Below, one piece after another: positions 1 through 64,000 of a stretch of 64,000 bases of DNA. The notes under the pieces are model-generated. The model was not told the origin of the DNA. It was given only the letters and a program-made list of their open reading frames with translations, and did not search any database. Positions within the stretch are counted from its first letter, which is position 1; the number at the start of each line of letters is the position of its first letter. Source of the DNA: an uncultured delta proteobacterium. GTDB lineage: Bacteria; Desulfobacterota; BSN033; UBA1163. A program made the position numbers and the translations under genes. The DNA lies in assembly GCA_963731045.1 (NCBI GenBank), contig CAVSVC010000052.1, positions 102,947 through 166,946 of the forward strand. Reading direction: 5' to 3'.

Positions 1-804
1 GAAGATCGTACAATTCCCGGGCGGCACGTTGAAGGTCGTGTTCTCTCCAAAGTAGAGCCGGGGCAGTCGAATCCCGCCTTTGAGATCGTCCGTCTCAAGG
101 CGGGTTACGGTCAGATCACGGTTCTGTGGGACGTCAGCTTATCGGTTCCTGCGGGGAACTTGTTCTCCCTGCTTGGACCCAACGGAGCGGGCAAGACAAC
201 GCTTATGAGGGCGGCGATGGGACTCATCCCCATCCGTTCCGGACGAGTCTTTGTGGAGGGCACGGACATCTCCCCGATGCAGGCCCACCAAAGGGTGAAG
301 ACAGGAATCGGCCTGGTTCCGGAAGGCCGAGGCATGCTGGCAGCCCTCACCGTAGAAGAAAACCTTCTTCTGGGGACCTACAGCCGCACTGGAGCAGATC
401 GTAAGAAGGCCATGAAGGAAGACCTGGGCAGAGTGTTTGCCCTCTTCCCAAGGCTTAAGGAACGGCTCCAACAGGCTTCCGGCACGCTCAGTGGCGGCGA
501 GATGCAAATGTTGTCCATTGCCCGGGCTCTGATGGCCAGGCCGAAGATTTTATTGCTGGATGAACCCACACTGGGGTTGGCCCCAGTACTGGCTCATCAG
601 GTGATCGACTCTCTGGCCGTTCTTCGAGATTCGGGGCTAACCTTGATCGTGGTGGAGCAGAAGTCTCCCGGGCTTCTGAGACTTTCTGACCAGGTCCTCC
701 TCTTGCGGCAAGGCCGTTTGGAGGGGGCCGTCGGCAAGGACTCAGAGGCTTCCGATCTCATGGAGGCCTACTTCGGGTCCCGCAGACAACGTTCCACGGG
801 ATGA
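1..804 (+). CDS. livF: branched-chain amino acid-type ABC transporter ATP-binding protein (LivF-like); 5' end outside window
   Basis: Frame-1 translation is open from nt 1 (..LLGPNGAGKTT..). Walker A, LSGGEMQM signature and LLLDEPTLGLAP Walker B are all present. No in-frame start occurs before nt 160, so the CDS begins upstream of the window. Confidence 0.8.
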   Translation, partial: EDRTIPGRHVEGRVLSKVEPGQSNPAFEIVRLKAGYGQITVLWDVSLSVPAGNLFSLLGPNGAGKTTLMRAAMGLIPIRSGRVFVEGTDISPMQAHQRVKTGIGLVPEGRGMLAALTVEENLLLGTYSRTGADRKKAMKEDLGRVFALFPRLKERLQQASGTLSGGEMQMLSIARALMARPKILLLDEPTLGLAPVLAHQVIDSLAVLRDSGLTLIVVEQKSPGLLRLSDQVLLLRQGRLEGAVGKDSEASDLMEAYFGSRRQRSTG

Positions 805-908
805 GGCAAGTGATGTCCTGAGAAGAGCCTTATGAGAAGGAAACGAGGCGGAACGGGTCGGTCATTCGACGTTTGAGCTCTTTGAGCAGAAAGGGAAGGT
901 CTTTGAAC

Positions 909-1880
909 ATGGCGCAAGAACCGAAGGATTATCTCTGGGACTATAGAGACCCCTATGCCTGGATGAGGAAGGTGAGATCGGGACTGCCGCCTCTCATGAT
1001 CACTTGTGCCATTACGGGAGGAGGACCGGGAAAAGAAAGCCATGGGAACCTTCCCGAGACGGCTGAAGAGCAGGCGCTGCAGACCTATGAGGCCTATCGG
1101 GCCGGAGCTTGCATCGTCCATGTCCACGGCAGAGATCCTTCCTGCAATTGGAAGGTGTCCTCGAAACCAGAGGACTATTACAGGGTGAATACCCTCATCC
1201 GAGAGAAATGTCCGGATATCATCATCAACAACACGACGGGGGGAGGACCCGGGTTTACTGCCAAGGAACGAATGGCCAGTATTTATGCGAATCCCGAGAT
1301 GTGTTCTCTGAATCTGGGTCCCCTTATCATCAAGACAATGCTTGGCGAAAGGAAAGAGCCCCTTCCCCATCCCCGGCCGGCGCTGCCTGTGGATGTCTGC
1401 GCATCTTACACGTATGGGGATATTGCCATGCTGGCTCAAACCATGAAGGAGCACAACATTAAACCCGAGTTGGAGATCACTCACCCCGGTCAGTACTGGG
1501 TGGTCCAGGATCTCATCTCCCAGGCCCTCCTGGCTCCACCTTTCGATTTCCAGTTCGTGATGGGCCAGCAGACCGGCTCTTATGCCACTCCGGCAAACCT
1601 GCTGTCCCTGATCAATGAACTCCCCCAGGAATCCCTTTTCACGGTGATCGGGGTGGGGCAGTTTCAAATCCCCATGAATGTCATGGCCATCTTGCTGGGC
1701 GGACATGTCAGGGTGGGTCTGGAGGACAACATCTACTATTCCAGGGGGCGAAAATTTAAGGACAATGCCGAGGCGGTCGATCGGATCGTGCGTCTTGCCA
1801 AAGAGATGAACCGGGAGATTGCCACACCCCAGCAGGCCAGACAGATGCTCGGGATTTCTCCGCAGCCCAGTCGTTATTGA
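909..1880 (+). CDS. 3-keto-5-aminohexanoate cleavage enzyme family protein (BKACE/DUF849)
   Basis: LMITCAITGGG motif and overall length are typical of the beta-keto acid cleavage enzyme family. The ATG at 909 is preceded by GGAAGG; the TTG at 873 has no SD. Confidence 0.75.
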   Translation: MAQEPKDYLWDYRDPYAWMRKVRSGLPPLMITCAITGGGPGKESHGNLPETAEEQALQTYEAYRAGACIVHVHGRDPSCNWKVSSKPEDYYRVNTLIREKCPDIIINNTTGGGPGFTAKERMASIYANPEMCSLNLGPLIIKTMLGERKEPLPHPRPALPVDVCASYTYGDIAMLAQTMKEHNIKPELEITHPGQYWVVQDLISQALLAPPFDFQFVMGQQTGSYATPANLLSLINELPQESLFTVIGVGQFQIPMNVMAILLGGHVRVGLEDNIYYSRGRKFKDNAEAVDRIVRLAKEMNREIATPQQARQMLGISPQPSRY

Positions 1881-1976
1881 ACATCCGGCGTATCTGATTT
1901 CCAGGCATGAAGGCAATCCGGCGAAGGGATTGCCGGTTGTGCTTGCGTGTGACTCTTTGGATAAAGGCAATCCTCT

Positions 1977-4081
1977 ATGCGTCCATTCTTCTACCCTAAG
2001 AGTATTGTGGTGATTGGGGCGTCCACCAAGCCAAATAATCTTGCCCGACGTGTGCTCGGCAATCTGCGGGCCTTTGGTTTTCCCGGCAAGGTTTTCGCCG
2101 TCGGGCAGGGGGGAGGCCACCTGGAAGGTGTTCCGGTTCTGCCGTCGGTGGGTGAATTACCTGAGACGGTGGATCTTGCCGCCGTGCTGACCCCTGCGCG
2201 GTTCGTAGCAGACCTGATTCGGGAATGCGGAGAGAAGGGAATCCGGCACGCGGTCGTCTTGACGGGGGGATTCGCAGAAACGAGTGAGGCCGGCTCCATG
2301 CTGCAGCAGGAAATTTCGGCCATCGCACGACACTACAGGATCCGTTTCATCGGCCCCAATTGCTTTGGGATCATCTGTCCCGAAAGCGGTGTCGCGCTTC
2401 CCTTTGCCCCCATCTCCCCGGATGTCATTGGACGCGGTTCTCTTTCTATCCTCTCCCAGTCGGGATCCGTGGGAATGCTCACGGCGTACAATGCCACCGT
2501 CGAAGGGATCGGAATCGCAAAATACGTCAGCTTGGGCAACAAGCTCGACGTGGATGAGGTGGATCTGCTGCCCTATTTTATGGAGGAAGACCCAGAAACC
2601 GAAACGATCTGCTTCTACCTTGAGGGATTCGTCCGAGGTCGGGAGTTTGCCGAGACGGCAAGACGAAGCGCGAAACCGCTGGTGGTATTGAAAGCCAACA
2701 TCTCAGAGGAAAACGAACATGCCGCCCGCTCGCACACCGCATCCCTTGCGAGTGACGATCGCGTCGTAGAAGGAGTCTTTCGTCAGGCCGGCATCACCCG
2801 GGTATCCACCCTCAACGGATTGATTACCGCTGCCAAGGCGTTGAGCCTTCCGCCGTTGCGGGGCAACAACGTGGCGGTTGTTTCCTGCACGGGCGGGCAA
2901 TCCGTGATTGCGGCTGACCATTGCCATCGGTATGGCTTCCATCTGCCCCCCCTTTCCGATTCGGTGTTCGACGCACTGGAAGAGTTCCGAAAAGCGGAGG
3001 TGATCCGTTGGGGGAATCCACTCGATATGGGGGGTATTTTTGACAACAACGGGGTTCTTCTGGCTCTTGAGCGCGCGTTGGCAGAGCCTCAGATAGAGGG
3101 TGTTGCCGCAGTTCTCTTCCATTTTGGGAATTGGGCGTTTCCCGGCCCGGATACGCTGGGAATGATCAGTCGTATTTCTGTGCTCAGCCGCGATCTCCGG
3201 AAGCCGGTTGCGCTGACGTTGCACACGCAGCCTCACCTGCTCCGGCAGATCAAGCCTCAGACGACATTTCCGATATTTAACAACATCGATGAATGTATGG
3301 CGGCGTTGGCAATCCTCCGCCGACGGGCAGACTGTCTGGCAAAACCCAAAACGGCGCCGATGCCTCTTCAGGTCGACCGAATATCCGCAGCGCAATGGAT
3401 TGCCAAAGCCCGGGGGGAAGGGCTGCAGGACATGGGACCTGCTGCGATGGATTTGCTTGCAGCTTACGGATTGCCTGTTGCTCCGCTGCACTTTGCACGC
3501 AGCCCTGAAGAGGCCACCCGCCTTGCTGGCCGGGTCGGATATCCTGTGGTTCTAAAGGCCGTTGCTCAGGGACTCAGTCACAAGTCAGATATGGGGGGGG
3601 TCATTCTTAATCTGGCGGATCCGGCCGACGTTCGAAGAGCGTTTGAAGAGATCAAGAGCAACTTGCACGGCCGCACCCCCGATATTCGGTTCGCGGGTGT
3701 CGTCGTTCAACGCTTTGTGACGGATGGCCACGAGTTGATCATCGGGGCCAAACGCGATCCGAGCTTCGGACCGCTCGTCATGTGTGGCCTTGGCGGGATC
3801 TTCACAGAGCTGTTTGGGGACGTCACTTTCCGTCTTGCCCCGATCAGTCTTCAGGACATTGAGGAAATGATTTGGGAAGTAAAGGGCTCGGGCGTCTTAA
3901 GGGGACTTCGGGGTCAGCCTGCCTGCAGACGTCAAGAGCCTTGACTGATGCCCTGCAAAGACTCGGGCAGCTGATTTCTGATCATGAAGAGATCAGTGAG
4001 ATTGATGTGAACCCAATCAAGGTGTTTGCCGAAGGTCACGGGGCCATTGCCGTCGACGCCCGCATCGTACTGAGCAGGTAA
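1977..4081 (+). CDS. ADP-forming acetyl/acyl-CoA synthetase (fused CoA-binding alpha + ATP-grasp beta), reading frame broken near 3915-3945
   Basis: The 655-aa ORF has CoA-binding (VIGAS), succinyl-CoA-synthetase-like and ATP-grasp domains. Its conserved C-terminus (..ALTDALQRLGQLISDHEEISEIDVNPIKV..) continues in ORF 3872..4081 in a different frame. A PADVKSL stretch is visible in the third frame between them. Two 1-nt indels therefore lie within about 30 nt. Confidence 0.8.
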
Positions 4082-4132
4082 TCGGTTAACGAAACCAAGA
4101 AAAGGAAGAAGGAAAAAAGGAGGGGGAGAAAG

Positions 4133-4795
4133 GTGTTGAAAGAAGAGATCATTGAGCAGTTCAGGCACTTGCCAAGCGCCTACGTTACCGATGCCATGGG
4201 GCGCCTGGGGGTCGCTGGATGGCCTGAAGGGGTATTTCCTCTGTCTTCGAAGGCATGTCGCTTTGCCGGCCGTTCTGTCACTGTGAAATATGGGCCGAAG
4301 CGGGGGGGAACAGGAAAGCGGCCGTCCATTATGGAAGCGATCAGGAACTGCAAGCCAGGAGATATTCTCGTGATTGCTGCGGGGAGTACTCCCTGCTGGA
4401 TTCTCGGCGGTAATCTTGCCTTGGCTGCCTTGATCGAAGGCGTGGCTGCCATCGTAGTGGACGGTTGTGTCCGGGACGTTGACGAGATTGCGGAGATGAA
4501 GATGCCCGTTTTCTGTCGCGGGGGAGGAACTCGGCCATTTTCAACCCACCTGGAACTGTCCGATTACAATGTGCCCGTCGAGTTTGCCGGAGCACAGATC
4601 CGCCCGGATGACATCGTGGTCGGTGACTCAGACGGATTGGTCATTGTGCCGGGGGATCGGGCAGAGGACATTCTCTTTCAGGCCGGGGACATCGGGGATT
4701 ACGAAAGGGAAACGCAAGCCGCTATCGAGCGGAGAGCTTCCCTGAGCGATCTGGGGGCCATCATTTCCCGAAAACACCTGCCACGAAAGCAGTAG
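4133..4795 (+). CDS. RraA family protein (RraA / 4-hydroxy-4-methyl-2-oxoglutarate aldolase-like)
   Basis: The 220-aa product has the RraA/MenG-like fold signature (GDILVIAAG..AALIEGVAAIVVDGCVRDVDEI). The GTG start is preceded by AAGGAGGGGGAG. Confidence 0.8.
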   Translation: MLKEEIIEQFRHLPSAYVTDAMGRLGVAGWPEGVFPLSSKACRFAGRSVTVKYGPKRGGTGKRPSIMEAIRNCKPGDILVIAAGSTPCWILGGNLALAALIEGVAAIVVDGCVRDVDEIAEMKMPVFCRGGGTRPFSTHLELSDYNVPVEFAGAQIRPDDIVVGDSDGLVIVPGDRAEDILFQAGDIGDYERETQAAIERRASLSDLGAIISRKHLPRKQ

Positions 4796-4875
4796 AAAGC
4801 TTACATTACCAAATCTGAAAACGTTGTTCCGTTCTTCTTACTTATGTTTCATGCAAGACTTGTTTCCCTTCGCAT

Positions 4876-6250
4876 TCATTCCAGAGCAGAGATTTGAAAG
4901 GGGAAGCGAGAACCCAAGAAAGCGAGACAAAAGCGGCCGTTGTCCGGCCGAAGAGGTAGCTTTCCAGGGCGATGCTGAACCAGGGCGTTCCACTTGCACG
5001 GATTATTGTCCTGGAAGCACAGAATGCTTTTTGTTTGACGGCATCTCTCCGGTCGACAGAAAATTGTTTTCCCGTGCCCTCTGCGCCTGCGATGAGATAC
5101 TCTTTCAAAGGGCTGAAGTGTTACAAACCAAGGTGTTCTGGCCGGCGTCGTCTGGAAGACTTTCTTAATTTCCTCTTTTGTGGCGCCATAGGCCAATAGG
5201 AGCTTAATCGTCCACTCCGTTCCCACCAGGTGGGTCGGATTATGAACCTGGCCGTAATCCGATCCATAGACAAGGTGGTCCGCCCCCACCTCCTTGATGA
5301 TCCTCACCGCATAAACAGGGCCGGTCTCGTGAAGCGGAAACGTGGTCGTTCCGAGGCCTGAGAGCATGAGCTTGATCCCTTCAGAGGCAGCTTCCTTCAT
5401 CTCCGAGATGAGGGTCTTGCTGTGAATATGGGCCGGATGGATAATCTCCATTCGCTTCACGCCGACCCGTTTTGCCTCTTCCATCACAACCTTTGTGTCC
5501 GAGTAGGGATAATGGCCGGAGGCTAAGATCAGGTCCTGGTCCGCGCAGATCCTTAAAACCTCGGCCAATTGAGGAAATACTTTTCCCTTCTCGTCGAGAA
5601 GTTTGATCCCTGCCCCGGACCAATCGTCATAGACGACTCTCCGGTGATGGTAAGAATCCACCATCGGCAGCCAGACGTATTTGAATCCGGGAAATCCGAG
5701 GCACCTCTTCACGGCGTCCGGGTTGATTCCCCCGACGGAGTAGTTGAGCGTAATCCCTCCCAGGATCTCCACCGGTTCGAATCCCGTTCTCCTCGGCCCA
5801 CTTGTCGAGATACTTCTTGACAATCGGGATTCTGGAGGCCGACGGGGTAAACCAGGTCTTGAACACCACGGCTCTCATCCTGGCGCGGCTGTAATCAAAG
5901 GCGATCTCGTCTTCGAGGAGGAGTCGGTCAAAGGGGTCGGAGCCTCCATGGGCATGGCAGTCGATGGCTCCTTCAAGAAGCTCTTTCACATCCTGCTCTG
6001 TAAACTTGACGCCTGCCATGAAACGGGCATACTGGATGTTGACAAACTGGAGCTGCTGGCTGATCAGGAAGTTCTTCACTTCCTCGCTCAAATCGGGGAT
6101 ATCGAAACGAACCAGTTTCTTCACCCTTTCGATCCGTTCCGGATCGACCTTGATGGCCAATGCCTTTTCGAAGGACATGTCGTCTTTGAACATGGAAGTC
6201 TCCTCATAAAAAAGTGTCGGTGTCTGTGTCATGTGGACAATGTCAGTCAC
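4876..6250 (-). CDS. amidohydrolase family (PF04909-like, metal-dependent TIM barrel) protein, frameshifted
   Basis: The N-part ORF 5627..6250 carries IDCHAHGG (HxH metal site). The C-part ORF 4876..5823 carries YGSDYGQVHNP (metal-binding Asp). The two join as ..KWAEENG|FEPVEILGG.. if one G of a GGG run near 5700 is removed. The long Arg-rich C-terminal tail below about 5000 is doubtful. Confidence 0.65.
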
Positions 6251-6282
6251 TGTGCGACCAACCGGGCCTTCCCGCCATGGGG

Positions 6283-7050
6283 TTACAAATCAAAAAGTCG
6301 GCCGAACTGGGGCGATCCCCTCACGCGGCATCGTCTGAGACAGGCCCAGAGGCCCGCCTGGGTGCTCGTTACAACCGGAATCCCTAAGTCCTTCTCAAGG
6401 GGCCCGATGATCTCCATCGTCCGAAGGGCTGAACAACTCAGGAAAAGTCCATCCGTTTCCCCGGTCGCCATCGCTTTCGCAAGGCGGTAAGTCGTTGAAT
6501 AGGGAATCAGACTCTTTTCAAACGAACTGATCATCCCAAGGTGTTTCATGCTCACCACGGTCAGGCCGGGAATCGACCTCTCCAGGAAATCCCTTTCCCT
6601 CATACCCGTCCCTTCCGGATAGGGTGAAATCAGGGTGACCTTCTTCAACTTAAGCGACTGAATGGCTTCGAGGACAGCAGAGGTCATTGTCACACTTTCT
6701 ATCCCCGTCGCCCTTGTCAGCAAGTCGGAAATCTCCGAGCGGCGATCCTCATTCCCCAGGAAACTGCCGACGGTGCAAGCAAAGAGGATAATATCCGGCC
6801 GGCTCATGGCAACCTGTTTTCCAGCCTGAAGGATACCCTCCTCCAGCCCAAGAAAGACGCCTTCCTTTTCCCGCTCGTCCCGGGCCGAATCAGGGATGAG
6901 ACAGCGGCTCACATGGAACGAAACGCCATCCGGAACCATCTGCCTGAATTCATACTCCACAGTCAAGTTTGTCGACAGGACGATGACTCCCAGACGGGCC
7001 CGCCACCCAATTCCCCCTTTTTCTTCCGGTTCTCCAGATGGATCTTTCAT
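6283..7050 (-). CDS. Asp/Glu/hydantoin racemase superfamily protein (maleate isomerase / arylmalonate decarboxylase-like)
   Basis: ARLGVIVLSTNLTVEYEF N-terminal motif and C-terminal ..GLFLSCSALRT.. motif fit this superfamily. The ATG at 7050 has GGAAGGAGAGG upstream. Confidence 0.7.
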   Translation of the reverse strand: MKDPSGEPEEKGGIGWRARLGVIVLSTNLTVEYEFRQMVPDGVSFHVSRCLIPDSARDEREKEGVFLGLEEGILQAGKQVAMSRPDIILFACTVGSFLGNEDRRSEISDLLTRATGIESVTMTSAVLEAIQSLKLKKVTLISPYPEGTGMRERDFLERSIPGLTVVSMKHLGMISSFEKSLIPYSTTYRLAKAMATGETDGLFLSCSALRTMEIIGPLEKDLGIPVVTSTQAGLWACLRRCRVRGSPQFGRLFDL

Positions 7051-7193
7051 GGCCTCTCCTTCCATCCCTCAAATCGTGCCGGTCAAGGCAGGCCCAACAT
7101 CAGGCCGGTAGCCCACGCGCTCTCTGTATTGCTCTCTTTAAAACATAACCCCGTCCCGCGTGTCAACTCCCTCTCTCTGCTTAACAGGATGGA

Positions 7194-7228
7194 GAAAGAA
7201 TCCCGGACACCTTGACAATGAGGAGAGT
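7194..7228 (+). promoter_or_regulatory. sigma70-like promoter candidate for tctBAC (TTGACA-N18-TAATAT)
   Basis: ccTTGACAatgaggagagttcactttTAATATagg lies about 60 nt upstream of the tctB start. Confidence 0.4.
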
Positions 7229-7306
7229 TCACTTTTAATATAGGAATCATTCTTTTGTAAAGAAATCCATCACGTATGGCATGTGCGACAGGAGGAAATC
7301 GCCACT

Positions 7307-7792
7307 TTGAGATCCTATAATCTGATCAGCAGTTCATTCTGGTTCCTGATCGGTCTTGGATTTGTGGCAGGAGGCCTCCGTTACGGGTTTGGAGCCTGGC
7401 GCGAGCCGGGCCCGGGCTTATTGCCGGTCGTCTTTGGGACTCTTCTCGGTGTTTTGTCTTTAGTTCTTCTTATCGTCTCTCTTATCGCGGGAGGAAAACC
7501 TCAAAAGAAGACTTTCTGGGAGATGAAAGGGAGCTGGAAAACCGTCCTTGCCGTCTCGCTCTCTCTGGTCGCCTACATGGTCCTCTTTAAACAGTTGGGA
7601 TTTATCCTCATCACGTTCCTGTTCCTCTTTTTCTTGCTCAGATTCATTGGAAAGAAAGGATGGCTTATCTCCATCTCACTGGCCCTCGTCCTATCATTAT
7701 TCTGCCACGGCCTCTTTTCGCTGTTGCTCGGAACACCTCTGCCAAAAGGTCGGATTTATGGATCCACTTTCAGGACTTCTGCAAGGGTTTAG
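7307..7792 (+). CDS. tctB: tripartite tricarboxylate transporter TctB family small membrane subunit
   Basis: The product is a small protein with 4 TM helices directly upstream of tctA. The TTG at 7307 is 10 nt downstream of AGGAGG; the GTG at 7283 has no SD. Confidence 0.7.
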   Translation: MRSYNLISSSFWFLIGLGFVAGGLRYGFGAWREPGPGLLPVVFGTLLGVLSLVLLIVSLIAGGKPQKKTFWEMKGSWKTVLAVSLSLVAYMVLFKQLGFILITFLFLFFLLRFIGKKGWLISISLALVLSLFCHGLFSLLLGTPLPKGRIYGSTFRTSARV

Positions 7793-9245
7793 CACGGCTT
7801 TTACCGTCAGGAATCTTTTCAATTGTTTCCTTGGCTGCTTTCTTGGAACATTGACCGGCGTCCTCCCGGGGTTTGGTCCGGGGGCTGCCGTCGCCCTTCT
7901 TCTTCCCATGACCCTTTACCTTTCGCCTGCAGCCGCCGTGATCATGCTTGCAGGGATCTATTATGGGGCCATGTACGGGGGATCCACCACGTCTATCCTG
8001 GTCAATATCCCCGGAGAAGCGGCATCCGTCGTCACCTGTTTTGACGGCTACAAGATGGCCCTCCAGGGCCGGGCCGGGCCGGCTCTTGGAATCGCCGCCT
8101 TCGGGTCTTTTATCGCAGGCACCTTGAGCATTATCGGACTGATGTTTGTAGCCCCTCCCCTTGCGAATTTCGCCCTGGAGTTCACTTCGACCGAGTACGT
8201 ATCGATCATCTTTTTCGGGCTGACGCTGCTCTGCTTCTTGGGCACCGGGTCGAAGGTCAAGGCCTTTATGATGGCCGCGGTGGGCATTCTGGTCGGCGTC
8301 ATCGGAACGGATCCGGTCGTCAGCAAGGACCGATTCACCTTTGGCTTCGACTTTTTGATGGATGGGGTCGGGCTCATTCCGGTGGTCATGGGCCTCTTCG
8401 GGATTTCTGAAGTTCTACTCAATCTGGAAAAACAGGAGTTCAGTCTCTTCGTTGGAAAGATCAAGAACCTCCTGCCGACCCTCGATGACTGGAAGTCCTC
8501 CCTATGGCCGATCATGCGCGGCACGGTCTTTGGATTCTTCTACGGGATCCTGCCGGGCGGGAATGCCATCATTTCGTCCATCATGTCTTATGGGTTCGAG
8601 AAGAGGATCTCGAAGCATCCGGAGAGGTTTGGCCACGGTGCAATCGAGGGCGTGGCAGGTCCTGAGGCGGCAAATAATGCAACGGCAACCTCTGCCTTCA
8701 TTCCCCTTCTGACCCTCGGCATCCCCACCAACGGCGTGATGGCCATCGTTTTGGCCGCCCTGATGATTCACGAGGTGGTCCCGGGTCCTCTCTTGATTAC
8801 GAAGAACCCGGATATCTTCTGGGGAGTGATCGGCAGCATGTACGTGGGAAACGTCATTCTTCTCGCCCTTAACCTTCCCCTGATCGGAATGTGGGTTCGG
8901 TTGCTTAAGATTCCCTATGTCTATCTTTTTTCTGCCATCCTGCTCTTCTGTCTGATCGGGGCCTACACGATCGGGAATCTCGTCTCCGATATTGGGGTCA
9001 TGATCTTCTTCGGAATCCTTGGATTTCTGATGAAGAAGTTCGACTATGAACCCGCACCGCTGGTCCTCGCCTATATCCTGGGGCCTCTGTTCGAGGACAA
9101 CCTCCGGAGATCCCTCAATATCTCCGGCGGAAGTTTTTCGGTCTTCTTCACGAGACCCATCTCTTTCACCTTCATGATGCTCGGCATCCTCGTATTGGTC
9201 TTGCCTTTTACCTTAAAGATCGTTAAGAATTCGCTGAGAAGATAA
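7758..9245 (+). CDS. tctA: tripartite tricarboxylate transporter permease TctA
   Basis: The product is a 496-aa polytopic membrane protein (MDPLSGLLQGFS.. N-terminus, TctA family). The ORF-table entry 7548.. is a 5' read-through overlapping tctB; the ATG at 7758 is the conserved start. Confidence 0.85.
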   Translation: MDPLSGLLQGFSTAFTVRNLFNCFLGCFLGTLTGVLPGFGPGAAVALLLPMTLYLSPAAAVIMLAGIYYGAMYGGSTTSILVNIPGEAASVVTCFDGYKMALQGRAGPALGIAAFGSFIAGTLSIIGLMFVAPPLANFALEFTSTEYVSIIFFGLTLLCFLGTGSKVKAFMMAAVGILVGVIGTDPVVSKDRFTFGFDFLMDGVGLIPVVMGLFGISEVLLNLEKQEFSLFVGKIKNLLPTLDDWKSSLWPIMRGTVFGFFYGILPGGNAIISSIMSYGFEKRISKHPERFGHGAIEGVAGPEAANNATATSAFIPLLTLGIPTNGVMAIVLAALMIHEVVPGPLLITKNPDIFWGVIGSMYVGNVILLALNLPLIGMWVRLLKIPYVYLFSAILLFCLIGAYTIGNLVSDIGVMIFFGILGFLMKKFDYEPAPLVLAYILGPLFEDNLRRSLNISGGSFSVFFTRPISFTFMMLGILVLVLPFTLKIVKNSLRR

Positions 9246-9262
9246 GAAAAAGGAGAGAACGG

Positions 9263-10242
9263 ATGAAAAGGAACCTGGCCTATTTGGTGCTCTTGCTCGC
9301 AGTGACAAGCCTTTTAATCGGTCTGACCCGCCCTCGGGCCTCGCTGCCGAAGACTATCCGAGCAAACCCTTGTCCTACACCGTCTTTTTCCCTCCGGGAG
9401 GACGGTCGGACATTGTCGGACGGATGCTCAGTCCTTATATTGAAAAATACCTGGGCACCCCTGCCATGGTGGTGAATAATGTCGGCGGGGTCGGCGTCAT
9501 CGGTCACAAGGCCGTTCGAGAAGCCAAGCCTGACGGATATACCGTGGCCCAGAGTGGAACGACGGTCATGTTCCAGTACACGAAACCCGGGATCAGTCTC
9601 TGGGACTATACCTGGATCGGAAACGTCTATTCTGCACCGTTCATGGTTGCCGTTCCAACAAACTCCCCGTACAAAACCTTTAAGGAATTGATCGATTACG
9701 GAAAGGCGAACCCCAAGAAACTGAAACACGGCAATACGGGAACGGGGAGCACCACTCACTTCGGAAGCGCGGCCTTTGCGTCGATGTTCGGCTGCGAATT
9801 TACGCAAATCGCTTACAAAGGGGAAGCAGGGTCTGTCGTCGGACTTGCCGCGGGCGAGGTGGATCTCGCCTTCTCACCCATGGTTGCCTTCAACCAGATG
9901 TTTGAGGCTGGAAAGCTGCGAATCCTTGCGATTTGTTCTCCTCAACGATCGAAACAGCATCCCCAGATTCCCACGACCAAAGAGTTGGGATACGATTTCT
10001 CGTGGGACGCGTGGGAGGCTATCTTTGGCCCAAAAGGACTCCAGGAGAACAAACCTGTCTATCAAAAGCTCTCCGAGGCCATTCGCAAGGCGATTCTGGA
10101 CCCGGATCTGGGCCACAAACTCCTCAATATCGGACTGAGTGTCAACTATAAGCCAACCGACGAACTGGAAAGATGGCTGAGAGAGGATGACAAGCGGGTC
10201 AAAAAGATCATCTATGAACTGGGTCTTGAATACAAGCCCTGA
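9263..10242 (+). CDS. tctC: tripartite tricarboxylate transporter substrate-binding protein TctC (Bug family), frameshift in signal-peptide region (~9320-9330)
   Basis: The signal peptide MKRNLAYLVLLLAVTSLLIGLT (ORF 9263..) is in frame 2. The mature domain (..GLAAEDYPSKPLSYTVFFPPGG.., ORF 9370..10242) is in frame 1. The switch lies in a CCC run (cgccctcgggcc). Confidence 0.8.
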
Positions 10243-10296
10243 TGCCGGGTGCCGCGCCACCGAAGAGCAGGCGGAACTTGACGTGTTTCTTGGCCT

Positions 10297-10785
10297 TCAT
10301 CTCGTTCCGTCCTTTTTGCCTCTTCGTTTTCTGGACACATCCAGAACAGCAGCCACAATGCTATTATAACCGGTGCAGCGGCACAAATTTCCCGCCAGGG
10401 CCCTTCTCACGTCCACCTCGGTGGGGTTGGGGTTTTCTTCCAGAAGACCCTGGGAAGTAAGAATCATCCCGGGGGAACAGTAGCCGCACTGAACCGCGCC
10501 ATGGTCGATGAAGGCCTGCTGCAGCTCGGACAACCTGCCTTCCTTGCACAGCCCTTCAATCGTGATGACCTGGCGTCCATCGGCCTCCACGGCCAGGGTC
10601 AGACAGGCGTTGACAGGACTTCCGTCCAGCAGCACGGTACAGGCCCCGCAGTCACCCACCCCGCATCCCTCCTTGACTCCTTTTAAACCCAGGCCCTCAC
10701 GAAGATACTCCAGCAGGGTCATGTTACAGGGGAGGACCTCCTGGCGTTTCACATCGTTTACGGTAATGACAACCGTCTTGGTCAT
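10297..10785 (-). CDS. xanthine dehydrogenase family (2Fe-2S)-binding small subunit (CoxS-like)
   Basis: Two [2Fe-2S] motifs are present (CGVGDCGACTV; CGYCSPGM ... CRCTGY). Length is 162 aa. Confidence 0.9.
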   Translation of the reverse strand: MTKTVVITVNDVKRQEVLPCNMTLLEYLREGLGLKGVKEGCGVGDCGACTVLLDGSPVNACLTLAVEADGRQVITIEGLCKEGRLSELQQAFIDHGAVQCGYCSPGMILTSQGLLEENPNPTEVDVRRALAGNLCRCTGYNSIVAAVLDVSRKRRGKKDGTR

Positions 10786-10791
10786 GTGCTC

Positions 10792-11688
10792 TCACCCCAC
10801 CTTGTCCTGTGCCGGATCTTCCAGCCGCTGCAGAGCGGACCTGAGGGACCGTTCCACCAGCACGGGGATGACGGATAGGCGATACTCCCGGCTGGCCCGG
10901 CTGCTGGTGCGGGGATTGCTGTCATTCGCTGCCTCTCTCCCGGCCTGAATGATGTGTTCGGAAAGAGCCGGACGCCCGGTCAAACAGGCTTCTGCCGAAC
11001 GGGCACGCACGGGTGTTGGCCCAGCCCCCCCCAGGGCAATCCGCACCTCCTGGATGACGCCCCGGTGACCCTGAAGAACGACTGCCGCGCTGACAATCGC
11101 AATATCCATGGCCCTGCGCTTCCCCAACTTTGTGTATGCCGAGGAACTTCCCTCTTTAAGGGGGATTTCCACTCCGGTGATGATTTCTCCCGGATGGAGA
11201 ATCGTCTTTCCCGCTCCCAGCCAGAAAGAGGCGGCGGGGATACGCCGCGTTCCTGAGGGACTCCACGTCAGGATTTCCGCGTCCAGGGCCAAGAGAGGAA
11301 CAGCCGTGTCGGCTGTGGGCGAACCGTTGGCAAGGTTTCCGCCGAGGGTGCCCCGGTTACGCACCTGCCAGGAGCCGAGGACCCGGGCCGCTTCAAAAAG
11401 CACGGGGGCCTGGTTGCGAATCGTCTCGTTGATTTCCAGACTGTGAATGGTGGTAAGAGCGCCGATCCGCAGTCTTCCCTCCTCGCAGGGATTGATCCCG
11501 CGTAAGTCGGGGAGGCCTTTCAAGTCCACAACCAGTTCCGGCTTATCTTTCCCTGTGCGCATGGCCACCAAGAGGTCTGTGCCTCCGGCAAGGTACCTTG
11601 GGACCCTCCCCGCATGGTCAGTCAGGAGTACGCTTAATTGCTCCAGTGAAACAGGCCGTTCGTAGAGAAACGGTCTCAGAGTTGCCAT
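10792..11688 (-). CDS. xanthine dehydrogenase family FAD-binding medium subunit (CoxM-like)
   Basis: FAD-binding PCMH-type domain (AGGTDLLV, GTLGGNLANGSP); lies between the small and large subunits. Confidence 0.9.
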   Translation of the reverse strand: MATLRPFLYERPVSLEQLSVLLTDHAGRVPRYLAGGTDLLVAMRTGKDKPELVVDLKGLPDLRGINPCEEGRLRIGALTTIHSLEINETIRNQAPVLFEAARVLGSWQVRNRGTLGGNLANGSPTADTAVPLLALDAEILTWSPSGTRRIPAASFWLGAGKTILHPGEIITGVEIPLKEGSSSAYTKLGKRRAMDIAIVSAAVVLQGHRGVIQEVRIALGGAGPTPVRARSAEACLTGRPALSEHIIQAGREAANDSNPRTSSRASREYRLSVIPVLVERSLRSALQRLEDPAQDKVG

Positions 11689-11689
11689 C

Positions 11690-14023
11690 CTATTCGCCCC
11701 CCTCTCTCACGGCCTCAAGGATCCGCTCCGGAATCATGGGAAGCCTTCTGATCCGTATTCCTGCGGCATGGGCGAGAGCATCGGCCACAGCCGGAGCTGT
11801 GGGCCCAACGGGAGCTTCTCCCAACCCTTTCGCTCCATAGGGACCGAGTGGATGGGGAACCTCCACGAGGATGGCTTCAATAGGGGGAACATCCATGCAC
11901 GTCTGGATCTTGTAGTCGCGCAGGTTGTTGTTCAGAATGCGGCCCTCTTCATCGAACTTGAGTTCTTCCGAGAGGGCAATGCCCAGGCCCATCGTAACGC
12001 CGCCATGGATCTGCTGAACGCAGTTTGCCCTGTTAATCGCCCGTCCGACATCATTGGCAGCAAAAATCTTATGGACCCTGGTTTGCCCGGTACGGGTGTC
12101 CACCTCAAGGTCAACGATCTGGGCAGCGTACATCCAGAAACTGGTGGGGTTGCTCCCCTGGCCTGTTTCTCTGTCCAGTCCGGTGCCTCCTTCCATAATG
12201 GAATCTCCCCGGCCGATCAGATCGACGCCTCCCAGTACGGCTTCATTGATGATCTCACCGAAGGAATGGTGCCGGCCGGTTTCCGGATCGATGATGAAAC
12301 CCCGCTCAGCCCTGACATCGGCCGGACGGCATCGCAATACCTTCGCGGCATAAATGGCGAGTTGCTGCCAGGCATCCCGCGCGGCCTTCATCACGGCAGT
12401 ACCCCCGTGGAACGTGCCACGACTGGCGCTCGTGGTGCGGTCATAGGGGGTTATGAACGTATCGGGGTGGCGCACCGCTACCTGCTCCACAGGGACTCCC
12501 AATTCCTGGGCCGCGATCTGCGCATAAATGGTAGAGGAACCCTGGCCCATATCCACATTGCTGCAGTTTACCTCGACCGATCCTTCTTCCAGGATCCGCA
12601 CCGTAGCCGAAGTCGCATAGTGACGCATGCTCCCCTTCCACGAGCAGGCCATGCCCAGACTTCGAAACCGGCCGTCGCCCAGGTCTATGGCTGCGGGCCT
12701 CTTGCCCGCTTCCCAGTTGGCCGCCTTGGCTACCTGTTCGAGACACTGCTTCATCCCGACGGCGACCATCTTCTCCCCTGTATGGCTTATGTCTCCCTCC
12801 TGGATGATGTTCTTCAGTCTGATCTCCAGAGGATCAAGCCCCATGTCATGGGCGATCCGGTTCAGATGGCATTCATAAGCCCAGGTCACGTGGGGAATTC
12901 CGTACCCTCGGAAAGCGGTGGCCACAGGGCGGTTCGTATAGACGCAGTAAGCATCAATCTTGACATTTTCGATACGATAGGGACCGGCCGAGGTAAAACC
13001 GGAATTCCTGGCAACAAGGGGTCCGCAATCAGCGTATGCTCCCGTATCCCAGTAGGTATCAAGCTGGCGGGACAGGAGAGTTCCGTCTTTTCTTACCCCT
13101 GTCTTGATTGTCACCGTGCACCCATGGTTGGTGATTCTGTAGAAGTCCTGCTCTCTATCCAGGGTAAGACGCACCGGCTTGTGACCGGACCTTTGGGCGA
13201 GAGCCACGAGGATAGGCTCTATGCTCGGGTAAATCTTGGAGCCGAAACCCCCTCCCAGAGTAGGAATGGTAATCCTGACTTTATTCCAGGGCATGTTGAA
13301 CAAAGTCGCCAGCGTCCTCTGCAGGACATAAGGCGACTGGTTGCTGGTCCACAAGTGCAGCGTGCCCTCCTTCTCAAACTGGGCTAAGACAGAGTACGTT
13401 TCCAGACAAGCATGGTGGTTACGGGGCACCTCATAGGTCTCCTCGAACACGTAATCGGACTCGGCGAAACCCTTTTCCACGTCGCCTTTGCGGATCTTGA
13501 AATGATTGCAGATGTTCGTACCGACGATCGGGTTGGCGGTGACGTCTTTTTCATAATTCATCAGATCTTCGTGCAGCAAAGGCGCAGTGGGCGCCAGGGC
13601 CTGCTGGGGAGTGAAAACCGGCTCCAGTTGTTCGTAGTTCACCTCGATGAGTTCCACAGCGCGCCGGGCTATTTGCCTGTTCGTTGCAGCCACCGCCGCA
13701 ATAGGCTCACCTGCAAAACGAACAACATCCTGGGCCAGCAGCGGCCTATCCTGCAAAACAGGTCCGTACAATCCCTTTACATCGTTGCCCGTCACAACCG
13801 CAACCACCCCATCCAGCGACAGCGCCCTGGAGACATCGATGGAGCGGATCCTGGCATGGGCGCACGGACTTGAAAGAATCTCAGCTTCCAACACTCCGAA
13901 GAGATCAAGGTCACTGGTGTACTCGGCCATGCCGAGGACTTTCTCCGCTGCGTCCACCCGGGGTAATCCTTTCCCGATGAGCGTCTCTCTGGTCAGATCA
14001 ATCCCTTCCCTACTATTCATCAC
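11690..14023 (-). CDS. xanthine dehydrogenase family molybdopterin-binding large subunit (CoxL-like)
   Basis: The 777-aa product has aldehyde oxidase/xanthine dehydrogenase a/b hammerhead and MoCo-binding domains (GGGFG, ..AHDVGRAINR.. motifs). Confidence 0.9.
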   Translation of the reverse strand: MMNSREGIDLTRETLIGKGLPRVDAAEKVLGMAEYTSDLDLFGVLEAEILSSPCAHARIRSIDVSRALSLDGVVAVVTGNDVKGLYGPVLQDRPLLAQDVVRFAGEPIAAVAATNRQIARRAVELIEVNYEQLEPVFTPQQALAPTAPLLHEDLMNYEKDVTANPIVGTNICNHFKIRKGDVEKGFAESDYVFEETYEVPRNHHACLETYSVLAQFEKEGTLHLWTSNQSPYVLQRTLATLFNMPWNKVRITIPTLGGGFGSKIYPSIEPILVALAQRSGHKPVRLTLDREQDFYRITNHGCTVTIKTGVRKDGTLLSRQLDTYWDTGAYADCGPLVARNSGFTSAGPYRIENVKIDAYCVYTNRPVATAFRGYGIPHVTWAYECHLNRIAHDMGLDPLEIRLKNIIQEGDISHTGEKMVAVGMKQCLEQVAKAANWEAGKRPAAIDLGDGRFRSLGMACSWKGSMRHYATSATVRILEEGSVEVNCSNVDMGQGSSTIYAQIAAQELGVPVEQVAVRHPDTFITPYDRTTSASRGTFHGGTAVMKAARDAWQQLAIYAAKVLRCRPADVRAERGFIIDPETGRHHSFGEIINEAVLGGVDLIGRGDSIMEGGTGLDRETGQGSNPTSFWMYAAQIVDLEVDTRTGQTRVHKIFAANDVGRAINRANCVQQIHGGVTMGLGIALSEELKFDEEGRILNNNLRDYKIQTCMDVPPIEAILVEVPHPLGPYGAKGLGEAPVGPTAPAVADALAHAAGIRIRRLPMIPERILEAVREGGE

Positions 14024-14115
14024 ACCGATCCTTCATGCTTTACGGAGACTCCTTGTGATCGTTCTGTAAGCGCGCGATTTCTCCGCCAAGACTAAGGGAG
14101 CCGCAACCGGGAGCG

Positions 14116-16881
14116 TCAGGACTTCAGCAGCTCCAGGATCTTTCCCGGCTTGGCCGGTATGGAATAAACCCTTTTCCCGACAGCGTCGTAGATCGCATTC
14201 AGGATAGCCGGAGTCGCGGGAACAGTGGCGATCTCGGAAATCCCCTTGGCCCCGTAAGGACCGATCGGCTCCGGGTCTTCGACAATGATCACCTCGATCA
14301 AGGGCATGTCGTTTATGGTCGGAATGCCGCAGGCCTTGTAATTCCTGCTCTTGAAAATCCCCTTTTCAACAACAAATTCTTCCTTTAAGGCATAGCCCAG
14401 ACCCATGAGCACGCTTCCTTCTATCTGGCCCTCGATCTTTTGCGGGTTGATGGCCACCCCCACGTCGTGGGCCGCGATCATCTTGAGAACCTTGACCCGT
14501 CCGGAGACCGTATCCACTTCCACGAACGCCACATGGGTCGTGTAGGCATAGGAGGGGTAATTGCGGTATTCTTCCGGAGGAACCCTTTTTCTCGCTTCGA
14601 GGTCGTACAGTGCATAGGTCGGGGGAGCCAGGTATTCGCACACTCCCCTGACCGCTTCTTCCGGCGCCACTCCCCTGGCCAGCCTTTCAAGAGAAAGAAT
14701 GGGGCGGCCACTCGCCTTATCAATGATCCGATCACCACGGAGTCCCAGGCTTTCGGGAGGGCAACCCGCCTTTTCCGCAGCCCTGGATAGCAGGTTGGCT
14801 TTGAATTCCAGAGCCGCCAGCTGCGCCGCCTTTCCGCAGATCAGGGTCTGCCGTTCCCCTATCGCACAGTTGTGCTTTGGGGTAAGAAGGGTATCGCCGG
14901 TAATCAGCTTGATCACATGGGGTGCCAACCCCGTCGCTTCGACAGCGATCTGCAGGATGACCGTCCGGAACCCCTGGCCCATATCGACTCCAGACACCCT
15001 TGCCAGCACAGTCCCATCCTCTTCCAGGGTGAAGACCGCGCCTGCATCTTCGGGTCTGCCCTTTCCCGCCCCCACGTTCTTGAAGGCGCTGGCAACGCCA
15101 ATTCCCAGACGCTTTGTGCTGTCCTTCGCATAGGCTGAACGAAACCGGCCCATCTCCCGGGCGAGGGACTCTTCACATCGGTCGAGGGTTGCCTTGATGC
15201 CGACACTGGACGTAAGGATCTGGCCCGCCAACGTCTTCTTCCCCACAGTCAGGATGTTCCTCCGGCGAAGCTCGAAAGGATCGATCCCCGATTTGCGGGA
15301 AAGTTCGTCGAGCAACGATTCCAGGGCCATGGCGACCTGGTTGATGCCGAAACCGCGCATGGCGCTCGTATTGGCATTATTGGTATAGGCAGCCCATGCC
15401 TCCACACGTGCATTGGCCACCTCGTAGGGACCACAGGCAAAGATGACTGCCTGATCGAGGACCCGAATGGTGAGGGAGGTATAAGGACCGGCATCTGCGA
15501 GTAGTTTTGCTTTCACAAAAAGCAGCTTCCCTTCCCCGTCTGCTCCGACTTCATAATCCATCTGAAAGGGGTGTTTCTTTGTCCCTACCCGCAGTGTCTC
15601 TTCCCTGTTCAGGACGATCTTCACCGGCACTCCCAGTTTGAACGCCCCTAACCCCAAAAGGCACCCGAAGCCCGAATCCGTCCTCCCGCCATGGCCTCCT
15701 CCCAGAGGTGTGACAACCACCCTTACCTTCTCCAAGGGCAGGTTCAGGCTCTCGGCGATCTGTTGACGAGTATGGAACGGCGACTGGGTGGGCAAATAGA
15801 CCGTGAGGAACCCCTCTTCAAAGAAAGCGACGCCCACATCCGGTTCGAGATAGCCCGGGTCGACCGCGACGGTTTCAAAATGGCCGGTCGCAATGTGAAC
15901 GCACTTTTTTCTGGCCTCTTCAATATTCCCTATCTCGTGAACGATGTGCTTGCACACATTTCCGTCTTCGTGGAGCAAAGGGGCCCCTTCGGCCAGGGAC
16001 TCGGTGACGGAAAACACCCCCGGCAGTTCTTCATACTCGACGTCGATGAGATCAGCCGCCTGTCTGGCCAGTGCCAGGCTCTCTGCGAAGACGAGGGCAA
16101 CAGCATCTCCAAGGAAGCGGACGCGATCGCTGCAGAGAATCGGATTATCCACCTTGACGCGGCCGAAGCACTTGTTGCCGGGTATGTCCTCAGCGGTCAA
16201 AACCGCTCTCACTCCGGGGATCCCTTTGGCCCTCTTTGCGTCGATTTTCTTGATTCGCCCGTGGGGAAGTGCGCTCCACAACACTTTTCCGAAGATCATG
16301 TTCTCTTTCAGAAGATCGTCGGCGAAGATCGGTTCTCCGCACACCTTTGCCAGGGCATCGTAATCAGGGATGGACTCGCCGATTCCGGCAGATGTCACAG
16401 GTTCCTGAGACACGGAAGTCTCATTGCTCTGCCGCTCCTTCGCTGCCAGCCTCACGGCATCGATGATTTTAACATAGCCCGTGCAGCGACAGAGGTTATG
16501 TTCCAATGCCTGTTGGATCTCTTGGAGATTCGGGTCGGGATTCTTATCTAAGAGGGCCTTTGCTGCCATGATCAGCCCGGGCGTGCAAAAACCGCACTGG
16601 ATTGCTCCAGTTTTGATGAAGGCAGACTGAATCGGATGAAGCCGGCCCTCTGATGCAAGCCCCTCGATCGTCTCGACGCTTCTTCCGTCCATTTTCGCGA
16701 GGCGAACCTGACACGCCCGTCTCGCCTCTCCGTCAACGATGACCGTGCAAGCCCCGCAGTGACCAGTGCCGCATCCGTTCTTCGTCCCCTTCAGGTGCAG
16801 CGTGTCCCGCAGGAAGTCAAGAAGAGTCACGTCCCGGTCCGGATCCGTGGTCACTTGCTTCCCGTTAACAAAAAATATCAT
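14116..16881 (-). CDS. aldehyde oxidoreductase, single-polypeptide Mop-type (2x[2Fe-2S] + molybdopterin domains, no FAD domain)
   Basis: N-terminal CGTGHCGACTV and CGFCTPG/CRCTGY motifs are fused to a ~750-aa MoCo domain. The architecture matches Desulfovibrio gigas MOP. The internal ATG (MIFFVNGK) has GGGAG 6 nt upstream. Confidence 0.85.
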   Translation of the reverse strand: MIFFVNGKQVTTDPDRDVTLLDFLRDTLHLKGTKNGCGTGHCGACTVIVDGEARRACQVRLAKMDGRSVETIEGLASEGRLHPIQSAFIKTGAIQCGFCTPGLIMAAKALLDKNPDPNLQEIQQALEHNLCRCTGYVKIIDAVRLAAKERQSNETSVSQEPVTSAGIGESIPDYDALAKVCGEPIFADDLLKENMIFGKVLWSALPHGRIKKIDAKRAKGIPGVRAVLTAEDIPGNKCFGRVKVDNPILCSDRVRFLGDAVALVFAESLALARQAADLIDVEYEELPGVFSVTESLAEGAPLLHEDGNVCKHIVHEIGNIEEARKKCVHIATGHFETVAVDPGYLEPDVGVAFFEEGFLTVYLPTQSPFHTRQQIAESLNLPLEKVRVVVTPLGGGHGGRTDSGFGCLLGLGAFKLGVPVKIVLNREETLRVGTKKHPFQMDYEVGADGEGKLLFVKAKLLADAGPYTSLTIRVLDQAVIFACGPYEVANARVEAWAAYTNNANTSAMRGFGINQVAMALESLLDELSRKSGIDPFELRRRNILTVGKKTLAGQILTSSVGIKATLDRCEESLAREMGRFRSAYAKDSTKRLGIGVASAFKNVGAGKGRPEDAGAVFTLEEDGTVLARVSGVDMGQGFRTVILQIAVEATGLAPHVIKLITGDTLLTPKHNCAIGERQTLICGKAAQLAALEFKANLLSRAAEKAGCPPESLGLRGDRIIDKASGRPILSLERLARGVAPEEAVRGVCEYLAPPTYALYDLEARKRVPPEEYRNYPSYAYTTHVAFVEVDTVSGRVKVLKMIAAHDVGVAINPQKIEGQIEGSVLMGLGYALKEEFVVEKGIFKSRNYKACGIPTINDMPLIEVIIVEDPEPIGPYGAKGISEIATVPATPAILNAIYDAVGKRVYSIPAKPGKILELLKS

Positions 16882-17083
16882 TGCCGCTCCCATCTTCCTG
16901 ATCCCCCGCCCAAGCTGGAGGCATCAATACATTCTCTTATAATTAGAGCCTGTTCAATAATTGCGCCCTCGATCAGAATCGTCATTCCGGCCCCGGTTTT
17001 CACCGGGATAAACTCCAGCAGGAATCCAGTGGTTTCAAACCCTTCTGGATGCCGGATCGGGGCCGGCGTGACGGAAAAGATCG

Positions 17084-18349
17084 TTACTGAGAGAAGATTC
17101 CCCTCAGTCCCGCCTCTTCAACTCTCTTCTCGATCTCTTTTCGGTCGATTGAATAGAGGCCTTTCTCTTTCATTCTTTCGAAGTAAACCGATCCGGAGAA
17201 AGTATACTTGTAAGAAAGACCTTTTTCCGTCTCCATCTGAGTGCGGACATAAGAGATCGCATCTCCCACGGCAAGGCTATCGGGAAGGACCAGGGACTTC
17301 GCCTTTCCGGCTGCATTGTATCCCGCAAGGATCCCTGTGACGATCGCCTCGGTGTGGCCCACCAGGAGTCCAGCTTTCTCTCCGGCGCAGAAAAGGTTAT
17401 CGATCCCTTTCACCTTGAGCCTATCATCCCTCGGCGCCATACCCACGTAGCGAATCGAGTTGCCGAGCCCTCCTGCATAGGGGTCCTCGTAGCGGGCGTT
17501 TTCAAACCCTCGAACGCGGCGGAGCAGTTCGAGAGGAAAGAAAGGCACCATGAGTTTGGCATGACCGGTATCGAGGAGCACGAGATTATTCTCGTACTCC
17601 GGGAGGGCATACTGCTGACAGGCCTTGATGGAGATCTTCCCCTTTGACTGCTCCGAGGAAAGGAGGGGAATGACGGCCACCCCTGTTTTGTCGAGAGTCT
17701 CCACAATCTCTTTTGAAAGGGACTCCTTGAAGAGCTTGCAAGCGCCGCTCATCGCTCCGATCTGGTCCCCCTTTTTTCCGATCAGTTCTTGCACGCCTGC
17801 TTTAGCCGTCACACTGATTCTTCCTCCAAAAGACGGACAGCGAAGGATGCACATGGCGCAGCCATTTCCGTATTTTGTGCAATTCGCCGGAGGTCCTGCT
17901 GTCCCTGTTGCATCGACAAAGACATCCCCTTCGAAACGAACCGGCTCTCCACGCGTCTTGCCGATGACAGCCCTGATCCGCTTACCCTCCATGTCCACAT
18001 CCTCTATCCGGGAGTGGAGCCGGATCTCTACCCCTCTGTCGAGAAGGAATCTTTTTATGATCGGTTCCATGGTTCCCACATTGTAGAGGGACGCATGGAA
18101 GTGCCCTGGAAATTCGATTCCCCGGTGGAGACAATTCTTATCGATCAGATCGAAAAGGTCGCCTCCTCCCATGGCGATCATCTCTTCCGCGGCCGTATAC
18201 CGGCCGTTATTCCGCATGATGCCTCCGACCAAACCTGTCCCAAGGAGCATATCGGTTCTTTCGATCAGAAGGACCTCGACTCCCTGCTTCGATGCAGCGG
18301 ATGCGGCCGCACAACCTGACCATCCTCCTCCCAGCACAATAACCCTCAT
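17084..18349 (-). CDS. FAD-dependent oxidoreductase, TrmFO/MnmG(GidA)-like, with internal Cys4 motif
   Basis: VIVLGGGWSGCAAA dinucleotide-binding N-terminus and a C-terminal ..LFCAGEKAG..GYNAA.. segment resemble TrmFO. A CTKYGNGCAMCILRC insert is present. The ATG at 18349 is preceded by AAGGAGG. Confidence 0.7.
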   Translation of the reverse strand: MRVIVLGGGWSGCAAASAASKQGVEVLLIERTDMLLGTGLVGGIMRNNGRYTAAEEMIAMGGGDLFDLIDKNCLHRGIEFPGHFHASLYNVGTMEPIIKRFLLDRGVEIRLHSRIEDVDMEGKRIRAVIGKTRGEPVRFEGDVFVDATGTAGPPANCTKYGNGCAMCILRCPSFGGRISVTAKAGVQELIGKKGDQIGAMSGACKLFKESLSKEIVETLDKTGVAVIPLLSSEQSKGKISIKACQQYALPEYENNLVLLDTGHAKLMVPFFPLELLRRVRGFENARYEDPYAGGLGNSIRYVGMAPRDDRLKVKGIDNLFCAGEKAGLLVGHTEAIVTGILAGYNAAGKAKSLVLPDSLAVGDAISYVRTQMETEKGLSYKYTFSGSVYFERMKEKGLYSIDRKEIEKRVEEAGLRGIFSQ

Positions 18350-18810
18350 GAAGCCCTCCTTGAAACCTTGAGGTCTTGAAACATTTTCCCGCTGCCCAAG
18401 AAAAAACGCCAGATGCAACGATAGAAACTGATGCTTCCAATGCCGCTTGCTTTGCTACGGCTTTGCTGACAGAAGTCTAACCAATTGATGAAGAGTCCGC
18501 AATCTCTCTCGCCGGAAACAAAGTGCACAAGCTATTAAAATGTGGCGGGATCTTTCCCCCTCTAAAGATACTTTTCACAAAGCGATCCTACCATTGCCAA
18601 GCTCTACCACGTTGTGGCATAACTGACTATTCCGTAAGACCTGAACGCTCCATACAGAACTCATGATGTAAACCTTATTTGTAGTGAAACTCTCCGCTCT
18701 CAAGGACCGGGCCTGGGAAGATCCGGCCACTGAAGCGGTCAGAAGCAGGGAATGTGATTCATCATCCGGCGATAAATCCGAAAAAATAGCATCCAGACAG
18801 GAGAGAGATC

Positions 18811-20046
18811 ATGAGAAGACAATTTGTTTTTGAGTTGTTGATCCCGCTTTTCATCGTTGCCTTTTTGCCGTGCTTAGCCCTTCCACAGGGGACCCCTTCC
18901 GCCGAAATGAAGAGCCTTAAAATCGGCGTCATCAGCCCCCTTAGCGGGCCATTTGCTTATCTGGGGACGAGCGTGCTTCGGGGATCTGAGCTGGCAATCA
19001 GGAACGTCAATGATAAGGGGACTGTAGGAAAGGGCCCGGGGATTTTGGCAGGAAACCAACGCTACAAATTGGAGATTGTCAGTTATGATGACTCCGGGGA
19101 TCCGGCAAAAAGCGTGGCTGGGATGCGAAAGTTGGTAGAAATGTATAAAGTATCCGTCGTGTTGGGTCCCCTCGGGACTCCCCAGGTCTGGGCTTGCCAG
19201 GAAATAAATGTCCAGCTCCGAGTTCTCTTTAACGGTATGTCGGCCTCCGACCAGTCTCGGAAGAAAGGGAATCCTCTCTACATTCAGGAGCGAGTCCCGG
19301 CACTTCACTACGGTGAGTCCATGGCCCAAGTCTGTATAGACCGAGGGTATAAGAAGGCCTGTGTCCTGACCGACATCAGTGACCACCTTCTCTCATGGGG
19401 TAAGAAGTTCAAAGACAAATTCGAATCGCTGGGAGGGCAGGTTGTCGGATTCGAGTCGATCGACCAAAAGAACATGATGGATTATCATTCCGTCATGACA
19501 AACTTTAAGGCCAAGAACCCGGACATCATCTTTGTTTCGTTATACGAAGAACCGGCTGCCCTTGCTGCCAACCATGCCCTCGACTTGGGTTACAAGGGAA
19601 AATTTCTTTTTACTTCGGACTGGGGCGAGAAGGCCGAGAAGATGGTCGGATTAAACAATGTTCAAGGTTCGCTGGTTCAAGCGTTTACCCACACTTATTA
19701 CAGAAAATATGCCGACCAAGACAAGAGAGGTATCTCCACTGCCTTCCACAAACAATATCTGAATATCTACAAGGAAGAATACGGATTGCCGGCGACATCG
19801 ATTTATGATTCGGCATTGATGTTTGCCAGGGCAATGGAAATTGCCAACACGGTCACGGACCCCTATGCCATCCGAGCCGCTTGCCCAAACGCTCTTATAG
19901 AGGGGAAACTGTCCATGCTCTATCCCAATAATAATGTATTGAAAAATGGTTTGATGGTAGGTGCCCCCGAATTGTTGTTAGAAGTCAAGGGGAACGGATA
20001 CAGTTTAGTTAAAGAACTACGGGTGGCAAAAGAAGTCTTGGAATAG
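18811..20046 (+). CDS. ABC transporter substrate-binding protein (Leu/Ile/Val-binding, Peripla_BP_6 family)
   Basis: Signal peptide plus the LivK-like periplasmic binding fold (..KIGVISPLSGPFAYLG..). Confidence 0.8.
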   Translation: MRRQFVFELLIPLFIVAFLPCLALPQGTPSAEMKSLKIGVISPLSGPFAYLGTSVLRGSELAIRNVNDKGTVGKGPGILAGNQRYKLEIVSYDDSGDPAKSVAGMRKLVEMYKVSVVLGPLGTPQVWACQEINVQLRVLFNGMSASDQSRKKGNPLYIQERVPALHYGESMAQVCIDRGYKKACVLTDISDHLLSWGKKFKDKFESLGGQVVGFESIDQKNMMDYHSVMTNFKAKNPDIIFVSLYEEPAALAANHALDLGYKGKFLFTSDWGEKAEKMVGLNNVQGSLVQAFTHTYYRKYADQDKRGISTAFHKQYLNIYKEEYGLPATSIYDSALMFARAMEIANTVTDPYAIRAACPNALIEGKLSMLYPNNNVLKNGLMVGAPELLLEVKGNGYSLVKELRVAKEVLE

Positions 20047-20261
20047 TCCGTTTCAACTCTTTAGGGATGATTAGGCTAAGGTGAAGATGGAGGATCGTTG
20101 AGACCCTAAACGAACTGAAAAAGATCGAAGAAGATTCGGCGGACTTTGCGAGAGGATTTGCAGACTGCATCTACTAAGAGAGGAAATCAGTTTGATTAAA
20201 AATCTGTTGATTTTCATTAGAAATCTGTAGGATCCACCTTTTTTGAGCGGACTCCCCTTTT

Positions 20262-20495
20262 TTATTCCAAATCCAATCCAGAAAGGGTACCGGGTATAAC
20301 CGCCCCCCACTCCGGTCCGTATAATCCCTCCTGAACGGCCTGCCCGAAGGAACTATGTGGCCAATCTCCGGGGCTCTGAACGTAACCATGCTTCACCGGA
20401 TTGTAGTGAATATAACGAAGGAGGATCGGAATTATGATCCCGCAAAAGCTTCTAAGAGGATCCCCATTCTTTACGAGAGTCCACCTTCCTTCCAT
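20262..20495 (-). pseudogene. C-terminal remnant of REP-associated tyrosine transposase (RayT / IS200-like, COG1943)
   Basis: ..YIHYNPVKHGYVQSPGDWPHSSF..GLYGPEWG.. matches the conserved C-terminal block of RayT/IS200-like proteins. The HUH N-terminal half is absent and no room remains for it before 20542. Confidence 0.55.
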
Positions 20496-20541
20496 TCCCC
20501 AATTTGTAATTGCCGATACTTAGGGCTGATAAGGGATCAGA

Positions 20542-20973
20542 TCAGTGTCGCATCAGTGTCGTCACGCCTGGTAGCCGGTTGAACATCCAGACGCCGAACG
20601 GCAGGCCGACGATACTGACGCACAACAGCCACGCCAGTAACGACCAGGCCAGACTGACCCACCAACCGATCAGCAGGAAGTAGATCAGCCGGGCCAGGAA
20701 GAAGACCTGCGGCTTGCCCTGGTATCGCCACTCGACGATCTGGCCGTCGCGCTCCTGGGCTACCGTGTAGCCGCGCGGCGACCGCAGCGTCAGCACCAGC
20801 GGCACGCGGTTGAGCATCCACAGCCCCAAAGGCAAACCGATAATGGTCAGGTTCAGCACCCAAGCTGCCACGATCCAGTACAGCGTGACGTGCCAACCGA
20901 TCAGGAAGAACCACAGCACCCGAAGGATGAACGGGAGGCCGGGTTCTTCGCGGACGTTGGTTGCCGTCGCCAT
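20542..20973 (-). CDS. yccF: YccF-like inner membrane protein (DUF307, two GW repeats)
   Basis: Duplicated FLIGWxxxL..GLP[LF]G..M.NR motif. The ATG at 20973 is preceded by AAAGGAG. Local GC is visibly higher than the flanks. Confidence 0.8.
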   Translation of the reverse strand: MATATNVREEPGLPFILRVLWFFLIGWHVTLYWIVAAWVLNLTIIGLPLGLWMLNRVPLVLTLRSPRGYTVAQERDGQIVEWRYQGKPQVFFLARLIYFLLIGWWVSLAWSLLAWLLCVSIVGLPFGVWMFNRLPGVTTLMRH

Positions 20974-20996
20974 GTTGCTCCTTTTGAGTGAAGTGA

Positions 20997-21056
20997 TAAA
21001 AACTTGATCTGGGATGGATTGAATATATGAAAAAGGGGATAGTCTGTCAAGACAAA
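20997..21056 (-). promoter_or_regulatory. sigma70-type promoter cassette copy 1 (TTGACA-N17-TATATT) upstream of yccF-like gene
   Basis: Minus strand reads TTGACAgactatccccttttttcaTATATTcaatccatcccag. It is about 80% identical over about 50 nt to copy 2 at 21848-21900. Confidence 0.6.
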
Positions 21057-21287
21057 ATGGAGCACCAGGGAGCACCGGGTATTACCAACTCAAATCCGCA
21101 CTTTTCAGTGTATGCTCTTAAAACTCGACTTCACGAAGTAACACATGCGATGGAGTTGAAACCTTTTCCTCCCCGATAGCCAGATATCTTGCCAGTTGTA
21201 ACCCATCAAGAATGATTAGGAAAAGGCTCTATCTGACGTTAAAACCCTAACTCAGGCTTCAAAAAGGCAAGGTTATGCCGCCCACCG

Positions 21288-21322
21288 AAAAAAAGAGGGG
21301 GCTGCCTCGACCCCCCGTCTAA
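21288..21322 (-). terminator. intrinsic terminator (minus strand)
   Basis: Minus strand reads GGGGGGTCGAGGCAGCCCCC followed by TCTTTTTTTC, downstream of the 21477-21818 gene. Confidence 0.6.
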
Positions 21323-21476
21323 CGCTAACACAAGTCCTTACTGCCACATACTCTTCGGAGTTAATGACTACCAACGGAAAGAGTGGGTAAAAGCCGAGCA
21401 AAACAGGATCTTCTCGATTACCTTCACGAGAAATGTGGCTTGATAAGGTCTAATGCTCAATGTTTCATGTCGTTAT

Positions 21477-21818
21477 CTATGCCATTGCGTCGGGTTCTTC
21501 CTCATCTGGCTCCAGATCTTCCAAAATTGCTCTTGCCCTTTCCGCCTGATCCTTTCGGACCATCAGTTTTTGGTCGGGACCCTTGGGAACCGAGAATTCT
21601 CCGACAATATAGTACTCGATTCCCTCTTCGTCCAGTAAGGATTTAACGATCGCCACGACGCCTTCGTCCATAAATCCAAGCACTTCTTCAAAGTCAGCAC
21701 CTTCTGAAAGGATTTCTCTGGGAGGTGCCGGTGGCAATTCAGGCACCAATGTCGTTCCGCAATCCGAACAGACGGTAAAACCCTCTCGGTACTCGGTTCG
21801 GCATTCAGGGCAAAACAT
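21477..21818 (-). CDS. zinc-ribbon + DUF2007-like small acidic protein
   Basis: MFCPECRTEY..CSDCG zinc ribbon followed by an acidic C-terminus (EDLEPDEEEPD). The ATG at 21818 is preceded by AGGGGAA. Confidence 0.65.
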   Translation of the reverse strand: MFCPECRTEYREGFTVCSDCGTTLVPELPPAPPREILSEGADFEEVLGFMDEGVVAIVKSLLDEEGIEYYIVGEFSVPKGPDQKLMVRKDQAERARAILEDLEPDEEEPDAMA

Positions 21819-21847
21819 TGAGGTTCCCCTGTGTTCTAAGTATTTGC

Positions 21848-21900
21848 TTTGGGATGGGTCAAATATATAAAAACGGGAGTAGTATGTCAACAAAAATCAG
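21848..21900 (-). promoter_or_regulatory. sigma70-type promoter cassette copy 2 (TTGACA-N17-TATATT) upstream of zinc-ribbon gene
   Basis: Minus strand reads TTGACAtactactcccgtttttaTATATTtgacccatcccaa. It duplicates copy 1. Confidence 0.6.
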
Positions 21901-22062
21901 CATGCAGGATTAAGCCTTGACATTGTGGTTAGGTAGCTTAAGAGAGGTGGGTCCGCTTTGCCCTGAACGCCATACGGTGTAAGGCTTCGCTTGATCCACG
22001 TTACGATAGCGACATCAAATCTCGGGCACGAACCGGGCACGAGGCGTTGCTTCGCTCAGGTT

Positions 22063-22473
22063 TCAGTGTTCCTTCGGAAGCTCGCAGAGTTCGATGAGGA
22101 CGCCATTCGAGGATTTGGGGTGGACGAAGGCGACCTTCGTGTTGTGGGCCCCGGGCCGGGGAGTCTTGTCGATGAGGGTCGCTCCCTTTTCGATAAAGGC
22201 CTTCACCTCCGCCTCCACATCGTCCACCTCAAAGCAGATGTGATGGATGCCCTGACCTTTGGTCTCCAGGTACTTCGTCAGCGGAGAATCGGGTGCTGCG
22301 GGCTGGACCAGTTCGATGTTCGATTCACCGATCTTGAAAAAACCCACCTTCGTTTTCTGAGAGGTGACCACTTCAACCCCGGATAAGGTCAGCCCCAGCA
22401 CCTCTTCATAGAACTTTGTCGCCTCTTCAAGATTGTTAACGGCTACGGCAACGTGATTGATTTTTTTCAGCAT
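22063..22473 (-). CDS. mce: methylmalonyl-CoA epimerase (VOC/glyoxalase family)
   Basis: INHVAVAV..GQGIHHICFEVDD motifs are present. The ATG at 22473 is preceded by GGAGGAG. Confidence 0.85.
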   Translation of the reverse strand: MLKKINHVAVAVNNLEEATKFYEEVLGLTLSGVEVVTSQKTKVGFFKIGESNIELVQPAAPDSPLTKYLETKGQGIHHICFEVDDVEAEVKAFIEKGATLIDKTPRPGAHNTKVAFVHPKSSNGVLIELCELPKEH

Positions 22474-22641
22474 ATGAGACTCCTCCAATTTCGAAATCGA
22501 AGATCGCGCATCCCCCGCCTGACCCCTGCCTGCGGCAGGCAGGCCTTGAAAGGGAGGAAATGGCGAATTCCCTCGAACTCTGCAGAGAGGCAATGGGTTT
22601 TGTTTCTATGCTTCAGCCTTACGCCTTTCGCCTAATGGTGA

Positions 22642-23043
22642 CTATGCCGTGGTTTTAACGTTTTCGTGGATATATTTGATGATGTCTTCTGTTGAAGATC
22701 CCGGTTGAAAAATCTCCCGGATGCCCGCTTTCTTCAGTACCGGAATGTCATCGATCGGAACGATGCCCCCTCCGAAGACCAGGATATCTTCGGCCCCTTT
22801 CTCCTTGAGGATCTGAACCACCTTTGGAAAGAGATGGTTGTGGCCGCCGGACAGGCTGGAGAGACCGACAATATCCACTGCCTCCTGAATTGCGGCATTG
22901 GCAATCTGTTCGGGGGTCTGCCGAATTCCCGTATAAATGACTTCCATTCCAGCGTCTCTCAGGGCCCGGGCGATGACCTTGGCGCCCCGGTCATGGCCAT
23001 CCAGCCCTGGCTTTGCAATGAGTACTCGAATTTTTCGAGCCAT
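22642..23043 (-). CDS. methylmalonyl-CoA mutase small subunit (cobalamin-binding domain), copy 1
   Basis: [22 protein letters not shown] (DxHxxG B12-binding motif). The ATG at 23043 is preceded by AGGAGG. Confidence 0.9.
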
Positions 23044-23057
23044 ACAGACCTCCTGCG

Positions 23058-23140
23058 CAACGAGCATAGAGCAGAGGGCATAGGGTCGAAACTAGAAGAC
23101 AGAATGTTTCTTCTCTATGCTCTATGCCCCATGCCCGATG
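23058..23140. repeat. intergenic inverted repeat with GCATAGAGCA/GGGCATAG-type arms (family also at 29031-29050 + 29181-29203 and 31811-31948)
   Basis: gagcatagagcagagggcataggg ... ctctatgctctatgccccatgccc, with an inner gaaac..gtttc palindrome. Confidence 0.6.
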
Positions 23141-23146
23141 CTTTCA

Positions 23147-24802
23147 TTAGCGTTCTCTGTGTTCTCCGAAGACCTCCCTCAAGGTGTCGGAAATCTCACC
23201 CAAAGAGGCATAGGCCTTCACTGCCTCCAGGATGGGCGGAACCAGGTTTTCCGTTCCGATCGCCGCCTTCTTGAGGATGGCCAGTGTCTCCTTTACCTTC
23301 GCATTGTTTCGCTCATTCTTGACCTTCGAAAGCTTCTCCCTCTGGTATAGCTCCATCTCGGGCTTAATTCGGAGAATATTCCGGAGGGGTTCTTCTTCGA
23401 TTTGAAACTGATTGATTCCGACAATGATCCGTTTCTTTGTTTCGATTTCTTTCTGGTACTGATAGGCACTGTCGGCAATCTCTCCCTGCATGTATCCTGA
23501 CTCAATGGCCTTGATGGCGCCGCCCATGTCTTCAATCTTCTGAATGTATTCCGTTGCCTTTTTCTCGATTTCCAGGGTCAGGGCTTCCACCGCATAGGAG
23601 CCTGCCAGAGGGTCGATGATGTCGGCAACGCCGCTTTCATAGGCAATCAACTGCTGGGTTCTCAAGGCGATTCGAACGGAGTCCTCTGTCGGAAGGGCAT
23701 AGGCCTCGTCCTTTGAGTTGGTGTGAAGGGACTGGGTGCCTCCGAGAACGGCGGCAAGGGCCTGGAAGGCAACCCTGACCACATTGTTATCGGGCTGCTG
23801 GGCCGTCAGGGAACAGCCCGCCGTCTGAGTGTGAAAACGCAACATACAGGAATCGTCTTTCTTTGCCTTGAATCGTTCCTTCATGATCTTTGTCCAGAGT
23901 TTCCGGGCGGCCCTGAATTTTGCCACCTCCTCGATGAAGGTGTTGTGGCAGCAGAAGAAGAAGGCCAGCCTGGATGCAAAGGAATCCACGTCCAGACCTG
24001 CCTTGATGGCAGCCTCGACGTAGGCAATCCCGTCGGCCAGGGTAAAGGCGACCTCCTGAACCGCCGTGCACCCGGCTTCGCGCATGTGGTAGCCGCTGAT
24101 ACTGATCGTATTCCAGCGGGGGGTCCTGTCTTTGCAGAAGGCAAAGAGATCCGTCACGATGCGCATCGATTCCAGGGGAGGGTAGATATAGGTGCCCCTT
24201 GCGGCGTATTCCTTGAGGATATCGTTCTGGATGGTTCCCTGGACAACGTCGGATTTGACCCCTTGTTTTTCCGCCACAGCGATGTACATGGCCAGAAGAA
24301 TGGCTGCCGTGGCGTTGATGGTCATCGAGGTGGAGACCTTGTCCAGTGGGATGCCGTCAAATAGGATCTCCATATCCCGAAGGGTATCGATCGCAACCCC
24401 CACCTTCCCGACCTCTCCCTCTGCCAGGGGATGGTCCGAATCGTAGCCGATCTGGGTTGGAAGATCGAAGGCGACACTCAATCCGGTCTGTCCCTGGTCG
24501 AGGAGGTATTTATAACGTTTGTTGGTCTCCTCCGCCGTGGCAAACCCCGCATACTGACGCATCGTCCAGAACCGGCCGCGGTACATGGTCGGCTGAACCC
24601 CTCGCGTGAAGGGGACCTCTCCCGGGAATCCCAGGTCACGGCAGTAATCCATCTCCTCAACGTCCACAGGGGTATAAAGGCGTTTCTCTTCGATGTGGGA
24701 AGTCGTTTCGAAGGAAGGTTCCCGCTCCGGGGACCTGGAGAGGGCCTTCTTCAGAGTTGTCTTTTCCCATTGCTCAAGTCCTTCTCTTATCTTTTTCGTC
24801 AT
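23147..24802 (-). CDS. methylmalonyl-CoA mutase large subunit (substrate-binding TIM-barrel domain), copy 1; Tyr/Arg active-site pattern
   Basis: ..[43 protein letters not shown].. retains the Tyr (GYDSD) and Arg (AAR) that specify methylmalonyl-CoA. GAGGTG lies upstream of the ATG. Confidence 0.9.
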
Positions 24803-25032
24803 TCTTTCACCTCATCTTTCGTAAGTCGCAAGGCGTAGGCGTGAGGGGTTTTAGACTCCTTCAACGACTTGCGACCGGTGCGTGCCCCGCAGGTCCCGGC
24901 TTTCAGGGAGGTCAAGGGGCGCAATATCATAGTGAGCTTACCTTACCGGGAAGCCCTTCAACACACTTAGGACCGTCGAACGGCCCCGCCCTTTAGGGTG
25001 GAGAGCTTCACTTGCCACTGACGACTTGCGAT

Positions 25033-26607
<1,575 letters not shown>

Positions 26608-26768
26608 AGAACCTTTCTCCCCTCGTCTGAGAATCAAATCAAAAAACCCAAAACCCTCCCCCCATCCCTGCCCCTCAAGGGGGCAGGATAAGAGTGGAAG
26701 GATGTCATAGTATATACATCAAATTCTTCTTCTACACCACAAGATTCCGACTGGAGTTCAGTCGTCCT

Positions 26769-27716
26769 TTATCGGTCCCTGAGTTCTTCTGCAATCAATC
26801 TCTCCGCGATCGAATAGGGATCCGCCCGCCGACTCGTCAATTCATCGAGGAGCGTCTCCCATTTCCCTTCTCTTTCGATTCTGCCGATCAAGCGGGCCAT
26901 CACTTCCGTTTCAAGAATCCCGAGAAAGGTGGTCCTTGCCTTTTCTCTCATTTTCTTTTCCAGTTTATTGTTCTTTTCCATCGTCTGCCTGTGGCGATGG
27001 ATTCCCTGGACCAGTTCCGCGATCCCCCTTCCCGAAATCGCCTCGGTTTTCAGAATCGGGACCTCCCAGACGGCCTCACGCCTTCTGCCCATTTCGAGAG
27101 CCATCCGCAGGTCCCTTTCCATCCTGTCCGCCCCTTCCCGGTCGGATTTGTTGATGACGAAAAGGTCTCCGATCTCGATGATGCCTGCCTTGATAGCCTG
27201 AATATCGTCTCCCAGCCCCGGAACGAAGATGACGATGGAGGTGTGGGCTGTATTCACGATCTCCACCTCGTCCTGCCCGACACCTACCGTTTCGACCAGG
27301 ACGATATCCTTTCCCATGGCATCCATGACATTGATCACATCCTGGGTGGACCGGGAGAGACCTCCGAGATACCCGCGGGTAGCCAGAGACCGGATGAAGA
27401 CCCCTTCATCGGTCGCGTGACGTTGCATCCGGATCCGATCACCGAGAATCGCACCTCCTGTGAAAGGGCTGGTCGGGTCCACAGCAACGATGCCCACGGT
27501 TTTCCCTTCCGTACGAAAGAAGTCCACCATCTTATCGACGAGGGTCGATTTGCCGGAACCCGGGGGACCTGTAATCCCGATGATATAGGCTCTTCCCGTC
27601 TTGGGATAGAGGTCCTTCAGCACCTCCATGGCGGAAGGGACCCCGTCGTCAATGTCCCGCATCAATCTTGAGGCGGCCCGGACATTCCCTTCTAAGATCT
27701 GTTCAGCAATACTCAT
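26769..27716 (-). CDS. meaB: methylmalonyl-CoA mutase-associated GTPase MeaB/ArgK
   Basis: GITGPPGSGKSTL P-loop, ..VETVGVGQ.., NKSD motifs. The internal ATG (MSIAEQIL) is taken as start. Confidence 0.85.
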   Translation of the reverse strand: MSIAEQILEGNVRAASRLMRDIDDGVPSAMEVLKDLYPKTGRAYIIGITGPPGSGKSTLVDKMVDFFRTEGKTVGIVAVDPTSPFTGGAILGDRIRMQRHATDEGVFIRSLATRGYLGGLSRSTQDVINVMDAMGKDIVLVETVGVGQDEVEIVNTAHTSIVIFVPGLGDDIQAIKAGIIEIGDLFVINKSDREGADRMERDLRMALEMGRRREAVWEVPILKTEAISGRGIAELVQGIHRHRQTMEKNNKLEKKMREKARTTFLGILETEVMARLIGRIEREGKWETLLDELTSRRADPYSIAERLIAEELRDR

Positions 27717-27840
27717 GACGATCACTCTTCGTTGATCCGGAAAATGAAACCTCACTCCAAGGAGCCACTGGAAAAAAGGCAGGGAGAACGAACTGCTCTG
27801 TGGCCTGGGGACGATGGCAGGGGCGTTGGCCGTGCGGATT

Positions 27841-29011
27841 CTATAAAGCCTTTCCTGGAACCCCGATGTGCCTTGCGATGACGATCCGCTGGACCTCCGA
27901 CGTCCCTTCGCCGATGTCCAGAAGTTTCTGATTCCGATAATGACGCTCCACAGCGTACTCCTTCATCAGGCCGTATCCGCCGTGAAGCTGAACCGCCTGG
28001 TTGGCTACCCGGTGGTACATCTCGGAACAGAACATCTTGGCCATGGCCGATTCCTTGGAGAAGGGCCGATGATGCTCGCACAACCAGCAGGCCTTGTAGA
28101 GGAGCAGCCTTGCCAATTCGATTTCAGTGGCCATGTCCGCCAATTTGAAGGCGTTGATCTGGAAGGAGCCGATGGGTCTTCCGAACTGCTCCCTTTCACC
28201 GGCATATTTCAGGGCCAACTCAAAAGCGCCCTGTGCTCCCCCCAATCCCATGGCTGCAATGCTCAGCCTTCCTCCGTCCAGGGTGGCCAGCATCTGGTGA
28301 AATCCATCACCCCGGCGACCGAGAAGATTCTCCTTGGGAACCCTGCAATCCGTAAAATAGAGTTCCCCGGTGTTGGAGGCCCTCCAGACCATCTTGCCGT
28401 GCATCGCCTTGGTTGTGAAACCCGGAGTCCCGTTCGGCACGAGAATACAGGAGATCTCGTTCTTCCCATCCTCCTGTTTTCCCGTGACGGCCTGAACCAC
28501 ACAGACTCCGCTCATCTCCGTGGTTGAGTTCGTAATGAAGATCTTGGACCCGTTGATGACCCAGTGGGTTCCCGTCCAGAGTCGCATTGGTTTTCGATGC
28601 TCCTGCATCGGAACCTGCGTTGGGCTCCGTCAGGCCGAAAGAAGCGAGGGTATTCCCGGAGCAGAGGTCAGGGAGCCATTTTCGTTTCTGCTCTTCACTT
28701 CCGTAATAATAGATGGGTGCGACTCCGAGGGAATTTCCCGCCGCCAGGGTGGCTGCTTGAGATCCATCGATCCTCGCGATCTCTTCGACCGCGAGGATGT
28801 AGGCGACGTAGCCCACATTGCTTCCCCCGTATTCCTCGGGGACGAAGGGGCCAAACAGTCCCAATTCTCCCATCCGTTTGGTCAGGGTGTAAGAAAACTC
28901 TTCTTTGTCGTCCAGTTCCTGGGCAATGGGTGCAATCTCTTTCTCGGCAAAATTGCGCACCATCTTCCTGAGCATCTGCTGCTCATCGGTCAGATCAAAA
29001 TCGAGTGCCAT
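27841..29011 (-). CDS. acyl-CoA dehydrogenase, frameshifted (~28575)
   Basis: N-part ORF 28307..29011 (MALDFDLTDEQQ..GSDAGASKTNATLDGN) and C-part ORF 27841..28608 (..HWVINGSKIFITN..YEGTSEVQRIVIAR). They join if one C of aaCCCac is removed. Confidence 0.8.
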
Positions 29012-29077
29012 GAAATCCTCCTAAACTGCATTGAGCATAGAGCAAAGGGCAGTCAGATGTCAATCTGAGAAACCTGC

Positions 29078-29176
29078 AACTGGAATAATGGAACAGTGGA
29101 ATGTTGGGTTAATCCAAGAATCTTTTAAAATCCGGAATCTCATCGGTTCCATCTTTCCAACATTCCATCTTCATTC
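29078..29176. repeat. octamer-repeat hairpin element (TGGAATAT-type), copy E1
   Basis: ctggaataatggaacagtggaatgttggg ... ccaacattccatcttcattcc. It is nested between GCATAGAGCA-type arms. Confidence 0.7.
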
Positions 29177-29204
29177 CCCTCGTCTATGCTCCATGCCCTG
29201 TGCA

Positions 29205-29787
29205 TTACTGTTCGTACGGAACCCAGTAATAGTCCAGCACCGTATTCGTAGGTTTTTTTGTTCTGAATTCGGCCTTCACCTTCATCCCGATGAGCGGCTC
29301 ACCGTAGAGGAGATAGCTCTTGGGGATCGTGGCCAATCCGGGGATCTCCACATCGATCTGCCAGTAAGGCGTCGAAAGCTCGATACCGATCCCTGCGTAA
29401 ACGACCTGAGTAAAGGCGTAGATCGTGCCGATCACCGGGTTGGGCAAGCGTCTTCCAGTTCATCTCCGTGTGGCAGTCGGGACAGTGGCCCCGGGGTGGA
29501 ATCCAGAGACGTTTTTCCGGGCAACGACCGTTTGGACAACGGGTGGCCATCAGTTTGCCCTTCCTCAATCCCTCAAAGAAAGGGGAAAGCATTCCGTAGG
29601 TATGAACATGGGTAATCGATCGGGGCCATTCGATCACCGTGGCCGGTTTGTCCTGTCGGATTTTCGTTACTTCCCCGGTAAATTTCGTTTCTTTCCTTTT
29701 GCTTGGCTGGGCTTTCTTCTTGACCGGAGCGATCTTCTTGGTCTTTGCCTGAACTTTTTTCTTTATCTCCACCTTTTTCTTTGCCAT
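29205..29787 (-). CDS. DUF35 OB-fold/zinc-ribbon protein (BbsA/SCPx-thiolase partner) with Lys-rich N-terminal tail; frameshifted (~29440-29460)
   Basis: ..RCPNGRCPEKRLWIPPRGHCPDCHTEMNWK.. (ORF 29299..29787) continues as ..PVIGTIYAFTQVVY.. in ORF 29205..29447. The break is at a CCC run. The N-terminus is MAKKKVEIKKKVQAKTKKIAPVKKKAQPSKRK, with AAGGAGG upstream of the ATG. Confidence 0.75.
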
Positions 29788-29809
29788 AAGGTTTTTCCTC
29801 CTTTCCCCT

Positions 29810-31181
29810 TTACCAGTTCTTTCTCAGGATGCCTACGGTCACATGCGAACCCACACCCGCATGAGAAACCCAGAGGGCCTGTTTGCCCGTTTCGGGGATC
29901 TGGAGACTCTGCCAGTCCTTGGGTTTCTCTTTGCCCCATTTCTTCCAGATCTTCGAATCACCGTGGAATTGATCATATTTCTGCTGCAATTGCCACAGAC
30001 ACTCGGCGGCCTGAAATATCCCGGTCGCACCTACGGCATGCATCGTTCCCAGAAGGCCGCCGGAAAGGTTGGAAGGGCATTTGCCGCCATAGTAGGCATC
30101 CCCGGATTCGATATAATCCTGCTCCTGGCCGTAAGGTCTGAGACCAATATCTCCATAGGTCTGGAGATCGCTTATGGTGAAGGCGTCGTGAAGCTCTACG
30201 AGATCCAGATCTTCCAATGGGTTTTGAATGCCGGCCATACGGTAGACCAGCCAGGCTGCAAATCGGGCCGCAAGGAAGCTCTCAAATCCGGGGAACCGGC
30301 TCCCTTTTTCAGTGAGGCTCCTTATACGTCTCCGGTGTCTCGTGGGGGAGTAAAGGAATTTCCATGGGGCGCCGGTCCGCCACCCGCAAGGTATGGGTGC
30401 CTCCGCAGATAAAGAGCTCACAGGGATGATCGGTTAATTTGTAGGCGGTCTCCTCGTCGCAGACCAGGGCACAGGCCGCCCCGACGCTCATGGCACAGCA
30501 TTCCAGAAACCGAAGCGGGTAAGCGGATATGGGGCTCTTCAGGACTTCCTCGACGGTGTGCTTCCCGGGTTGCTGGGCATAGGGGGAAGAACAGGCATAG
30601 AGACGGTTCTTGACGGCGATCTTGGCCCGTGTGACCTCGGAGACGTTGAAGGCCCAGGCAAACCGGTTGGCCATGGGGGCATAATAGGAAGAGTAGATCC
30701 GACCCAGACGGGTTTCAAAGTCCTTGCATGCCGCGGTGGAGATGTAGAAGTTCCCCGTACGGGTGTCGACCTCGTCCATCCGCTCCCAGCCGGCAGCCAG
30801 GGCCACATTGGCGTACCCGGAGGCAACTGCCATGGCGGCATTGAGTATCGTTGATCCTCCGGTCGCCCCGCCGGTCTTGATCCCCGTATTGTAAAGAGGA
30901 TCGAGCCCCAGATAGTCGTGGATCTTTGCCTCACAGAGAAGTTGATCCTGAAAATGGTCGGCAAACTCCCCGTAGGCCGCGTAATTGATCAGCCCCTTGA
31001 CCTCCAGGGGATCCATTTTGAGATCGTTGTCTTCGAGCAGGTTCTTGAAGGCGATCATCACCAGTTCTTCCAGTTTGTACTCGGGGAAAAATTTCCTGTA
31101 GGCGGTCGTTCCCCCGGCCACCATGAAGACCCTTCGATTCCACTTCGGGATTCTTAAGTTGCCTTCTTTGAATGTGATCAT
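29810..31181 (-). CDS. SCP-x type thiolase family protein (thiolase-like, DUF35-associated), frameshifted (~30330-30380)
   Basis: N-part ORF 30309..31181 (..MVAGGTTAYRKF..) and C-part ORF 29810..30421 (..FESFLAARFAAWLVYRMAGIQNPLEDLDLVELHDAF..GGLLGTMHAVGATG..). A 5-C homopolymer at about 30341 is the likely indel site. Confidence 0.75.
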
Positions 31182-31367
31182 GCCGGTCCCTCCTGAACTC
31201 GTAGTGGTGCCCCGTCACCCTGAAAGGTGTTTCCCCGTGGGCGTTCCCTTTCAGTCCCGACCTTCTGCTCCATAACTCATAACGCCGAACTTTACAACCC
31301 TCCCTTCTTCCCGAAGATCCGTCCGGGATTATCACGTTCGACATCTTGAACTCCGGAGTTCCAACTC

Positions 31368-31775
31368 TCATTGGCGCGGTTTTATGTTCTCCCTGCCCCA
31401 TTGAACTGCGGTGTCAATCGGTGTTCCCGGGGTGAAAACGGCCTTCACTCCGATTTGCCTGAGCCGGGGGATGTCTTCTTCGGGAATGATTCCTCCGCCG
31501 AAGACCAGAATGTCCTCTGCTCCTTCGTTCTTAAGAAGTTCAATCACCTTCTCGAAAACATCGTTGTGGGCTCCTGAAAGGATCGACAATCCGATCCCGT
31601 CGACGTCTTCCTGAATGGCGGTGGCGACAATCTGCTCGGGTGTTTGATGGAGGCCGGTGTAGATGACCTCAAAGCCTGCGTCCCGAAACCCCCGGGCAAT
31701 GACCTTGGCTCCCCGATCATGGCCATCCAGACCCGGCTTGGCGATGAGGATTCGAATCTTACGGTCCGAAACCAT
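31368..31775 (-). CDS. B12-binding small subunit of acyl-CoA mutase, copy 2
   Basis: [22 protein letters not shown] motif; paralog of 22642-23043. Confidence 0.9.
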
Positions 31776-31810
31776 CGGTTTCACCAGAATCCCGGCATAG
31801 GCGCAAGGCG

Positions 31811-31948
31811 CATAGCGTCACAAAGCACAGAGCATAGGGCATAGCGGAATTTTGGGTTATCGAACTTCGGGTGATCGGATTTGTTTGAAATTTGATACTT
31901 GGGATTTGATGTCGTTCCATATGCTCTCTGCCCTACGCCCTATGCTTC
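31811..31948. repeat. intergenic inverted repeat with GCATAG(G/A)G-type arms
   Basis: gcacagagcatagggcatagcgg ... ccatatgctctctgccctacgccctatgc, flanking a TTGGG/GATTTG-rich centre. Confidence 0.6.
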
Positions 31949-31949
31949 T

Positions 31950-33623
31950 TTAAAAGTATCCCGGGTCTGTGTATCTCCCGAATACGTCCCGCCACACATC
32001 GCAGATCTCCTGGATCGTGGCGTATTCCCGCACCGCCTGGATGAGGTACGGCATGAGGTTTTCGCCGTCCAGGGAGGCCTTCCGAACCTGATCGAGAAGT
32101 TCTCTCACCCTGGCGTTGTTTCGGCTCTCCTTGACCTCCCTGAGCCGCCGGATCTGTCTCTCTTCAATCTCGCGTTTCATCCTCCAGATCGTAATCGGGG
32201 CGTGTTCGGTTGCGTACTTGTTCACTCCGACGACGACCCTTTCTCCCGAATCGACCTGCTTCTGGTACGTGTACGCAGCCTGAGCCACTTCAGACTGCGG
32301 ATAGCCCCGCTCAATGGCCGCCACCATGCCTCCCATGCCATCGATCTTCCGGATGTATTCCCAGGCCTGCTCCTCCATCCGACAGGTCAGGGCCTCCACA
32401 AAGTAAGAACCGGCCAGCGGGTCCACCGTGTTTGTGACGCCTGTCTCCTCCGCAAGAATCTGCTGAGTCCGCAGGGCGATGGTTGCCGCTTCCTCCGTTG
32501 GAATGGCGTACGTTTCATCGAGGGAATTGGTGTGAAGGGACTGGGTTCCTCCCAGCACGGCAGCCATTGCCTCGTAAGCCGTGCGAACGACGTTGTTGAA
32601 GGGTTGCTGGGCCGTCAGGGAACACCCCGCGGTCTGGGTATGAAACCGCAGCATCCATGAACGGGGGTTCTTTGCCAGAAATCGCTCGCGCATGATCCTG
32701 GCCCAGATCCTCCGGGCGGCCCTGAACTTGGCAATCTCCTCGAAGAAATCGATGTGGGAGTCGAAGAAGAAGGAGAGCCTTGGAGCAAACTCATCCACGT
32801 TCAGGCCCCTCTCGATGACGGCCTCCACGTAGGCAATCCCGTCGGCCAGGGTGAACGCCAATTCCTGAACCGCGGTGGATCCGGCCTCCCGGATATGATA
32901 TCCGCTGATACTGATCGTATTCCAGCGGGGGACATGGCGGGTGCAGTATTCGATGGTGTCGACGATAATCCGGAGAGAGGGCTTGGGTGGGAGCATGAAG
33001 GTCTTCTGGGCAATGAATTCCTTCAGCATATCGTTCTGAATGGTTCCGCCAAGATTGCGCCGGCTGAATCCCTGCTTCTCCGCCACGACAAGATACATGG
33101 CGAGCAGGATGGCGGCCGGAGGATTGATGGTCATGGAGGTTGTGACCTGATCCAGGGGAATGCCCGCGAAGAGAATTTCCATGTCTCTGAGGGTATCGAT
33201 GGCCACTCCACATTTTCCGATCTCTCCCCTGGCCATCGGAGAATCGCTGTCGTAGCCCATGAGGGTAGGGTAGTGAAAGGCAACGGAGAGACCGGTTTCC
33301 CCGTGTTCGAGAAGATAGCGGAACCGCTTGTTCGTTTCTTCCGGTCCTGCCAACCCTGAAAACATGCGCATGGTCCAGAGCCGGCCCCGGTACATGGACG
33401 GTTGAACACCCCGGGTGAAAGGATAGACCCCCGGAAACCCGATGTCTCTGGAATAGTCGAGGTCTTTCATGTCTTCAGGGGTATAGAGACCCTTGATCTC
33501 CAGATCGGAGACGGTTGTAAAGCGGGAAAGACGTTCTGGGGTTGCCGAGAGAAATCTCGAAAGACCTTCCGTCCATTTCCGCTTCTCTTCGTCAAGCTTC
33601 TTCAGGTGGTCCTCTTTGAACAT
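31950..33623 (-). CDS. acyl-CoA mutase large subunit (methylmalonyl-CoA mutase family), copy 2; Tyr/Gln active-site pattern
   Basis: ..GYDSDSP.. keeps the Tyr, but ..[17 protein letters not shown].. has Gln where copy 1 and canonical MCM have Arg. The ATG at 33623 ([10 protein letters not shown]) is preceded by GGGGGTGG. Confidence 0.85.
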
Positions 33624-33663
33624 GTGTCCACCCCCACCCATCCCTGCCTTCGGCGGACAGGGT

Positions 33664-33715
33664 AGATTTCAGATTTCAGATTTGAGATTTAAGGTTGAGA
33701 AATATCTGCAATCTG
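33664..33715. repeat. tandem-heptamer hairpin (AGATTTC/AGATTTG units with inverted partner)
   Basis: gatttcagatttcagatttgagattt ... aaatatctgcaatctg. Confidence 0.5.
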
Positions 33716-33752
33716 CCATCCGTGCCTTAGGGACGACAGGTGAGATTCGGAC

Positions 33753-35687
33753 TCAGCAGACCTCTTTGATTTGAGCGATGATCTGGTCGGTCCTGAAATG
33801 TCTCAGGCTGATCGCTCCGGAAGGACAGACGGCGTTGCAGGCTCCGCACCCCTTACACAGGGCCTCGTTGACCGCCATGATTCTGCAGTAGGGATCGATC
33901 TTCAACGCCCGGTATTCGCAGACCTGTTCGCAAAGGCCGCATCCCGCGCAGAGAAGACGATCCACGACCGCGGTGATGGGTTCGATTTTCACTCTTCCCG
34001 CGAAGAGAGGGGTTGTCGCCCTGGAGGCTGCGCCGTGGGCCTGAGCGAGGGTGTCGCTGAGATCTTTGGGCCCCTGACAGGCCCCTGCCAGAAAGATCCC
34101 TTCCGTCGCCGTATCCAGGGGACGCAGTTTCGGATGAACTTCCAGATAGAACCGATCGGGCCCTTGGGAGAGTTTGAGAAGACCCCGCAGATGATCCGCG
34201 TCCTTTCTCGGGGTGAGGCCCGTTGCGAGGACGACGAGATCGGCCTCCTCTTCGTAGGGCTCTCCCAGGAGTTCATCCTCCGCCTTGACGATCAGTCTTT
34301 CCCCTTTCCGGTAGATCTCGGAAGGGATTCCTTTTCTGTAGAAAATGCCTTTTCGTTGGACCTGATCGTAGAATTCTTCATGGCCCTTTCCAAAGGCCCG
34401 CACATCCATATAACAGACCGTTACCCGTGCGGCGGGGAACCGGTCCTTCAAGAGACCGGCCTGCTTTGCCGTATACATGCAGCAGACCCTGGAGCAGTAT
34501 TCGTTCCCCACGGTTTTATCTCTTGATCCCACACATTGAATGAACAGAATGCTTTCGGGTTCCTTTTCATTGACGAGAAGTCTGCCCCGGGTGGGCCCGT
34601 CCTCGGCAAGGAATCGTTCCAATTCAAGACCCGTGATCACGTTCCTGTAACGGTCGTATCCATACTCGGGCTTCAGCCCGGGGTCGAAGGGGTCATATCC
34701 TGTGGCAACGATGATGGCTCCCACCTCGATTCTGAGTTCGACTCCGACCTCTTCAAACCGAATCGCCCCCTCCGGACACGCCTCTCTGCATCCGGCACAT
34801 TCCCCCCTGGTGAGGAAGAGACAGTTCTCCGAGTCAATGAGATAGGCAGAAGGAACGGCCCGGGGAGACGGAAGATAGATTGCCGTCCGTTCGATCAATC
34901 CCGAATCAAATTCACTGGGGACTCTCACGGGACAGACCTCTTCACATTTCTTGCACCGATTACATTTTTCCGGGTCGACGTACCGGGGATGATGCCTCAC
35001 CCGGACATTGAAGTTTCCCACATATCCTTCCACTTCCACGACCTCCGACTGAGGAAGGAGATGAATCAGGGGGTGGTTCGACACCTCCTCCATCTTGGGA
35101 AGGAGATGGCTGGCGGTTTCCTCAAGAGTAGGAAAGGTGCGATCCATCTTCAAAAGCTGTCCGCCCAGGGTCGGGGATTTTTCCACTAAGTAAACCTCAA
35201 AACCCGCGCGGGCGATATCGAGGCTGGCCTGAATGCCTGCAAGGCCTCCGCCGATGACCAGAACGGCAGGAGTGACATTGACCTCCTTCTCCTGCAGGGG
35301 TTCGTGGCGGGAGACCTTTGCAACGGCCGCAGCGATGAGGTCCATTGCCTTGAGGGTCCCTTTTCCCTTATCTGGATGAACCCACGAACATTGTTCGCGG
35401 ATGTTGGCCATCTCGAAAAAATAAGGGTTGAGTCCGGCGGCTCGTACAGCCTTCCGGTAGGTCAGTTCATGCATCCGCGGGGAACAGGCCGCAACCACAA
35501 TCCGATCAAGACCCAGGTTCCGGATATCGTTCTTGATCAGATCCTGGCCCGGGTCGGAACACATGTACTGGTAGTCTCGAACCATGGCCACAGAGGGAAG
35601 CGTCCGGGCAAAGGCCGTTACCTGACCGATATCCACTGTTGCGGCAATGTTGACCCCGCAGTGACAAACGTAAACACCAATTTTCAT
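33753..35687 (-). CDS. heterodisulfide reductase subunit A-like flavoprotein (HdrA-like, FAD + multiple [4Fe-4S])
   Basis: N-terminal KIGVYVCHCGVNI Cys cluster, GGGLAGIQAS FAD motif, internal CNRCKKCEEVCP and C-terminal CAGCGLCEQVC..CKGCGACNAVCP ferredoxin motifs. Length is 644 aa. Confidence 0.85.
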   Translation of the reverse strand: MKIGVYVCHCGVNIAATVDIGQVTAFARTLPSVAMVRDYQYMCSDPGQDLIKNDIRNLGLDRIVVAACSPRMHELTYRKAVRAAGLNPYFFEMANIREQCSWVHPDKGKGTLKAMDLIAAAVAKVSRHEPLQEKEVNVTPAVLVIGGGLAGIQASLDIARAGFEVYLVEKSPTLGGQLLKMDRTFPTLEETASHLLPKMEEVSNHPLIHLLPQSEVVEVEGYVGNFNVRVRHHPRYVDPEKCNRCKKCEEVCPVRVPSEFDSGLIERTAIYLPSPRAVPSAYLIDSENCLFLTRGECAGCREACPEGAIRFEEVGVELRIEVGAIIVATGYDPFDPGLKPEYGYDRYRNVITGLELERFLAEDGPTRGRLLVNEKEPESILFIQCVGSRDKTVGNEYCSRVCCMYTAKQAGLLKDRFPAARVTVCYMDVRAFGKGHEEFYDQVQRKGIFYRKGIPSEIYRKGERLIVKAEDELLGEPYEEEADLVVLATGLTPRKDADHLRGLLKLSQGPDRFYLEVHPKLRPLDTATEGIFLAGACQGPKDLSDTLAQAHGAASRATTPLFAGRVKIEPITAVVDRLLCAGCGLCEQVCEYRALKIDPYCRIMAVNEALCKGCGACNAVCPSGAISLRHFRTDQIIAQIKEVC

Positions 35688-35700
35688 AACCTACCCGACT

Positions 35701-35887
35701 GGAAGACGGGAATATTGGAATATTGGAAGAATGGAATATTGGGTCAAAAAAAGAATCCAGAGAAAACAAGACGCTTTGTTCTTGTCGCTCGTTACTCCAC
35801 TATGCCCGTATTCCTTTTCTTTCTTCATTCCATCTTTCCATTTCTTCTGTATCATGGTTTTCCCATTGTTCCAGTATTCCATTCTTC
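35701..35887. repeat. octamer-repeat hairpin element (TGGAATAT-type), copy E2
   Basis: ggaagacgggaatattggaatattggaagaatggaatattgggtc ... ttccagtattccattcttccatcattcc. Confidence 0.75.
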
Positions 35888-35889
35888 CA

Positions 35890-37221
35890 TCATTCCGTTT
35901 TTCGTTTCCTTCCTCTTGCGAGCAGGGCACAGGCCTGAGAGGCTGCGCCGCTTGCCTGGGTAACCGTGTCGGGAATATCCTTGGGGCCCTGACAACACCC
36001 CGCGAGAAACACCCCCTCCACGCTGCTGAGGGTCGGATCGAGGCCGGGTGGTTCACCATAGAAGCGATCCGGCGATCTTTCCAGCCCGAGGATCTCCTTC
36101 AAGACATCCTCCTCTTTCCGGGGGGTGAGCCCCGCAGCCAGGACGACCAGGTCCGCTTCCAGTTCGAAAGGTTCGCCCAGAAGGGTGTCTTCTCCCCTGA
36201 CGATCAGTTTCCCGTTTCTCCGGTAGATCTCCGAAGGGTTGGCCCGCCGGTAAAGGACCCCTTCCTTTTGAACCCTTTCATAGAATTCCTCAAAACCCTT
36301 TCCAAAGGCCCTGACGTCCATATAAAGGACCGTGATCCGGGCGTCAGGGATTTTTTCCCTGAGAAGATGGGCCTGTTTGGCCGTAGCCATACAGCAGACC
36401 CTGGAACAGTATTCATTGCCCACGGTCTTGTCCCGTGATCCCACGCAGTGGATGAAGACAACCTCTCCGGGCTTTCTTCCCTCGATCAGGATTTCTCCTT
36501 TCGTGGGGCCCGAGGCGGAACAGAGCCTCTCGAATTCGAGGCCATGAAGAACGTTGGGATAGATCTTGTAGCCGAATTCGGGCTTGCGCCCCGGATCGAA
36601 GAGATCGAATCCCGTGGCCACGATGATGGCTCCCACGTCGATCTCGGTGATTTCTTCCCGGTCTTCGAAGAAGATCGCCCCTGCCTTGCAGGCGTCCACA
36701 CAGGTTTTCCTGCATTTGCCCCTGCTGAGCCACAGGCAGCTTCGGGGGTCAATCGCAGCTTTCAACGGCACGGCCTGGGGAAAAGGGATGTCAATGGCCC
36801 TTCGTGGGACCAGGCCCTCATTGAATTCAGAAGGAACGCCCTTCTTCAACGCACAGGCTTCCATGCAATCCCCGCAGCCCGTGCAGCGGTCCCGGAGAAC
36901 ATAGGTGGGTTTCTTTTTGACCTTGATCTGGAAGTGTCCGGCGCTTCCCCGGACCTCCGCCACTTCCGCACAGGTGTGGAGCCGGATCTTCGGATGATTG
37001 GCCGTATCGACCATTTTGGGTGTAATGATGCAGGCTGAGCAGTCGAGAGTGGGAAAGGTCTTATCCAGCTGGGCCATATGGCCGCCAATGGAAGAGCTCC
37101 TTTCGACCAGGTGGACGGTGAATCCTTTCTCCGCCATGTCGAGGGCCGCCTGCATCCCGGCGATGCCGGCGCCGATCACCAGAGCTTCGGGAATCACATG
37201 CTGCAACTGTTCGGTCTTCAT
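35890..37221 (-). CDS. HdrA-like FAD/FeS oxidoreductase, short paralog
   Basis: VIGAGIAGMQAA FAD motif, CTGCGDCMEAC ferredoxin motif, and shared ..HCVGSRDKTVGNEYCSRVCCM.. block with HdrA1. It lacks the N- and C-terminal Cys clusters of the longer paralog. Confidence 0.8.
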   Translation of the reverse strand: MKTEQLQHVIPEALVIGAGIAGMQAALDMAEKGFTVHLVERSSSIGGHMAQLDKTFPTLDCSACIITPKMVDTANHPKIRLHTCAEVAEVRGSAGHFQIKVKKKPTYVLRDRCTGCGDCMEACALKKGVPSEFNEGLVPRRAIDIPFPQAVPLKAAIDPRSCLWLSRGKCRKTCVDACKAGAIFFEDREEITEIDVGAIIVATGFDLFDPGRKPEFGYKIYPNVLHGLEFERLCSASGPTKGEILIEGRKPGEVVFIHCVGSRDKTVGNEYCSRVCCMATAKQAHLLREKIPDARITVLYMDVRAFGKGFEEFYERVQKEGVLYRRANPSEIYRRNGKLIVRGEDTLLGEPFELEADLVVLAAGLTPRKEEDVLKEILGLERSPDRFYGEPPGLDPTLSSVEGVFLAGCCQGPKDIPDTVTQASGAASQACALLARGRKRKTE

Positions 37222-37231
37222 AGCCTACTCA

Positions 37232-37409
37232 GAGTGGAAAAATGGAATATTGGAATAATGGAAAAATGGAAGAATTGGAATATTGGGTTCCCAAAAAGAA
37301 CCGGGAGAAAAGAAGTGTTCTTTTCTTTGTTACCCATCATTCCAGTATTCCACCGTTCCAATATTCCTTTTCCACATCATTCCATCATTCCATCATTCCA
37401 ATCTTCCAG
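37232..37409. repeat. octamer-repeat hairpin element (TGGAATAT-type), copy E3
   Basis: gagtggaaaaatggaatattggaataatggaaaaatggaagaattggaatattgggttccc ... cccatcattccagtattccaccgttccaatattcc...cattccatcattccatcattccaatcttccag. Confidence 0.75.
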
Positions 37410-37414
37410 TTCAT

Positions 37415-38569
37415 TTATTTTAGTTTTCCCATCAGGGCCGAGGCGATGGTGTTCTTCTGGATCTCCTTGGTTCCTTCGTAGATCTCCGTGATCTTTGCAT
37501 CGCGGTAGAACCGTTCCACTTCATATTCGGTGATATAACCGTAGCCTCCGTGAATCTGGATGGCTTCATCCGCCACCTCCACCGCCGTTTTGGCCGCGAA
37601 CATCTTTGCCATGGAGGTGAGTTTCGGATCGATCTTCTTCCGGTCGAAATTCCAGGCGGCCTTGTAGGTGAGCAATCTGGCTGTCTCGATCTTGGTCGCC
37701 ATGTCGGCGAGTTTGTGCTGGGTCGCCTGAAAGTCAATCAGGCGTTTGCCGAACTGTTTCCTCTGCAGGGCGTACTCCAGTGCCCGGTCAAAGGCCCCCT
37801 GGCTGATTCCCAGGGCCTGAGCCGCGATTTCGATCCGGCTTTCATCGAAGAACTCAATGACCTGGTAGAAACCTCTGTTCTCTTCACCGATCAGGTGGGA
37901 TGCCGGGATGGTGACGTCACTGAACGAAATCTCGGCCGTCGAGGTCATGCGGATGCCCATCTTGGGGGTGATTTCCGTCGCCTCCAAACCCTTTGTTCCC
38001 TTTTCCACCAGAAGGGTACACTGGCCGCGGTAAGGAGGATGGGCATGGGGATTCGTCTGGCAGAGGACGATAAAGAAGTCCGCAATCGATCCGTTGGTGA
38101 TAAAGGTCTTCGTTCCGTTGATCACAAAGGTATTGCCCTGTCTGGTCCCCGTCGTGGAGAGTGAGGTAATATCACTTCCATGGTCAGGTTCCGTGTAAGC
38201 ACCGGCGGAGATCGCTTCGCCTTTGGCCACGGGAATGAGAACTCTTTTCTTCTGCTCCGCCGTTCCGAAGTGGAGGATGATCTCCGAGGAGAAGTCGACG
38301 AGGCTCAGAGCGATCCCCACTCCGGAATCCTTGCGGCAGAATTCCTCCACAATCAGAATATTTTCAAAAACACCATATCCCTGGCCTCCATACTCCTCGG
38401 GGTAGTGGATACCGACAAATCCCAGTTTGCAGGCCTTCTTCCAGAGCTCTCTCGGAAAGGTATGGGCCTGTTCCCACTGAAGGATTTTCTCCTTGTCAAA
38501 TTCTCCCGCGGCAAAGCCTTTCGCTGCCTGCTGAATGTCCTTCTGCTCTTCCGTCAACTCGAAGTCCAT
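37415..38569 (-). CDS. acyl-CoA dehydrogenase
   Basis: Intact ACAD with MDFELTEEQKD N-terminus, ..EPDHGSDITS.. and ..IYEGTKEIQK.. C-terminus. GGAGAAG lies upstream of the ATG at 38569. Confidence 0.9.
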   Translation of the reverse strand: MDFELTEEQKDIQQAAKGFAAGEFDKEKILQWEQAHTFPRELWKKACKLGFVGIHYPEEYGGQGYGVFENILIVEEFCRKDSGVGIALSLVDFSSEIILHFGTAEQKKRVLIPVAKGEAISAGAYTEPDHGSDITSLSTTGTRQGNTFVINGTKTFITNGSIADFFIVLCQTNPHAHPPYRGQCTLLVEKGTKGLEATEITPKMGIRMTSTAEISFSDVTIPASHLIGEENRGFYQVIEFFDESRIEIAAQALGISQGAFDRALEYALQRKQFGKRLIDFQATQHKLADMATKIETARLLTYKAAWNFDRKKIDPKLTSMAKMFAAKTAVEVADEAIQIHGGYGYITEYEVERFYRDAKITEIYEGTKEIQKNTIASALMGKLK

Positions 38570-38600
38570 CGCTCGCTTCTCCAAGGAATAATGAAAGAAC

Positions 38601-38727
38601 ACTGGAATAGTGGAATCTGGAATATTGGAATCATGGGATCATAAGAGAGTCTTAAAACAGTTCATTGTCTTGTTCTGGATTTTCTGCTGTACCCAATATT
38701 CCAATCTTCCATTATTCCAATTTTCCT
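38601..38727. repeat. octamer-repeat hairpin element (TGGAATAT-type), copy E4
   Basis: actggaatagtggaatctggaatattggaatcatggg ... cccaatattccaatcttccattattccaatttt. Confidence 0.7.
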
Positions 38728-38733
38728 TTCCTT

Positions 38734-39714
38734 TTATTTTTGTTTCATTCCCTTGATCTTTTCTTTGAGCACGGGAATGATCTTGAACAGATCCCCTACG
38801 ATGCCGTAGTGGGCGAAGCTGAAGATCGGCGCCTTGGGATCCTTATTTACGGCGATGATCGTTCCGGCCCCTTTCATGCCTGCCATATGCTGAAAGGCGC
38901 CGCTGATTCCAAGGGCGAGATACACCTTGGGCTTCACAGTCTTTCCGGACGTTCCCACCTGACAGGCCTTCGGAAGCCACTTCTTGTCCACCACAGGTCG
39001 GGAACAGGAGAGGGTTCCCCCCACGGCGTCAGCGAGCTCTCTCACAAGGGGCAGGTTTTCGGGATCCTTGATTCCCCTTCCCACGGAGATCAGGATATCT
39101 GCCTGTGTAATGTCCACCTCGCCCGCTGCGGCCTCCACGTACTGGAGAAAGCGCTTTGGAAGAAGTTCGTCGGTCAGAGGAGAAGGCAACGGGGTGATCC
39201 GACCTTCCATGGGACCATTTTCCGAGGAAGAGAAGGCCCCCGGCCGGACTGTGGCCAGGTAGGGACCCGGTTTCCGGAAGGAGACCCTGGCGTTCATCTT
39301 CCCGGCATAAAGCTGGCGGGTCACGGAGAGGGATTCCCCCTCCACATCGACGGCGATACAGTCGGTCGCCAGGGGAATTCCCATGGACGCGGCAAGGCTT
39401 GGCGCAAGGTCCATTCCCATGCCGGTGTGCCCCATCAGCGTCAGGAAGGGTTTCTTCTCCGACAGGAGCCCGGTCAAAACTTTCTGATAGGTTTCAGAGT
39501 TGAAGACGTCGAGGCGGTCGTCTTCAATGAGAAAGACCTGGTTTGCTCGTGATTTGAGCGCCTCTGCGAAATGTCCGACCCCTTTTCCAAGGAGGGCAAC
39601 ATGAATTTCCCCTCCCACATCCCTCGCCAATTGTCTCCCTTTGGAAACCATCTCCCACGTGATGTCCCTCATCTCCCCGGTTCGATGTTCGGCGACAACG
39701 AGAATCTCCTTCAT
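38734..39714 (-). CDS. etfA: electron transfer flavoprotein alpha subunit (EtfA/FixB)
   Basis: 326-aa product with the FAD-binding C-terminal domain (..VYLALGISGAFQHMAGMKGAGTIIAVNKDP..). Confidence 0.9.
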   Translation of the reverse strand: MKEILVVAEHRTGEMRDITWEMVSKGRQLARDVGGEIHVALLGKGVGHFAEALKSRANQVFLIEDDRLDVFNSETYQKVLTGLLSEKKPFLTLMGHTGMGMDLAPSLAASMGIPLATDCIAVDVEGESLSVTRQLYAGKMNARVSFRKPGPYLATVRPGAFSSSENGPMEGRITPLPSPLTDELLPKRFLQYVEAAAGEVDITQADILISVGRGIKDPENLPLVRELADAVGGTLSCSRPVVDKKWLPKACQVGTSGKTVKPKVYLALGISGAFQHMAGMKGAGTIIAVNKDPKAPIFSFAHYGIVGDLFKIIPVLKEKIKGMKQK

Positions 39715-40506
39715 CTATGCCAGACCTCCTTTTTCTTTCAGGATCTCCAGAATCTTCAGCGAGACCTCTTCCGGATTTCCATCGAGAAGAGCGGCCCCCT
39801 GTCCGACAGAAGGAAGAAAGAGGTTCTCCACCCGAATGGAGGACCCGGAAAGGCCCGCTTCCTCCGGTTTTATGTTGAGGTCTGCTGCTCCGAGCGTTTT
39901 GATCTCTTTCTTGGCCACCTTTCGGATCCCCATGATGGAAACATAACGGGGCTCGTTGATTCCGGTTTGGAGGGTGAGAACGGCGGGGAGGTCGATTTCC
40001 ACCACTTCCTCCAATCCTCCTTCAAGCTCCCGGTGAACGGTTGCTTTGTTCTCTTGAACGTCAAGCTGATTGACCAGGGATGCATGGGGAACGCCAAGGA
40101 GTTCCGCGAGGGTGACACCGACCTGCCCGTACCCGTCATCCTCCGCCTGGGTTCCTGTAAGAATGAGATCGTAAGGCATCTTCCGGATGGCCTCAGACAG
40201 GACCTTCGCCGTGGCAAAACCATCCGATTCCTCGAAGGTGGGATCGGTCAGCCGGACGGCATCTTCCGCACCCATGGCGAGGCATTTCCGGAGGGTTTCA
40301 TTCGATGTCTCTCCCCCCATGGAGACAACCGTTACGGTTCCCCCATGCTTTTCTTTCAATCGAATCGCCTCTTCAATGGCATAGGTGTCCCATTCGTTGA
40401 GATCGAAGGCCAGTCCGCTCTGGTCGATTCCTCTTCCCGATTTGTCGATGGAAATCTCTGCATCGGCCGTCTCAGGAACCCGCTTCACGCAGACGATGAT
40501 GTTCAT
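39715..40506 (-). CDS. etfB: electron transfer flavoprotein beta subunit (EtfB/FixA)
   Basis: 263-aa product with MNIIVCVKRVPE.. N-terminus; its stop abuts the etfA start. Confidence 0.9.
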   Translation of the reverse strand: MNIIVCVKRVPETADAEISIDKSGRGIDQSGLAFDLNEWDTYAIEEAIRLKEKHGGTVTVVSMGGETSNETLRKCLAMGAEDAVRLTDPTFEESDGFATAKVLSEAIRKMPYDLILTGTQAEDDGYGQVGVTLAELLGVPHASLVNQLDVQENKATVHRELEGGLEEVVEIDLPAVLTLQTGINEPRYVSIMGIRKVAKKEIKTLGAADLNIKPEEAGLSGSSIRVENLFLPSVGQGAALLDGNPEEVSLKILEILKEKGGLA

Positions 40507-40526
40507 TCACATCCCCCCTTCGTTAA

Positions 40527-40650
40527 ATTGGAAATCCGAATATCGAATATCGAAGTCCGAAACAAATCCCAAATTCAAATTTTAAAAACTCTTGTCCGAT
40601 CTTTGGTTCATTCGAATTTTTGTCTTTCGAGCTTGTTTCGAGCTTCGAAT
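40527..40650. repeat. hairpin with CGAATAT tandem units and near-perfect 20-nt inverted arms
   Basis: cgaatatcgaatatcgaagtccgaaac ... gtttcgagcttcgaatttcg. The arms differ by 2-3 nt and are separated by a loop of about 60 nt. Confidence 0.55.
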
Positions 40651-40664
40651 TTCGTGCTTAGAAT

Positions 40665-41828
40665 TTAGAGCGTTGTTTTGCTTCCCATGGCTTCTGCGAG
40701 TAATTCCGTCACATCCATGACCCGAATCCTGTCCTCGTTGCCGGAGGTCTTCACGGCGTCCTCCAGAGTGAGGACACAGAACGGACAGGCCGTGGCCAGA
40801 ATCTCCGCTCCCAACTCAACCGCATCCCTTACCCTGATTTCGGCAAGACGCTGGCCCGTTTCGGAGGAGGACTCGACCCACATCCTTCCGCCTCCACCTT
40901 CGCAGCAGAGGCTTCGTTCCCTGGATCGATCGAGTTCCTTGAACGTGAGCCCGGGGATGGCCTGAAGGAGGAACCGGGGTTCGTCAAACAGGCCGTTCTG
41001 CTTCCCGAGAAAGCAGGGGTCATGGTAGGTAACGACCTTGTTCAATTTCCGATTCGGGGAAATCTTTCCGGATTCGAGAAGTTTTGCGAGGAGTTGTGTG
41101 GTGTGCTGAACCTCGAATTTCCCCTGCGGGTATTCGTTCTTCAGGACATTGAACCCATGGGGACACATCGTGATGATCCGCTCAACCCCGTGGGATTCAA
41201 AACGGCTCACGTTTTCTTCCACCAGCATTTCGAAGAGACCGGATTCCCCCATTCTCCGGACCTCATTGCCGCAACAGTGTTCCTCGTTTCCCATGATCCC
41301 GAAGTCCACCCCTCCCTGACGAAGTGCGAAGACCAATGCCCTGGCCACCTCCTGTATTCTGGGATCGTAGGACGCTGTGCAGCCTGCGAAATAGAGGGTG
41401 TCCGACCGTTCTCCCTTGGAAAGGTCTTTGATTGGGGGACCCTCCGGAAGGTCCTTCGTCCAATCCACCCTCTTGTTCTTCTGCCTTCCCCAGGGGTTTC
41501 CATGCTTGTAGACGTTTTCGAGGGCCTCGATGATGGTCTTGGGAATGTGCCCCTCTTCTACCAGCATGCCTCTCATTCCGATGATCAGATCCATCGGCTT
41601 CAGTCCTCTCGGACAGCGAAGCGTACAGGTCTTACAGGTCGTGCAGTCCCAGAGCTCTGTTTTCTCGTTCATCCGGTCGAGATTCTTTCCGAGGATGCCT
41701 TCCATCATCAGCCTTCGGATATTGAGCTTCGATTTGAGAGAGACAGGGCAGCCCCCTGTGCATTTTCCGCATTGATAGCAGCCGTACAGATCAAACTTCT
41801 GTGCAAGCACTTCCCGGGATGAATCCAT
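40665..41828 (-). CDS. HdrD/GlcF-like (Fe-S) oxidoreductase with two CCG domains (ETF-associated)
   Basis: N-terminal 2x[4Fe-4S] motifs (CYQCGKCTGGCP; CTTCKTCTLRCP) and two Cys-rich CCG regions (..CCGNE.., ..CCEGGGG..). No TM helices are evident. Confidence 0.8.
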   Translation of the reverse strand: MDSSREVLAQKFDLYGCYQCGKCTGGCPVSLKSKLNIRRLMMEGILGKNLDRMNEKTELWDCTTCKTCTLRCPRGLKPMDLIIGMRGMLVEEGHIPKTIIEALENVYKHGNPWGRQKNKRVDWTKDLPEGPPIKDLSKGERSDTLYFAGCTASYDPRIQEVARALVFALRQGGVDFGIMGNEEHCCGNEVRRMGESGLFEMLVEENVSRFESHGVERIITMCPHGFNVLKNEYPQGKFEVQHTTQLLAKLLESGKISPNRKLNKVVTYHDPCFLGKQNGLFDEPRFLLQAIPGLTFKELDRSRERSLCCEGGGGRMWVESSSETGQRLAEIRVRDAVELGAEILATACPFCVLTLEDAVKTSGNEDRIRVMDVTELLAEAMGSKTTL

Positions 41829-41894
41829 TCTTGTCGGTTCTCCTCAACTTTCATCAATCCATGACAGCTATCTTTATTTATAAGATACTCATGC

Positions 41895-42209
41895 CTAACC
41901 CTTCAATATCTCCCTGGAAGTGACGATCCGTTGAACCTCGGCCGTCCCCTCATAGAGGGTTGTTCCAAGACGGAACCCGGGGGTTCCCTTTTCAAGACGA
42001 AGGCGCTGATCCCCTTGCTTTTTTTCGCATTCCGGTCGGCGACCGCCCAGGTGACGGTGACGCGAAGCCTCACCGCTCGTAATCAGGGTTTTGGTGCCGT
42101 TCAGGACATAGGATTCTTTCTGGCGGGTGGCTGTGGTGCGGATATTGGCCGCATCCGAACCGGTAGTATTCCGGATTATTTCCTGTTCGGGGGTCAGACG
42201 GAATTCCAT
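41895..42209 (-). pseudogene. acyl-CoA dehydrogenase remnant (internally deleted)
   Basis: About 105 aa hold only the ACAD N-terminus (MEFRLTPEQE), a mid-block (GSDAANIRTTA..YVLNGTKTLITSG) and C-terminus (YEGTAEVQRIVTSREIL). The roughly 280 residues between them are missing. Confidence 0.6.
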
Positions 42210-42224
42210 GGGCTGGTCAGATTT

Positions 42225-42310
42225 GAGATTTGAGATGTGCGATCTTAGATTGAAGGATCTAAATCTCCAATCTGAAATCACCCATCTGAAATGCTCCAAT
42301 CCATCTGCAA
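42225..42310. repeat. tandem AGATTTG-unit hairpin
   Basis: cagatttgagatttgagat ... atctaaatctccaatctgaaatc ... atctgaaatg. Confidence 0.5.
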
Positions 42311-42320
42311 GCCGGAGGGA

Positions 42321-43172
42321 TCAGTACTGGTAGAATCCTTTTCCCGTTTTCCGGCCGAGGTGGCCTGCATCCACATATTTCTTGAGAAGAGGGCAGGGAC
42401 GGTATTTTGAGTCTCCAAACCCTTTGTGCAGGACGTCCATGATGGAAAGGCAGGTATCCAGACCGATCAGATCCGCCAAGGCCAGGGGGCCCATGGGATG
42501 ATTGGCCCCCAGTTTCATAACGGTATCGATGGCTTCAGGCTTTCCCACGCCTTCAAAGAGAGCATAGATGGCTTCATTGATCATGGGCATGAGGATCCGA
42601 TTGGCAATAAACCCTGGAAAGTCGTTCGCCTCCACAGGGATCTTGCCCATTCTTTCCGAGAGGGCCTTGACCGCATCAAAAGCCTCCTGGGAGGTCTGGA
42701 GGCCCCGGATGATCTCGACCAGCTGCATAACAGGCACGGGGTTCATGAAGTGCATGCCGATGACCTGCGGGGGCCTCTTGGTTGCGGAGGCGATCTTGGT
42801 GATGGAAATGGATGACGTATTACTTGCGAGGAGCGTCTCTTTCTTGCAGATCTGATCGAGCTCCTTGAAGATATTCAGTTTAAGAACTTCATTCTCCGTG
42901 GCCGCCTCTACGACAAAATCGGCTTCCGCCATTCCTTTGATTTCAACGGTCCCGCGAATTCTTCCGAGGATTTCGTCTTTCTTTTGAGAGGAGAGTTTTC
43001 CTTTCTCGACCATCCGGTCCAGGTTCTTGGAGATAGAGGACAGTCCCTTCTGGACGAACGATTCCGCAATATCGCTCATGATGACCGACAAGCCCGAGGC
43101 TGCCGCGACCTGAGCGATTCCGTTGCCCATCTGTCCCGCTCCAACCACTCCGATTGTTTTGATGTCCATCAT
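42321..43172 (-). CDS. hbd: 3-hydroxybutyryl-CoA dehydrogenase / 3-hydroxyacyl-CoA dehydrogenase
   Basis: [19 protein letters not shown]-binding motif; 283-aa product typical of Hbd. Confidence 0.9.
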
Positions 43173-43273
43173 AACCTCCTCTGGAAAGCCGTAAAGCGTG
43201 AAGCTGCAATGGGATTGGAAGGGGTTCCCCTCTTCGCCTTGCCCTGCTTACGACTTCACGACTCATTTTGTTT

Positions 43274-44461
43274 TCAGATTCTTTCAACAATGAGACTGAT
43301 CCCCTCGGCCCCTCCCAGGCAGAGGGAAGCCATCCCCCTCTTCACTCCGCGGTCTTCCATGGCATAGAGCAGGGTTGTGAGGATCCTGGCGCCGCTGGCT
43401 CCAATCGGATGACCCAGCGCCACGGCCCCTCCGTGAATATTGACTTTCTCGTGGCTGATCCCGAGGGTTTTAAAGATGGCGATCGTCGTTGCCGCGAAAG
43501 CCTCGTTGATTTCAAAGAGGTCGATGTCCGACAGAGAAAGCCCCGCTTTCTTGAGAGCCTTCGGAATCGACTGGAGGGGAGCCACCAGAACATCTTCCAG
43601 CTCCACGCCCGCAGCAGCCTGGGCTCCCACCTTTGCCCACGGTTTTACTCCCAGCGCCTCGGCTCTGTCTCGGCTCATGAGCACCAGCGCGCTTGCTCCA
43701 TCGCTGATCTTGGAGGCGTTGGCTGCCGTGACCACCCCACCTTCTTTGAAGGCCGATTTCAATCTTGCCATGTTTTGAAGGTCGGGATCCCGGGGGCCCT
43801 CATCGACTTCAACGACGGCAGGGGGGCCTTTCTTGGAAGGAACGGAGACCGGGACAATCTCCTGCTTGAACTTTCCTGAACGCATGGTCTGCAATGCCCG
43901 TACGTTCGAGGTATAGCCGAACCGGTCCTGCTCTTCGCGGCTGATCCCGAACTTCACGGATTGAATTTCTGCGGTATATCCCATATGGTAATCGTTCACG
44001 ACATCCCAGAGCCCATCGCGGACCATTCCGTCGATGAGTTTCCCATCCCAGAGGCGATATCCCGAGCGCGCATTCTCCAGGTAGTAGGGGGCGCGGCTCA
44101 TATTCTCCATTCCCCCTGCAACGATGACATCGGCATCTCCTGACTGGATGACCTGGGCTGCCAGCATAACGGCCTTCAGTCCGGAACCGCAGACCTTATT
44201 CATGGTGAGCGCTCCCACCGACATGGGAAGCCCGGCTTTGATCATGGCCTGACGGGCAGGGTTCTGTCCCAGCCCACAGGGGAGAACATTCCCCATGATC
44301 ACTTCGTCCACAGCCTCTTTCCCGATGCGGGATCTCTTGACGGCCTCATCGATGACGACGGCCCCGAGTTCCGTGGCAGTGAGAGAACTCAAGGCGCCGA
44401 AAAAATTCCCGATGGGAGTCCGAACAGCGCTGGTGATGACAACTTCTCTCATCCGTTTCAT
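43274..44461 (-). CDS. acetyl-CoA C-acetyltransferase (thiolase II)
   Basis: ..NKVCGSGLKAV.. (active Cys), ..GHPIGASGARIL.., ..CLGGAEG.. motifs. The ATG at 44461 (MKRMREVVITSAVRTPIG) is preceded by AAAGGAG. Confidence 0.9.
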   Translation of the reverse strand: MKRMREVVITSAVRTPIGNFFGALSSLTATELGAVVIDEAVKRSRIGKEAVDEVIMGNVLPCGLGQNPARQAMIKAGLPMSVGALTMNKVCGSGLKAVMLAAQVIQSGDADVIVAGGMENMSRAPYYLENARSGYRLWDGKLIDGMVRDGLWDVVNDYHMGYTAEIQSVKFGISREEQDRFGYTSNVRALQTMRSGKFKQEIVPVSVPSKKGPPAVVEVDEGPRDPDLQNMARLKSAFKEGGVVTAANASKISDGASALVLMSRDRAEALGVKPWAKVGAQAAAGVELEDVLVAPLQSIPKALKKAGLSLSDIDLFEINEAFAATTIAIFKTLGISHEKVNIHGGAVALGHPIGASGARILTTLLYAMEDRGVKRGMASLCLGGAEGISLIVERI

Positions 44462-44568
44462 CTCCTTTTTAGAAGGGGTTGATGCATTGGATCTATGACC
44501 GCCGGCAGGGCAGTCACATCGCATGCATTTAAACCGTTCAAGACGGGTACTTGCCGATCATGAACGCC

Positions 44569-45249
44569 TCAGGTCTTGGAAGGCCATGCGTTGATCGACA
44601 GAACTTCGTATCCCTTCTTTTCCAATTCTTTCACCACATCCTCAGGGGTATGCGTATCGATTCGAATGGCTGCGATCCTCTTTCCGTCCACCTTGAAAGA
44701 CGGCGAGACAACGCTGATGACATTCATATTTCGATCTTTTATGACTCCCAGAGCCCCGTAGAGCTGACCGGGTTTGTCTTCAAGGGCGATGGTCAGACGG
44801 GTTCCCTCTTCCTTGAGGCCGAAGAGGTCCACGAAGAATTCGAGAACGTCGGTCTCGGTAATGATGCCGACCAGCTTGTTCGCTTCCACAATGGGCAGGC
44901 ACCCGATTTTATGGTCGTGCATCAGTTGAACCGCCTTCTCGATGATCGTCTCGGGGGTGATCGTGATCAATTTCTCTTTCGGCGTCATGAAGGCCGACAC
45001 CTTCAATTTCCCCAGGAGGTAATTGAGCTCATGGACACTGAGCGTTGTCGCATCGGATGGAGCGGCTTCCCGGATATCCCGGTCCGTGATGATTCCCACA
45101 AGCTCATTATTCTTGTCCACAACCGGCAGATGACGGATTCCCTTGTCGCGAATGATCGCCCGAGCCTCGTAGAAAGAGGAATCGGGGCTGAGGGTCACGG
45201 GTGTTCCGAGCATCTTCTCCCTGAGATAACCTTCATAGTAAACCGACAT
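44569..45249 (-). CDS. CBS-pair + ACT domain protein (AcuB-like)
   Basis: Two CBS motifs (..HLPVVDKNNELVGIITDRD.., ..CLPIVEANKLVGIITETD..) followed by a C-terminal ACT-like domain. Confidence 0.75.
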   Translation of the reverse strand: MSVYYEGYLREKMLGTPVTLSPDSSFYEARAIIRDKGIRHLPVVDKNNELVGIITDRDIREAAPSDATTLSVHELNYLLGKLKVSAFMTPKEKLITITPETIIEKAVQLMHDHKIGCLPIVEANKLVGIITETDVLEFFVDLFGLKEEGTRLTIALEDKPGQLYGALGVIKDRNMNVISVVSPSFKVDGKRIAAIRIDTHTPEDVVKELEKKGYEVLSINAWPSKT

Positions 45250-45373
45250 GGTGGATTCCTCCTTTGTTCAGATTCCTTAGGGGAATTCCCTCCGGAACAG
45301 CCAAAACATTTCCTGAAATTTAACTATATCGGGAGGGGTTTTGTTTGTCAAATCTAATCCCATGTGTAATCAT

Positions 45374-46669
45374 CTATTCCCACGTTCGCTGATCGTCAAT
45401 CTTCTTCGACCCTTCCAGAATGGTTCCAGGTGGAACAAATTGGACTTCCCCTCTCAGTTTCATCACGTCTCGAATGGACTTTTCAATCTCCTCTTTCAGT
45501 TCCCCGGATCCGCGCATCTCCTCCTTTAACTGAATTTGAAAGGTCATTTCATCCTTGTGCTCTTTTCTCGTGACGAGGACCCGGCACTTTGCAACCTGAG
45601 AATGCCTTGAAATGACTTCGTCCACCTGACCGGGATGAATGAAGAGACCCCTTACCTTCGTCATCTGATCGATCCTTCCAAGGATCTTCACCAATCTCGG
45701 GGACGTTCTGCCGCAGGGGCAAGGAGCTTCCGTCAGGACAGAGAGGTCCCCTGTCCCAAACCGGATCAAGGGGTAGACCCTGTTGAAGGTCGTGGCGACG
45801 ATTTCTCCGGGTTTCCCGGGAGGGACTTGTTTGCCGGTTTCAGGGTCCACGATTTCCACAATCTTGTCGTCGGGGACGTGCATTCCATTCTTTCGCATAC
45901 ACTCATAGCCCAGGCAGCCGATATCCGCGGTGCCGTAGCTCTGGCGGATGATCATGCCGAATTTTTCCTCCAAAGAGGCGCGCAGAGATTCGGGCAGCAT
46001 CTCCGCAGCTACAAAACCGACCCGCAGGTGGAGATCCCTCTTTGGATCCACACCCATTTCTGTCGCTTTCTCCCCGAGAGTGAGGAGAAAACTCGGTGTC
46101 CCGAGGTAGGCGTTGGCCTTTAGGCTCCTCAAGATATTCACCTGCTGCTCCGTGTTGCCGACGCCGGTCGGAATGGTGATACATCCAAGCCCGACGAGCG
46201 AATTATCCAGCATCTGCATGCCAAAGGGAACCATGTGGTAACTGAAGGTATTGATCGCCAGATCGCCGGGTCGGAATCCTGCTGCAAACATGGCCTGCAT
46301 CCAGCCTATCTCGTCATATTCCATTTCACCCGGCTCATGGATCGGCCCCGGAGAGACATAAATCCTTCTCAGGGTATGAATCGGCACTCCTTCGAAACCA
46401 CCAAAGGGAGGGTTCTTTTTTTGAAGTTCCACCAGATCGGCCTTCTTGGTGATGGGGAGTTTCTCCAGGTCTTTGAGGGTCCGAATGTTCGCGGGCTTCA
46501 ACCCAGCGGCGTCGAACTTATTTCTGACTGCCGGAGATTTCTTGTAGGCGTATTGAAGGATCCCCTTGAGTTTTCGATTCAGGTATTCAATTCGCTTCTG
46601 TCGGGGGAGGGTCTCAAGAGATTTCTTGAAATAGCCCTTTGCTTGACCCGGTGGGGTGTGTTTAGGCAT
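45374..46669 (-). CDS. phenylacetate-CoA ligase family (PaaK-like adenylate-forming) protein
   Basis: 431-aa product with ..SYGTADIG.. and ..TGDL.. motifs of PaaK/F390-synthetase-type ligases. Confidence 0.8.
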   Translation of the reverse strand: MPKHTPPGQAKGYFKKSLETLPRQKRIEYLNRKLKGILQYAYKKSPAVRNKFDAAGLKPANIRTLKDLEKLPITKKADLVELQKKNPPFGGFEGVPIHTLRRIYVSPGPIHEPGEMEYDEIGWMQAMFAAGFRPGDLAINTFSYHMVPFGMQMLDNSLVGLGCITIPTGVGNTEQQVNILRSLKANAYLGTPSFLLTLGEKATEMGVDPKRDLHLRVGFVAAEMLPESLRASLEEKFGMIIRQSYGTADIGCLGYECMRKNGMHVPDDKIVEIVDPETGKQVPPGKPGEIVATTFNRVYPLIRFGTGDLSVLTEAPCPCGRTSPRLVKILGRIDQMTKVRGLFIHPGQVDEVISRHSQVAKCRVLVTRKEHKDEMTFQIQLKEEMRGSGELKEEIEKSIRDVMKLRGEVQFVPPGTILEGSKKIDDQRTWE

Positions 46670-46741
46670 GGAGCTTCTCCTCGGGAATGGCCAGCCTCCT
46701 TGGGGCCTTCTGCAAATCGCCCCAAGGGGCTGTGGGTGCCG

Positions 46742-47311
46742 CTACTTCTTGGGAAATACCCCTTCGAAGGGGACAAAAACGTCGCCTTTGTCGGTAAGGA
46801 AGACGGCCATCCCCTCGGTGACCTTGATTCCGAAGGAAAAGTCACCGATCTTCTCATACCAGTTTTTGAGGACGCCCGCAGGTGTGAGATTCAGTGCTTG
46901 AAGTTTTGAGCCCTGGGTCACCGCCAGTTTCCCCAAAACGACCGCTGAATCAAGGATGCTCACGATTCGATACTGGCTTGTCGTATCCGGTGGAAAGTAG
47001 ATCCTGTCATAAGAAACAGGCACATTCAGTTCCACGTAGGAACCTGGAGTCACTTCGAAAGAAAATGCGAACTTCATGTTGTCCAACAAAACATTGTATC
47101 CACTGGGATTGTTGATATGGAATACAAAGGCCAAGGCCAACGGGATACGGGCCGGCGGATCGGCCCAGGGAAATGACCCGGCCACTTCAACCCTTTCGAG
47201 CATGATCTTGGGTTTTCCGGCCACATCGGTCGGCAGCAGCCCTGGCTTGCAGGCCACAAGAGCCGAGATCGCAAAGGACAGCACGAACATCATCAGGAAT
47301 AATCTTCGCAT
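46742..47311 (-). CDS. lipoprotein, function unknown
   Basis: Signal peptide with lipobox (MRRLFLMMFVLSFAISALVAC) at the internal ATG. No recognisable domain. Confidence 0.55.
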   Translation of the reverse strand: MRRLFLMMFVLSFAISALVACKPGLLPTDVAGKPKIMLERVEVAGSFPWADPPARIPLALAFVFHINNPSGYNVLLDNMKFAFSFEVTPGSYVELNVPVSYDRIYFPPDTTSQYRIVSILDSAVVLGKLAVTQGSKLQALNLTPAGVLKNWYEKIGDFSFGIKVTEGMAVFLTDKGDVFVPFEGVFPKK

Positions 47312-47405
47312 AAAAACCTCCTTGCCTGTCTTTCGTGGTAAGGCACAAGTCGTTAGGCGACATTCTTGAAAACCACTTATGAGTTGCGGCTGACGATTCA
47401 CGGGA

Positions 47406-48243
47406 TTAAGTGAGCCATCTCTTCCTTCGTTTGTAGTGCTTCACCTGCCGGAAGCTCTTTCGTTCTCCGATATCCGAGAGACCTAAGTAGAAATCCCGGA
47501 TATCCGGGTTCTCTTTCAACTTCTCGGCGGTATCATGCATCACCAGCCTGCCGTTCTCCAGAACGTAAGCATACGCGGCCACGGTCAGGGCCAATTTCAC
47601 ATTCTGTTCAACCAAGAGCAAGGGGATTCCCTCCTCCCTGTTCAAGCGGGTGATGATTTCGAAGATCTCCTTGATCAGGAGGGGAGCCAGGCCCATGGAG
47701 GGTTCATCGAGAAGCATCAGTTTGGGTTGGGCCATGAGGGCTCGGCCAATGACGGTCATCTGCTGTTCGCCGCCGCTGATATAACCTGCCATGGACATGG
47801 CGACGCTCCACCAGTCTTGGGAAGTAACGATAGACCATCTCGAGCCTTTCTTTCTTGGCGGAACCGGTTCCCCTCAGGTGGGCTCCCACCCGAAGGTTCT
47901 CTTCCACCGTGAGATGTTCAAAGACTCTTCTTCCCTCAATGATCTGGAAGATGCCGCGTCCGGCGATTTCTTCTGCATAGAGGTGATGGATCTTTTCTCC
48001 CATGAACTCAATGCTTCCGTCGGTGACTTCGCCGTCTTCGTGCCTCAGCAGGCCTGAGATCGATTTGAGCGTGGTGGACTTGCCCGCCCCGTTGGCGCCG
48101 AGAAGGGCAACAATCCTTCCCTTCGGCACTTCGATGGAAACCCCTTTGAGCACCAGAATCACTTCGTGATACATGACCTCAACATTGTTGAGTCTCAGAA
48201 TACTCTCCGGAGCATTTGAAACATCAGACCTCTTTTGTTCCAA
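47406..48243 (-). CDS. livF: branched-chain amino acid-type ABC transporter ATP-binding protein (LivF-like), frameshifted (~47800)
   Basis: N-part (..LLGANGAGKST..FPRL) in ORF 47704..48294 and C-part (MAGYISGGEQQM..LLLDEPSMGLAP) in ORF 47406..47798. They join as ..RRHVMAGYISGGEQQM if one C of gtCC is removed. A TTG start at 48243 is preceded by GGAGGAGG. Confidence 0.75.
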
Positions 48244-48269
48244 GGATCTTCCTCCTCCTTCTGATGTTA

Positions 48270-49526
48270 TCACCAGCCCAGCCAGGAAGCCCACTTATCC
48301 GGGAATTTCGCCTTCATATCGATTTCGGCCACGGTTTGGGGTTTCCCTTTGATGACCCGTCCGATTCTGACGACAGAGCTATAACGGTGGTCCGTTGGGG
48401 TAATGGTTACCAGCTGGCCGCCAAATTCTTTCAACCCTTGCCACTCCCGCATGGACTCGAAGGCGTCTTTAATTCCAGGACCGTCCAATTTGCCGGCCTT
48501 ATCCGCCCTTTTCATGGCTTCAACGGCCAAGGTTACCTTTACCCAGCCCTGGACCGCCCGTACCGTGCGGTTTTCCAAGGGAACGCCAGGGTTAAGCTTC
48601 TTGGCGTAGTCCACGACTTTCTTCTTCGCTGGATAGTCATCATTGAAGAGTGCACAGGCGATCAGCCCAATGGTTCCCTCAGCTGCAGGTCCAGCCAACT
48701 TAGGAAGGTTCTCGTCGAAGGCCCAGTGATTCATGATATGGTCCGCTCCGAGACCCAGGGCGTAGGCGTCTTTCAGTGTGGCAGAGGTGGACATGGTGGT
48801 ATTCCCATGCCAGCCCAGGTTGACACCGAAACTCTTTGCAGCCAGGATCTGGCTCTTGGTATCCAGGGCAGTTAAAGGAATATCATAATCCGGCCCGACC
48901 TCGAAGCCAAGCATTGCAGCCTGCTCTTTAATGGCCTTGATCGGAGCGGTTGCAAAGGGGGAGGCTGTGGCGATGAAGCAGGCGAACTTGGGTTTAACCC
49001 CTTTTCCCCTCAGGCCCTGCCATTTCGGATCTTTCTTCCAAACCTCCTCGAACCAGTAGGTGATCGCGCCGCGGGCATTGGTCGAATAATCGACTCCGTA
49101 GACAAAGTTATACGGGGTCTTCTTGGGATCGCAGAGATTGCCTGAGAAAGAACTCGACAGGTAAGGCATCTTGTCTGCGTTGATCGTAGGAGAGAGAGAC
49201 TCGGTATCTCCCGTCCCCCAGCCGAGAACCATGACCACCTTATCATGGTCCCGAAAGCGTTTATACGTCGTGACTGCTTCCGGGACGCGATATCCATAGT
49301 CGTATTGAAAGAGTCGAATTCTCTTTCCGTTGATTCCTCCAGCATCATTGTAGTACTGGACTGCTTCCCGGACTCCGAGGGCTTCGTCCTTGCCTACATC
49401 CGAAGTCGCGCCGGTTGTATCCTGGAGGGCGCCGAGTTTAACCTCCTGCGCTACCGCCCACGAAAATGAAAGCCCGATCATGAGACATGTCAAAATGACT
49501 GAGGTGGTTCTGACGGTCCTTGCCAT
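48270..49526 (-). CDS. ABC transporter substrate-binding protein (LivK-like, Peripla_BP_6)
   Basis: Signal peptide (MARTVRTTSVILTCLMIGLSFSWAVA) plus the periplasmic binding fold. The ATG at 49526 is preceded by AGGAGG. Confidence 0.85.
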   Translation of the reverse strand: MARTVRTTSVILTCLMIGLSFSWAVAQEVKLGALQDTTGATSDVGKDEALGVREAVQYYNDAGGINGKRIRLFQYDYGYRVPEAVTTYKRFRDHDKVVMVLGWGTGDTESLSPTINADKMPYLSSSFSGNLCDPKKTPYNFVYGVDYSTNARGAITYWFEEVWKKDPKWQGLRGKGVKPKFACFIATASPFATAPIKAIKEQAAMLGFEVGPDYDIPLTALDTKSQILAAKSFGVNLGWHGNTTMSTSATLKDAYALGLGADHIMNHWAFDENLPKLAGPAAEGTIGLIACALFNDDYPAKKKVVDYAKKLNPGVPLENRTVRAVQGWVKVTLAVEAMKRADKAGKLDGPGIKDAFESMREWQGLKEFGGQLVTITPTDHRYSSVVRIGRVIKGKPQTVAEIDMKAKFPDKWASWLGW

Positions 49527-49716
49527 GATTAACCTCCTGTTAGGTCTTTCTGCCCAAAGGCTTGACGTGATTCCCCCACCCTGCAAACTCCCACCATCCA
49601 GTGACGTCACACCACCTCCTTTTCTGAGTGTTCAGTGCTTGGTGTTCGTGATAGGTGGATCCAAGGTTCAGGTTCACCTGCACCATCACCAGCCACGATC
49701 ACCGTCCACATTTCTT

Positions 49717-50811
49717 CTAATACGAAAAGGGCCACAAGTTGAAGTAATTCTTTATCTGCCACCAGCGGTAAGAAAGCCCGTTGGGCTCGAAGATCAGGAA
49801 TAGGGAGATGGCCAGCCCGAAGGCGGCCTCCTTGACGAAAAGGAATTTTTCAAGGAGATGCGGCAAAAAAGGCATCAAACCGACAAAGAAGGGGTCCTGG
49901 GTCAAAATGAAAATCAGGGCTTTCAGGCCTTCCGGAATCAGAGTCATGAACAGGGCGCCAAAGATGGTTCCATGGAGGCTTCCGACCCCACCAATCAGAA
50001 CCACCCCCACGAGCCAGAGAGACCAGCCAAATTGGAAGTGTTCCGGACTGACTGCAGCCAGAGAGGTGACCCAGAAGGCTCCCGCAATGCCTCCGATAAA
50101 GCCCGCAACAAAGAAAGCGAGCAGTTTGTAATAAACGATATTGACTCCCATGGTTTCGGCAGCAATATCGTTGTCGCGAATCGCAATCCAGGCCCGGCCG
50201 ATCTTGGACCTCATGAGATTGGCCAAGGCCAGGGTACACAATAAAACGAGCACCACCATCAGGTAATAGACATCCATGTCTGACTTGATGACCCATGGAC
50301 CGATCGTCACCACCCCGGGAGGAATGGAAAAAGCGACTCCTCTTCCTCCGATTTTGCTGACGTATTGCGTAATGAAAAACTCCACGGTGATGAATTGGGC
50401 CGCCATGGTGGTCATGATGAGATAAAATCCCTTGACCCGCGCCGAGGGAAGTCCGAACAGAACAGACCACAAACCTCCCACGATCCCCCCCAGGACCAGC
50501 GTGATCGGGTAGGGGAGATGGAGTTGAAGCAAAGAAAGGGTACAGGTGTAAGCCCCGACTGCGAGAAAGGCCGCATGGCCCAGGGTGACCTGACCGCAGT
50601 ATCCGATAAGCAACTGGACCCCGATCGCGGAAAGGATGGTGTAGCCGACCACGTTTGCCACTCCGACCAGATAATAGCCTGCGAACGTGGGGATCAGGTA
50701 GAACAGAGTGAAGAAGAGGAGGATCATCTTTCCCCAGACGAATTTCGTCTGCCACCAGGCATGATCCTGGCGGTAATACTGGTGATAAACGCCACACGGC
50801 CGGTAACCCAT
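49717..50811 (-). CDS. livM: branched-chain amino acid-type ABC transporter permease (LivM-like)
   Basis: 364-aa polytopic membrane protein of the LivM family. Confidence 0.85.
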   Translation of the reverse strand: MGYRPCGVYHQYYRQDHAWWQTKFVWGKMILLFFTLFYLIPTFAGYYLVGVANVVGYTILSAIGVQLLIGYCGQVTLGHAAFLAVGAYTCTLSLLQLHLPYPITLVLGGIVGGLWSVLFGLPSARVKGFYLIMTTMAAQFITVEFFITQYVSKIGGRGVAFSIPPGVVTIGPWVIKSDMDVYYLMVVLVLLCTLALANLMRSKIGRAWIAIRDNDIAAETMGVNIVYYKLLAFFVAGFIGGIAGAFWVTSLAAVSPEHFQFGWSLWLVGVVLIGGVGSLHGTIFGALFMTLIPEGLKALIFILTQDPFFVGLMPFLPHLLEKFLFVKEAAFGLAISLFLIFEPNGLSYRWWQIKNYFNLWPFSY

Positions 50812-50931
50812 TTCAACCCTCCCAATCCACGCCGTAAGGCGTCAGGGGGAAAAAGACAGGATGAGGATCCCTCATCCGTTACTCTGGTAGCACCCCTTGC
50901 GCCTCACGCCCCACCCCTCACGGTATTTTGA

Positions 50932-51816
50932 TTACACACGTTCGATTCTCGTCCAGCCCCAGAGGCCATAGGGTTTGAACAGAAGGATGACCACCATCAC
51001 GGCAAAAGGGAAGACCTCCTTGACACCGCCCGGGGTGAACCGGCTCAGATAGCCGTCGGCCAGGTTCTGGAGAACCCCGATGACCAGTCCCCCCACAATG
51101 GCCCCGGGAACCGAATTCAATCCCCCGAGGACGACCGCCGGGAGGACCAGCAGCCCCAGATAACCCACGGAGATATTCAACCCGTTGATATTCCCCAGGA
51201 GAGTTCCGCCGACTCCGGAGGCCATGAAGGCGATGGCCCAGGCCAGGGCGTAAACGATCTTCGCGTTGACGCCCACCGAAAGGGCCGCCATTTCATCGTC
51301 GGCAGTGGCCTGCATCGACAGCCCCCATTTCGTGTATTTGAAAAAGATAACAAAGGCGATCAGGAGGATCATCGATGCCACGAACGCCCACAGGTAGACC
51401 TGGCCGACAACGATTTTGCCGAAGAAGATCGGTTCCATCGGAAAGACGGGAGGTGTGAAAACCACGGTATCCGTTCCCCACAACAACTCCACCATGCCTT
51501 TGAAGAAGAAGGAGAGGCCTACTGTGACCATGATGACGCTCAGGACGGGTTCTCCCACCATGGGCCTCAGAAAAAGGTGCTCGGTCAGGAGTCCCAGGAC
51601 GAATCCGACCACCAGCGTGAGAAGGAGGGCGGGAATGAAAGGGATGCCCCAGTTATAGAACATGAGGCAGACATAAGCTCCGATCAGGGTGAGTTCCCCC
51701 ATGGCAAGGTTGAGGACTCCGGAACACTTATAGATGAGCGTCCACCCGAGGGCCACCAGGGCATAGATGCTTCCCACCAGGATCCCGGTGATCAAGAGCT
51801 GTAAGAAGAGTTCCAT
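50932..51816 (-). CDS. livH: branched-chain amino acid-type ABC transporter permease (LivH-like)
   Basis: The internal ATG (MELFLQLLITGILVGSIYALVALGW) is the conserved LivH N-terminus and is preceded by GGAGG. The upstream part of ORF 50932..52014 runs into the repeat element. Confidence 0.85.
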   Translation of the reverse strand: MELFLQLLITGILVGSIYALVALGWTLIYKCSGVLNLAMGELTLIGAYVCLMFYNWGIPFIPALLLTLVVGFVLGLLTEHLFLRPMVGEPVLSVIMVTVGLSFFFKGMVELLWGTDTVVFTPPVFPMEPIFFGKIVVGQVYLWAFVASMILLIAFVIFFKYTKWGLSMQATADDEMAALSVGVNAKIVYALAWAIAFMASGVGGTLLGNINGLNISVGYLGLLVLPAVVLGGLNSVPGAIVGGLVIGVLQNLADGYLSRFTPGGVKEVFPFAVMVVILLFKPYGLWGWTRIERV

Positions 51817-51837
51817 AAAAAACCTCCAGATAGAATA

Positions 51838-51910
51838 CCGGAATATTGGAATGGTGGAATGCTGGAATATTGGAAAACCACTATTCCATTCTTCCGATAT
51901 TCCATTGCTC
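51838..51910. repeat. octamer-repeat hairpin element (TGGAATAT-type), copy E5
   Basis: ccggaatattggaatggtggaatgctggaatattggaaaacc | actattccattcttccgatattccattgctcc, with almost no loop. Confidence 0.7.
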
Positions 51911-51916
51911 CCGATC

Positions 51917-53851
51917 TTATTGCGGCACTTCCAAGACCTTGAGATCGGTCTTGATGTGGATGACCCTTCCGTCTTCGTAGGTGATATCGGTGTCCATATG
52001 GATAAGGTCCACATCCGAATAAAGGCCCCTCACGATCTCTTTGTACCTCTCTTCCACAAAGGCTCTCCGCAGTTTCCGGGTCCGGGTCAATTCATCATCG
52101 TCCGCATCGAACTCCTTGTAGAGGTTGACGAACTTCCTGATCCGGGCGATGGGAGGAAGATCCCGGTTCATTTTGCTGATTTCACTTCCGACCAGTTCAT
52201 AGACTTGAGGCATCTGGGAGAGTTCAGTATAACTGGTGTAGGTAATGTTCCGGTCTTCCGCCCATTTTCCCACAACGGTATAATCGATACACATGACGCA
52301 AACAACATAAGGCCTGCCGTCTCCAATGGCCCACACGTCCCTGATATAGGGGCTGAACTTCAGGCGGGTTTCCAGATACTGGGGAGCGAATTTCGTTCCG
52401 TCCTTCAAGGTCATCACATCTTTCGTCCGGTCAAAAACGACGAGGTGGCCGTCCGCGTCCAGGAATCCTGTGTCTCCGGAGTAGAGCCAGCCATCCCGGA
52501 GGGCCTTCGCGGTTTCCTCGGGCATCTTATAGTATCCCTGGAAAACGGAGGAACTTTTCGAGATGATCTCCCCGTCAGGGGTGATCTTCACTTCCGTTCC
52601 GGGAATCGATTTGCCCACCGTGTCAAACTTGATATCGTTGTCATAATGGAGGACGGAGATCCCCGCGATCTCCGTCTGGCCATAGATCTGCTTTAGGTTC
52701 ACCCCGATGGCATGGAAGAAGCGGAAATGATCCGGCCCCATGGCCGCCCCGCCCGTGTACGTGTATCGGATCCTGGAGAGACCCAGGTGGTCCTTCAGTT
52801 TCTTATGAACGGCGAGGTAGGCAAGGTAATGAAGGGCCTTCCAGTGCCAGGGAACGGATTTTTTCTGGAATTCCAACTCGGCCACGTGATACCCGATCTT
52901 CATGGCCCACTCGTAGGCCTTCCGCTTGGACCAGGAGGAATCCAGGTACTTCACCTGCACGGTCCGGACCATCTGCTCATAAATCCGGGGCGGGGCGAAC
53001 ATGACGTGAGGCCCGATTTCTCTGATGTTCTCCTGGGCCGTTTCCGGTTCCTCCGGAAAGTTGAGCGTAAAGCCTGCGTGGAGTCCGCAGGAGATCGACA
53101 TCATCTGTTCCCCGATCCAGGCAAAGGGAAGGTAGGAGACAAAGTCATCCGATTCGAAATAGGGATCGACCCGCATCAGGTTCTGCCCCATGGTCAACAT
53201 ATTGTAGTGACTGAGTAGGGCCCCTTTGGGCAGGGAGGTGGTCCCGGAGGTATAAAAGAGGAGACAGATGTCGTCTCCCTTTCCTTTCATCACCAGGTCT
53301 TCAAAAAGGGCGGGCTCCTTCCTGTCGAGGTCCTCACCCATTCTCATGACTTCCTTAAGACTGATGAGGATCGGGTCCTGATATCCCCTCATCCCTTTCG
53401 GGTCGTCCCAGAGCATCTTCTTGAGCTTGGGGCACTTCGATTTGATGGTCAGGCACTTGTCCACTTCTTCCTGACCCTCTCCCACCATCAGCTTGGCATC
53501 GGAGTGATCGATGATGTATTGAACTTCGTCGATCAGGGAATCCTGAAACAACCAGACCCCGACGGCTCCGACACACATGGCAGCCATCTCGGCCCAGAGG
53601 GCTTCGGGCCGGTTGTCACCGATCATGGCCACCTTGTCGCCCCTTTCGAGGCCGAGAGAGACCATTCCCAGGGCGATCCGCTTGACATTCTCATAGTACT
53701 GCTTCCAGGTGATCGGGACCCAGATCCCAAATTCCTTTTCCCTCATGGCCACTTTCTTGTCCCCGTATTTCCCGGCAGACTGCAGAAAGAGCTTGGGGAT
53801 GGTCAGGTCTTTTGTGATCTCCAGGTTCTTCCAGTTATCGACGCGAGACAT
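51917..53851 (-). CDS. long-chain fatty acid-CoA ligase (AMP-forming acyl-CoA synthetase)
   Basis: 644-aa product with ..YTSGTTSLPKGA.. AMP-binding motif and ..GWLYSGDTG... It is embedded in the Liv-type ABC operon, and its start overlaps the livG stop. Confidence 0.85.
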   Translation of the reverse strand: MSRVDNWKNLEITKDLTIPKLFLQSAGKYGDKKVAMREKEFGIWVPITWKQYYENVKRIALGMVSLGLERGDKVAMIGDNRPEALWAEMAAMCVGAVGVWLFQDSLIDEVQYIIDHSDAKLMVGEGQEEVDKCLTIKSKCPKLKKMLWDDPKGMRGYQDPILISLKEVMRMGEDLDRKEPALFEDLVMKGKGDDICLLFYTSGTTSLPKGALLSHYNMLTMGQNLMRVDPYFESDDFVSYLPFAWIGEQMMSISCGLHAGFTLNFPEEPETAQENIREIGPHVMFAPPRIYEQMVRTVQVKYLDSSWSKRKAYEWAMKIGYHVAELEFQKKSVPWHWKALHYLAYLAVHKKLKDHLGLSRIRYTYTGGAAMGPDHFRFFHAIGVNLKQIYGQTEIAGISVLHYDNDIKFDTVGKSIPGTEVKITPDGEIISKSSSVFQGYYKMPEETAKALRDGWLYSGDTGFLDADGHLVVFDRTKDVMTLKDGTKFAPQYLETRLKFSPYIRDVWAIGDGRPYVVCVMCIDYTVVGKWAEDRNITYTSYTELSQMPQVYELVGSEISKMNRDLPPIARIRKFVNLYKEFDADDDELTRTRKLRRAFVEERYKEIVRGLYSDVDLIHMDTDITYEDGRVIHIKTDLKVLEVPQ

Positions 53852-54644
53852 ACAAATCCTCAGCCTCCCCGAGATAGGCTTTCACCACCTGGGGATTGCC
53901 CTGGACCTCTGAAGGGGTTCCGTCCGCGATCTTCTCGCCGAAATTCAGAGCCATCACCCGGTGGGAGATATCCATCACAACACCCATGTCATGCTCTACC
54001 AGGACACAGGTCGTCTGCCAGCGTTCCTCTTCATTGATGTCCAGAATAAACCTGGCCATGTCCTCCACCTCCTCGAGGTTGAGGCCTGCCAGGGGCTCAT
54101 CCAGGAGAATGATTTTCGGGTTCAAGGCAAGGGCCCTGGCCAGTTCCACCCGTTTTTGAAGCCCGTAGGGAAGCATGCCCACCACCTTGTCCCGAATGTG
54201 TTCGATCTCGAGAAGATCGATGATCTCCCGTTCGATAAAATCCCTGTGCTCGATCTCTTCCCTCGCCGTCTTTCCCAGGTAGAAGGTGCCGTTGAAAAGC
54301 CCTGTCTTGAGGTGGATGTGGCGTCCCAGGCGGATATTGTCGAGGACCGTGGTCCCTTTAAAGAGTTCGATCTTCTGGAAGGTTCGGGAGATTCCCTTTA
54401 TGGCCCTCCGATAGGGCTTCAGACGGGTAATGTCCTCTCCATCGAAGAAGATCTGCCCTTTCTGGGGATGGTATAGTCCGTTAATGCAATTCAGGAGAAC
54501 CGTTTTCCCTGCGCCATTGGGACCGATGATGGAGAAGATTTCGCCTTTCTTCACTTCAAAACTGATCCCCAGAAGGGCCTGGACACCTCCGAAAGCCATG
54601 TGAAGATTGCTGACCTTGAGCTGGACTTCCTGGGTGAGGGCCAT
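53835..54644 (-). CDS. livG: branched-chain amino acid-type ABC transporter ATP-binding protein (LivG-like)
   Basis: ..IIGPNGAGKTV.. Walker A, ..ILLLDEPLAGLN.. Walker B. The ATG at 54644 (MALTQEVQLKVSNLHMAFGG) is preceded by AAAGGAG. Confidence 0.85.
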   Translation of the reverse strand: MALTQEVQLKVSNLHMAFGGVQALLGISFEVKKGEIFSIIGPNGAGKTVLLNCINGLYHPQKGQIFFDGEDITRLKPYRRAIKGISRTFQKIELFKGTTVLDNIRLGRHIHLKTGLFNGTFYLGKTAREEIEHRDFIEREIIDLLEIEHIRDKVVGMLPYGLQKRVELARALALNPKIILLDEPLAGLNLEEVEDMARFILDINEEERWQTTCVLVEHDMGVVMDISHRVMALNFGEKIADGTPSEVQGNPQVVKAYLGEAEDLYVSRR

Positions 54645-54734
54645 CAGGGACTCCTTTCTCGTGAGGCGACCGGCGGATTCCAAAAACACATTTTAACCTC
54701 CTGAACAGTCCCTCGCAAGAAATGGAAATTTGTG

Positions 54735-54768
54735 AAAAAAACCCTCCCGTGGTCGGGAGTCTTCCCAC
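54735..54768 (-). terminator. intrinsic terminator / attenuator in leader of livG-acyl-CoA synthetase operon (minus strand)
   Basis: Minus strand reads CTCCCGACCACGGGAGGG followed by TTTTTTTCAC, about 100 nt upstream of the livG ATG. Confidence 0.6.
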
Positions 54769-55148
54769 CCTCAGGATATCACGGGTCTTCCCCCTCGGGT
54801 TACTCCGGGACCTGATTGGCGCTGAAAATCCCCGTCACGCTATGAATCACACAACCGTAGGGGTTTGGCAGGAAAGGATTTAGTGAAGCTCTCCGCCCTA
54901 AAGGGCGGAGCTTCCCGGTAAGGTACTCTCACTTATATTGTGTCCCTTCACCCCGGTCTGAAGACCGGGGTGAAGGGACACGGGCCGGCCAAATGAGCAA
55001 GAAAATAGGCTATTTAAACCTGATTAGCATTAGTTCTTCCCCTTGTCAAGAGGAAACAGGCGATTGCCGTCAAATGTGAAAAGAATCTTTTTAATTCACT
55101 GATGGGAAGAGAATGAGAATCGATCCAAGAGGTTCCGAAACGTTAAGG

Positions 55149-55511
55149 TTAAGCCAGGGAGGACAGCAGGAACCCCAAGCAGATAAACAGGATCCCCAGA
55201 TAACGTAATGTGGGAATGGTTTCAAGAAAGACGAATCGGGCTGAAAGCATCACGAGGATGAATATGAGAGCGGCAAAAGGGTAGACGAAACTCAGGGTTG
55301 TCTTGGAGAGGGCGATGAGCCAGACGAGGGTGCTGAGGACATAAAGGACCCATCCCGAAAAAACGAGGGGGTTGAAGATCAGCTTAAGCAAATCAGCGAT
55401 CATAGAGCCCTTCAGTGTGATCTCGCCCGTGACGAAAATCCCCTTTTTGAAAAGGACTTGACCTAAGGTGGCCGAAACGACCGATAGGAGGAGCAACCAC
55501 GTTGGTATCAT
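55149..55511 (-). CDS. small EamA/SMR-type 4-TM membrane protein (ArnE/ArnF-like flippase subunit candidate)
   Basis: 120-aa product with four hydrophobic segments; divergent from the arnT operon. Confidence 0.6.
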   Translation of the reverse strand: MIPTWLLLLSVVSATLGQVLFKKGIFVTGEITLKGSMIADLLKLIFNPLVFSGWVLYVLSTLVWLIALSKTTLSFVYPFAALIFILVMLSARFVFLETIPTLRYLGILFICLGFLLSSLA

Positions 55512-55797
55512 TAGGGGTCCCCTTTTTTGATGAGTTATGATACTGTGATAATTAACCCACTTTCGAAGGGGTCGTCAAACGTATTGACAGGATTCACAGG
55601 AAGTGTTCTCCTACGGTGTGCAACAGGAGAGGTTTTCGGCCTTTCAGACTCGATCGGGGGAGGCCCTTTGCCGGAAGGAGATCAGGAGAAGAAGATGGAC
55701 CCCGGAACGCGACACACTGCATGAAGGAATCTTAACCGAGGCTTAATGCGCATCTAATTTTCACGTGGTAAGATATCTTTCGGATCTGCAAGGAAAG

Positions 55798-57555
55798 ATG
55801 CTGGTCTTTCCTGCTCTCAAAACACAGAGTACCGAGGAGCTTGGAGATTTGACCGAGGTGAATAGAACAAAGTGGGAGAAGGAGAAGATCCTTTTCCTTT
55901 TTCTGATCCCCTTCTTTCTTTATATCTTGCTGCTCCCCGTGATGCCTCTCATCGAGCCTGACGAGGCCCGTTATAGTGATATCGCCAGTCTCATGAACCG
56001 AACAGGGGATTACGTCACTCCTCATCTGTTTCACTTGGTTTACCTTGAAAAACCTCCTCTTTGCTACTGGGCCACCGCACTGTCGTTTAAGATATTTGGA
56101 GAGAGCGAGTTCTCCTCAAGGCTTTTTGTTGCCCTTTGCGCCTGGGGATGTATTCTTCTGGTTTATCGGATCGGAACGTTCTTTCGTGACGAAAAGACCG
56201 GGCTCTATTCTGCCGGAGTGTTGAGCACGTTTCTCTTTCATTCCCTGCTTGGGAAAATCAATGTCTTGGATATGCCTCTCACCCTCTTCGTTTCTCTCGG
56301 GATCTGGGCAGGATATCGGCACTTTGCCGGGGGCGGCCGGAGGAAAGGCTGGATTTATCTTTTCTATGCAAGCAGTGCTTTAGCCTTTCTGACAAAAGGA
56401 TTGATTGGGGTCGTCTTCCCTTTCGCGGTCATCCTCCTCTGGTTGCTTCTCTCGAGGAGGTGGCGTGACGGTTTGAGGCTCTTTTCTCCCGTAGGCGTCG
56501 CCTTGTTCCTTTTGATCTCCTGTCCATGGATCATTCTGGTTCAGAAAGCGAATAAAGACTTCCTTTGGTTCTTTTTCGTGAAGGAACATTTCCTGAGATA
56601 CACGACGACCCTGCACAATCGGGACGAAGGCCTCTTGTTCTATCTTCCCATTGTCGCCTTAGGAACGTTGCCGTGGTCTGCCTTCCTACTCAAAGCTTGG
56701 AAAGAAGGGAGGATCAAAGGGACGCTCCTTTTCCCGCCAGCCGAGATGCGATTCCTCCTCGTGTGGATTGTCTTTATCTTCGTTTTCTTCTCCGTTTCTT
56801 CCTCTCAACTGCCTCCCTACATCGGTCCTATTTTCTTGCCCCTTGCCGTGATTTTTGCCCGTCTCTTCCGATTGTATGAAGAGAGGCGTGGCGCCCAGGA
56901 AAAGGGCAGAGGCCGCAGACTTCTTTATCATCTCCCGGTTTTTTTGCCGATGGTTCTTTTCGTTTCCGCTTTGCTTCTCCCTCCTTTTATGGGAAATGTG
57001 AGAATTGGCAAACACCTGATAAAAATGCATTTCGAATATGAGTGGCGGCTGATGATTCTGCCTGTTTTGTTCCAGGGGATGATTGTTTTTCTGCCCGGGC
57101 TCGTTCAAAGAAAATGGGGAAGGGGATGGTTCCCAACGATCGCCGTTCTTTCGGCCCTCTTCTTAATTTCCGTCCACTTCCCCAGTGCTCGTTTTCTGAC
57201 TCCCCGGAAGTCCGCCTCTTCTGTCTCAAAAGCGATCCATGCGTGGGTTCCTCCGGATGGGAAAGTACTCCAATATGACATGGTTCTTTATGGAATTGAT
57301 TTCTATAACCACATCCGAACGCCTGTCTACGGCGCGATTGGAGAACTGGCATACGGGTATCTCAAACTTTCCGAGGCGGAAAGGCGCCGTTATTTCTTGT
57401 CCCCTGCAGAATTCTTCGAACAGTGCCAAGAATGCGTTGAAATTTACATCGCGACGCGATATAAGAAGAACGTGGAGGAACTGAGAAAAGGGTTTCCCAC
57501 CCTGGAAGTCCTGTGGGATAACGGGTATTATTATCTCCTGCGGTTGCGGCGGTAA
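55798..57555 (+). CDS. arnT: undecaprenyl phosphate-alpha-4-amino-4-deoxy-L-arabinose arabinosyl transferase ArnT-like (GT83/PMT_2 family)
   Basis: ..PLIEPDEARYSDIASLMNRTGDYVTPHLF.. matches the ArnT N-terminal catalytic motif. The product is polytopic. The ATG at 55798 is preceded by AAGGAAAG. Confidence 0.85.
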   Translation: MLVFPALKTQSTEELGDLTEVNRTKWEKEKILFLFLIPFFLYILLLPVMPLIEPDEARYSDIASLMNRTGDYVTPHLFHLVYLEKPPLCYWATALSFKIFGESEFSSRLFVALCAWGCILLVYRIGTFFRDEKTGLYSAGVLSTFLFHSLLGKINVLDMPLTLFVSLGIWAGYRHFAGGGRRKGWIYLFYASSALAFLTKGLIGVVFPFAVILLWLLLSRRWRDGLRLFSPVGVALFLLISCPWIILVQKANKDFLWFFFVKEHFLRYTTTLHNRDEGLLFYLPIVALGTLPWSAFLLKAWKEGRIKGTLLFPPAEMRFLLVWIVFIFVFFSVSSSQLPPYIGPIFLPLAVIFARLFRLYEERRGAQEKGRGRRLLYHLPVFLPMVLFVSALLLPPFMGNVRIGKHLIKMHFEYEWRLMILPVLFQGMIVFLPGLVQRKWGRGWFPTIAVLSALFLISVHFPSARFLTPRKSASSVSKAIHAWVPPDGKVLQYDMVLYGIDFYNHIRTPVYGAIGELAYGYLKLSEAERRRYFLSPAEFFEQCQECVEIYIATRYKKNVEELRKGFPTLEVLWDNGYYYLLRLRR

Positions 57556-57591
57556 TGCCACAAGTGAATCGATGAATGAGGATGATGGCCT

Positions 57592-58743
57592 ATGGAGATT
57601 CGTAAAGGGTTCTTACCGATGAGCCGCCCTTCGATTGGCGAGAAGGAGATCGAGGCGGTTGTCTCATGCTTGAAGTCGGGCTGGATTACCACAGGACCTC
57701 TCTGTAAGGACTTTGAAGAGAGGTTCTGTGAAATCACCCATGCCTCCCATGCCGTTTCCGTTTCTTCGGGGACGGCCGGCATGCACCTGCTGATGCTCGC
57801 CATGGGGATCAAGAAAGGAGATGAGGTGATCACCCCTTCGATGACCTTTGCATCGACGTTGAATATGATCACCTTGTGCGGGGCAAAACCTGTCTTTGTG
57901 GACGTCGATTACGAGACCCTGAACATCAATCCGGATCTGATCGAAAAGAAGATTACTGGAAAGACGAAGGCCATTATCCCGGTCCATTTTGCAGGGGCGC
58001 CTGTGGACATGGACAGGGTCCTGGAGATTGCCGGAAAGTACGGCCTGCCGGTGATCGAAGACGCAGCGCACGGCCTCGGCGCCACCTGCAGGGGTGTTCC
58101 TGTGGGGGGATGGGGTCAGGTCGCGATCTTCTCCTTTCATCCGATCAAGAACATCACGACCGGAGAGGGAGGGATGATTACCCATAGCAACGATGAGCTC
58201 GAAAGCCGGTTGAGGCTTCTCAGATTTCATGGAATTGAACGGGACGCATGGAAGAGATACGGCAAGGGGGGGAACCCGGAGTATGACATTCGGACTCCCG
58301 GATTTAAGTATAACCTGACGGATCTCCAGGCTGCGCTGGGGCTGGTTCAGCTGGCAAGGCTGGAGGAGATGAACGGCCGCAGGAGGCACCTTGCTGATTT
58401 GTACCGAAGAGGGCTGGAAGGGGTCCAGGGACTGGACCTGCCGGGGGTTCCGGCCTATCCCCACCTCCATGCATGGCACCTCTTTGTGGTCAAGGTTGTT
58501 TCCATGGAGCGGGGACCTTTCATGCAAAAGCTCGCCGATTACGAGATCGGGTACGGGATTCACTTCCCGGCTGCGCACCGGCTGGGCTATCTCCGGGAAC
58601 GATTTAAAATCAAGAAGGGGGAGTTGAAGGAAACAGAGCGGGCCACCGACAGACTGGTCTCCCTGCCGCTGTTTCCAGACATGAAGGAAGAGGATGTTTC
58701 CTATGTCTGCGAGGCCCTTCGGGAGATCCTGAAACATGGGTAA
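57592..58743 (+). CDS. arnB: UDP-4-amino-4-deoxy-L-arabinose--oxoglutarate aminotransferase (DegT/ArnB family)
   Basis: Collinear with E. coli ArnB (..LPMSRPSIG..SGWITTGP..AIIPVHFAGAP..FSFHPIKNIT..YKYNLTDLQAA..). Confidence 0.9.
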   Translation: MEIRKGFLPMSRPSIGEKEIEAVVSCLKSGWITTGPLCKDFEERFCEITHASHAVSVSSGTAGMHLLMLAMGIKKGDEVITPSMTFASTLNMITLCGAKPVFVDVDYETLNINPDLIEKKITGKTKAIIPVHFAGAPVDMDRVLEIAGKYGLPVIEDAAHGLGATCRGVPVGGWGQVAIFSFHPIKNITTGEGGMITHSNDELESRLRLLRFHGIERDAWKRYGKGGNPEYDIRTPGFKYNLTDLQAALGLVQLARLEEMNGRRRHLADLYRRGLEGVQGLDLPGVPAYPHLHAWHLFVVKVVSMERGPFMQKLADYEIGYGIHFPAAHRLGYLRERFKIKKGELKETERATDRLVSLPLFPDMKEEDVSYVCEALREILKHG

Positions 58744-59677
58744 CGAGGCCGTGATTTCTCTGGTGATTCCAGTGTACAACGAGGAAGCAAACCTGTCCCG
58801 GCTCATGGAACGACTCAGGCCCGTCATGTCCGGCATGGGAAGGCGTTATGAGGCGATCTTTGTCGATGACGGAAGCCGGGACAACAGCCTGTCGATCCTG
58901 AAAAGTTTCCTGATCCACCCTGAAGTCAGGGTCGTGGAACTGACACGAAACTACGGGCAGCACGCGGCCATTTTTTCCGGGTTTTCTGTTACCCGGGGGG
59001 ACATCGTGATCACTCTGGACGCCGATCTCCAGAATCCTCCGGAAGAGATTCCAAGACTGGTCAGGGTGATGGAAGAGGGGGACTATGAGGTGGTGGGAAC
59101 GATCCGGAAGGAACGAAAGGATTCCTTCTTCCGGACCGCCTCATCGCGTCTGATCAACAAGGTTGCCCGGAGGATCACCAAGGTCAACATGTCGGACTGG
59201 GGGTGTATGCTCCGGGCTTACAGGAAAAATATCGTAGACCGGATGGTGAACTGCCACGAGCATTCCACCTTCATCCCCGCCCTGGCGACTTATTTTGCCA
59301 AGAAGGTGACGGAGATTGAGGTGGCCCACGAAGCAAGGCATGGCGGAGAGACCCACTATTCGCTGCGAAAGCTGATCAACCTTCAGTTTGACCTGGTGTC
59401 GTCCTTCTCCGATTTTCCATTGAAATGGATCATGTATGCCGGCATCGGAATGGCCATTCTCGGGGTCTCCTTCGGGATCGTTCTGGGGATTGCCAGGGCT
59501 CTCTATGGTGCCGCCTGGGCTGCCGAAGGTGTTTTTACGCTGTTCGCCATTCTTTTTGCCTTTGTGGGGTTTCAGTTTTTCGCCCTGGGAATCATGGGCG
59601 AGTACATCGGTCGTATCTACAGAGAGGTCAGGAAAAGGCCCGAGTACGTTATTGAAAGGATCTATCCCCCCGGATGA
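58736..59677 (+). CDS. arnC: undecaprenyl-phosphate 4-deoxy-4-formamido-L-arabinose transferase (GT2)
   Basis: VIPVYNEE..VDDGSRD.. GT2 motifs plus C-terminal TM helices. The start overlaps the arnB stop. Confidence 0.9.
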   Translation: MGNEAVISLVIPVYNEEANLSRLMERLRPVMSGMGRRYEAIFVDDGSRDNSLSILKSFLIHPEVRVVELTRNYGQHAAIFSGFSVTRGDIVITLDADLQNPPEEIPRLVRVMEEGDYEVVGTIRKERKDSFFRTASSRLINKVARRITKVNMSDWGCMLRAYRKNIVDRMVNCHEHSTFIPALATYFAKKVTEIEVAHEARHGGETHYSLRKLINLQFDLVSSFSDFPLKWIMYAGIGMAILGVSFGIVLGIARALYGAAWAAEGVFTLFAILFAFVGFQFFALGIMGEYIGRIYREVRKRPEYVIERIYPPG

Positions 59678-60597
59678 AAACCGTGGTGTTTGCTTACCAT
59701 AATTTGGGAATCGTGGGTCTGGAGGCCCTGGCGCGGGAAGGGTTCGACATCCGGGCTGTCTTTTCCCATGAGGATGACCCCGAAGAGAACATCTGGTTCG
59801 GGTCGGTCGTGGAATGGGCGAAGCAGAACCAGATCCCCGTCTTCTGTCCTCCGCAGATCAATCGACCTGATTGGATCGAAAAGGTCCGCGCCCTCTCTCC
59901 GGATGTGATTTTTTCATTCTACTATCGCCACCTGCTCGGCAGGGACATTCTGATGATTCCGCGGGCCGGGTCCTTCAATCTTCATGGTTCTTTGCTGCCG
60001 GCCTACCGGGGAAGGTGCCCGGTCAACTGGGTGCTTGTCAACGGCGAAAAGCGCACAGGGGTTACCCTCCATCACATGCTTGAAGCCCCCGACGCAGGGG
60101 ATCTCGTCGGGCAGAAAGAAGTGGTTATCGATTTCGAGGATACAGCCCGCACCCTTTATCAGAAGCTTTGTGCAAAGGCAAAGGAACTCCTGGATGAGAT
60201 GCTTCCGCTGATCAGGAAAGGGGTTGCCCCGCGCATCGCACAGAACCTGAAACAGGGAAGTTATTACGGAGGGCGAAGGCCTGAGGACGGAAGGATAGAC
60301 TGGAACTGGCCCGTGATGAGAATCTACAACCTGGTCAGAGCCGTCACGGAGCCCTATCCCGGCGCTTTCACTCTCTTCCCGGAAGGTGAGAAGTTGTTCA
60401 TCTGGTGGGCCCTGCCCGAAGAAGTCCGTGTCCGCACGGGGGGAGTGGGGTCGCTTGAATTTGAAAAGGACGATGCGTACGTGAGGGCGTCGGATGGAAG
60501 ACTGAAATTGTTGGAGATTGAAGTAGACCAGAAGAGGATGATGGGCGGCAGGCTCGTTGATTTTCTCAGAAAAAAGGAGGGCGTTGTCCTGAAATGA
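59674..60597 (+). CDS. arnA: UDP-4-amino-4-deoxy-L-arabinose formyltransferase (ArnA N-terminal domain as separate protein)
   Basis: Formyltransferase fold (..SFNLHGSLLPAYRGRCPVNWVLVNGE..). ATGA overlap with arnC. Confidence 0.85.
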   Translation: MKTVVFAYHNLGIVGLEALAREGFDIRAVFSHEDDPEENIWFGSVVEWAKQNQIPVFCPPQINRPDWIEKVRALSPDVIFSFYYRHLLGRDILMIPRAGSFNLHGSLLPAYRGRCPVNWVLVNGEKRTGVTLHHMLEAPDAGDLVGQKEVVIDFEDTARTLYQKLCAKAKELLDEMLPLIRKGVAPRIAQNLKQGSYYGGRRPEDGRIDWNWPVMRIYNLVRAVTEPYPGAFTLFPEGEKLFIWWALPEEVRVRTGGVGSLEFEKDDAYVRASDGRLKLLEIEVDQKRMMGGRLVDFLRKKEGVVLK

Positions 60598-61634
60598 AAA
60601 TTCTGATCTTGGGTGCCAATGGTTTTATCGGTCATCACCTGACCCAGCGAGTCCTCAACACCACGGACTGGAGTGTTTACGGAATGGATCTGGCCTTCGA
60701 CAGGCTGGACCGGGTCATTTCCCACCCCCGGTTTCATTTCATTGAGGGAGATATCGCGATCAACCGGGAATGGATTGAGTATCACGTCAAAAAGTGTGAT
60801 GTGATCATTCCGCTGGTGGCGATCGCCACACCGAAGCTCTACATGACGGACCCTCTGGGCGTTTTCCGTCTGGATTTCGAGATGAACCTCAATGTGGTCA
60901 AACAATGCGTTCATTATCACAAAAGGGTTGTTTTTCCTTCCACATCCGAAGTCTATGGCGCCTCTCCCGAGCCTGAATTCAAAGAAGACGAAACCTTCCT
61001 CGTCCTCGGACCGATCCACAAAGAGCGGTGGATTTATGCCTGCTGCAAGCAGCTTCTCGACCGTGTCATCTACGCTTACGGGACCCGGGGGCACCTCGAG
61101 TTTACCTTGTTTCGACCGTTCAACTGGATTGGCCCCAGGCTGGATTCTCTGGATACGGCGAAGGAGGGGAGTTCCAGGGTGGTGACCCAATTCATTGCGG
61201 AGCTCCTCATGAAGAGGCCCCTCTCCCTGGTGGACGGGGGGCATCAAAAACGGTGCTTTACCTATGTGGACGATGGGATCGACGCCCTGATGAAGATCCT
61301 CGAAAATAAGAACGGATGTTGCAGGAACGAAATCATCAATATCGGCAATCCCGAGAATGAGTGCTCCGTCAGGGAGTTGGCCTGTCTTCTTAAAGGGATC
61401 TTCATGGCCCATCCGAAGCATCGGGGCGACAAGATTTTTTCCGAAATCATGGACGCGCCTTCGGACCTGTATTATGGGAAAGGCTACCAGGATATCCTGA
61501 GCAGAAAACCCAGCATCGAGAAAGCCGGAAGGCTCCTTGGATGGAGCCCCCGAATCGGTCTTGAAGAATCCCTCAAGAAAACCCTCGACGCCTTCTTAGA
61601 GGAAAATGAAAACCTTCCCGAAGTCAACGAATAA
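60594..61634 (+). CDS. arnA: UDP-glucuronic acid oxidative decarboxylase (ArnA C-terminal dehydrogenase domain as separate protein; NAD-dependent epimerase/dehydratase family)
   Basis: ILILGANGFIGHHL Rossmann motif; ..STSEVYG..YACCK.. catalytic YxxxK. ATGA overlap with the formyltransferase gene. Confidence 0.85.
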   Translation: MKILILGANGFIGHHLTQRVLNTTDWSVYGMDLAFDRLDRVISHPRFHFIEGDIAINREWIEYHVKKCDVIIPLVAIATPKLYMTDPLGVFRLDFEMNLNVVKQCVHYHKRVVFPSTSEVYGASPEPEFKEDETFLVLGPIHKERWIYACCKQLLDRVIYAYGTRGHLEFTLFRPFNWIGPRLDSLDTAKEGSSRVVTQFIAELLMKRPLSLVDGGHQKRCFTYVDDGIDALMKILENKNGCCRNEIINIGNPENECSVRELACLLKGIFMAHPKHRGDKIFSEIMDAPSDLYYGKGYQDILSRKPSIEKAGRLLGWSPRIGLEESLKKTLDAFLEENENLPEVNE

Positions 61635-62499
61635 GAAGGGTATCCTGGGCCTCAAGATCGATGTGGACACCTATGTGGGCATGAAACGGGGTGTCCCGCG
61701 TCTTCTCTCCGTGCTGGCCCGCTTCGGGATGCAGGCGACTTTCTACCTCAGCATGGGACCGGATGCGTCAGGGAGGGCCGTTCTTCAACTGCTCAAGAAC
61801 CCCCGGTTTCTGAAAAAGATGGTCAAGACGAATGCCGGACGTCTTTACGGCATGAAGACCGCCCTCTACGGAACACTCCTGCCTTCTCCCATGATCGCTC
61901 TTTCTTTTCCAGAAGTCGTGGAGGAGATTGTTTTGGCCGGCCATGAGGTGGAGTTTCACGCATGGGACCACAGGCGGTGGCAGGATGAACTTCCAGCACG
62001 ATCCTCCGCCTGGATTGAGGACTGGTTTGAGAAGGGGTTGACCGCTTATCGGAATCTGGTTAAGAAGGAACCGCTTTCCTTCGGAGCGCCCGCCTGGCTC
62101 ATTGATGACCGGGTACTTGGAGATCGCAGGAAGATACCCTTTTCAATATCTGAGCTGTACACAGGGCGAAGAAACCGTTCATCCATGAAATATCCCGTCT
62201 GATCGAGATTCCTTCGGACCTCCCCTGTTTTGAAGAGACCGGTGTCCCCGGAGGGTGTTTCGACAGATTCTTCAGATGTCTGGAAGATGGAGGGACTCCA
62301 TGTCCTTCCTGTCCACGCCGAGGTGGAAGGCGGCATCTGGGAGAGCTATTTCGTCGAATTGTGTGAGAAGGTGCAGAGCATGGATGTTGAGGTGCTTCCC
62401 CTCTCAAGGATCGGGACCCTTCTCAGGTCCGAACCGTTACCCGTGCGGAAGTACCGTCTGGAAATGCTTCCCGGCCGTTCCAGCCCCTGCGCGGTGTAA
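61606..62499 (+). CDS. arnD: 4-deoxy-4-formamido-L-arabinose-phosphoundecaprenol deformylase ArnD (polysaccharide deacetylase family), multiply frameshifted (62150-62290)
   Basis: The N-part (..GLKIDVDTYVGMKRGVPRLL..HAWDHRRWQ..) is collinear with E. coli ArnD. The motifs YLSCTQG, ..PFIHE..IEIPSDLP.. and ..LPVHAEVEG.. appear successively in three different frames. ORF 62230..62499 is the C-terminus. Confidence 0.75.
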
Positions 62500-62546
62500 G
62501 GTTTTGCCAAATACTTCAAAAAGAACCCGGCGGGGCCGCGACGACT

Positions 62547-63365
62547 TCACGTTACAATAGGCGAGGCTCCCTGATCAAAGGGATTTGTTCTCAGAGCCAG
62601 GGAGAAAAGATAAGGATATTGGCGTTTCAGATGTTTCATATAGGGCAGCCATTCCTTCACCAGGAGGGAATAGGCCCTCCGGATATCCCCTTTCAGGTGG
62701 TCCACATCGCTTTCGGGCAACCCCATCAGCTCCTCACGGCAAACCAGTTCTTCGATCAGGTGGAAGACAGCGAGAAGAAGTTCCGTAAAGGTTTCGTGTT
62801 CGAGAAGATTCGGGTTCTCCATAAGACGGAGGAGAAATTCCCTTTGCCCGACCAGAAAGCGTTTCAGGTCCTCGAGGTCGAAGCGATGGATCTCGATGGC
62901 GTATGCGTAGGTCTGAAGCTCCTTGGCGACCTTCGAAAAATCCTGGTCTGACCAGTCATTGGTCATGATCAGACCTTTCCGGATGACTTCCAGCTCAGGG
63001 TCGAATTTTGAGAAATCGGCCAGCAGGCGTGTCCCCACGCCGCTATAGAAGACACCGATGATCATGTTCAACTTCTGAAGCCGTCTCTCGTCTTCCCGTT
63101 TGGCGAGCATGATCTCCGTTCCGTTGGCAATCACTCCCAGAAACGTACCCACCCCCATCACAATCACAAACATCGCCAGCAGCTTTCCGGGGAGGGTCAC
63201 AGGATGGATGTCTCCGTAACCGACGGTGGCCATGGTGACGATGCTGAAGTAAAGGGCATCGGTCAGAGACAGGCCTTCAACGGCCATGAATCCGACGACG
63301 GCTAGGAGAATGACACCGATCAGGATAATCAGGAAAATCCTGAATCGTACCTGGAGAGATTTCAT
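62547..63365 (-). CDS. potassium channel family protein (2-TM pore, TVGYGD filter, cytoplasmic C-terminal domain)
   Basis: ..FSIVTMATVGYGDIHP.. selectivity filter between two TM helices; product is 272 aa. Confidence 0.8.
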   Translation of the reverse strand: MKSLQVRFRIFLIILIGVILLAVVGFMAVEGLSLTDALYFSIVTMATVGYGDIHPVTLPGKLLAMFVIVMGVGTFLGVIANGTEIMLAKREDERRLQKLNMIIGVFYSGVGTRLLADFSKFDPELEVIRKGLIMTNDWSDQDFSKVAKELQTYAYAIEIHRFDLEDLKRFLVGQREFLLRLMENPNLLEHETFTELLLAVFHLIEELVCREELMGLPESDVDHLKGDIRRAYSLLVKEWLPYMKHLKRQYPYLFSLALRTNPFDQGASPIVT

Positions 63366-63554
63366 CGTCGACTATTTTAAGCTGCTGAAATCTTGGCATG
63401 GGACTGGCGGGAACTGGAAAGGCCGTGAAACCTGCTGCATGCAGGCAGGCTTCATGACGTTGACCAATTGTCTCCCGACGGGTCTGCCGAGCTGCGAGGC
63501 GATGAGAGGCTATGTTGGCACGTCCAGCTGAATGAATGAGAGAACGGGCAACGC

Positions 63555-64000
63555 TTACACCGGTTCGCCCGGTTTGGCCGAGCCGCCGAGCCAGGCCTTG
63601 CCCTCCGCATAAAGTTTTTCGACGGCAGGCCCCCGTAATCCCGGGAGACCCTCCTTGACCTTGAAGCCGTTCTTCCACTGAAGATAGGTGAGGTGGCGGT
63701 AACCTTCCGGGAAACGCATGAGCCATTCCTGGTCGAGCTTCAGAACGGCTGACGGGTCGACCGGGTCGAGGCGGTCTTTCTCATAGATCGGCTGCCGCCG
63801 GACGATACCCCAGCGGCCTTCCCGTTTTTCGAGGAAATCGTAAAAGCGTCCGAGGCACTGCACATCGACCAGGACCCCCTCAAGGGACGCCCTCTGGTGA
63901 ATGGTCATCTTGACCTGGGAGATCGCCCGTGTTCCGGCAATCTCACAGCTCCATCCGCCCAGGGTGTGAAGGATGTTGACCCCTTTATTGAAACCGTCAC
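63555..64000 (-). CDS. NTF2-like / SnoaL-like (ring-hydroxylating dioxygenase beta-subunit-like) domain protein, 5' end outside window
   Basis: The reading frame stays open upstream of the annotated Met to the window edge (..DGFNKGVNILHTLGGWSCEIAGTRAISQVK-MTIHQRASLEG..). ..GRWGIVRRQPIYEKD.. resembles the NTF2-like beta-subunit fold. Confidence 0.5.
   Translation of the reverse strand, partial: DGFNKGVNILHTLGGWSCEIAGTRAISQVKMTIHQRASLEGVLVDVQCLGRFYDFLEKREGRWGIVRRQPIYEKDRLDPVDPSAVLKLDQEWLMRFPEGYRHLTYLQWKNGFKVKEGLPGLRGPAVEKLYAEGKAWLGGSAKPGEPV

Follow-up and report, generated by a model that had tools for sequence, protein, structure and literature searches.

TGGAAT-type palindromic hairpins in the spacers of an acyl-CoA oxidation cluster and their counterparts in distant phyla

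Five spacers of a minus-strand acyl-CoA oxidation cluster in the analyzed DNA (the whole 64-kb stretch, hereafter the window) had been predicted to carry hairpins built from tandem octamers, which raises the question of whether these hairpins are true dispersed elements and what they might do between genes of one operon. The hairpins were confirmed in all five spacers, E1 to E5, each of which lies between co-directional minus-strand genes (5/5), as predicted. The limit of E2 had to be moved, by about 10 nt.

Anatomy of the hairpins in the window

The five elements and their neighbors are as follows.

E1, 29078..29176, TGGAAT-family hairpin; left arm 29081-29112, units starting at 29081, 29089 and 29097 (plus strand) with TGGGTTAA, TGGGT at 29105; centre 29113-29143; right arm 29144-29170, TTCCA units at 29147, 29155 and 29163; neighbors, acyl-CoA dehydrogenase fragment 28307-29011 (minus) and 162-aa ORF 29299-29787 (minus)
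Outer GCATAG-family arms around E1, 29036..29205; GCATAGAGCAAAGGGCAG at 29036-29056 and CTATGCTCCATGCCCTGTGC at 29182-29205
E2, 35700..35897; left units 35700-35739, TGGGT at 35740; right TTCCA units 35828-35840 and 35861-35897; neighbors, two HdrA-like FAD/FeS oxidoreductase genes, 35890-37221 (minus) and 33753-35687 (minus)
E3, 37235..37408; left arm 37235-37283 (6 units), TGGGT at 37284; right TTCCA units 37332-37408 (8-9 units); neighbors, acyl-CoA dehydrogenase gene 37415-38569 (minus) and HdrA-like gene 35890-37221 (minus)
E4, 38603..38727; left units 38603-38633, boundary TGGGA at 38634; right TTCCA units 38691-38719; neighbors, ETF alpha gene 38734-39714 (minus) and acyl-CoA dehydrogenase gene with start codon 38567-38569 (minus)
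E5, 51839..51913; left units 51839-51875, no inner boundary; right TTCCA units 51884-51913; neighbors, AMP-binding ligase gene 51917-53851 (minus) and ABC permease gene 50932-51817 (minus)

The family layout is an array of three to nine TGGAAT-R-N units ending in TGGGT, followed by a variable centre and the inverted array, with TGGGT...ACCCA as the inner boundary and 4 to more than 150 nt between the arms. The octamer arrays stand as predicted; the unit, given originally as WTGGAATA in 4-7 copies, is better described as TGGAA-T-R-N with 3-9 units per arm, where T is present in 56% of 773 units and the R position is A in 49%, G in 40% and C in 3%. E1 is the inner member of a hairpin within a hairpin, nested between the GCATAG-type arms. 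E3, the largest TGGAAT-family hairpin in the window, contains an inner mini-hairpin (GAAAAGAA/UUCUUUUC), and E5 is short, with the centre nearly absent. The extended end of E2 overlaps the TGA of the upstream gene (35890-35892), so that in the mRNA sense the 5' arm begins inside the stop codon; the other end lies about 13 nt from the ATG at 35685-35687 and leaves GGGUAGG free.

The repeat density far exceeds chance. TGGAANNNTGGAA has 25 matches in the window against 0.35 expected, all 25 within the five spacers; GGAATNNTGGAA was found 19 times (0.38 expected), and a four-unit TGGAAT-family pattern 9 times (0.00 expected). A family-blind detector, which seeks a k-mer repeated at 7-9 nt spacing and then its reverse complement repeated likewise, returned 7 hairpins, compared with 0.1 in first-order Markov simulations.

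Hairpins of equal design, built from other 7-8 nt units that include GCATAGAG, AGATTTC/G, CGAATAT and others, are present in at least nine more spacers of the minus-strand cluster. Sister hairpins were located at the following positions.

23063..23140, GCATAG(AG) family, GAGCATAGAGCAGAGGGCATAGGG ... CTCTATGCTCTATGCCCCATGCC
26645..26700, G-rich, GGGGAGG/CCCTCCCC family
31790..31949, GCATAG family, enclosing an AAATC-type segment, between a methylmalonyl-CoA-mutase-type gene and a B12-binding subunit gene
33664..33722, AGATTT(C/G) heptamer family
40530..40665, CGAATAT/CGAAAT family; its spacer precedes the ETF beta gene on the upstream side
42219..42305, AGATTTG heptamer family
43185..43262, GTCGTRAA-type arms, sense GTCGTGAAGTCGTAAGC ... 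GCTTCACGCTTTACGGC
49625..49705, GGTGAT-type arms

The GGGGAGG/CCCTCCCC family recurs in the ETF alpha/acyl-CoA dehydrogenase spacer of one related operon (L122) and within a TGGAAT element of another (L121).

Turnover in related operons and distribution across phyla

A search of related genomes, suggested with the original prediction, found the elements in relatives, and the objection that they might be absent there accordingly fails. Orthologous operons were compared in related Thermodesulfobacteriota/Syntrophaceae-like assemblies (L121-L129). The spacers at the E2, E3 and E4 positions range from a 4-nt gene overlap to 240 nt and are occupied by TGGAAT, CGAAAT, AGATTG, ATCAGG, GGGGAGG or CCAAAT units, or by nothing; across equivalent spacers, more than 10 unrelated unit families swap at orthologous positions. 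Some orthologous spacers measure only 3 nt, and others are replaced by overlapping genes.

The centres of E2 and E3 share roughly three-quarters identity across about 45 nt, as read from the alignment and in line with the predicted common centre, and at the E2 position of L128 the centre is that of E3 in the window, in inverted orientation. Both observations support the earlier view that these are dispersed copies and not convergent low complexity. In a metagenome scan, this centre module gave six matches, none of which (0/6) had TGGAAT arms. No target-site duplication was seen at the elements.

The interiors of orthologous copies show frequent indels and inversion, and unit number and centre change fast. 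The outer arms are identical at 144/174 positions, or 83%, whereas 4-fold sites reach 66% (Fisher p = 2.6e-4), which indicates constraint on the arms; the identity may be overestimated because repeat alignment can pick a favorable register and concerted evolution could inflate it. Six assemblies retain a TGGAAT element in the E2-position spacer, a hint of some form of selection that would count against a purely neutral passenger.

TGGAAT hairpins with the TGGGT...ACCCA boundary also occur in Desulfobacterales, Bacteroidota, the PVC group, Chloroflexi and other MAGs, for the most part in classic operons, with co-directional genes on both sides. Across distant phyla at least 120 such loci were found, compared with roughly four expected by our own estimate from the collection size. 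Both flanking ORFs could be called for 31 elements; 26 of these elements lie between co-directional ORFs, 4 between convergent and 1 between divergent ones. The elements in other phyla usually start 0-20 nt past the upstream stop codon, at sites such as ftsW-murG, oppB-oppC, argB-argD, moxR-DUF58 and pairs of ABC permease genes. A Desulfobacterales subfamily carries a nearly invariant asymmetric tail of about 25 nt (ATTGGGGCGAAGCCCCTAAGTTC or ATTGTGAGCGAAGCGAACTAAGTTC) and occurs in either orientation with respect to the neighboring genes, which we count as probable mobile-DNA behavior. Rfam holds no matching family, and the TGGAAT hairpins are a widespread family of palindromic spacer DNA that has apparently not been described previously.

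Folding and absence of terminator features

E2-E5 and the whole E1 spacer fold into long interrupted stem-loops, with z values of −3.5 to −6.4 relative to dinucleotide shuffles; the minus-strand fold of the whole E1 spacer has an MFE of −57.0 (z = −4.3), and the sense fold of E3 an MFE of −72.3 (z = −6.4). The earlier proposal that the spacers would be co-transcribed as stem-loops is probably right. The stability is contributed by the unit core only. When the right-arm units were placed in permuted order, stability was not lost (mean z +0.2, n = 41), and the units are not in mirror order within the arms. Pairing is register-free, and unit order has no importance for the fold.

The TGGAAT elements showed no folding bias between sense and antisense (19 vs 21, p = 0.86), a result that gives no support to selection at the RNA level on the transcribed strand. 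For whole spacers, the sense fold is favored in 52/77 cases (p = 0.001); this bias tracks G+T skew and probably reflects the Shine-Dalgarno region. The elements lack a U-tract, and a consensus scan found no terminator-like site (stem then T-run) within or adjoining E1-E4. These results, and the presence of the family inside the obligate operons ftsW-murG, oppB-oppC and argB-argD, argue against the suggested role as partial terminators. Promoter-like sites in the consensus scan were at chance level overall.

Known repeats and candidate roles

The original prediction had set the elements apart from CRISPR arrays, REP/BIME elements and MITEs. They are indeed neither CRISPR nor classical REP, but their niche and dynamics are REP-, REPIN- or MITE-like. 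REP elements stabilize upstream mRNA and bind gyrase or IHF. Like the REP, BIME and REPIN sequences of Enterobacteria and Pseudomonas (PMC3116915; Di Nocera et al., PMC3733652), the TGGAAT elements are extragenic, multicopy, palindromic and putatively co-transcribed, and are concentrated past gene 3' ends in co-directional or convergent spacers. However, REP is a single imperfect palindrome of 20-40 nt with a GTAG/CGTC head, mobilized by RAYT, whereas each TGGAAT arm is an array of 8-nt units that spans 25-75 nt and lacks the GTAG head. With MITEs and foldback elements they share non-coding, dispersed, long terminal inverted repeats in both orientations. In the Drosophila FB elements, the inverted arms themselves consist of short tandem repeats. 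In contrast to MITEs, no target-site duplication and no termini common to all copies were found, and a length of 70-200 nt lies toward the lower limit of the size range; a Porphyromonas gingivalis MITE contains an internal minisatellite (PMC4596501).

Cyanobacterial STRR, as in the hupS/hupL spacer, are tandem short units that let the spacer of co-transcribed genes fold into a hairpin, with proposed roles in transcript stability or translational coupling (PMC2670836). The present elements are alike in this, but STRR are heptamers of cyanobacterium-specific sequence, usually described as one-directional, whereas the TGGAAT octamers, which belong to anaerobic lineages outside the cyanobacteria, always form paired inverted arrays that meet a defined inner boundary. 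A precedent for the architecture is also given by the class 1-3 "putative global regulator binding sites" of Geobacter metallireducens (Aklujkar et al. 2009, PMC2700814), where opposite-strand arrays, each with 3-5 units of 7-8 nt in tandem (GTTGCTYN, TCTCCGTS, MTYCTGA), are multicopy and intergenic, for example between the co-transcribed proB and proA; several classes occur per genome, some sites belong to two classes, and the sites were catalogued only, with a guess at IHF/HU binding. Both consist of tandem arrays in inverted pairs, with octanucleotide or heptanucleotide units and a gap of variable length, but unit sequence and lineage differ, and the cross-phylum spread, the TGGGT...ACCCA boundary, nesting, orthologous replacement and unit-order independence go beyond the Geobacter account.

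The Geobacter authors' reading of this architecture can be extended to the present elements, whose arms would then be rows of sites on double-stranded DNA or a cruciform for a nucleoid-associated or regulatory protein, such as IHF/HU, a ribbon-helix-helix protein reading tandem heptads or, by analogy with the BIMEs of E. coli, gyrase, organizing the supercoiling or transcription of the long operon. The strand symmetry of the elements, conservation of the unit core without conserved pairing at the variable positions, retention of the core and TGGGT boundary across phyla, and outer-arm constraint are all consistent with such arrays. We nevertheless consider them unlikely, since the interchangeable unit families would call for an equal number of proteins or for a reader without specificity, the arm distance varies widely, and the elements are strictly confined to the interval from stop codon to ribosome-binding site within operons instead of lying at promoters, with a single divergent spacer among 31.

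It is also rather improbable that the hairpins are a functionless by-product of mutation, in which inverted repeats of AT-rich spacers grow by slippage and template-switch quasi-palindrome correction and accumulate as neutral junk where tolerated. Their dispensability at orthologous positions, their fast change, the many unit families and the lack of strand bias fit this account, but it leaves unexplained the recurrence of unit and boundary in distant phyla, the non-repeat centres common to different spacers, the nearly invariant Desulfobacterales tail, the conservation of the outer arms and the missing mirror order, which palindrome correction predicts. An RNA regulatory site, at which GGA repeats titrate or recruit CsrA/RsmA (as the original prediction suggested) or another protein reads UGGAAU to control the downstream cistron, is very improbable: each element has 4-10 sense-strand GGA motifs just upstream of ribosome-binding sites and a core conserved across phyla, but CsrA prefers GGA in loops and 25/35 motifs are fully paired (4/35 fully unpaired), the Shine-Dalgarno sequences lie free outside the hairpins, orthologous and neighboring spacers use GGA-less units (AGATTTC, GCATAGAG, CGAATAT, TAGTCT, ATCAGG and others), both orientations occur without sense-strand bias, and no csrA was found among the ORFs scanned in part of the window.

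The TGGAAT hairpins are best read as REP/STRR-like interspersed palindromic repeats that form putative co-transcribed, non-terminating stem-loops. We hold with about even confidence that they are one family within a larger set of such repeats, which spread as DNA, are transcribed with the operon and affect segments of its mRNA. Copies would spread and be remodeled from spacer to spacer through duplication or ectopic conversion, while slippage would alter the number of units and the centre would become inverted between its flanking arms. They would persist where insertion is harmless, in the few dozen bases that separate a stop codon from the ribosome-binding site of the following co-directional gene. 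Once transcribed, the stem would consist of core helices of 5-7 bp (UGGAAU/AUUCCA) with small internal loops every 8 nt; any unit pairs with any other, so that pairing is independent of register, and the stem, with no U-tract and a free Shine-Dalgarno sequence, would permit both transcription and translation.

A possible working analogy is found in the RNase III hairpins of phage T7 early mRNA, which are likewise imperfect, contain internal loops and lie between consecutive cistrons of a polycistronic transcript; once cleaved, they leave a 3' stem that is protective, and the ribosome-binding site is free. The T7 sites have no sequence relation to the present elements, being unique sequences that are neither repeat-built nor dispersed, and cleavage here is putative. 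A role in mRNA stability or processing, one of those originally suggested, is plausible. The most likely effect would be a barrier to 3'→5' exonucleases, as with REP or the T7 intercistronic hairpins, and/or a processing site for RNase III/E, through which the elements would set the stability of individual mRNA segments.

Architecture and operon context of the TGGAAT elements

The minus-strand cluster that holds the five TGGAAT-family spacer hairpins (E1-E5) spans ~23 kb to ~55 kb and encodes a branched-chain-type ABC transporter, two AMP-forming ligases, a thiolase, a 3-hydroxyacyl-CoA dehydrogenase, an FeS/CCG oxidoreductase, ETF beta and alpha, acyl-CoA dehydrogenases (ACAD), two HdrA-like flavoproteins (HdrA and HdrA2), two methylmalonyl-CoA-mutase-type enzymes with B12 subunits and MeaB, and a carboxyltransferase.

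Repeat-built hairpins in spacers of the minus-strand cluster
29078-29176, E1, TGGAAT family
35700-35897, E2, TGGAAT family, between HdrA and HdrA2
37235-37408, E3, TGGAAT family, between ACAD and HdrA
38603-38727, E4, TGGAAT family, between ETF alpha and ACAD
51839-51913, E5, TGGAAT family
23063-23140, sister hairpin
26645-26700, sister hairpin
31790-31949, sister hairpin
33664-33722, sister hairpin
40530-40665, sister hairpin
42219-42305, sister hairpin
43185-43262, sister hairpin
49625-49705, sister hairpin
50826-50922, sister hairpin

Read on the plus strand, all five spacers consist of 8-nt units with a TGGAA core, a centre, and units with a TTCCA core, so that the repeat design claimed in the original prediction is present in each. 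The words GGAATNNTGGAA and TGGAANNNTGGAA gave 19 and 25 matches in the window, against 0.38 and 0.35 expected, and the four-unit pattern gave 9 against 0.00; all of these are confined to the five spacers. Tandem Repeats Finder placed arrays of period 8 to the left and right of every centre. The centre ranges from 4 to ~100 nt, and the left arm is usually closed by TGGGT or TGGGA, while ACCCA opens the right arm. The unit consensus, drawn from 773 units in the window and related loci, is TGGAA followed by T (56%), a purine (A 49%, G 40%, C 3%) and any base. The tandem octamers described earlier therefore stand, whereas the description of 4-7 copies of WTGGAATA is replaced by 3-9 units of TGGAA-T-R-N with a period of 8. 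Comparison of E2 and E3 upheld the claim of a common centre, which extends past the repeat units. A supposed sixth element near 20039-20269 was rejected, as it consists of scattered TGGAATA words without arrays.

Each element starts 0-10 nt past the stop codon of the upstream gene, with E2 overlapping its TGA, and ends 10-25 nt short of the next start codon; the Shine-Dalgarno sequence is unpaired and lies outside the hairpin. The folding check that had been proposed gave long stems with interruptions (z = -3.5 to -6.4 relative to dinucleotide shuffles). E1 is itself nested within a second hairpin with GCATAG-type arms. A sigma-70-like match (29034-29063, minus strand; TTGACA, 18 nt, TATGCT; 10/12) lies in the E1 flank, with the outer GCATAG arm on one side and the TGGAAT arm on the other; overall, such matches are no more frequent than chance would give.

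In at least nine more spacers of the cluster, the hairpins have arms made of 7-8 nt tandem units that belong to other families, namely GCATAGAG, AGATTTC/G, CGAATAT, GTCGTRAA, GGTGAT, GTGAGG and G-rich GGGGAGG. TGGAAT is one among many unit families of like design, and a hairpin of this kind occurs in nearly every spacer of the 30-kb operon and its orthologues. In the comparison with randomised sequence, a family-blind detector found 7 strict cases in the window, all within 29-42 kb, against 0.1 in Markov simulations, which bears out the prediction on this point. Spacers outside the cluster showed no such arrays by a cruder inverted-5-mer score applied to an approximate ORF map.

Two other features of the cluster were observed. 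The 459-nt region upstream of its first gene (54690-55148) holds two long, near-perfect G+C-rich hairpins, GTGTCCCTTCACCCCGGTC...GACCGGGGTGAAGGGACAC and GAAGCTCCGCCCTTTAGGGCGGAGAGCTTC, and may comprise the terminator of the preceding unit and an operon leader. Three genes seem broken into overlapping ORFs in different frames and are either pseudogenes or assembly indel errors: an acyl-CoA dehydrogenase at 27841-29011 (N domain in 28307-29011, M and C domains in 27841-28608), a thiolase-like gene at 29810-31181 (30309-31181 and 29810-30421; one 464-aa gene in the syntenic locus L124), and an ABC ATPase at 47406-48294 (47704-48294 and 47406-47798).

Orthologous spacers and wider distribution

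Close homologues of the HdrA-like protein whose gene separates E2 from E3 are found in Thermodesulfobacteriota/Syntrophaceae-type assemblies, and nine syntenic loci (L121-L129; 76-92% amino-acid identity) were compared with the window.

Contents of orthologous spacers (L052, a further locus beside L121-L129)
E4 spacer (ETF alpha to ACAD): TGGAAT element in the window, L121, L126, L127; G-rich hairpin in L122; 21 nt in L124
E3 spacer (ACAD to HdrA): TGGAAT element in the window, L122/L123, L129; CGAAAT in L121; ATCAGG in L125; AGATTG in L124; CCAAAT in L128; 4-nt gene overlap in L127
E2 spacer (HdrA to HdrA2): TGGAAT element in the window, L126, L127, L128, L129, L052; CGAAAT in L121; 3 nt in L122; 14 nt in L124

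TGGAAT elements are thus found at orthologous spacers of relatives, where their absence would have spoken against the original prediction. Since spacer occupancy varies among the orthologues, the elements are dispensable, interchangeable between families and rapidly remodelled. Nested hairpins are common, with TGGAAT enclosing GGGGAGG (L121) or a GTCATTCCGGCAAAAGCCGGAATCCAG palindrome (L122), and GTTCGGA enclosing TAGTCT (L121).

Against a 4-fold-site identity of 85% between the window and L128 and 66% between the window and L129, the gene-proximal outer arms are kept in both comparisons, and L128 matches E2 at every one of its first 35 nt. Large indels separate the interiors of these orthologous copies, and the centre of L128 at the E2 position is the window's E3 centre, inverted. 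The pooled outer arms of the window and L129 agree at 144/174 positions (83%), compared with 133/201 4-fold sites (66%; Fisher p = 2.6e-4); this excess points to constraint or concerted evolution, with the caveat that alignment of repeats may choose a favourable register.

Small "genes" of 33-122 aa are called inside hairpins by public gene callers and by our ORF lister (L128 1768-1869, 33 aa; L129 1794-1952, 52 aa; L126 4145-4339; window ORF 35691-36059, minus strand) and are almost certainly repeat artefacts. A different palindromic repeat, GTCATTCCGGCGAAAGCCGGAATCCAG ... CTGGATGCCGGATCAGGTCCGGCATGAC, is central in TGGAAT or other hairpins of relatives (L121 ~6480-6560; L122 ~9840-9930; L126 4239-4532 and 6612-6903), which suggests that other hairpin elements land by preference in hairpin loops.

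Beyond these relatives, at least 120 loci match the four-unit pattern with one genome taken per species, so that both the abundance and the range of taxa are minimum values and possibly biased; ~4 matches are expected by chance, by our own estimate from the collection size. Among the matches listed, at least 41 arm pairs (40 with overlaps merged) have a forward array followed by an inverse array within 200 nt. Their hosts, in the matches listed, are Desulfobacterales, other deltaproteobacterial MAGs, Bacteroidota, Verrucomicrobiota, Kiritimatiellia, Lentisphaerae/Victivallales, Planctomycetota, Chloroflexi, Gemmatimonadota and Poribacteria, a range of phyla that could be inflated by MAG binning errors. 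An in-phase TGGG follows 57 of 189 arrays, which makes the inner boundary a family character. By heuristic gene calls, the ORFs flanking 31 elements among the matches listed are co-directional in 26 cases, convergent in 4 and divergent in 1, and most of these elements begin 0-20 nt past the upstream stop codon. The sites include ftsW/murG, oppB/oppC, argB/argD, moxR/DUF58 and consecutive ABC permease genes, which shows that obligate operons tolerate the family.

The elements of one Desulfobacterales subfamily have a near-invariant asymmetric tail, TTCCAATTG followed by GGGCGAAGCCCC or TGAGCGAAGCGAAC and then TAAGTTC, which reads ATTGGGGCGAAGCCCCTAAGTTC or ATTGTGAGCGAAGCGAACTAAGTTC; it is present at a single side, and its orientation with respect to the genes varies (L009 2848-2875; L024, L027, L040, L047, L062, L066, L072, L074, L087, L093, L113, L114 and L118). 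Judged from sequence, this placement on either side with respect to gene direction is how inserted DNA behaves. Within the tail is GCGAAGC, a very stable DNA mini-hairpin sequence. The window copies lack the tail, and no DNA similarity at E < 1e-10 was found between the window and the listed pattern loci. The centre module of E2 and E3 gave six metagenome matches, none flanked by TGGAAT arms, and these were read as chance. Viral contigs gave 17 matches, ~3-4 of them of the hairpin type by count from the sequences, and no clear phage link was found among them.

Arm pairing and relation to known element classes

When the order of the right-arm units was permuted, the folding energy was unchanged (mean z +0.2; 16/41 below zero), and the idea that the arms are ordered inverted copies of each other was rejected on this ground. 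In the predicted folds, stability is a matter of core-core pairing in any register, with the variable positions forming periodic small internal loops. The more stable fold of the TGGAAT elements was the sense strand in 19 cases and the antisense strand in 21 (p = 0.86). For whole spacers the sense fold was favoured in 52/77 (p = 0.001); this bias tracks G+T skew and is gone in the TGGAAT-only set, and strand asymmetry was accordingly rejected as a sign of RNA-level selection. Among the window and its orthologues in L121 and L126-L129, the sense fold was favoured in 5/5 copies at the E2 position and the antisense fold in 4/4 at the E4 position, which suggests that each orthologous lineage keeps a fixed intrinsic orientation unrelated to transcript adaptation.

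The elements fit an interspersed palindromic repeat family that is REP/REPIN-like or small foldback MITE-like at the DNA level, because of the dispersal of a shared centre, the occurrence in either orientation, the nesting, the gain, loss and replacement of copies, the slippage of units and the inversion of a centre. A REP is a single imperfect palindrome of 20-40 nt with a conserved GTAG or CGTC head. The present elements differ from REP, BIME and REPIN in that their arms are tandem octamer arrays and their ends have no such head; they are alike in being extragenic, 3' of genes and rare in divergent spacers (26/4/1 for co-directional, convergent and divergent sites among the matches listed). 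No RAYT (TnpA-REP) gene was found among the ~40 window ORFs scanned. As in MITEs, dispersed copies have common internal sequence in either orientation (E2/E3, L128 and the tailed subfamily). The arms act as long inverted repeats, and no consistent target-site duplication was visible in the flanks of the window copies or the tailed Desulfobacterales copies. The original exclusion of REP/BIME elements and MITEs holds for the REP head and the single short palindrome, which are absent, but not for extragenic 3' placement and shared centres, which are present.

The architecture is shared with the class 1-3 "putative global regulator binding sites" of Geobacter metallireducens, opposite-strand pairs at variable distance in which each site is 3-5 tandem octanucleotides or heptanucleotides (GTTGCTYN, TCTCCGTS, MTYCTGA); one site lies between proB and proA, and some belong to two classes (Aklujkar 2009, PMC2700814). 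Both systems have inverted tandem 7-8 nt arrays (3-9 units of period 8 in the window arms) and are multicopy and intergenic with several unit classes (5 TGGAAT and at least 9 other hairpins in the window, with E1 nested), and they differ in unit sequence, which is TGGAATRN here. The main rival to an effect on mRNA is the role proposed for the Geobacter sites (PMC2700814), in which the arrays would act as DNA and bind protein. A purely neutral origin of the elements comes next; their dispensability speaks for it, and the outer-arm identity above that of 4-fold sites speaks against it. The cyanobacterial STRR hairpins between hupS and hupL (PMC2670836) are similar repeat-built spacer hairpins, differing as heptanucleotides of filamentous cyanobacteria from the period-8 TGGAATRN units in a Thermodesulfobacteriota-like host. 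The literature search found no description of the TGGAAT motif, nor of such hairpins in Deltaproteobacteria and Syntrophus.

CsrA/RsmA sites present GGA in loops or single strands and commonly overlap the Shine-Dalgarno sequence. In the sense folds, 25/35 GGA motifs were fully paired and 4/35 fully unpaired, with a mean probability of being unpaired of 0.0-0.29, and the Shine-Dalgarno sequence lies outside the element, so that the suggested CsrA/RsmA-binding RNA is not supported. The proposal of partial terminators is not supported either: an intrinsic terminator is a G+C-rich stem followed by a U-tract, whereas these stems are A/U-rich, the consensus scan gave no terminator-like site at E1-E4, and the family lies within conserved operons. 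Promoter or terminator function in general was rejected, as both kinds of site occur at chance level overall. CRISPR arrays have 23-47 nt direct repeats with unique spacers of similar length, and the contiguous 8-nt units in inverted arrays confirm their earlier exclusion. Rfam gave no family at the gathering threshold in the whole window; its only match at E <= 1, plant MIR408 on E4 (38605-38725, plus strand; 24.3 bits against a gathering threshold of 64, E = 0.048), is taken as a chance likeness of two imperfect hairpins.

Interpretation and significance

For the interspersed palindromic repeats, we consider that each element would be transcribed as a non-terminating stem-loop directly past the stop codon, and that the main consequence is most likely the protection or processing of mRNA segments, a step for which REP in E. 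coli and the RNase III hairpins of T7 early mRNA serve as analogues.

A bolder reading, which we regard as improbable, is that the TGGAAT "zipper" hairpins and their sisters form a cross-phylum, actively maintained system with a conserved trans-acting factor and slippage-tuned expression. Such a factor would recognise the repeat-built stem and the TGGGT...ACCCA boundary. Possible candidates are an HUH enzyme or another structure-specific enzyme of single-strand DNA, by which the elements would be moved, and an RNA-binding or RNase activity for which the periodic internal loops would be the signal. Changes in unit number by slippage would then serve, like a heritable rheostat, to adjust how strongly adjacent cistrons of long catabolic operons are expressed relative to one another.

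Hairpins of this kind have already been seen in the Geobacter paired octamer sites, the cyanobacterial STRR hairpins and REP/REPIN. What is new is the breadth of phyla, the defined inner boundary, the register-free pairing and the swapping of families at orthologous spacers; it is the family, with its breadth and dynamics, that is novel, and not the principle. In practice, the hairpins yield spurious small ORF calls (33 aa in L128, 52 aa in L129) and can mislead repeat finders, and they are useful as strain markers. Their fast change among close relatives provides natural "with and without" pairs for tests of intercistronic hairpins, which are useful in slow-growing syntrophs that are genetically hard to study. 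If the elements are as common as the at least 120 listed loci in many phyla suggest, they would represent an overlooked class of bacterial interspersed repeats, placed at the very sites that determine the stability of mRNA segments and the stoichiometry of operons.

Follow-up and report, generated by a model that had tools for sequence, protein, structure and literature searches.

The stretch of DNA analysed here (64 kb, the window) carries two split B12-dependent mutases, and the question raised by the second of them, mutase-2, is which acyl-CoA it rearranges. The first-pass annotation had read its active site as an atypical Tyr/Gln combination and had proposed a non-carboxylated or otherwise different substrate. 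Both mutase pairs were recovered on the minus strand where that annotation had placed them (ORFs and Pfam), and all peptide strings that it had quoted were present.

The two mutase pairs

31950..33623, minus strand: mutase-2 large subunit, IcmA-like (PF01642 MM_CoA_mutase at full length, E=1.8e-229)
31368..31775 (or 31784), minus strand: mutase-2 small B12-binding subunit, IcmB-like (PF02310, E=2.4e-26; TIGR00640)
23147..24802, minus strand: mutase-1 large subunit, Tyr/Arg split methylmalonyl-CoA mutase (MCM)
22642..23043 (or 23067), minus strand: mutase-1 small B12-binding subunit, with the motif DGHDRG

The mutase-2 large subunit comprises 557 aa when counted from the Met common to its homologues, and the ORF reaches 33641. 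Residue numbers used here (Phe94, Ala121, His123, Gln212, Tyr248/His249) follow the 563-aa ORF count. The radical/catalytic residues Tyr248/His249, equivalent to MCM Tyr243/His244, are retained, and the DxHxxG base-off/His-on motif of the small subunit reads DGHDRG (residues 20-25). TIGR00641 matched mutase-2 with 810 bits (cut-off 304). NCBIfam returned subfamily-level names only, for both mutases of the window. All database labels seen for mutase-2 and its relatives were the generic 'methylmalonyl-CoA mutase', and its close matches in the plasmid collection were labelled 'methylmalonyl-CoA mutase family protein' only. A Streptomyces parvulus plasmid match was considered as IcmA-like and rejected, being a Tyr/Arg split mutase.

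Assignment of the active-site columns

The Tyr89 column of MCM was fixed by the PDB pair 1REQ_A (wtirqYagf) and 5REQ_A (Y89F, wtirqFagf), which differ only at this position (SEQRES index 88). The numbering was checked by the same count, which gives Arg207, Tyr243 and His244, and by an offset of 11, which gives Ile90, Asp117 and Gln208 of HcmA. MCM Tyr89 is located in the motif W-T-x-R-Q-Y-A-G-F and not in GYDSD, the Tyr of which had been taken for a substrate-carboxylate determinant. The GYDSD Tyr is conserved in MCM, kept in HcmA and absent from IcmF, which has LYGENPD there. Since HcmA acts on a substrate without a free carboxylate, and IcmF does without this Tyr, it is not a carboxylate determinant.

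Alignments of mutase-2 to 1REQ, 2XIJ and 4R3U (46-50% identity) were gap-free around both columns. The Tyr89 column is occupied by Phe94 in mutase-2 ([10 protein letters not shown]; WTMRMFSGL) and by Tyr in mutase-1 (WTMRQYAGF). In the Arg207 column, Gln212 of mutase-2 (KEFIAQKTF) and Arg of mutase-1 (KEYAARGTY) were found, as had been annotated, and the column of HcmA Asp117 holds Ala121. With Phe94 and Gln212 in these two columns, mutase-2 is, as read from its sequence, a Phe/Gln enzyme with the canonical isobutyryl-CoA mutase (ICM) pair. The same columns hold Phe583 and Gln727 in the PGAP-annotated IcmF of P. megaterium (L082), and the 144-residue spacing of these residues agrees with that of the published F598/Q742. 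F94 and Q212 are invariant across the 120 closest database homologues listed. Mutase-2 keeps the unmodified ICM pair at the positions equivalent to Phe598/Gln742, where pivalyl-CoA mutase (PCM) has family-specific substitutions.

A new class of specificity based on a Tyr/Gln hybrid site can practically be dismissed. Gln does occupy the Arg207 column, and no Arg was seen at the 207-equivalent position, but the Tyr89 column holds Phe94 and the GYDSD Tyr is another residue, so that the 1REQ/5REQ-anchored alignment refutes the hybrid at the Tyr89 column. The true pair is Phe/Gln, the very ICM hallmark against which the supposed hybrid had been contrasted.

The generic database labels would make mutase-2 a redundant second methylmalonyl-CoA mutase. 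This is scarcely credible: mutase-2 has lost the two carboxylate ligands, a genuine Tyr/Arg paralogue lies 7 kb away, and mutase-2 scored below the cut-offs of the NCBIfam MCM equivalogs.

The best PDB sequence match was HcmA (4R3U, E=1.7e-174), and Gln is common to both enzymes at the 207/208 column. This could point to a hydroxyacyl-CoA mutase (HCM/RCM) that interconverts 2-hydroxyisobutyryl-CoA and 3-hydroxybutyryl-CoA. Such an activity is nevertheless very unlikely for mutase-2, in which Ile90 is replaced by Phe and Asp117 by Ala; HcmA and its Methylibium PM1 orthologue are both I/D/Q. Moreover, HcmA is 50% identical to the Tyr/Arg enzyme mutase-1 and 49% identical to mutase-2, so the top match is no sign of shared specificity, and HcmA falls outside the Phe/Gln clade described below.

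Relatives, phylogeny and gene order

The closest relatives of mutase-2 (~85% identity) were found in MAGs of Syntrophorhabdus and "Syntrophaceae". The phylogenetic tree covered split Phe/Gln and Tyr/Arg mutases and HcmA, and mutase-2 grouped in it with genome-predicted ICMs of syntrophs. In this tree, mutase-2 and L001-L005 form a clade (99.5% bootstrap) that is nested in a large split Phe/Gln clade covering Syntrophomonas, Smithella, Syntrophobacter, Chloroflexota and others, with HcmA and the split Tyr/Arg clade outside. The relative of mutase-2 carried Phe/Gln in 69 of the 80 fetched genome loci at full-length alignment, and in 3 more over shorter alignments. We know of no biochemically characterised enzyme from this particular split Phe/Gln clade.

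Synteny around mutase-2 is conserved in L002-L007. The order shared with the ~85% relatives is HdrD-like/EtfBA/acyl-CoA dehydrogenase (ACAD)/two HdrA-like genes/mutase large and small subunit/ACAD/MeaB/carboxyltransferase/MCM. Most loci that are more distant read mutase large subunit, small subunit, MeaB, with MeaB right behind the small subunit. Tyr/Arg paralogues adjoin the Phe/Gln mutase in L004, L005, L031 and L034.

The loci L046, L048 and L054 of Syntrophomonas/Syntrophomonadaceae belong to the same Phe/Gln clade, carry the signature WTxRMF[SA]G / LKEFIAQKT and encode mutases with 62% identity to mutase-2. In Syntrophothermus lipocalidus, a cluster of split ICM and MeaB genes (Slip_0757-0760), related to a sulfate-reducer group, has been assigned from the genome to the isomerisation of isobutyrate to butyrate (PMC5017805), and similar split ICM genes have been reported for Syntrophomonas BUT1 (PMC6687939). 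We infer that the Syntrophomonadaceae loci of the L046 type are tied to Slip_0757-0760; S. lipocalidus was absent among the 120 listed homologues of the Syntrophomonas L046 protein.

Genes surrounding mutase-2

29810..31181, minus strand: SCPx-type thiolase-like gene, with one frameshift near 30300-30420
29205..29787, minus strand: DUF35-like gene (zinc ribbon and apparent OB-fold part), with one frameshift near 29450
27841..29011, minus strand: short-chain ACAD, 90-92% identical to the intact 389-aa ACAD of L002
26769..27755, minus strand: MeaB G-protein chaperone, between the two mutase units (PF03308, E=2.4e-93; TIGR00750, 348 bits, cut-off 241)
25033..26637, minus strand: carboxyltransferase of the methylmalonyl-CoA decarboxylase alpha / transcarboxylase 12S type
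22063..22593, minus strand: glyoxalase/VOC-family protein, probably methylmalonyl-CoA epimerase
33753-35687 and 35890-37221, minus strand: two HdrA-like flavo-FeS proteins, immediately upstream of mutase-2 (arrangement kept in L002-L007)
37415-38602, minus strand: ACAD
38734-39714, minus strand: EtfA
39715-40506, minus strand: EtfB
40665-41828, minus strand: HdrD-like CCG FeS oxidoreductase
42321-43172, minus strand: 3-hydroxyacyl-CoA dehydrogenase
43274-44524, minus strand: acetyl-CoA C-acetyltransferase-type thiolase

The thiolase, DUF35-like gene and ACAD that had been annotated downstream of mutase-2 were found there, the DUF35-like gene downstream of the thiolase. Each of the three carries one frameshift, which in the ACAD is an extra C within a C-run at ~28570. 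Pfam made no call on the DUF35-like gene of the window; its equivalents in the relatives match zf-ChsH2/OB_ChsH2_C. The ORF at 30931-31401 was rejected as a spurious overlapping frame. Genes at 37415-41828 together form an acyl-CoA oxidation electron-transfer module. A VOC/epimerase-like gene accompanies the Tyr/Arg mutase also in L005, L059, L074 and L080. Between 20 and 48 kb, Rfam yielded neither a riboswitch nor any other RNA family. Elsewhere in the window, an AT-skewed, apparently ORF-free stretch at 50.8-51.9 kb is filled by a second Liv-type permease.

Proposed function

The large and small subunits of mutase-2 probably constitute a split isobutyryl-CoA mutase of the IcmA/IcmB type that feeds the beta-oxidation of butyryl-CoA. 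As an AdoCbl radical enzyme, mutase-2 would interconvert isobutyryl-CoA and n-butyryl-CoA, and Phe94/Gln212 in place of the carboxylate-binding Tyr89/Arg207 would suit the pocket to an uncharged alkyl group. The reaction is reversible; in the host, taken to be Syntrophorhabdia-like from the relatives at ~85% identity, it would most likely run from isobutyryl-CoA (derived from isobutyrate or valine) to butyryl-CoA. The latter could then be oxidised via the flanking ACAD/EtfAB/FeS oxidoreductase, 3-hydroxyacyl-CoA dehydrogenase and thiolase. MeaB, encoded four genes downstream of mutase-2, would be responsible for cofactor loading and repair, perhaps in both mutases. Carboxyltransferase, the Tyr/Arg mutase-1 and the epimerase would make up a canonical methylmalonyl-CoA unit of their own, serving propionyl-CoA. 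Weighing against the ICM reading are the identity of only 35% to IcmF, the frameshifts in the three genes next downstream and, as cited in PMC13248872, the failure of the sole cultured Syntrophorhabdus to grow with any of 88 further substrates, propionate included.

The earlier suggestion of a non-carboxylated or otherwise different substrate is upheld in its outcome and not in its reasoning. Mutase-2 is not an MCM, and most likely rearranges a short acyl-CoA, branched or straight and without a carboxylate, before beta-oxidation. The surrounding genes (ACADs, EtfAB, 3-hydroxyacyl-CoA dehydrogenase, thiolases) fit this; the argument from a hybrid site fails.

As one example, alkyl-/arylsuccinate degradation had been put forward. 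Mutase-2 would then be a carbon-skeleton mutase converting (1-methylalkyl)succinyl-CoA to (2-methylalkyl)malonyl-CoA, with decarboxylation of the product by the carboxyltransferase. Mutase, MeaB, carboxyltransferase, ACAD, thiolase/DUF35 and CoA ligases do occur in one region, and the thiolases of the relatives are weakly similar to BbsB, far below the cut-off. The substrates of such a pathway, however, retain a free carboxylate, and mutase-2 lacks the Tyr/Arg pair that binds it, including the Arg. The carboxyltransferase, the Tyr/Arg mutase and the epimerase occur together and form a normal methylmalonyl-CoA unit, and no glycyl-radical enzyme, activase or succinate-synthase genes were found anywhere in the 64 kb window. 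We consider this pathway highly improbable here.

The His123 substitution and the thiolase/DUF35 block

Two features of the locus bear on a specificity other than that of ICM. The first is His123, which replaces an Asp conserved in MCM, HCM, IcmF and 68 of the 78 aligned split Phe/Gln sequences. The 120 closest homologues listed all have His123 and Tyr124, and four further lineages within the Phe/Gln clade (L010, L061, L067 and L058) also carry His or Gln in place of the Asp. The second is the thiolase-like/DUF35-like pair that separates mutase and ACAD both in the window and in loci L002-L005. Such a pair of SCPx-type thiolase and DUF35 is superfluous for the oxidation of straight-chain butyryl-CoA and hints at 2-methyl-branched intermediates.

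Mutase-2 could accordingly be an ICM-derived enzyme with shifted specificity, in which the change of Asp to His at position 123 and the SCPx-thiolase/DUF35 genes are adaptations to another non-carboxylated acyl-CoA. Candidates are 2-methylbutyryl/valeryl-CoA, isovaleryl/pivalyl-CoA and a C6 pair, e.g. 2-methylvaleryl/hexanoyl-CoA. We regard such a shift as unlikely. At the two positions known to determine specificity, mutase-2 has the standard ICM residues; only 7 positions are specific to the mutase-2 subclade, and no co-varying pocket change was found. The thiolase/DUF35 block is variable: it is missing in the otherwise syntenic L006/L007, and the genes of the window are non-orthologous to those of L002-L005 (25-32% identity). 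A covariation scan for a partner of His123 gave nothing consistent; loss of K/R at position 112 in the five His/Gln lineages was not significant (~560 positions tested). Nothing about a function of the conserved Asp (Asp139 in the human enzyme) turned up in a literature search.

A narrower version, which we rate as slightly less likely still, is that the mutase-2 orthogroup (Phe/Ala/His/Gln) is ICM-derived and specialised for longer 2-methyl-branched acyl-CoAs (for instance 2-methylbutyryl/valeryl-CoA or, at the C6 level, 2-methylvaleryl/hexanoyl-CoA) and works in concert with the neighbouring SCPx-thiolase/DUF35 genes and the HdrA-like/Etf/ACAD module. If this were true, and if the wider Phe/Gln clade of Smithella were alike, these enzymes would be candidates for the C6 rearrangement of dismutating propionate oxidation. 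This idea, also raised in the first-pass annotation, is not specific to the present locus, since the Phe/Gln clade occurs in many non-dismutating lineages as well. An altered specificity due to His123 would make the orthogroup a candidate for branched-chain rearrangement; nothing found demands that.

The preferred assignment remains the isobutyryl-CoA mutase, and the result is mainly a correction: the hybrid site arose from an error of alignment by eye, and the gene encodes a standard ICM-type split mutase, a typical representative of a group that is known and widely distributed. For annotation, the two paralogues can now be separated into propionyl-CoA/methylmalonyl-CoA and isobutyryl/butyryl-CoA metabolism. 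In reconstructions of Syntrophorhabdia-type organisms, a 'second MCM' could inflate the counted capacity of the propionate pathway.

Comparison with known systems

Mutase-2 shares the fold and radical machinery of MCM (P. shermanii 1REQ, human 2XIJ and mutase-1; 46-60% identity) and differs from it by Phe for Tyr89 and Gln for Arg207. HcmA/HcmB (4R3U) has the same split architecture, ~49% identity and Gln at the Arg207 column, but Ile90 and Asp117 where mutase-2 has Phe and Ala. The fused ICM-MeaB protein IcmF (PDB 4XC6; L082) agrees with mutase-2 in the Phe/Gln columns and the SGYH motif. It differs in that one polypeptide unites B12 domain, G-protein and barrel, with 35% identity, without GYDSD and with an insertion between the columns (spacing 144 versus 118 in mutase-2). 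Mutase-2 matched the IcmF model only far below its cut-off.

A characterised split ICM is IcmA/IcmB of Streptomyces cinnamonensis, with Phe80/Gln198 at the positions of Tyr89/Arg207. It resembles mutase-2 in its two-subunit architecture and in Phe/Gln; in Streptomyces, ICM supplies polyketide precursors and does not serve anaerobic catabolism. With the clusters of the Slip_0757-0760 and BUT1 type, mutase-2 has in common separate large and small subunits, a MeaB-like GTPase and an anaerobic, fatty-acid-oxidising host. Unlike in these syntroph ICM clusters, genes for thiolase, DUF35 and ACAD come between mutase-2 and MeaB, an adenosyltransferase was not seen adjoining the mutase, HdrA-like genes lie directly upstream, and His123 stands in place of Asp.

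Split mutase pairs and gene neighbourhood

Both split mutase pairs called in the first-pass annotation were recovered on the minus strand, and all peptide strings quoted there are present in the window sequence. Pfam and NCBIfam assigned a full-length MM_CoA_mutase barrel to each large subunit and a B12-binding domain to each small subunit. DGHDRG (the DxHxxG motif) occurs in both small subunits.

Genes around mutase-1 and mutase-2 in order of transcription (ACAD, acyl-CoA dehydrogenase)
First in order, minus: PaaK-like ligase
43274-44524, minus: acetyl-CoA acetyltransferase-type thiolase
42321-43172, minus: 3-hydroxyacyl-CoA dehydrogenase
41895-42299, minus: short ACAD fragment (134 aa, middle domain)
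40665-41828, minus: HdrD-like CCG FeS oxidoreductase
38734-40506, minus: EtfB/EtfA
37415-38602, minus: ACAD
33753-37221, minus: two HdrA-like flavo-FeS proteins (644 and 443 aa)
31950-33623 (ORF to 33641), minus: mutase-2 large subunit
31368-31775/31784, minus: mutase-2 B12 subunit
29810-31181, minus: SCPx-type thiolase, frameshift at about 30300-30420
About 29205-29787, minus: DUF35-like gene, frameshift at about 29450
27841-29011, minus: ACAD, frameshift at about 28570
26769-27755, minus: MeaB
25033-26637, minus: carboxyltransferase
23147-24802, minus: mutase-1 large subunit
22642-23043/23067, minus: mutase-1 B12 subunit
22063-22593, minus: VOC-family protein, probably methylmalonyl-CoA epimerase

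A genome scan with mutase-2 returned 80 loci (L001-L080), with relatives 58-85% identical. L002-L007 have the core gene order of the window, HdrD-like/EtfBA/ACAD/HdrA-like x2/mutase L-S/.../ACAD/MeaB/carboxyltransferase(/MCM); more distant loci mostly retain mutase L-S-MeaB, and ACADs and thiolases often accompany it. In the window and in all of these close relatives (L002-L007), the HdrA-like pair separates the mutase from the ACAD/EtfAB/HdrD-like genes, which suggests a module for flavin-based electron bifurcation or confurcation linked to acyl-CoA oxidation. The ACAD fragment, located in a gap of ~490 bp between the HdrD-like and 3-hydroxyacyl-CoA dehydrogenase genes, is probably a truncated remnant; an ACAD-like gene occupies its place in L005-L007.

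The thiolase/DUF35 segment (29205-31181), between the mutase-2 small subunit and the ACAD, behaves like a variable cassette. It holds one thiolase and one DUF35 gene in the window. The corresponding segment of L002-L005 (L002 12420-15855; L004 3360-6907) has two genes of each type, thiolase-like and DUF35, whose identity to the window's pair is only 25-32%, and that of L006 and L007 has none; the flanking genes are 58-93% identical. Three successive genes downstream of mutase-2 (27841-31181, minus) carry one frameshift apiece; in the ACAD, a C-run is one C longer than in L002 and L004. Either indel errors of the assembly or genuine decay of the block could account for these frameshifts; the mutase genes, like most of the genes around them, are intact. 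A 156-aa ORF between B12 subunit and thiolase (30931-31401, minus) was rejected as DUF35 gene: it is an overlapping frame, rich in Arg and Gly, that matches no family, and the zinc-ribbon gene is downstream of the thiolase.

The left part of the window (10297-16893, minus, and 873-10242) carries molybdoenzyme genes of the xanthine dehydrogenase family, two of them for large subunits and others for FAD and 2Fe-2S subunits. Also encoded there are a BKACE-family enzyme, a protein resembling ADP-forming acyl-CoA synthetases, another resembling arylmalonate decarboxylase, and a TctA/TctC transporter; this gene content recalls the catabolism of aromatic compounds or organic acids.

Active-site residues

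Mutase-2 columns (563-aa ORF numbering) were anchored by alignment to solved structures (1REQ, 5REQ and 4R3U). In the displayed stretch, P. shermanii 1REQ_A and 5REQ_A, the latter being the Y89F mutant, differ solely at SEQRES index 88 ('wtirqYagf' vs 'wtirqFagf'); this is residue 89, since SEQRES lacks Met1. The same count places Arg207 in 'kefmvRnty' and residues 243/244 in 'sgYHmqeag'. For 2-hydroxyisobutyryl-CoA mutase (HcmA, 4R3U), an offset of 11 gives Ile90, Asp117 and Gln208, in agreement with published numbers. Tyr89 of methylmalonyl-CoA mutase (MCM) therefore lies in W-T-x-R-Q-Y-A-G-F and not in GYDSD. MCM and HcmA, the latter an enzyme acting on a substrate with no free carboxylate, both keep the GYDSD Tyr, and IcmF lacks it ('LYGENPD'); this Tyr is thus no carboxylate determinant.

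The Tyr89 column holds Phe94 in mutase-2 and Tyr in mutase-1, the Arg207 column Gln212 and Arg, respectively, and the HcmA-Asp117 column Ala in both. The mutase-2 pair is thus Phe/Gln, named in the first-pass annotation as the hallmark of isobutyryl-CoA mutase (ICM). Of the Tyr/Gln hybrid proposed there, the Gln holds, while the Tyr was a mis-assigned residue. In the PGAP-annotated icmF of a Priestia megaterium plasmid, these two columns hold Phe583 and Gln727; their spacing of 144 residues equals that of F598 and Q742, the residues published for C. metallidurans IcmF.

Distribution and phylogeny

Phe/Gln was found in the relative at 69 of the 80 loci over full-length alignments and at 3 more over shorter ones; a Tyr/Arg paralogue adjoins the Phe/Gln gene in L004, L005, L031 and L034. 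The closest hosts are Syntrophorhabdus and 'Syntrophaceae' MAGs (84-85%), others including Syntrophomonas, Smithella, Syntrophobacter, Desulfobacterales and Chloroflexota/Dehalococcoidia. In a bootstrapped NJ tree, mutase-2 and L001-L005 formed a 99.5% clade nested within a split Phe/Gln clade, outside which HcmA and the split Tyr/Arg clade with mutase-1 were placed. F94, S95, H123, Y124 and Q212 occur in 120/120 of the best database homologues listed (>=84% identical). Wherever named by source, mutase-2 and its relatives bear the generic label 'methylmalonyl-CoA mutase'.

Streptomyces parvulus plasmid pSPA1 (L081 3995-6017) encodes a split large and small mutase with the MCM-type Tyr/Arg pair; split architecture is therefore no predictor of ICM specificity. 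A Binatia MAG (L077 10001-15384) has a tandem pair of Phe/Gln-type large-subunit genes, with a small-subunit gene after each of them; the second of the two large subunits is apparently split in two pieces.

His123

AFHYPT of mutase-2 places His123 (window about 33273-33275) where MCM, HCM and IcmF have Asp (AFDxPT), as do 68 of 78 aligned split Phe/Gln sequences. His123 is invariant in the mutase-2 orthogroup (120 closest homologues listed); His recurs in three other lineages (L010, L061, L067) and Gln is found in a fourth (L058). No co-varying partner of His123 and no literature on the conserved Asp were found on searching. Because of His123 together with the SCPx-thiolase/DUF35 neighbours, a specificity shifted to a longer 2-methyl-branched acyl-CoA retains a small chance.

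Proposed role

Residues, architecture, chaperone and clade agree in fitting mutase-2 to a split IcmA/IcmB-type ICM, as judged from sequence. Most likely, mutase-2 would convert isobutyryl-CoA to butyryl-CoA, which would then pass into the beta-oxidation and electron-transfer module that flanks the mutase. An ordinary methylmalonyl-CoA unit, handling propionyl-CoA, is made up of MeaB, carboxyltransferase, mutase-1 and epimerase, and MeaB may serve both mutases. A non-carboxylated substrate ahead of beta-oxidation, as first suggested, is retained; the atypical hybrid is not, nor is an alkylsuccinate-type role, as glycyl-radical or succinate-synthase genes were found nowhere in the 64 kb window. 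With respect to the C6 rearrangement suggested for Smithella, likewise not supported here, the methylmalonyl-CoA pathway alone is described in a review as studied at gene and enzyme level, and the split Phe/Gln clade of mutase-2 is widespread beyond Smithella too.

Slip_0757-0760 of Syntrophothermus lipocalidus (both subunits, adenosyltransferase and MeaB-like protein) were assigned to isobutyrate-to-butyrate isomerisation from the genome, with relatives noted among sulfate reducers (PMC5017805), and similar genes were reported for Syntrophomonas BUT1 (PMC6687939). The Syntrophomonadaceae loci of our set share the mutase-2 motif signature and may correspond to those published genes. Mutase-2 is a further member of an already known mutase group.

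Follow-up and report, generated by a model that had tools for sequence, protein, structure and literature searches.

The long leader of a livG/acyl-CoA ligase operon in an uncultured delta proteobacterium is probably a composite that includes an inserted PATE-like element

The livG operon and its upstream spacer

The operon studied here lies on the minus strand of a 64-kb window (64,000 nt, the whole stretch of DNA that was analysed) and begins with a livG-type ABC ATPase gene (Table 1). Pfam and NCBIfam scans identified, in this order after livG, genes for an AMP-binding fatty-acid-CoA ligase, two permeases, a periplasmic binding protein and a second ATPase, in agreement with the initial annotation, which had described a livG and acyl-CoA synthetase transporter operon behind a leader of about 400 nt (here 401 nt). 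A 504-nt spacer, housing the promoter and all three hairpins described below, separates livG from a minus-strand ORF coding for a membrane protein of 120 aa (55511-55149), whose weak resemblance to ArnF/ArnE scored below the cut-offs of the same scans. The ATG of livG (54644-54642) is found 376 nt from the -10 element of the promoter that we have named P1 and 90 nt past the T run of hairpin 3, and both this start codon and its Shine-Dalgarno sequence are kept in the relatives. The short ORF that overlaps the livG start, of uncertain status, was absent from the relatives' leaders inspected.

Table 1. Features of the livG leader, and a second copy of the repeat element, in the coordinates of the window.
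Feature	Position	Strand	Basis
CACATT plus TTACGTAA-type palindrome box, degenerate copy; ahead of the promoter in relatives	55061-55078	-	Anchored comparison of orthologous upstream regions
P1, sigma-70-type promoter: -35 TTGACA (55049-55044), 17-nt spacer, TG (55029-55028), -10 TAATCA (55026-55021)	55021-55049	-	Sequence
First native leader part, ending in TTGGC (54992-54988), mutated counterpart of the TTGAC target	54988-55014	-	Alignment with relatives; flank statistics of 44 copies
PATE-like non-autonomous element, 105-nt short-form copy with hairpin 1 (54981-54940) and hairpin 2 (54914-54885)	54883-54987	-	BLAST, nhmmer, 44-copy alignment, empty versus filled sites
Native single-copy leader part, 238 nt	54645-54882	-	No second copy in genome; fold z -0.92
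Intrinsic-terminator-like hairpin (hairpin 3): 6-bp stem (5 G-C), ACCA loop, GG, U7	54735-54759	-	Pattern scan, local folds
P2, weaker promoter-like site TTGCGA-17-TAAAAT, downstream of the terminator	54690-54718	-	Consensus match only (9/12)
15-codon upstream ORF with AGGAGG Shine-Dalgarno; TGA stop shares one base with the livG ATG	54644-54691	-	Sequence
livG-type ABC ATPase gene, first of the operon	53835-54644	-	Pfam and NCBIfam scans
PATE-like element, second, long-form copy, antisense between two minus-strand genes	24875-25011	+	Repeat and profile searches

A promoter kept among relatives

The minus-strand promoter had been proposed from its TTGACA-N17-TAATCA arrangement, and apart from a small offset in the coordinates the proposal stands. 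In order to assess its conservation we have used 58 orthologous livG upstream regions, 26 from genomes of relatives and 32 from metagenome contigs. The position of the promoter is kept in 49 of the 58, where the arrangement TTGACA-N17-TGnTAAT is also present upstream of livG, with TTGACA located 100-440 nt before the start codon and a TGnTA-type -10 at the right spacing. P1 was not listed by a consensus scan because the scan demands a T at the last -10 position. The comparison makes P1 a well supported candidate for a genuine promoter about 375 nt upstream of livG, and transcription of the leader would start there.

Ahead of many of the 49 promoters there is a T run together with a CACATT...TTACGTAA box. 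In the relatives CACATTTTACGTAAACTGG is located some 10 nt before the -35; the window retains CACATT without the palindrome. In many relatives this 10-bp palindrome, of the TTTACGTAAA type and with CACATT ahead of it, precedes the livG promoter by a constant distance (seen upstream of the -35 in loci L014, L019, L021, L022, L029-L032, L040, L046, L062, L123, L125, L126 and L128). It is likely to be an operator or activator site, one that is degenerate in the window. A profile of the promoter region made from 18 relatives retrieved only generic T-rich/TTGACAA promoters from the own genome, so that no regulon could be defined in this way.

The folding signal resides in two hairpins

The first hairpin after P1 had been described as perfect, with 16 bp at 54936-54972. 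It is real and perfect indeed, and this description is too short, the actual structure having 20-nt perfectly complementary arms on the minus strand (54981-54962 and 54959-54940) that fold into 19 bp with a UUCA loop (dG -40.8 kcal/mol, z -9.9, none of 200 shuffles as good). Hairpin 2, placed earlier near 54878-54910, is found slightly shifted at 54914-54885, with 12 bp and a 2-nt bulge (dG -19.0, z -3.7, again none of 200 shuffles as good). Both hairpins are far beyond chance. The stem of hairpin 3 (54759-54744) is weaker, with dG -10.6 and z -1.9, and was equalled by 9 of 200 shuffles.

A way to locate the source of the folding signal is to dissect the leader into its parts. The whole leader of 401 nt folds much better than its shuffles (z -5.49), and so does the 105-nt repeat element that carries hairpins 1 and 2 when taken by itself (dG -66.1, z -8.55). 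The 238 nt of native leader left without the element have a z of -0.92, with 40 of 200 shuffles folding equally well or better. All of the unusual folding energy of the leader comes from the repeat element, that is, from hairpins 1 and 2. The suggestion that the three hairpins make up a single ligand- or protein-responsive leader is not sustained by these data, two of the three being part of an inserted repeat copy and the rest of the leader folding as its shuffles do. Hairpins 1 and 2 lack a U tract behind them and so probably do not terminate transcription, and the 19-bp perfect duplex of hairpin 1 could influence the processing or the stability of the RNA.

Hairpins 1 and 2 belong to a dispersed repeat

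When the 504-nt spacer was compared by BLAST with its own assembly (4.34 Mb in 65 contigs, 82% complete), 65 matches were obtained, and those that were non-self all fell within spacer positions 156-278, which correspond to hairpins 1 and 2 with their intervening sequence. Spacer positions 279-504, the terminator included, had no non-self match in this assembly and are in this sense single-copy. A more sensitive BLAST of the own genome detected 105 segments in 74 loci, and nhmmer with a profile built from 14 long copies also gave 105 matches (E<0.01), 63 of which cover at least 90 profile positions. Outside the own genome, the family is found in 31 of the 54 genomes examined from the taxonomic family, and at genus level in 13 of 21, the window's own genus being included in this count, and the copy number is very uneven between genomes, from a handful to more than 120 among the first-look candidates.

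The architecture of the element became apparent from the alignment of 44 near-full copies. The 5' end starts with CGGCAC and is followed by a first hairpin whose foot is conserved and whose tip exists in several unrelated sequence versions, the stem being always kept. A conserved A/T-rich linker comes next, then an optional internal module of ca. 30 nt in most long copies and more in a few, and the 3' part consists of a second conserved hairpin and the terminal GCTTCAC. The copy in the livG leader is a short form from which the optional module is absent. With a span of 105-200 nt, the copies offer too little room for a transposase gene.

Some long copies (e.g., 28220-28420 in contig C21 and 14217-14381 in C48) have extra internal modules of 30-70 nt that are themselves repeat-like (...CCCTTCGACAC...GTCGAA...), and in the copy at 26523-26636 of C52 a module similar to the CCCTTCGACAC-type one takes the place of hairpin 1. 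Around the second copy of the window there is an 11-nt direct repeat, ACGACTTGCGA, at 24861-24874 and 25020-25030, the right one not immediately adjoining the element; it may be part of a different repeat in that spacer and not represent a target duplication.

The element inserts 3' of a fixed target

The five bases that precede the element are TTGAC or a near variant. In the 44 aligned copies positions -4 to -1 of the 5' flank are T in 39, G in 36, A in 40 and C in 43. A comparison of filled and empty sites allowed us to attribute these bases to the target. In two related metagenomic operons (L178 and L058) the element is present in reverse orientation, exactly 3' of TTGAC in the leader. The leader of L055 is nearly identical apart from this and runs through the same TTGAC with no interruption; there is no duplication at the filled sites. 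As the empty L055 also has the TTGAC, this flank is target and not element. The boundaries rest on this clean empty site, the two filled sites and the window's own site. In L058 and L178 the copies are found about 25-130 nt before livG, at one shared TTGAC site and in a part of the leader that differs from the one interrupted in the window, so that the leaders of livG operons have been struck at two places.

In the window, the leader matches short islands of the relatives on either side of the element (...TTTTCTTGCTCATT / element / TAAATCCTTTCC...), and the uninterrupted counterpart is found in L024 (...TTTTTTCGTCCGAAT TAAATCCATTCC...). The element has no terminal inverted repeats, its 5' end CGGCACGTG... 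and its 3' end ...GAGAGCTTCAC being not complementary in the 44 copies; the distance to the nearest end is 6 nt for hairpin 1 (5' end) and 2 nt for hairpin 2 (3' end). With respect to the neighbouring ORFs, on what is a crude ORF map, 22 copies have the orientation of both neighbours and 21 are opposite to both, the others being mixed (10 and 9) or at a contig end (1).

Kinship with PATEs and IS200/IS605 elements

These features taken together indicate that the repeat behaves like a transposase-less, PATE-like element of the IS200/IS605 type, with a transposition mechanism presumably of the same kind. The PATEs of Haloquadratum walsbyi are transposase-less derivatives of IS200/IS605-type insertion sequences, as described in an excerpt of PMC3119063, and in that excerpt they share with the window element a non-coding length, the lack of terminal inverted repeats and a palindrome near each end. 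The same excerpt (PMC3119063) also describes for PATEs, as found here, no target duplication, many heterogeneous copies and internally deleted 'terminal-only' forms. Unlike these archaeal PATEs, the element resides in a bacterial host, has no sequence relation to them, and no parent IS with matching ends was found for it. The family defined here, PATE-like and with a TTGAC target, is previously unnoted.

Among the better known members of the group, IS608 and ISDra2 move by single-strand 'peel and paste' transposition carried out by a Y1 HUH transposase, and ISDra2 has the target TTGAT. IS608 is typified by inserting 3' of a fixed short sequence, TTAC in its case (from an excerpt of PMC5027513). 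The resemblance of the window element to both includes insertion directly 3' of a fixed short sequence (here TTGAC), asymmetric ends, subterminal hairpins and the absence of direct repeats. It differs from both in that it lacks a transposase gene. The lagging-strand orientation bias expected of IS200/IS605 elements was not detectable: 37 of 63 copies are on the locally G-rich strand (p 0.21), in a test limited by unordered contigs and by confounding of the skew with gene strand (r 0.69). REP elements, which have a conserved GTAG head, are another possible comparison. With REP/BIME (RAYT) and BOX-type repeats the family has in common that it is short, hairpin-forming, modular, intergenic and of high copy number; unlike REP/BIME, it has no conserved GTAG head, its two ends differ, its insertion is site-specific and it is not found beside the RAYT-like gene of the own genome.

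A parent element was also looked for. In the own genome (82% complete) there are four Y1-transposase loci, all with other ends, and none of them is an autonomous element that shares the ends of the repeat. In five relatives, all with incomplete assemblies, both ends of the element flanked none of the 30 loci examined out of 49 Y1 matches, and the TnpB zinc-ribbon domain PF07282 was absent from the five genomes searched. Left- and right-end matches paired at a distance of 150-4000 nt gave in the own genome one weak pair only, on contig C39. A locus on C11 that had been considered as an IS with separated ends was ruled out, since it consists of separate fragments in different spacers. One of the four loci, at ca. 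6000-7000 of contig C46, is a RAYT-like Y1 transposase gene between inverted repeats that start with GTAGGGTGGATC, a classic REP-RAYT arrangement. The element does not share in this arrangement, the gene being flanked by a different, unrelated repeat, with no copy of the element detected there by nhmmer. Two nearly identical IS200-type copies with their own end hairpins are present on C40 (ca. 47300-47950) and C14 (ca. 1000-1500); their stem CCGCCC/GGGCGG coincides with that of the right-end hairpin of the element, and loops and flanks differ.

The native leader and its terminator

The native part of the leader (54645-54882) found no homologue by BLAST in 40 relatives: among the matches listed (150 of 191) none covers it, and the similarity begins just 15-18 nt ahead of the livG ATG. 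A search of 54 other genomes of the family, none of them congeneric, found no homologue either of the native leader, the terminator and the 120 nt preceding it included, with two matches of chance size (25 and 20 nt).

A canonical terminator about 100 nt before livG had been part of the initial annotation, and as a predicted terminator, 90 nt before the ATG, it is borne out. Hairpin 3, with its stem at 54759-54744 and T7 at 54741-54735, has the sequence characteristics of an intrinsic (Rho-independent) terminator, and its stem has a pair probability of 0.8-0.95 in local fold ensembles. A loose terminator pattern is not found beyond chance in the surrounding 2 kb (3 found, 2.6 +/- 1.8 expected). 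Sites that follow a strict pattern (stem of at least 6, at least 4 G-C pairs, T6) are rare, with 87 on both strands of the 4.3 Mb of the own genome, hairpin 3 being one of them. Of the 87, 40 fall within crude ORFs and 47 outside them; 19 sites follow an ORF by no more than 100 nt and 19 of the 47 are leader-like, several of these last resembling regulatory leaders by eye, one of them with TPP-riboswitch motifs. By a simple pattern, terminator-like sites were detected in only 3 of 25 leaders of relatives (L017, L036 and L039) and in only 4 of 28 metagenome leaders, in two of these four right at the 5' end of the leader. The terminator of the window is a plausible one, single-copy and lineage-specific, and it could act as a regulated attenuator, as a constant brake or as an insulator ahead of a second promoter.

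In terminator riboswitches and attenuators (TPP riboswitch, trp leader) an intrinsic terminator likewise separates an operon's promoter from its first gene. Unlike these, the leader shows no conserved aptamer, Rfam match, leader peptide with regulatory codons or significant antiterminator. The Rfam scan proposed in the initial annotation gave no match at gathering score in the 64-kb window; with E relaxed to 10, the leader region matched families that are eukaryotic or unrelated and no others, all on the palindrome, in accordance with the earlier remark that no known riboswitch consensus is evident. Five repeat loci and seven loci of relatives gave nothing usable (SurA in L084 reached 30 bits for a cut-off of 100). 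The only candidate for a leader peptide before the terminator is a GTG ORF of 16 codons, with neither a Shine-Dalgarno nor a codon bias; the 15-codon ORF, which does possess a Shine-Dalgarno, comes after the terminator. In an alternative fold the 5' arm of the terminator pairs with an upstream GGGG run (-49.6 vs -50.0 kcal/mol), and when the upstream sequence was dinucleotide-shuffled 300 times an equally good one arose in 22% of cases.

Leaders of the relatives

Several short islands recur across the leaders of the family, namely a run of G close to the 5' end, AATCC(A/T)TTCC, and CACGAG before the Shine-Dalgarno. One sub-clade of nine sequences (L047, L051, L028, L053, L056, L055, L058, L059 and L178) has a leader domain of ca. 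170 nt, 83% identical and without an Rfam match, in which a GGGUGG run on the 5' side and a CCGCCC run on the 3' side form a long-range helix. In this domain 7 of 29 pairs have changed on both sides, compared with 2.8 +/- 1.2 in shuffles (none of 500 reach 7) and with 1-4 in slid-partner controls, a count that was made on a model-fitted alignment of few, closely related sequences. The covariation is suggestive and does not bear directly on the window. Searched against 94 sources, the covariance model of this domain added only two sequences to its seeds, and it had no match in the window at E up to 1. Covariation among homologous leaders, a check that the initial annotation had put forward, gives no support to its proposal for the window, whose native leader has no homologue in the 40 relatives or the 54 family genomes and is missed by the sub-clade model.

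Interpretation of the leader

The probable explanation for all these observations is that the leader is a composite of four parts: a conserved promoter, an inserted PATE-like element, a native leader and a terminator. According to this model the conserved sigma-70 promoter P1 would start the long 5' leader of the livG/acyl-CoA ligase ABC-transporter operon, and early in this leader a 105-nt non-autonomous element would have been inserted just 3' of a TTGAC-like site. Hairpins 1 and 2 would be the left-end and right-end hairpins of the element, signals for transposition at the DNA level that would remain passive in the mRNA and act as no sensor. What remains, 238 nt of native leader, would be unique to the lineage and not unusually structured, and the terminator before livG would most likely lower or gate the read-through from P1 and from the unrelated ArnE/F-like gene upstream. 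Since hairpins 1 and 2 belong to a mobile repeat, a new riboswitch of the kind suggested initially is not supported; the lack of an Rfam match and of homologues of the native leader in 54 genomes, together with an antiterminator that 22% of the shuffles match, lends no support to riboswitch-type control either. As for a regulated attenuator, the terminator may be one, and beyond its presence nothing argues for it.

The native leader by itself (ca. 54882-54760) could still be a lineage-specific sensor, either a riboswitch or a protein site, that toggles the terminator in response to a fatty acid, acyl-CoA or another signal. The position of a canonical terminator between a conserved promoter and the first gene invites this reading, and so do the rarity of strict terminators in the genome (19 of 47 are leader-like, and strong ones in leader position often look regulatory by eye) and the near iso-energetic alternative fold. 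We consider it unlikely, for that fold is as good in more than a fifth of the shuffles, the leader has no Rfam match at gathering score, a z of only -0.92, no convincing leader peptide and no homologue in the 54 family genomes, and terminator-like sites are found in few of the relatives' leaders (3 of 25 and 4 of 28). It is quite unlikely that the operon is transcribed from P2, with the terminator as an insulator and P1 giving only a short non-coding RNA of ca. 275 nt. P2 agrees with the consensus at 9 of 12 positions, has its hexamers 17 nt apart and is located directly after the terminator, and the ArnE/F-like gene upstream has no terminator of its own before P1, but P2 is a mere consensus match, in a scan that yielded 2 sites for 1.2 expected; it was not a conserved feature in the relatives inspected, and the promoter that the relatives do keep is P1, with leaders that mostly lack a terminator.

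Two further readings concern conserved RNA. The long leaders of the livG/acyl-CoA ligase operon family might together constitute an undescribed cis-regulatory RNA, of which the window would have a rearranged version, the transposon having split its 5' hairpin and the terminator having replaced the output of the relatives; this reading draws on the recurring islands and on the sub-clade domain with its covariation, and we regard it, with both these parts, as distinctly improbable. Far less credible is that the repeat family is not mobile DNA but a set of structured regulatory RNAs or protein-binding sites that contribute to the control of the operon. Its hairpins are kept through compensatory variants in the 44 copies, the copies inspected are intergenic (33 of 63 are clear of any crude ORF), and there is a precedent in the genome of Geobacter metallireducens, where multicopy intergenic hairpin sequences were read as regulatory RNAs, as stated in an excerpt of PMC2700814. 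Against this, copies occur in both orientations to the flanking genes (22 against 21), their presence is patchy with a number that varies among genera, and the empty and filled orthologous sites have exact boundaries, with a conserved 5' flank that is target DNA. Mobile DNA remains the preferred reading of the repeat.

The composite model removes a false riboswitch candidate and illustrates a general trap, namely that the most striking 'structured leaders' of this lineage can be transposon ends. Since such ends can mimic structured leaders, repeats should be masked before hunting for RNA motifs. Literature searches found, among the matches listed, nothing relevant on repeats in Syntrophus, Smithella or Syntrophaceae, nor on acyl-CoA or fatty-acid riboswitches. 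The PATE-like family with its TTGAC target, as defined here, extends across an uncultured group of anaerobes that likely oxidise fatty acids, and the concrete point that remains at this locus is a lineage-specific predicted terminator in the leader of an operon for fatty-acid uptake and activation.

The operon contains a repetitive hairpin of another kind, located after the acyl-CoA ligase gene and ahead of the first permease gene (51828-51913) and made of tandem TGGAATAT-type octamers. Arrays related to these octamers are found elsewhere in the window at 29062-29124, 35689-35916, 37224-37411 and 38595-38738.
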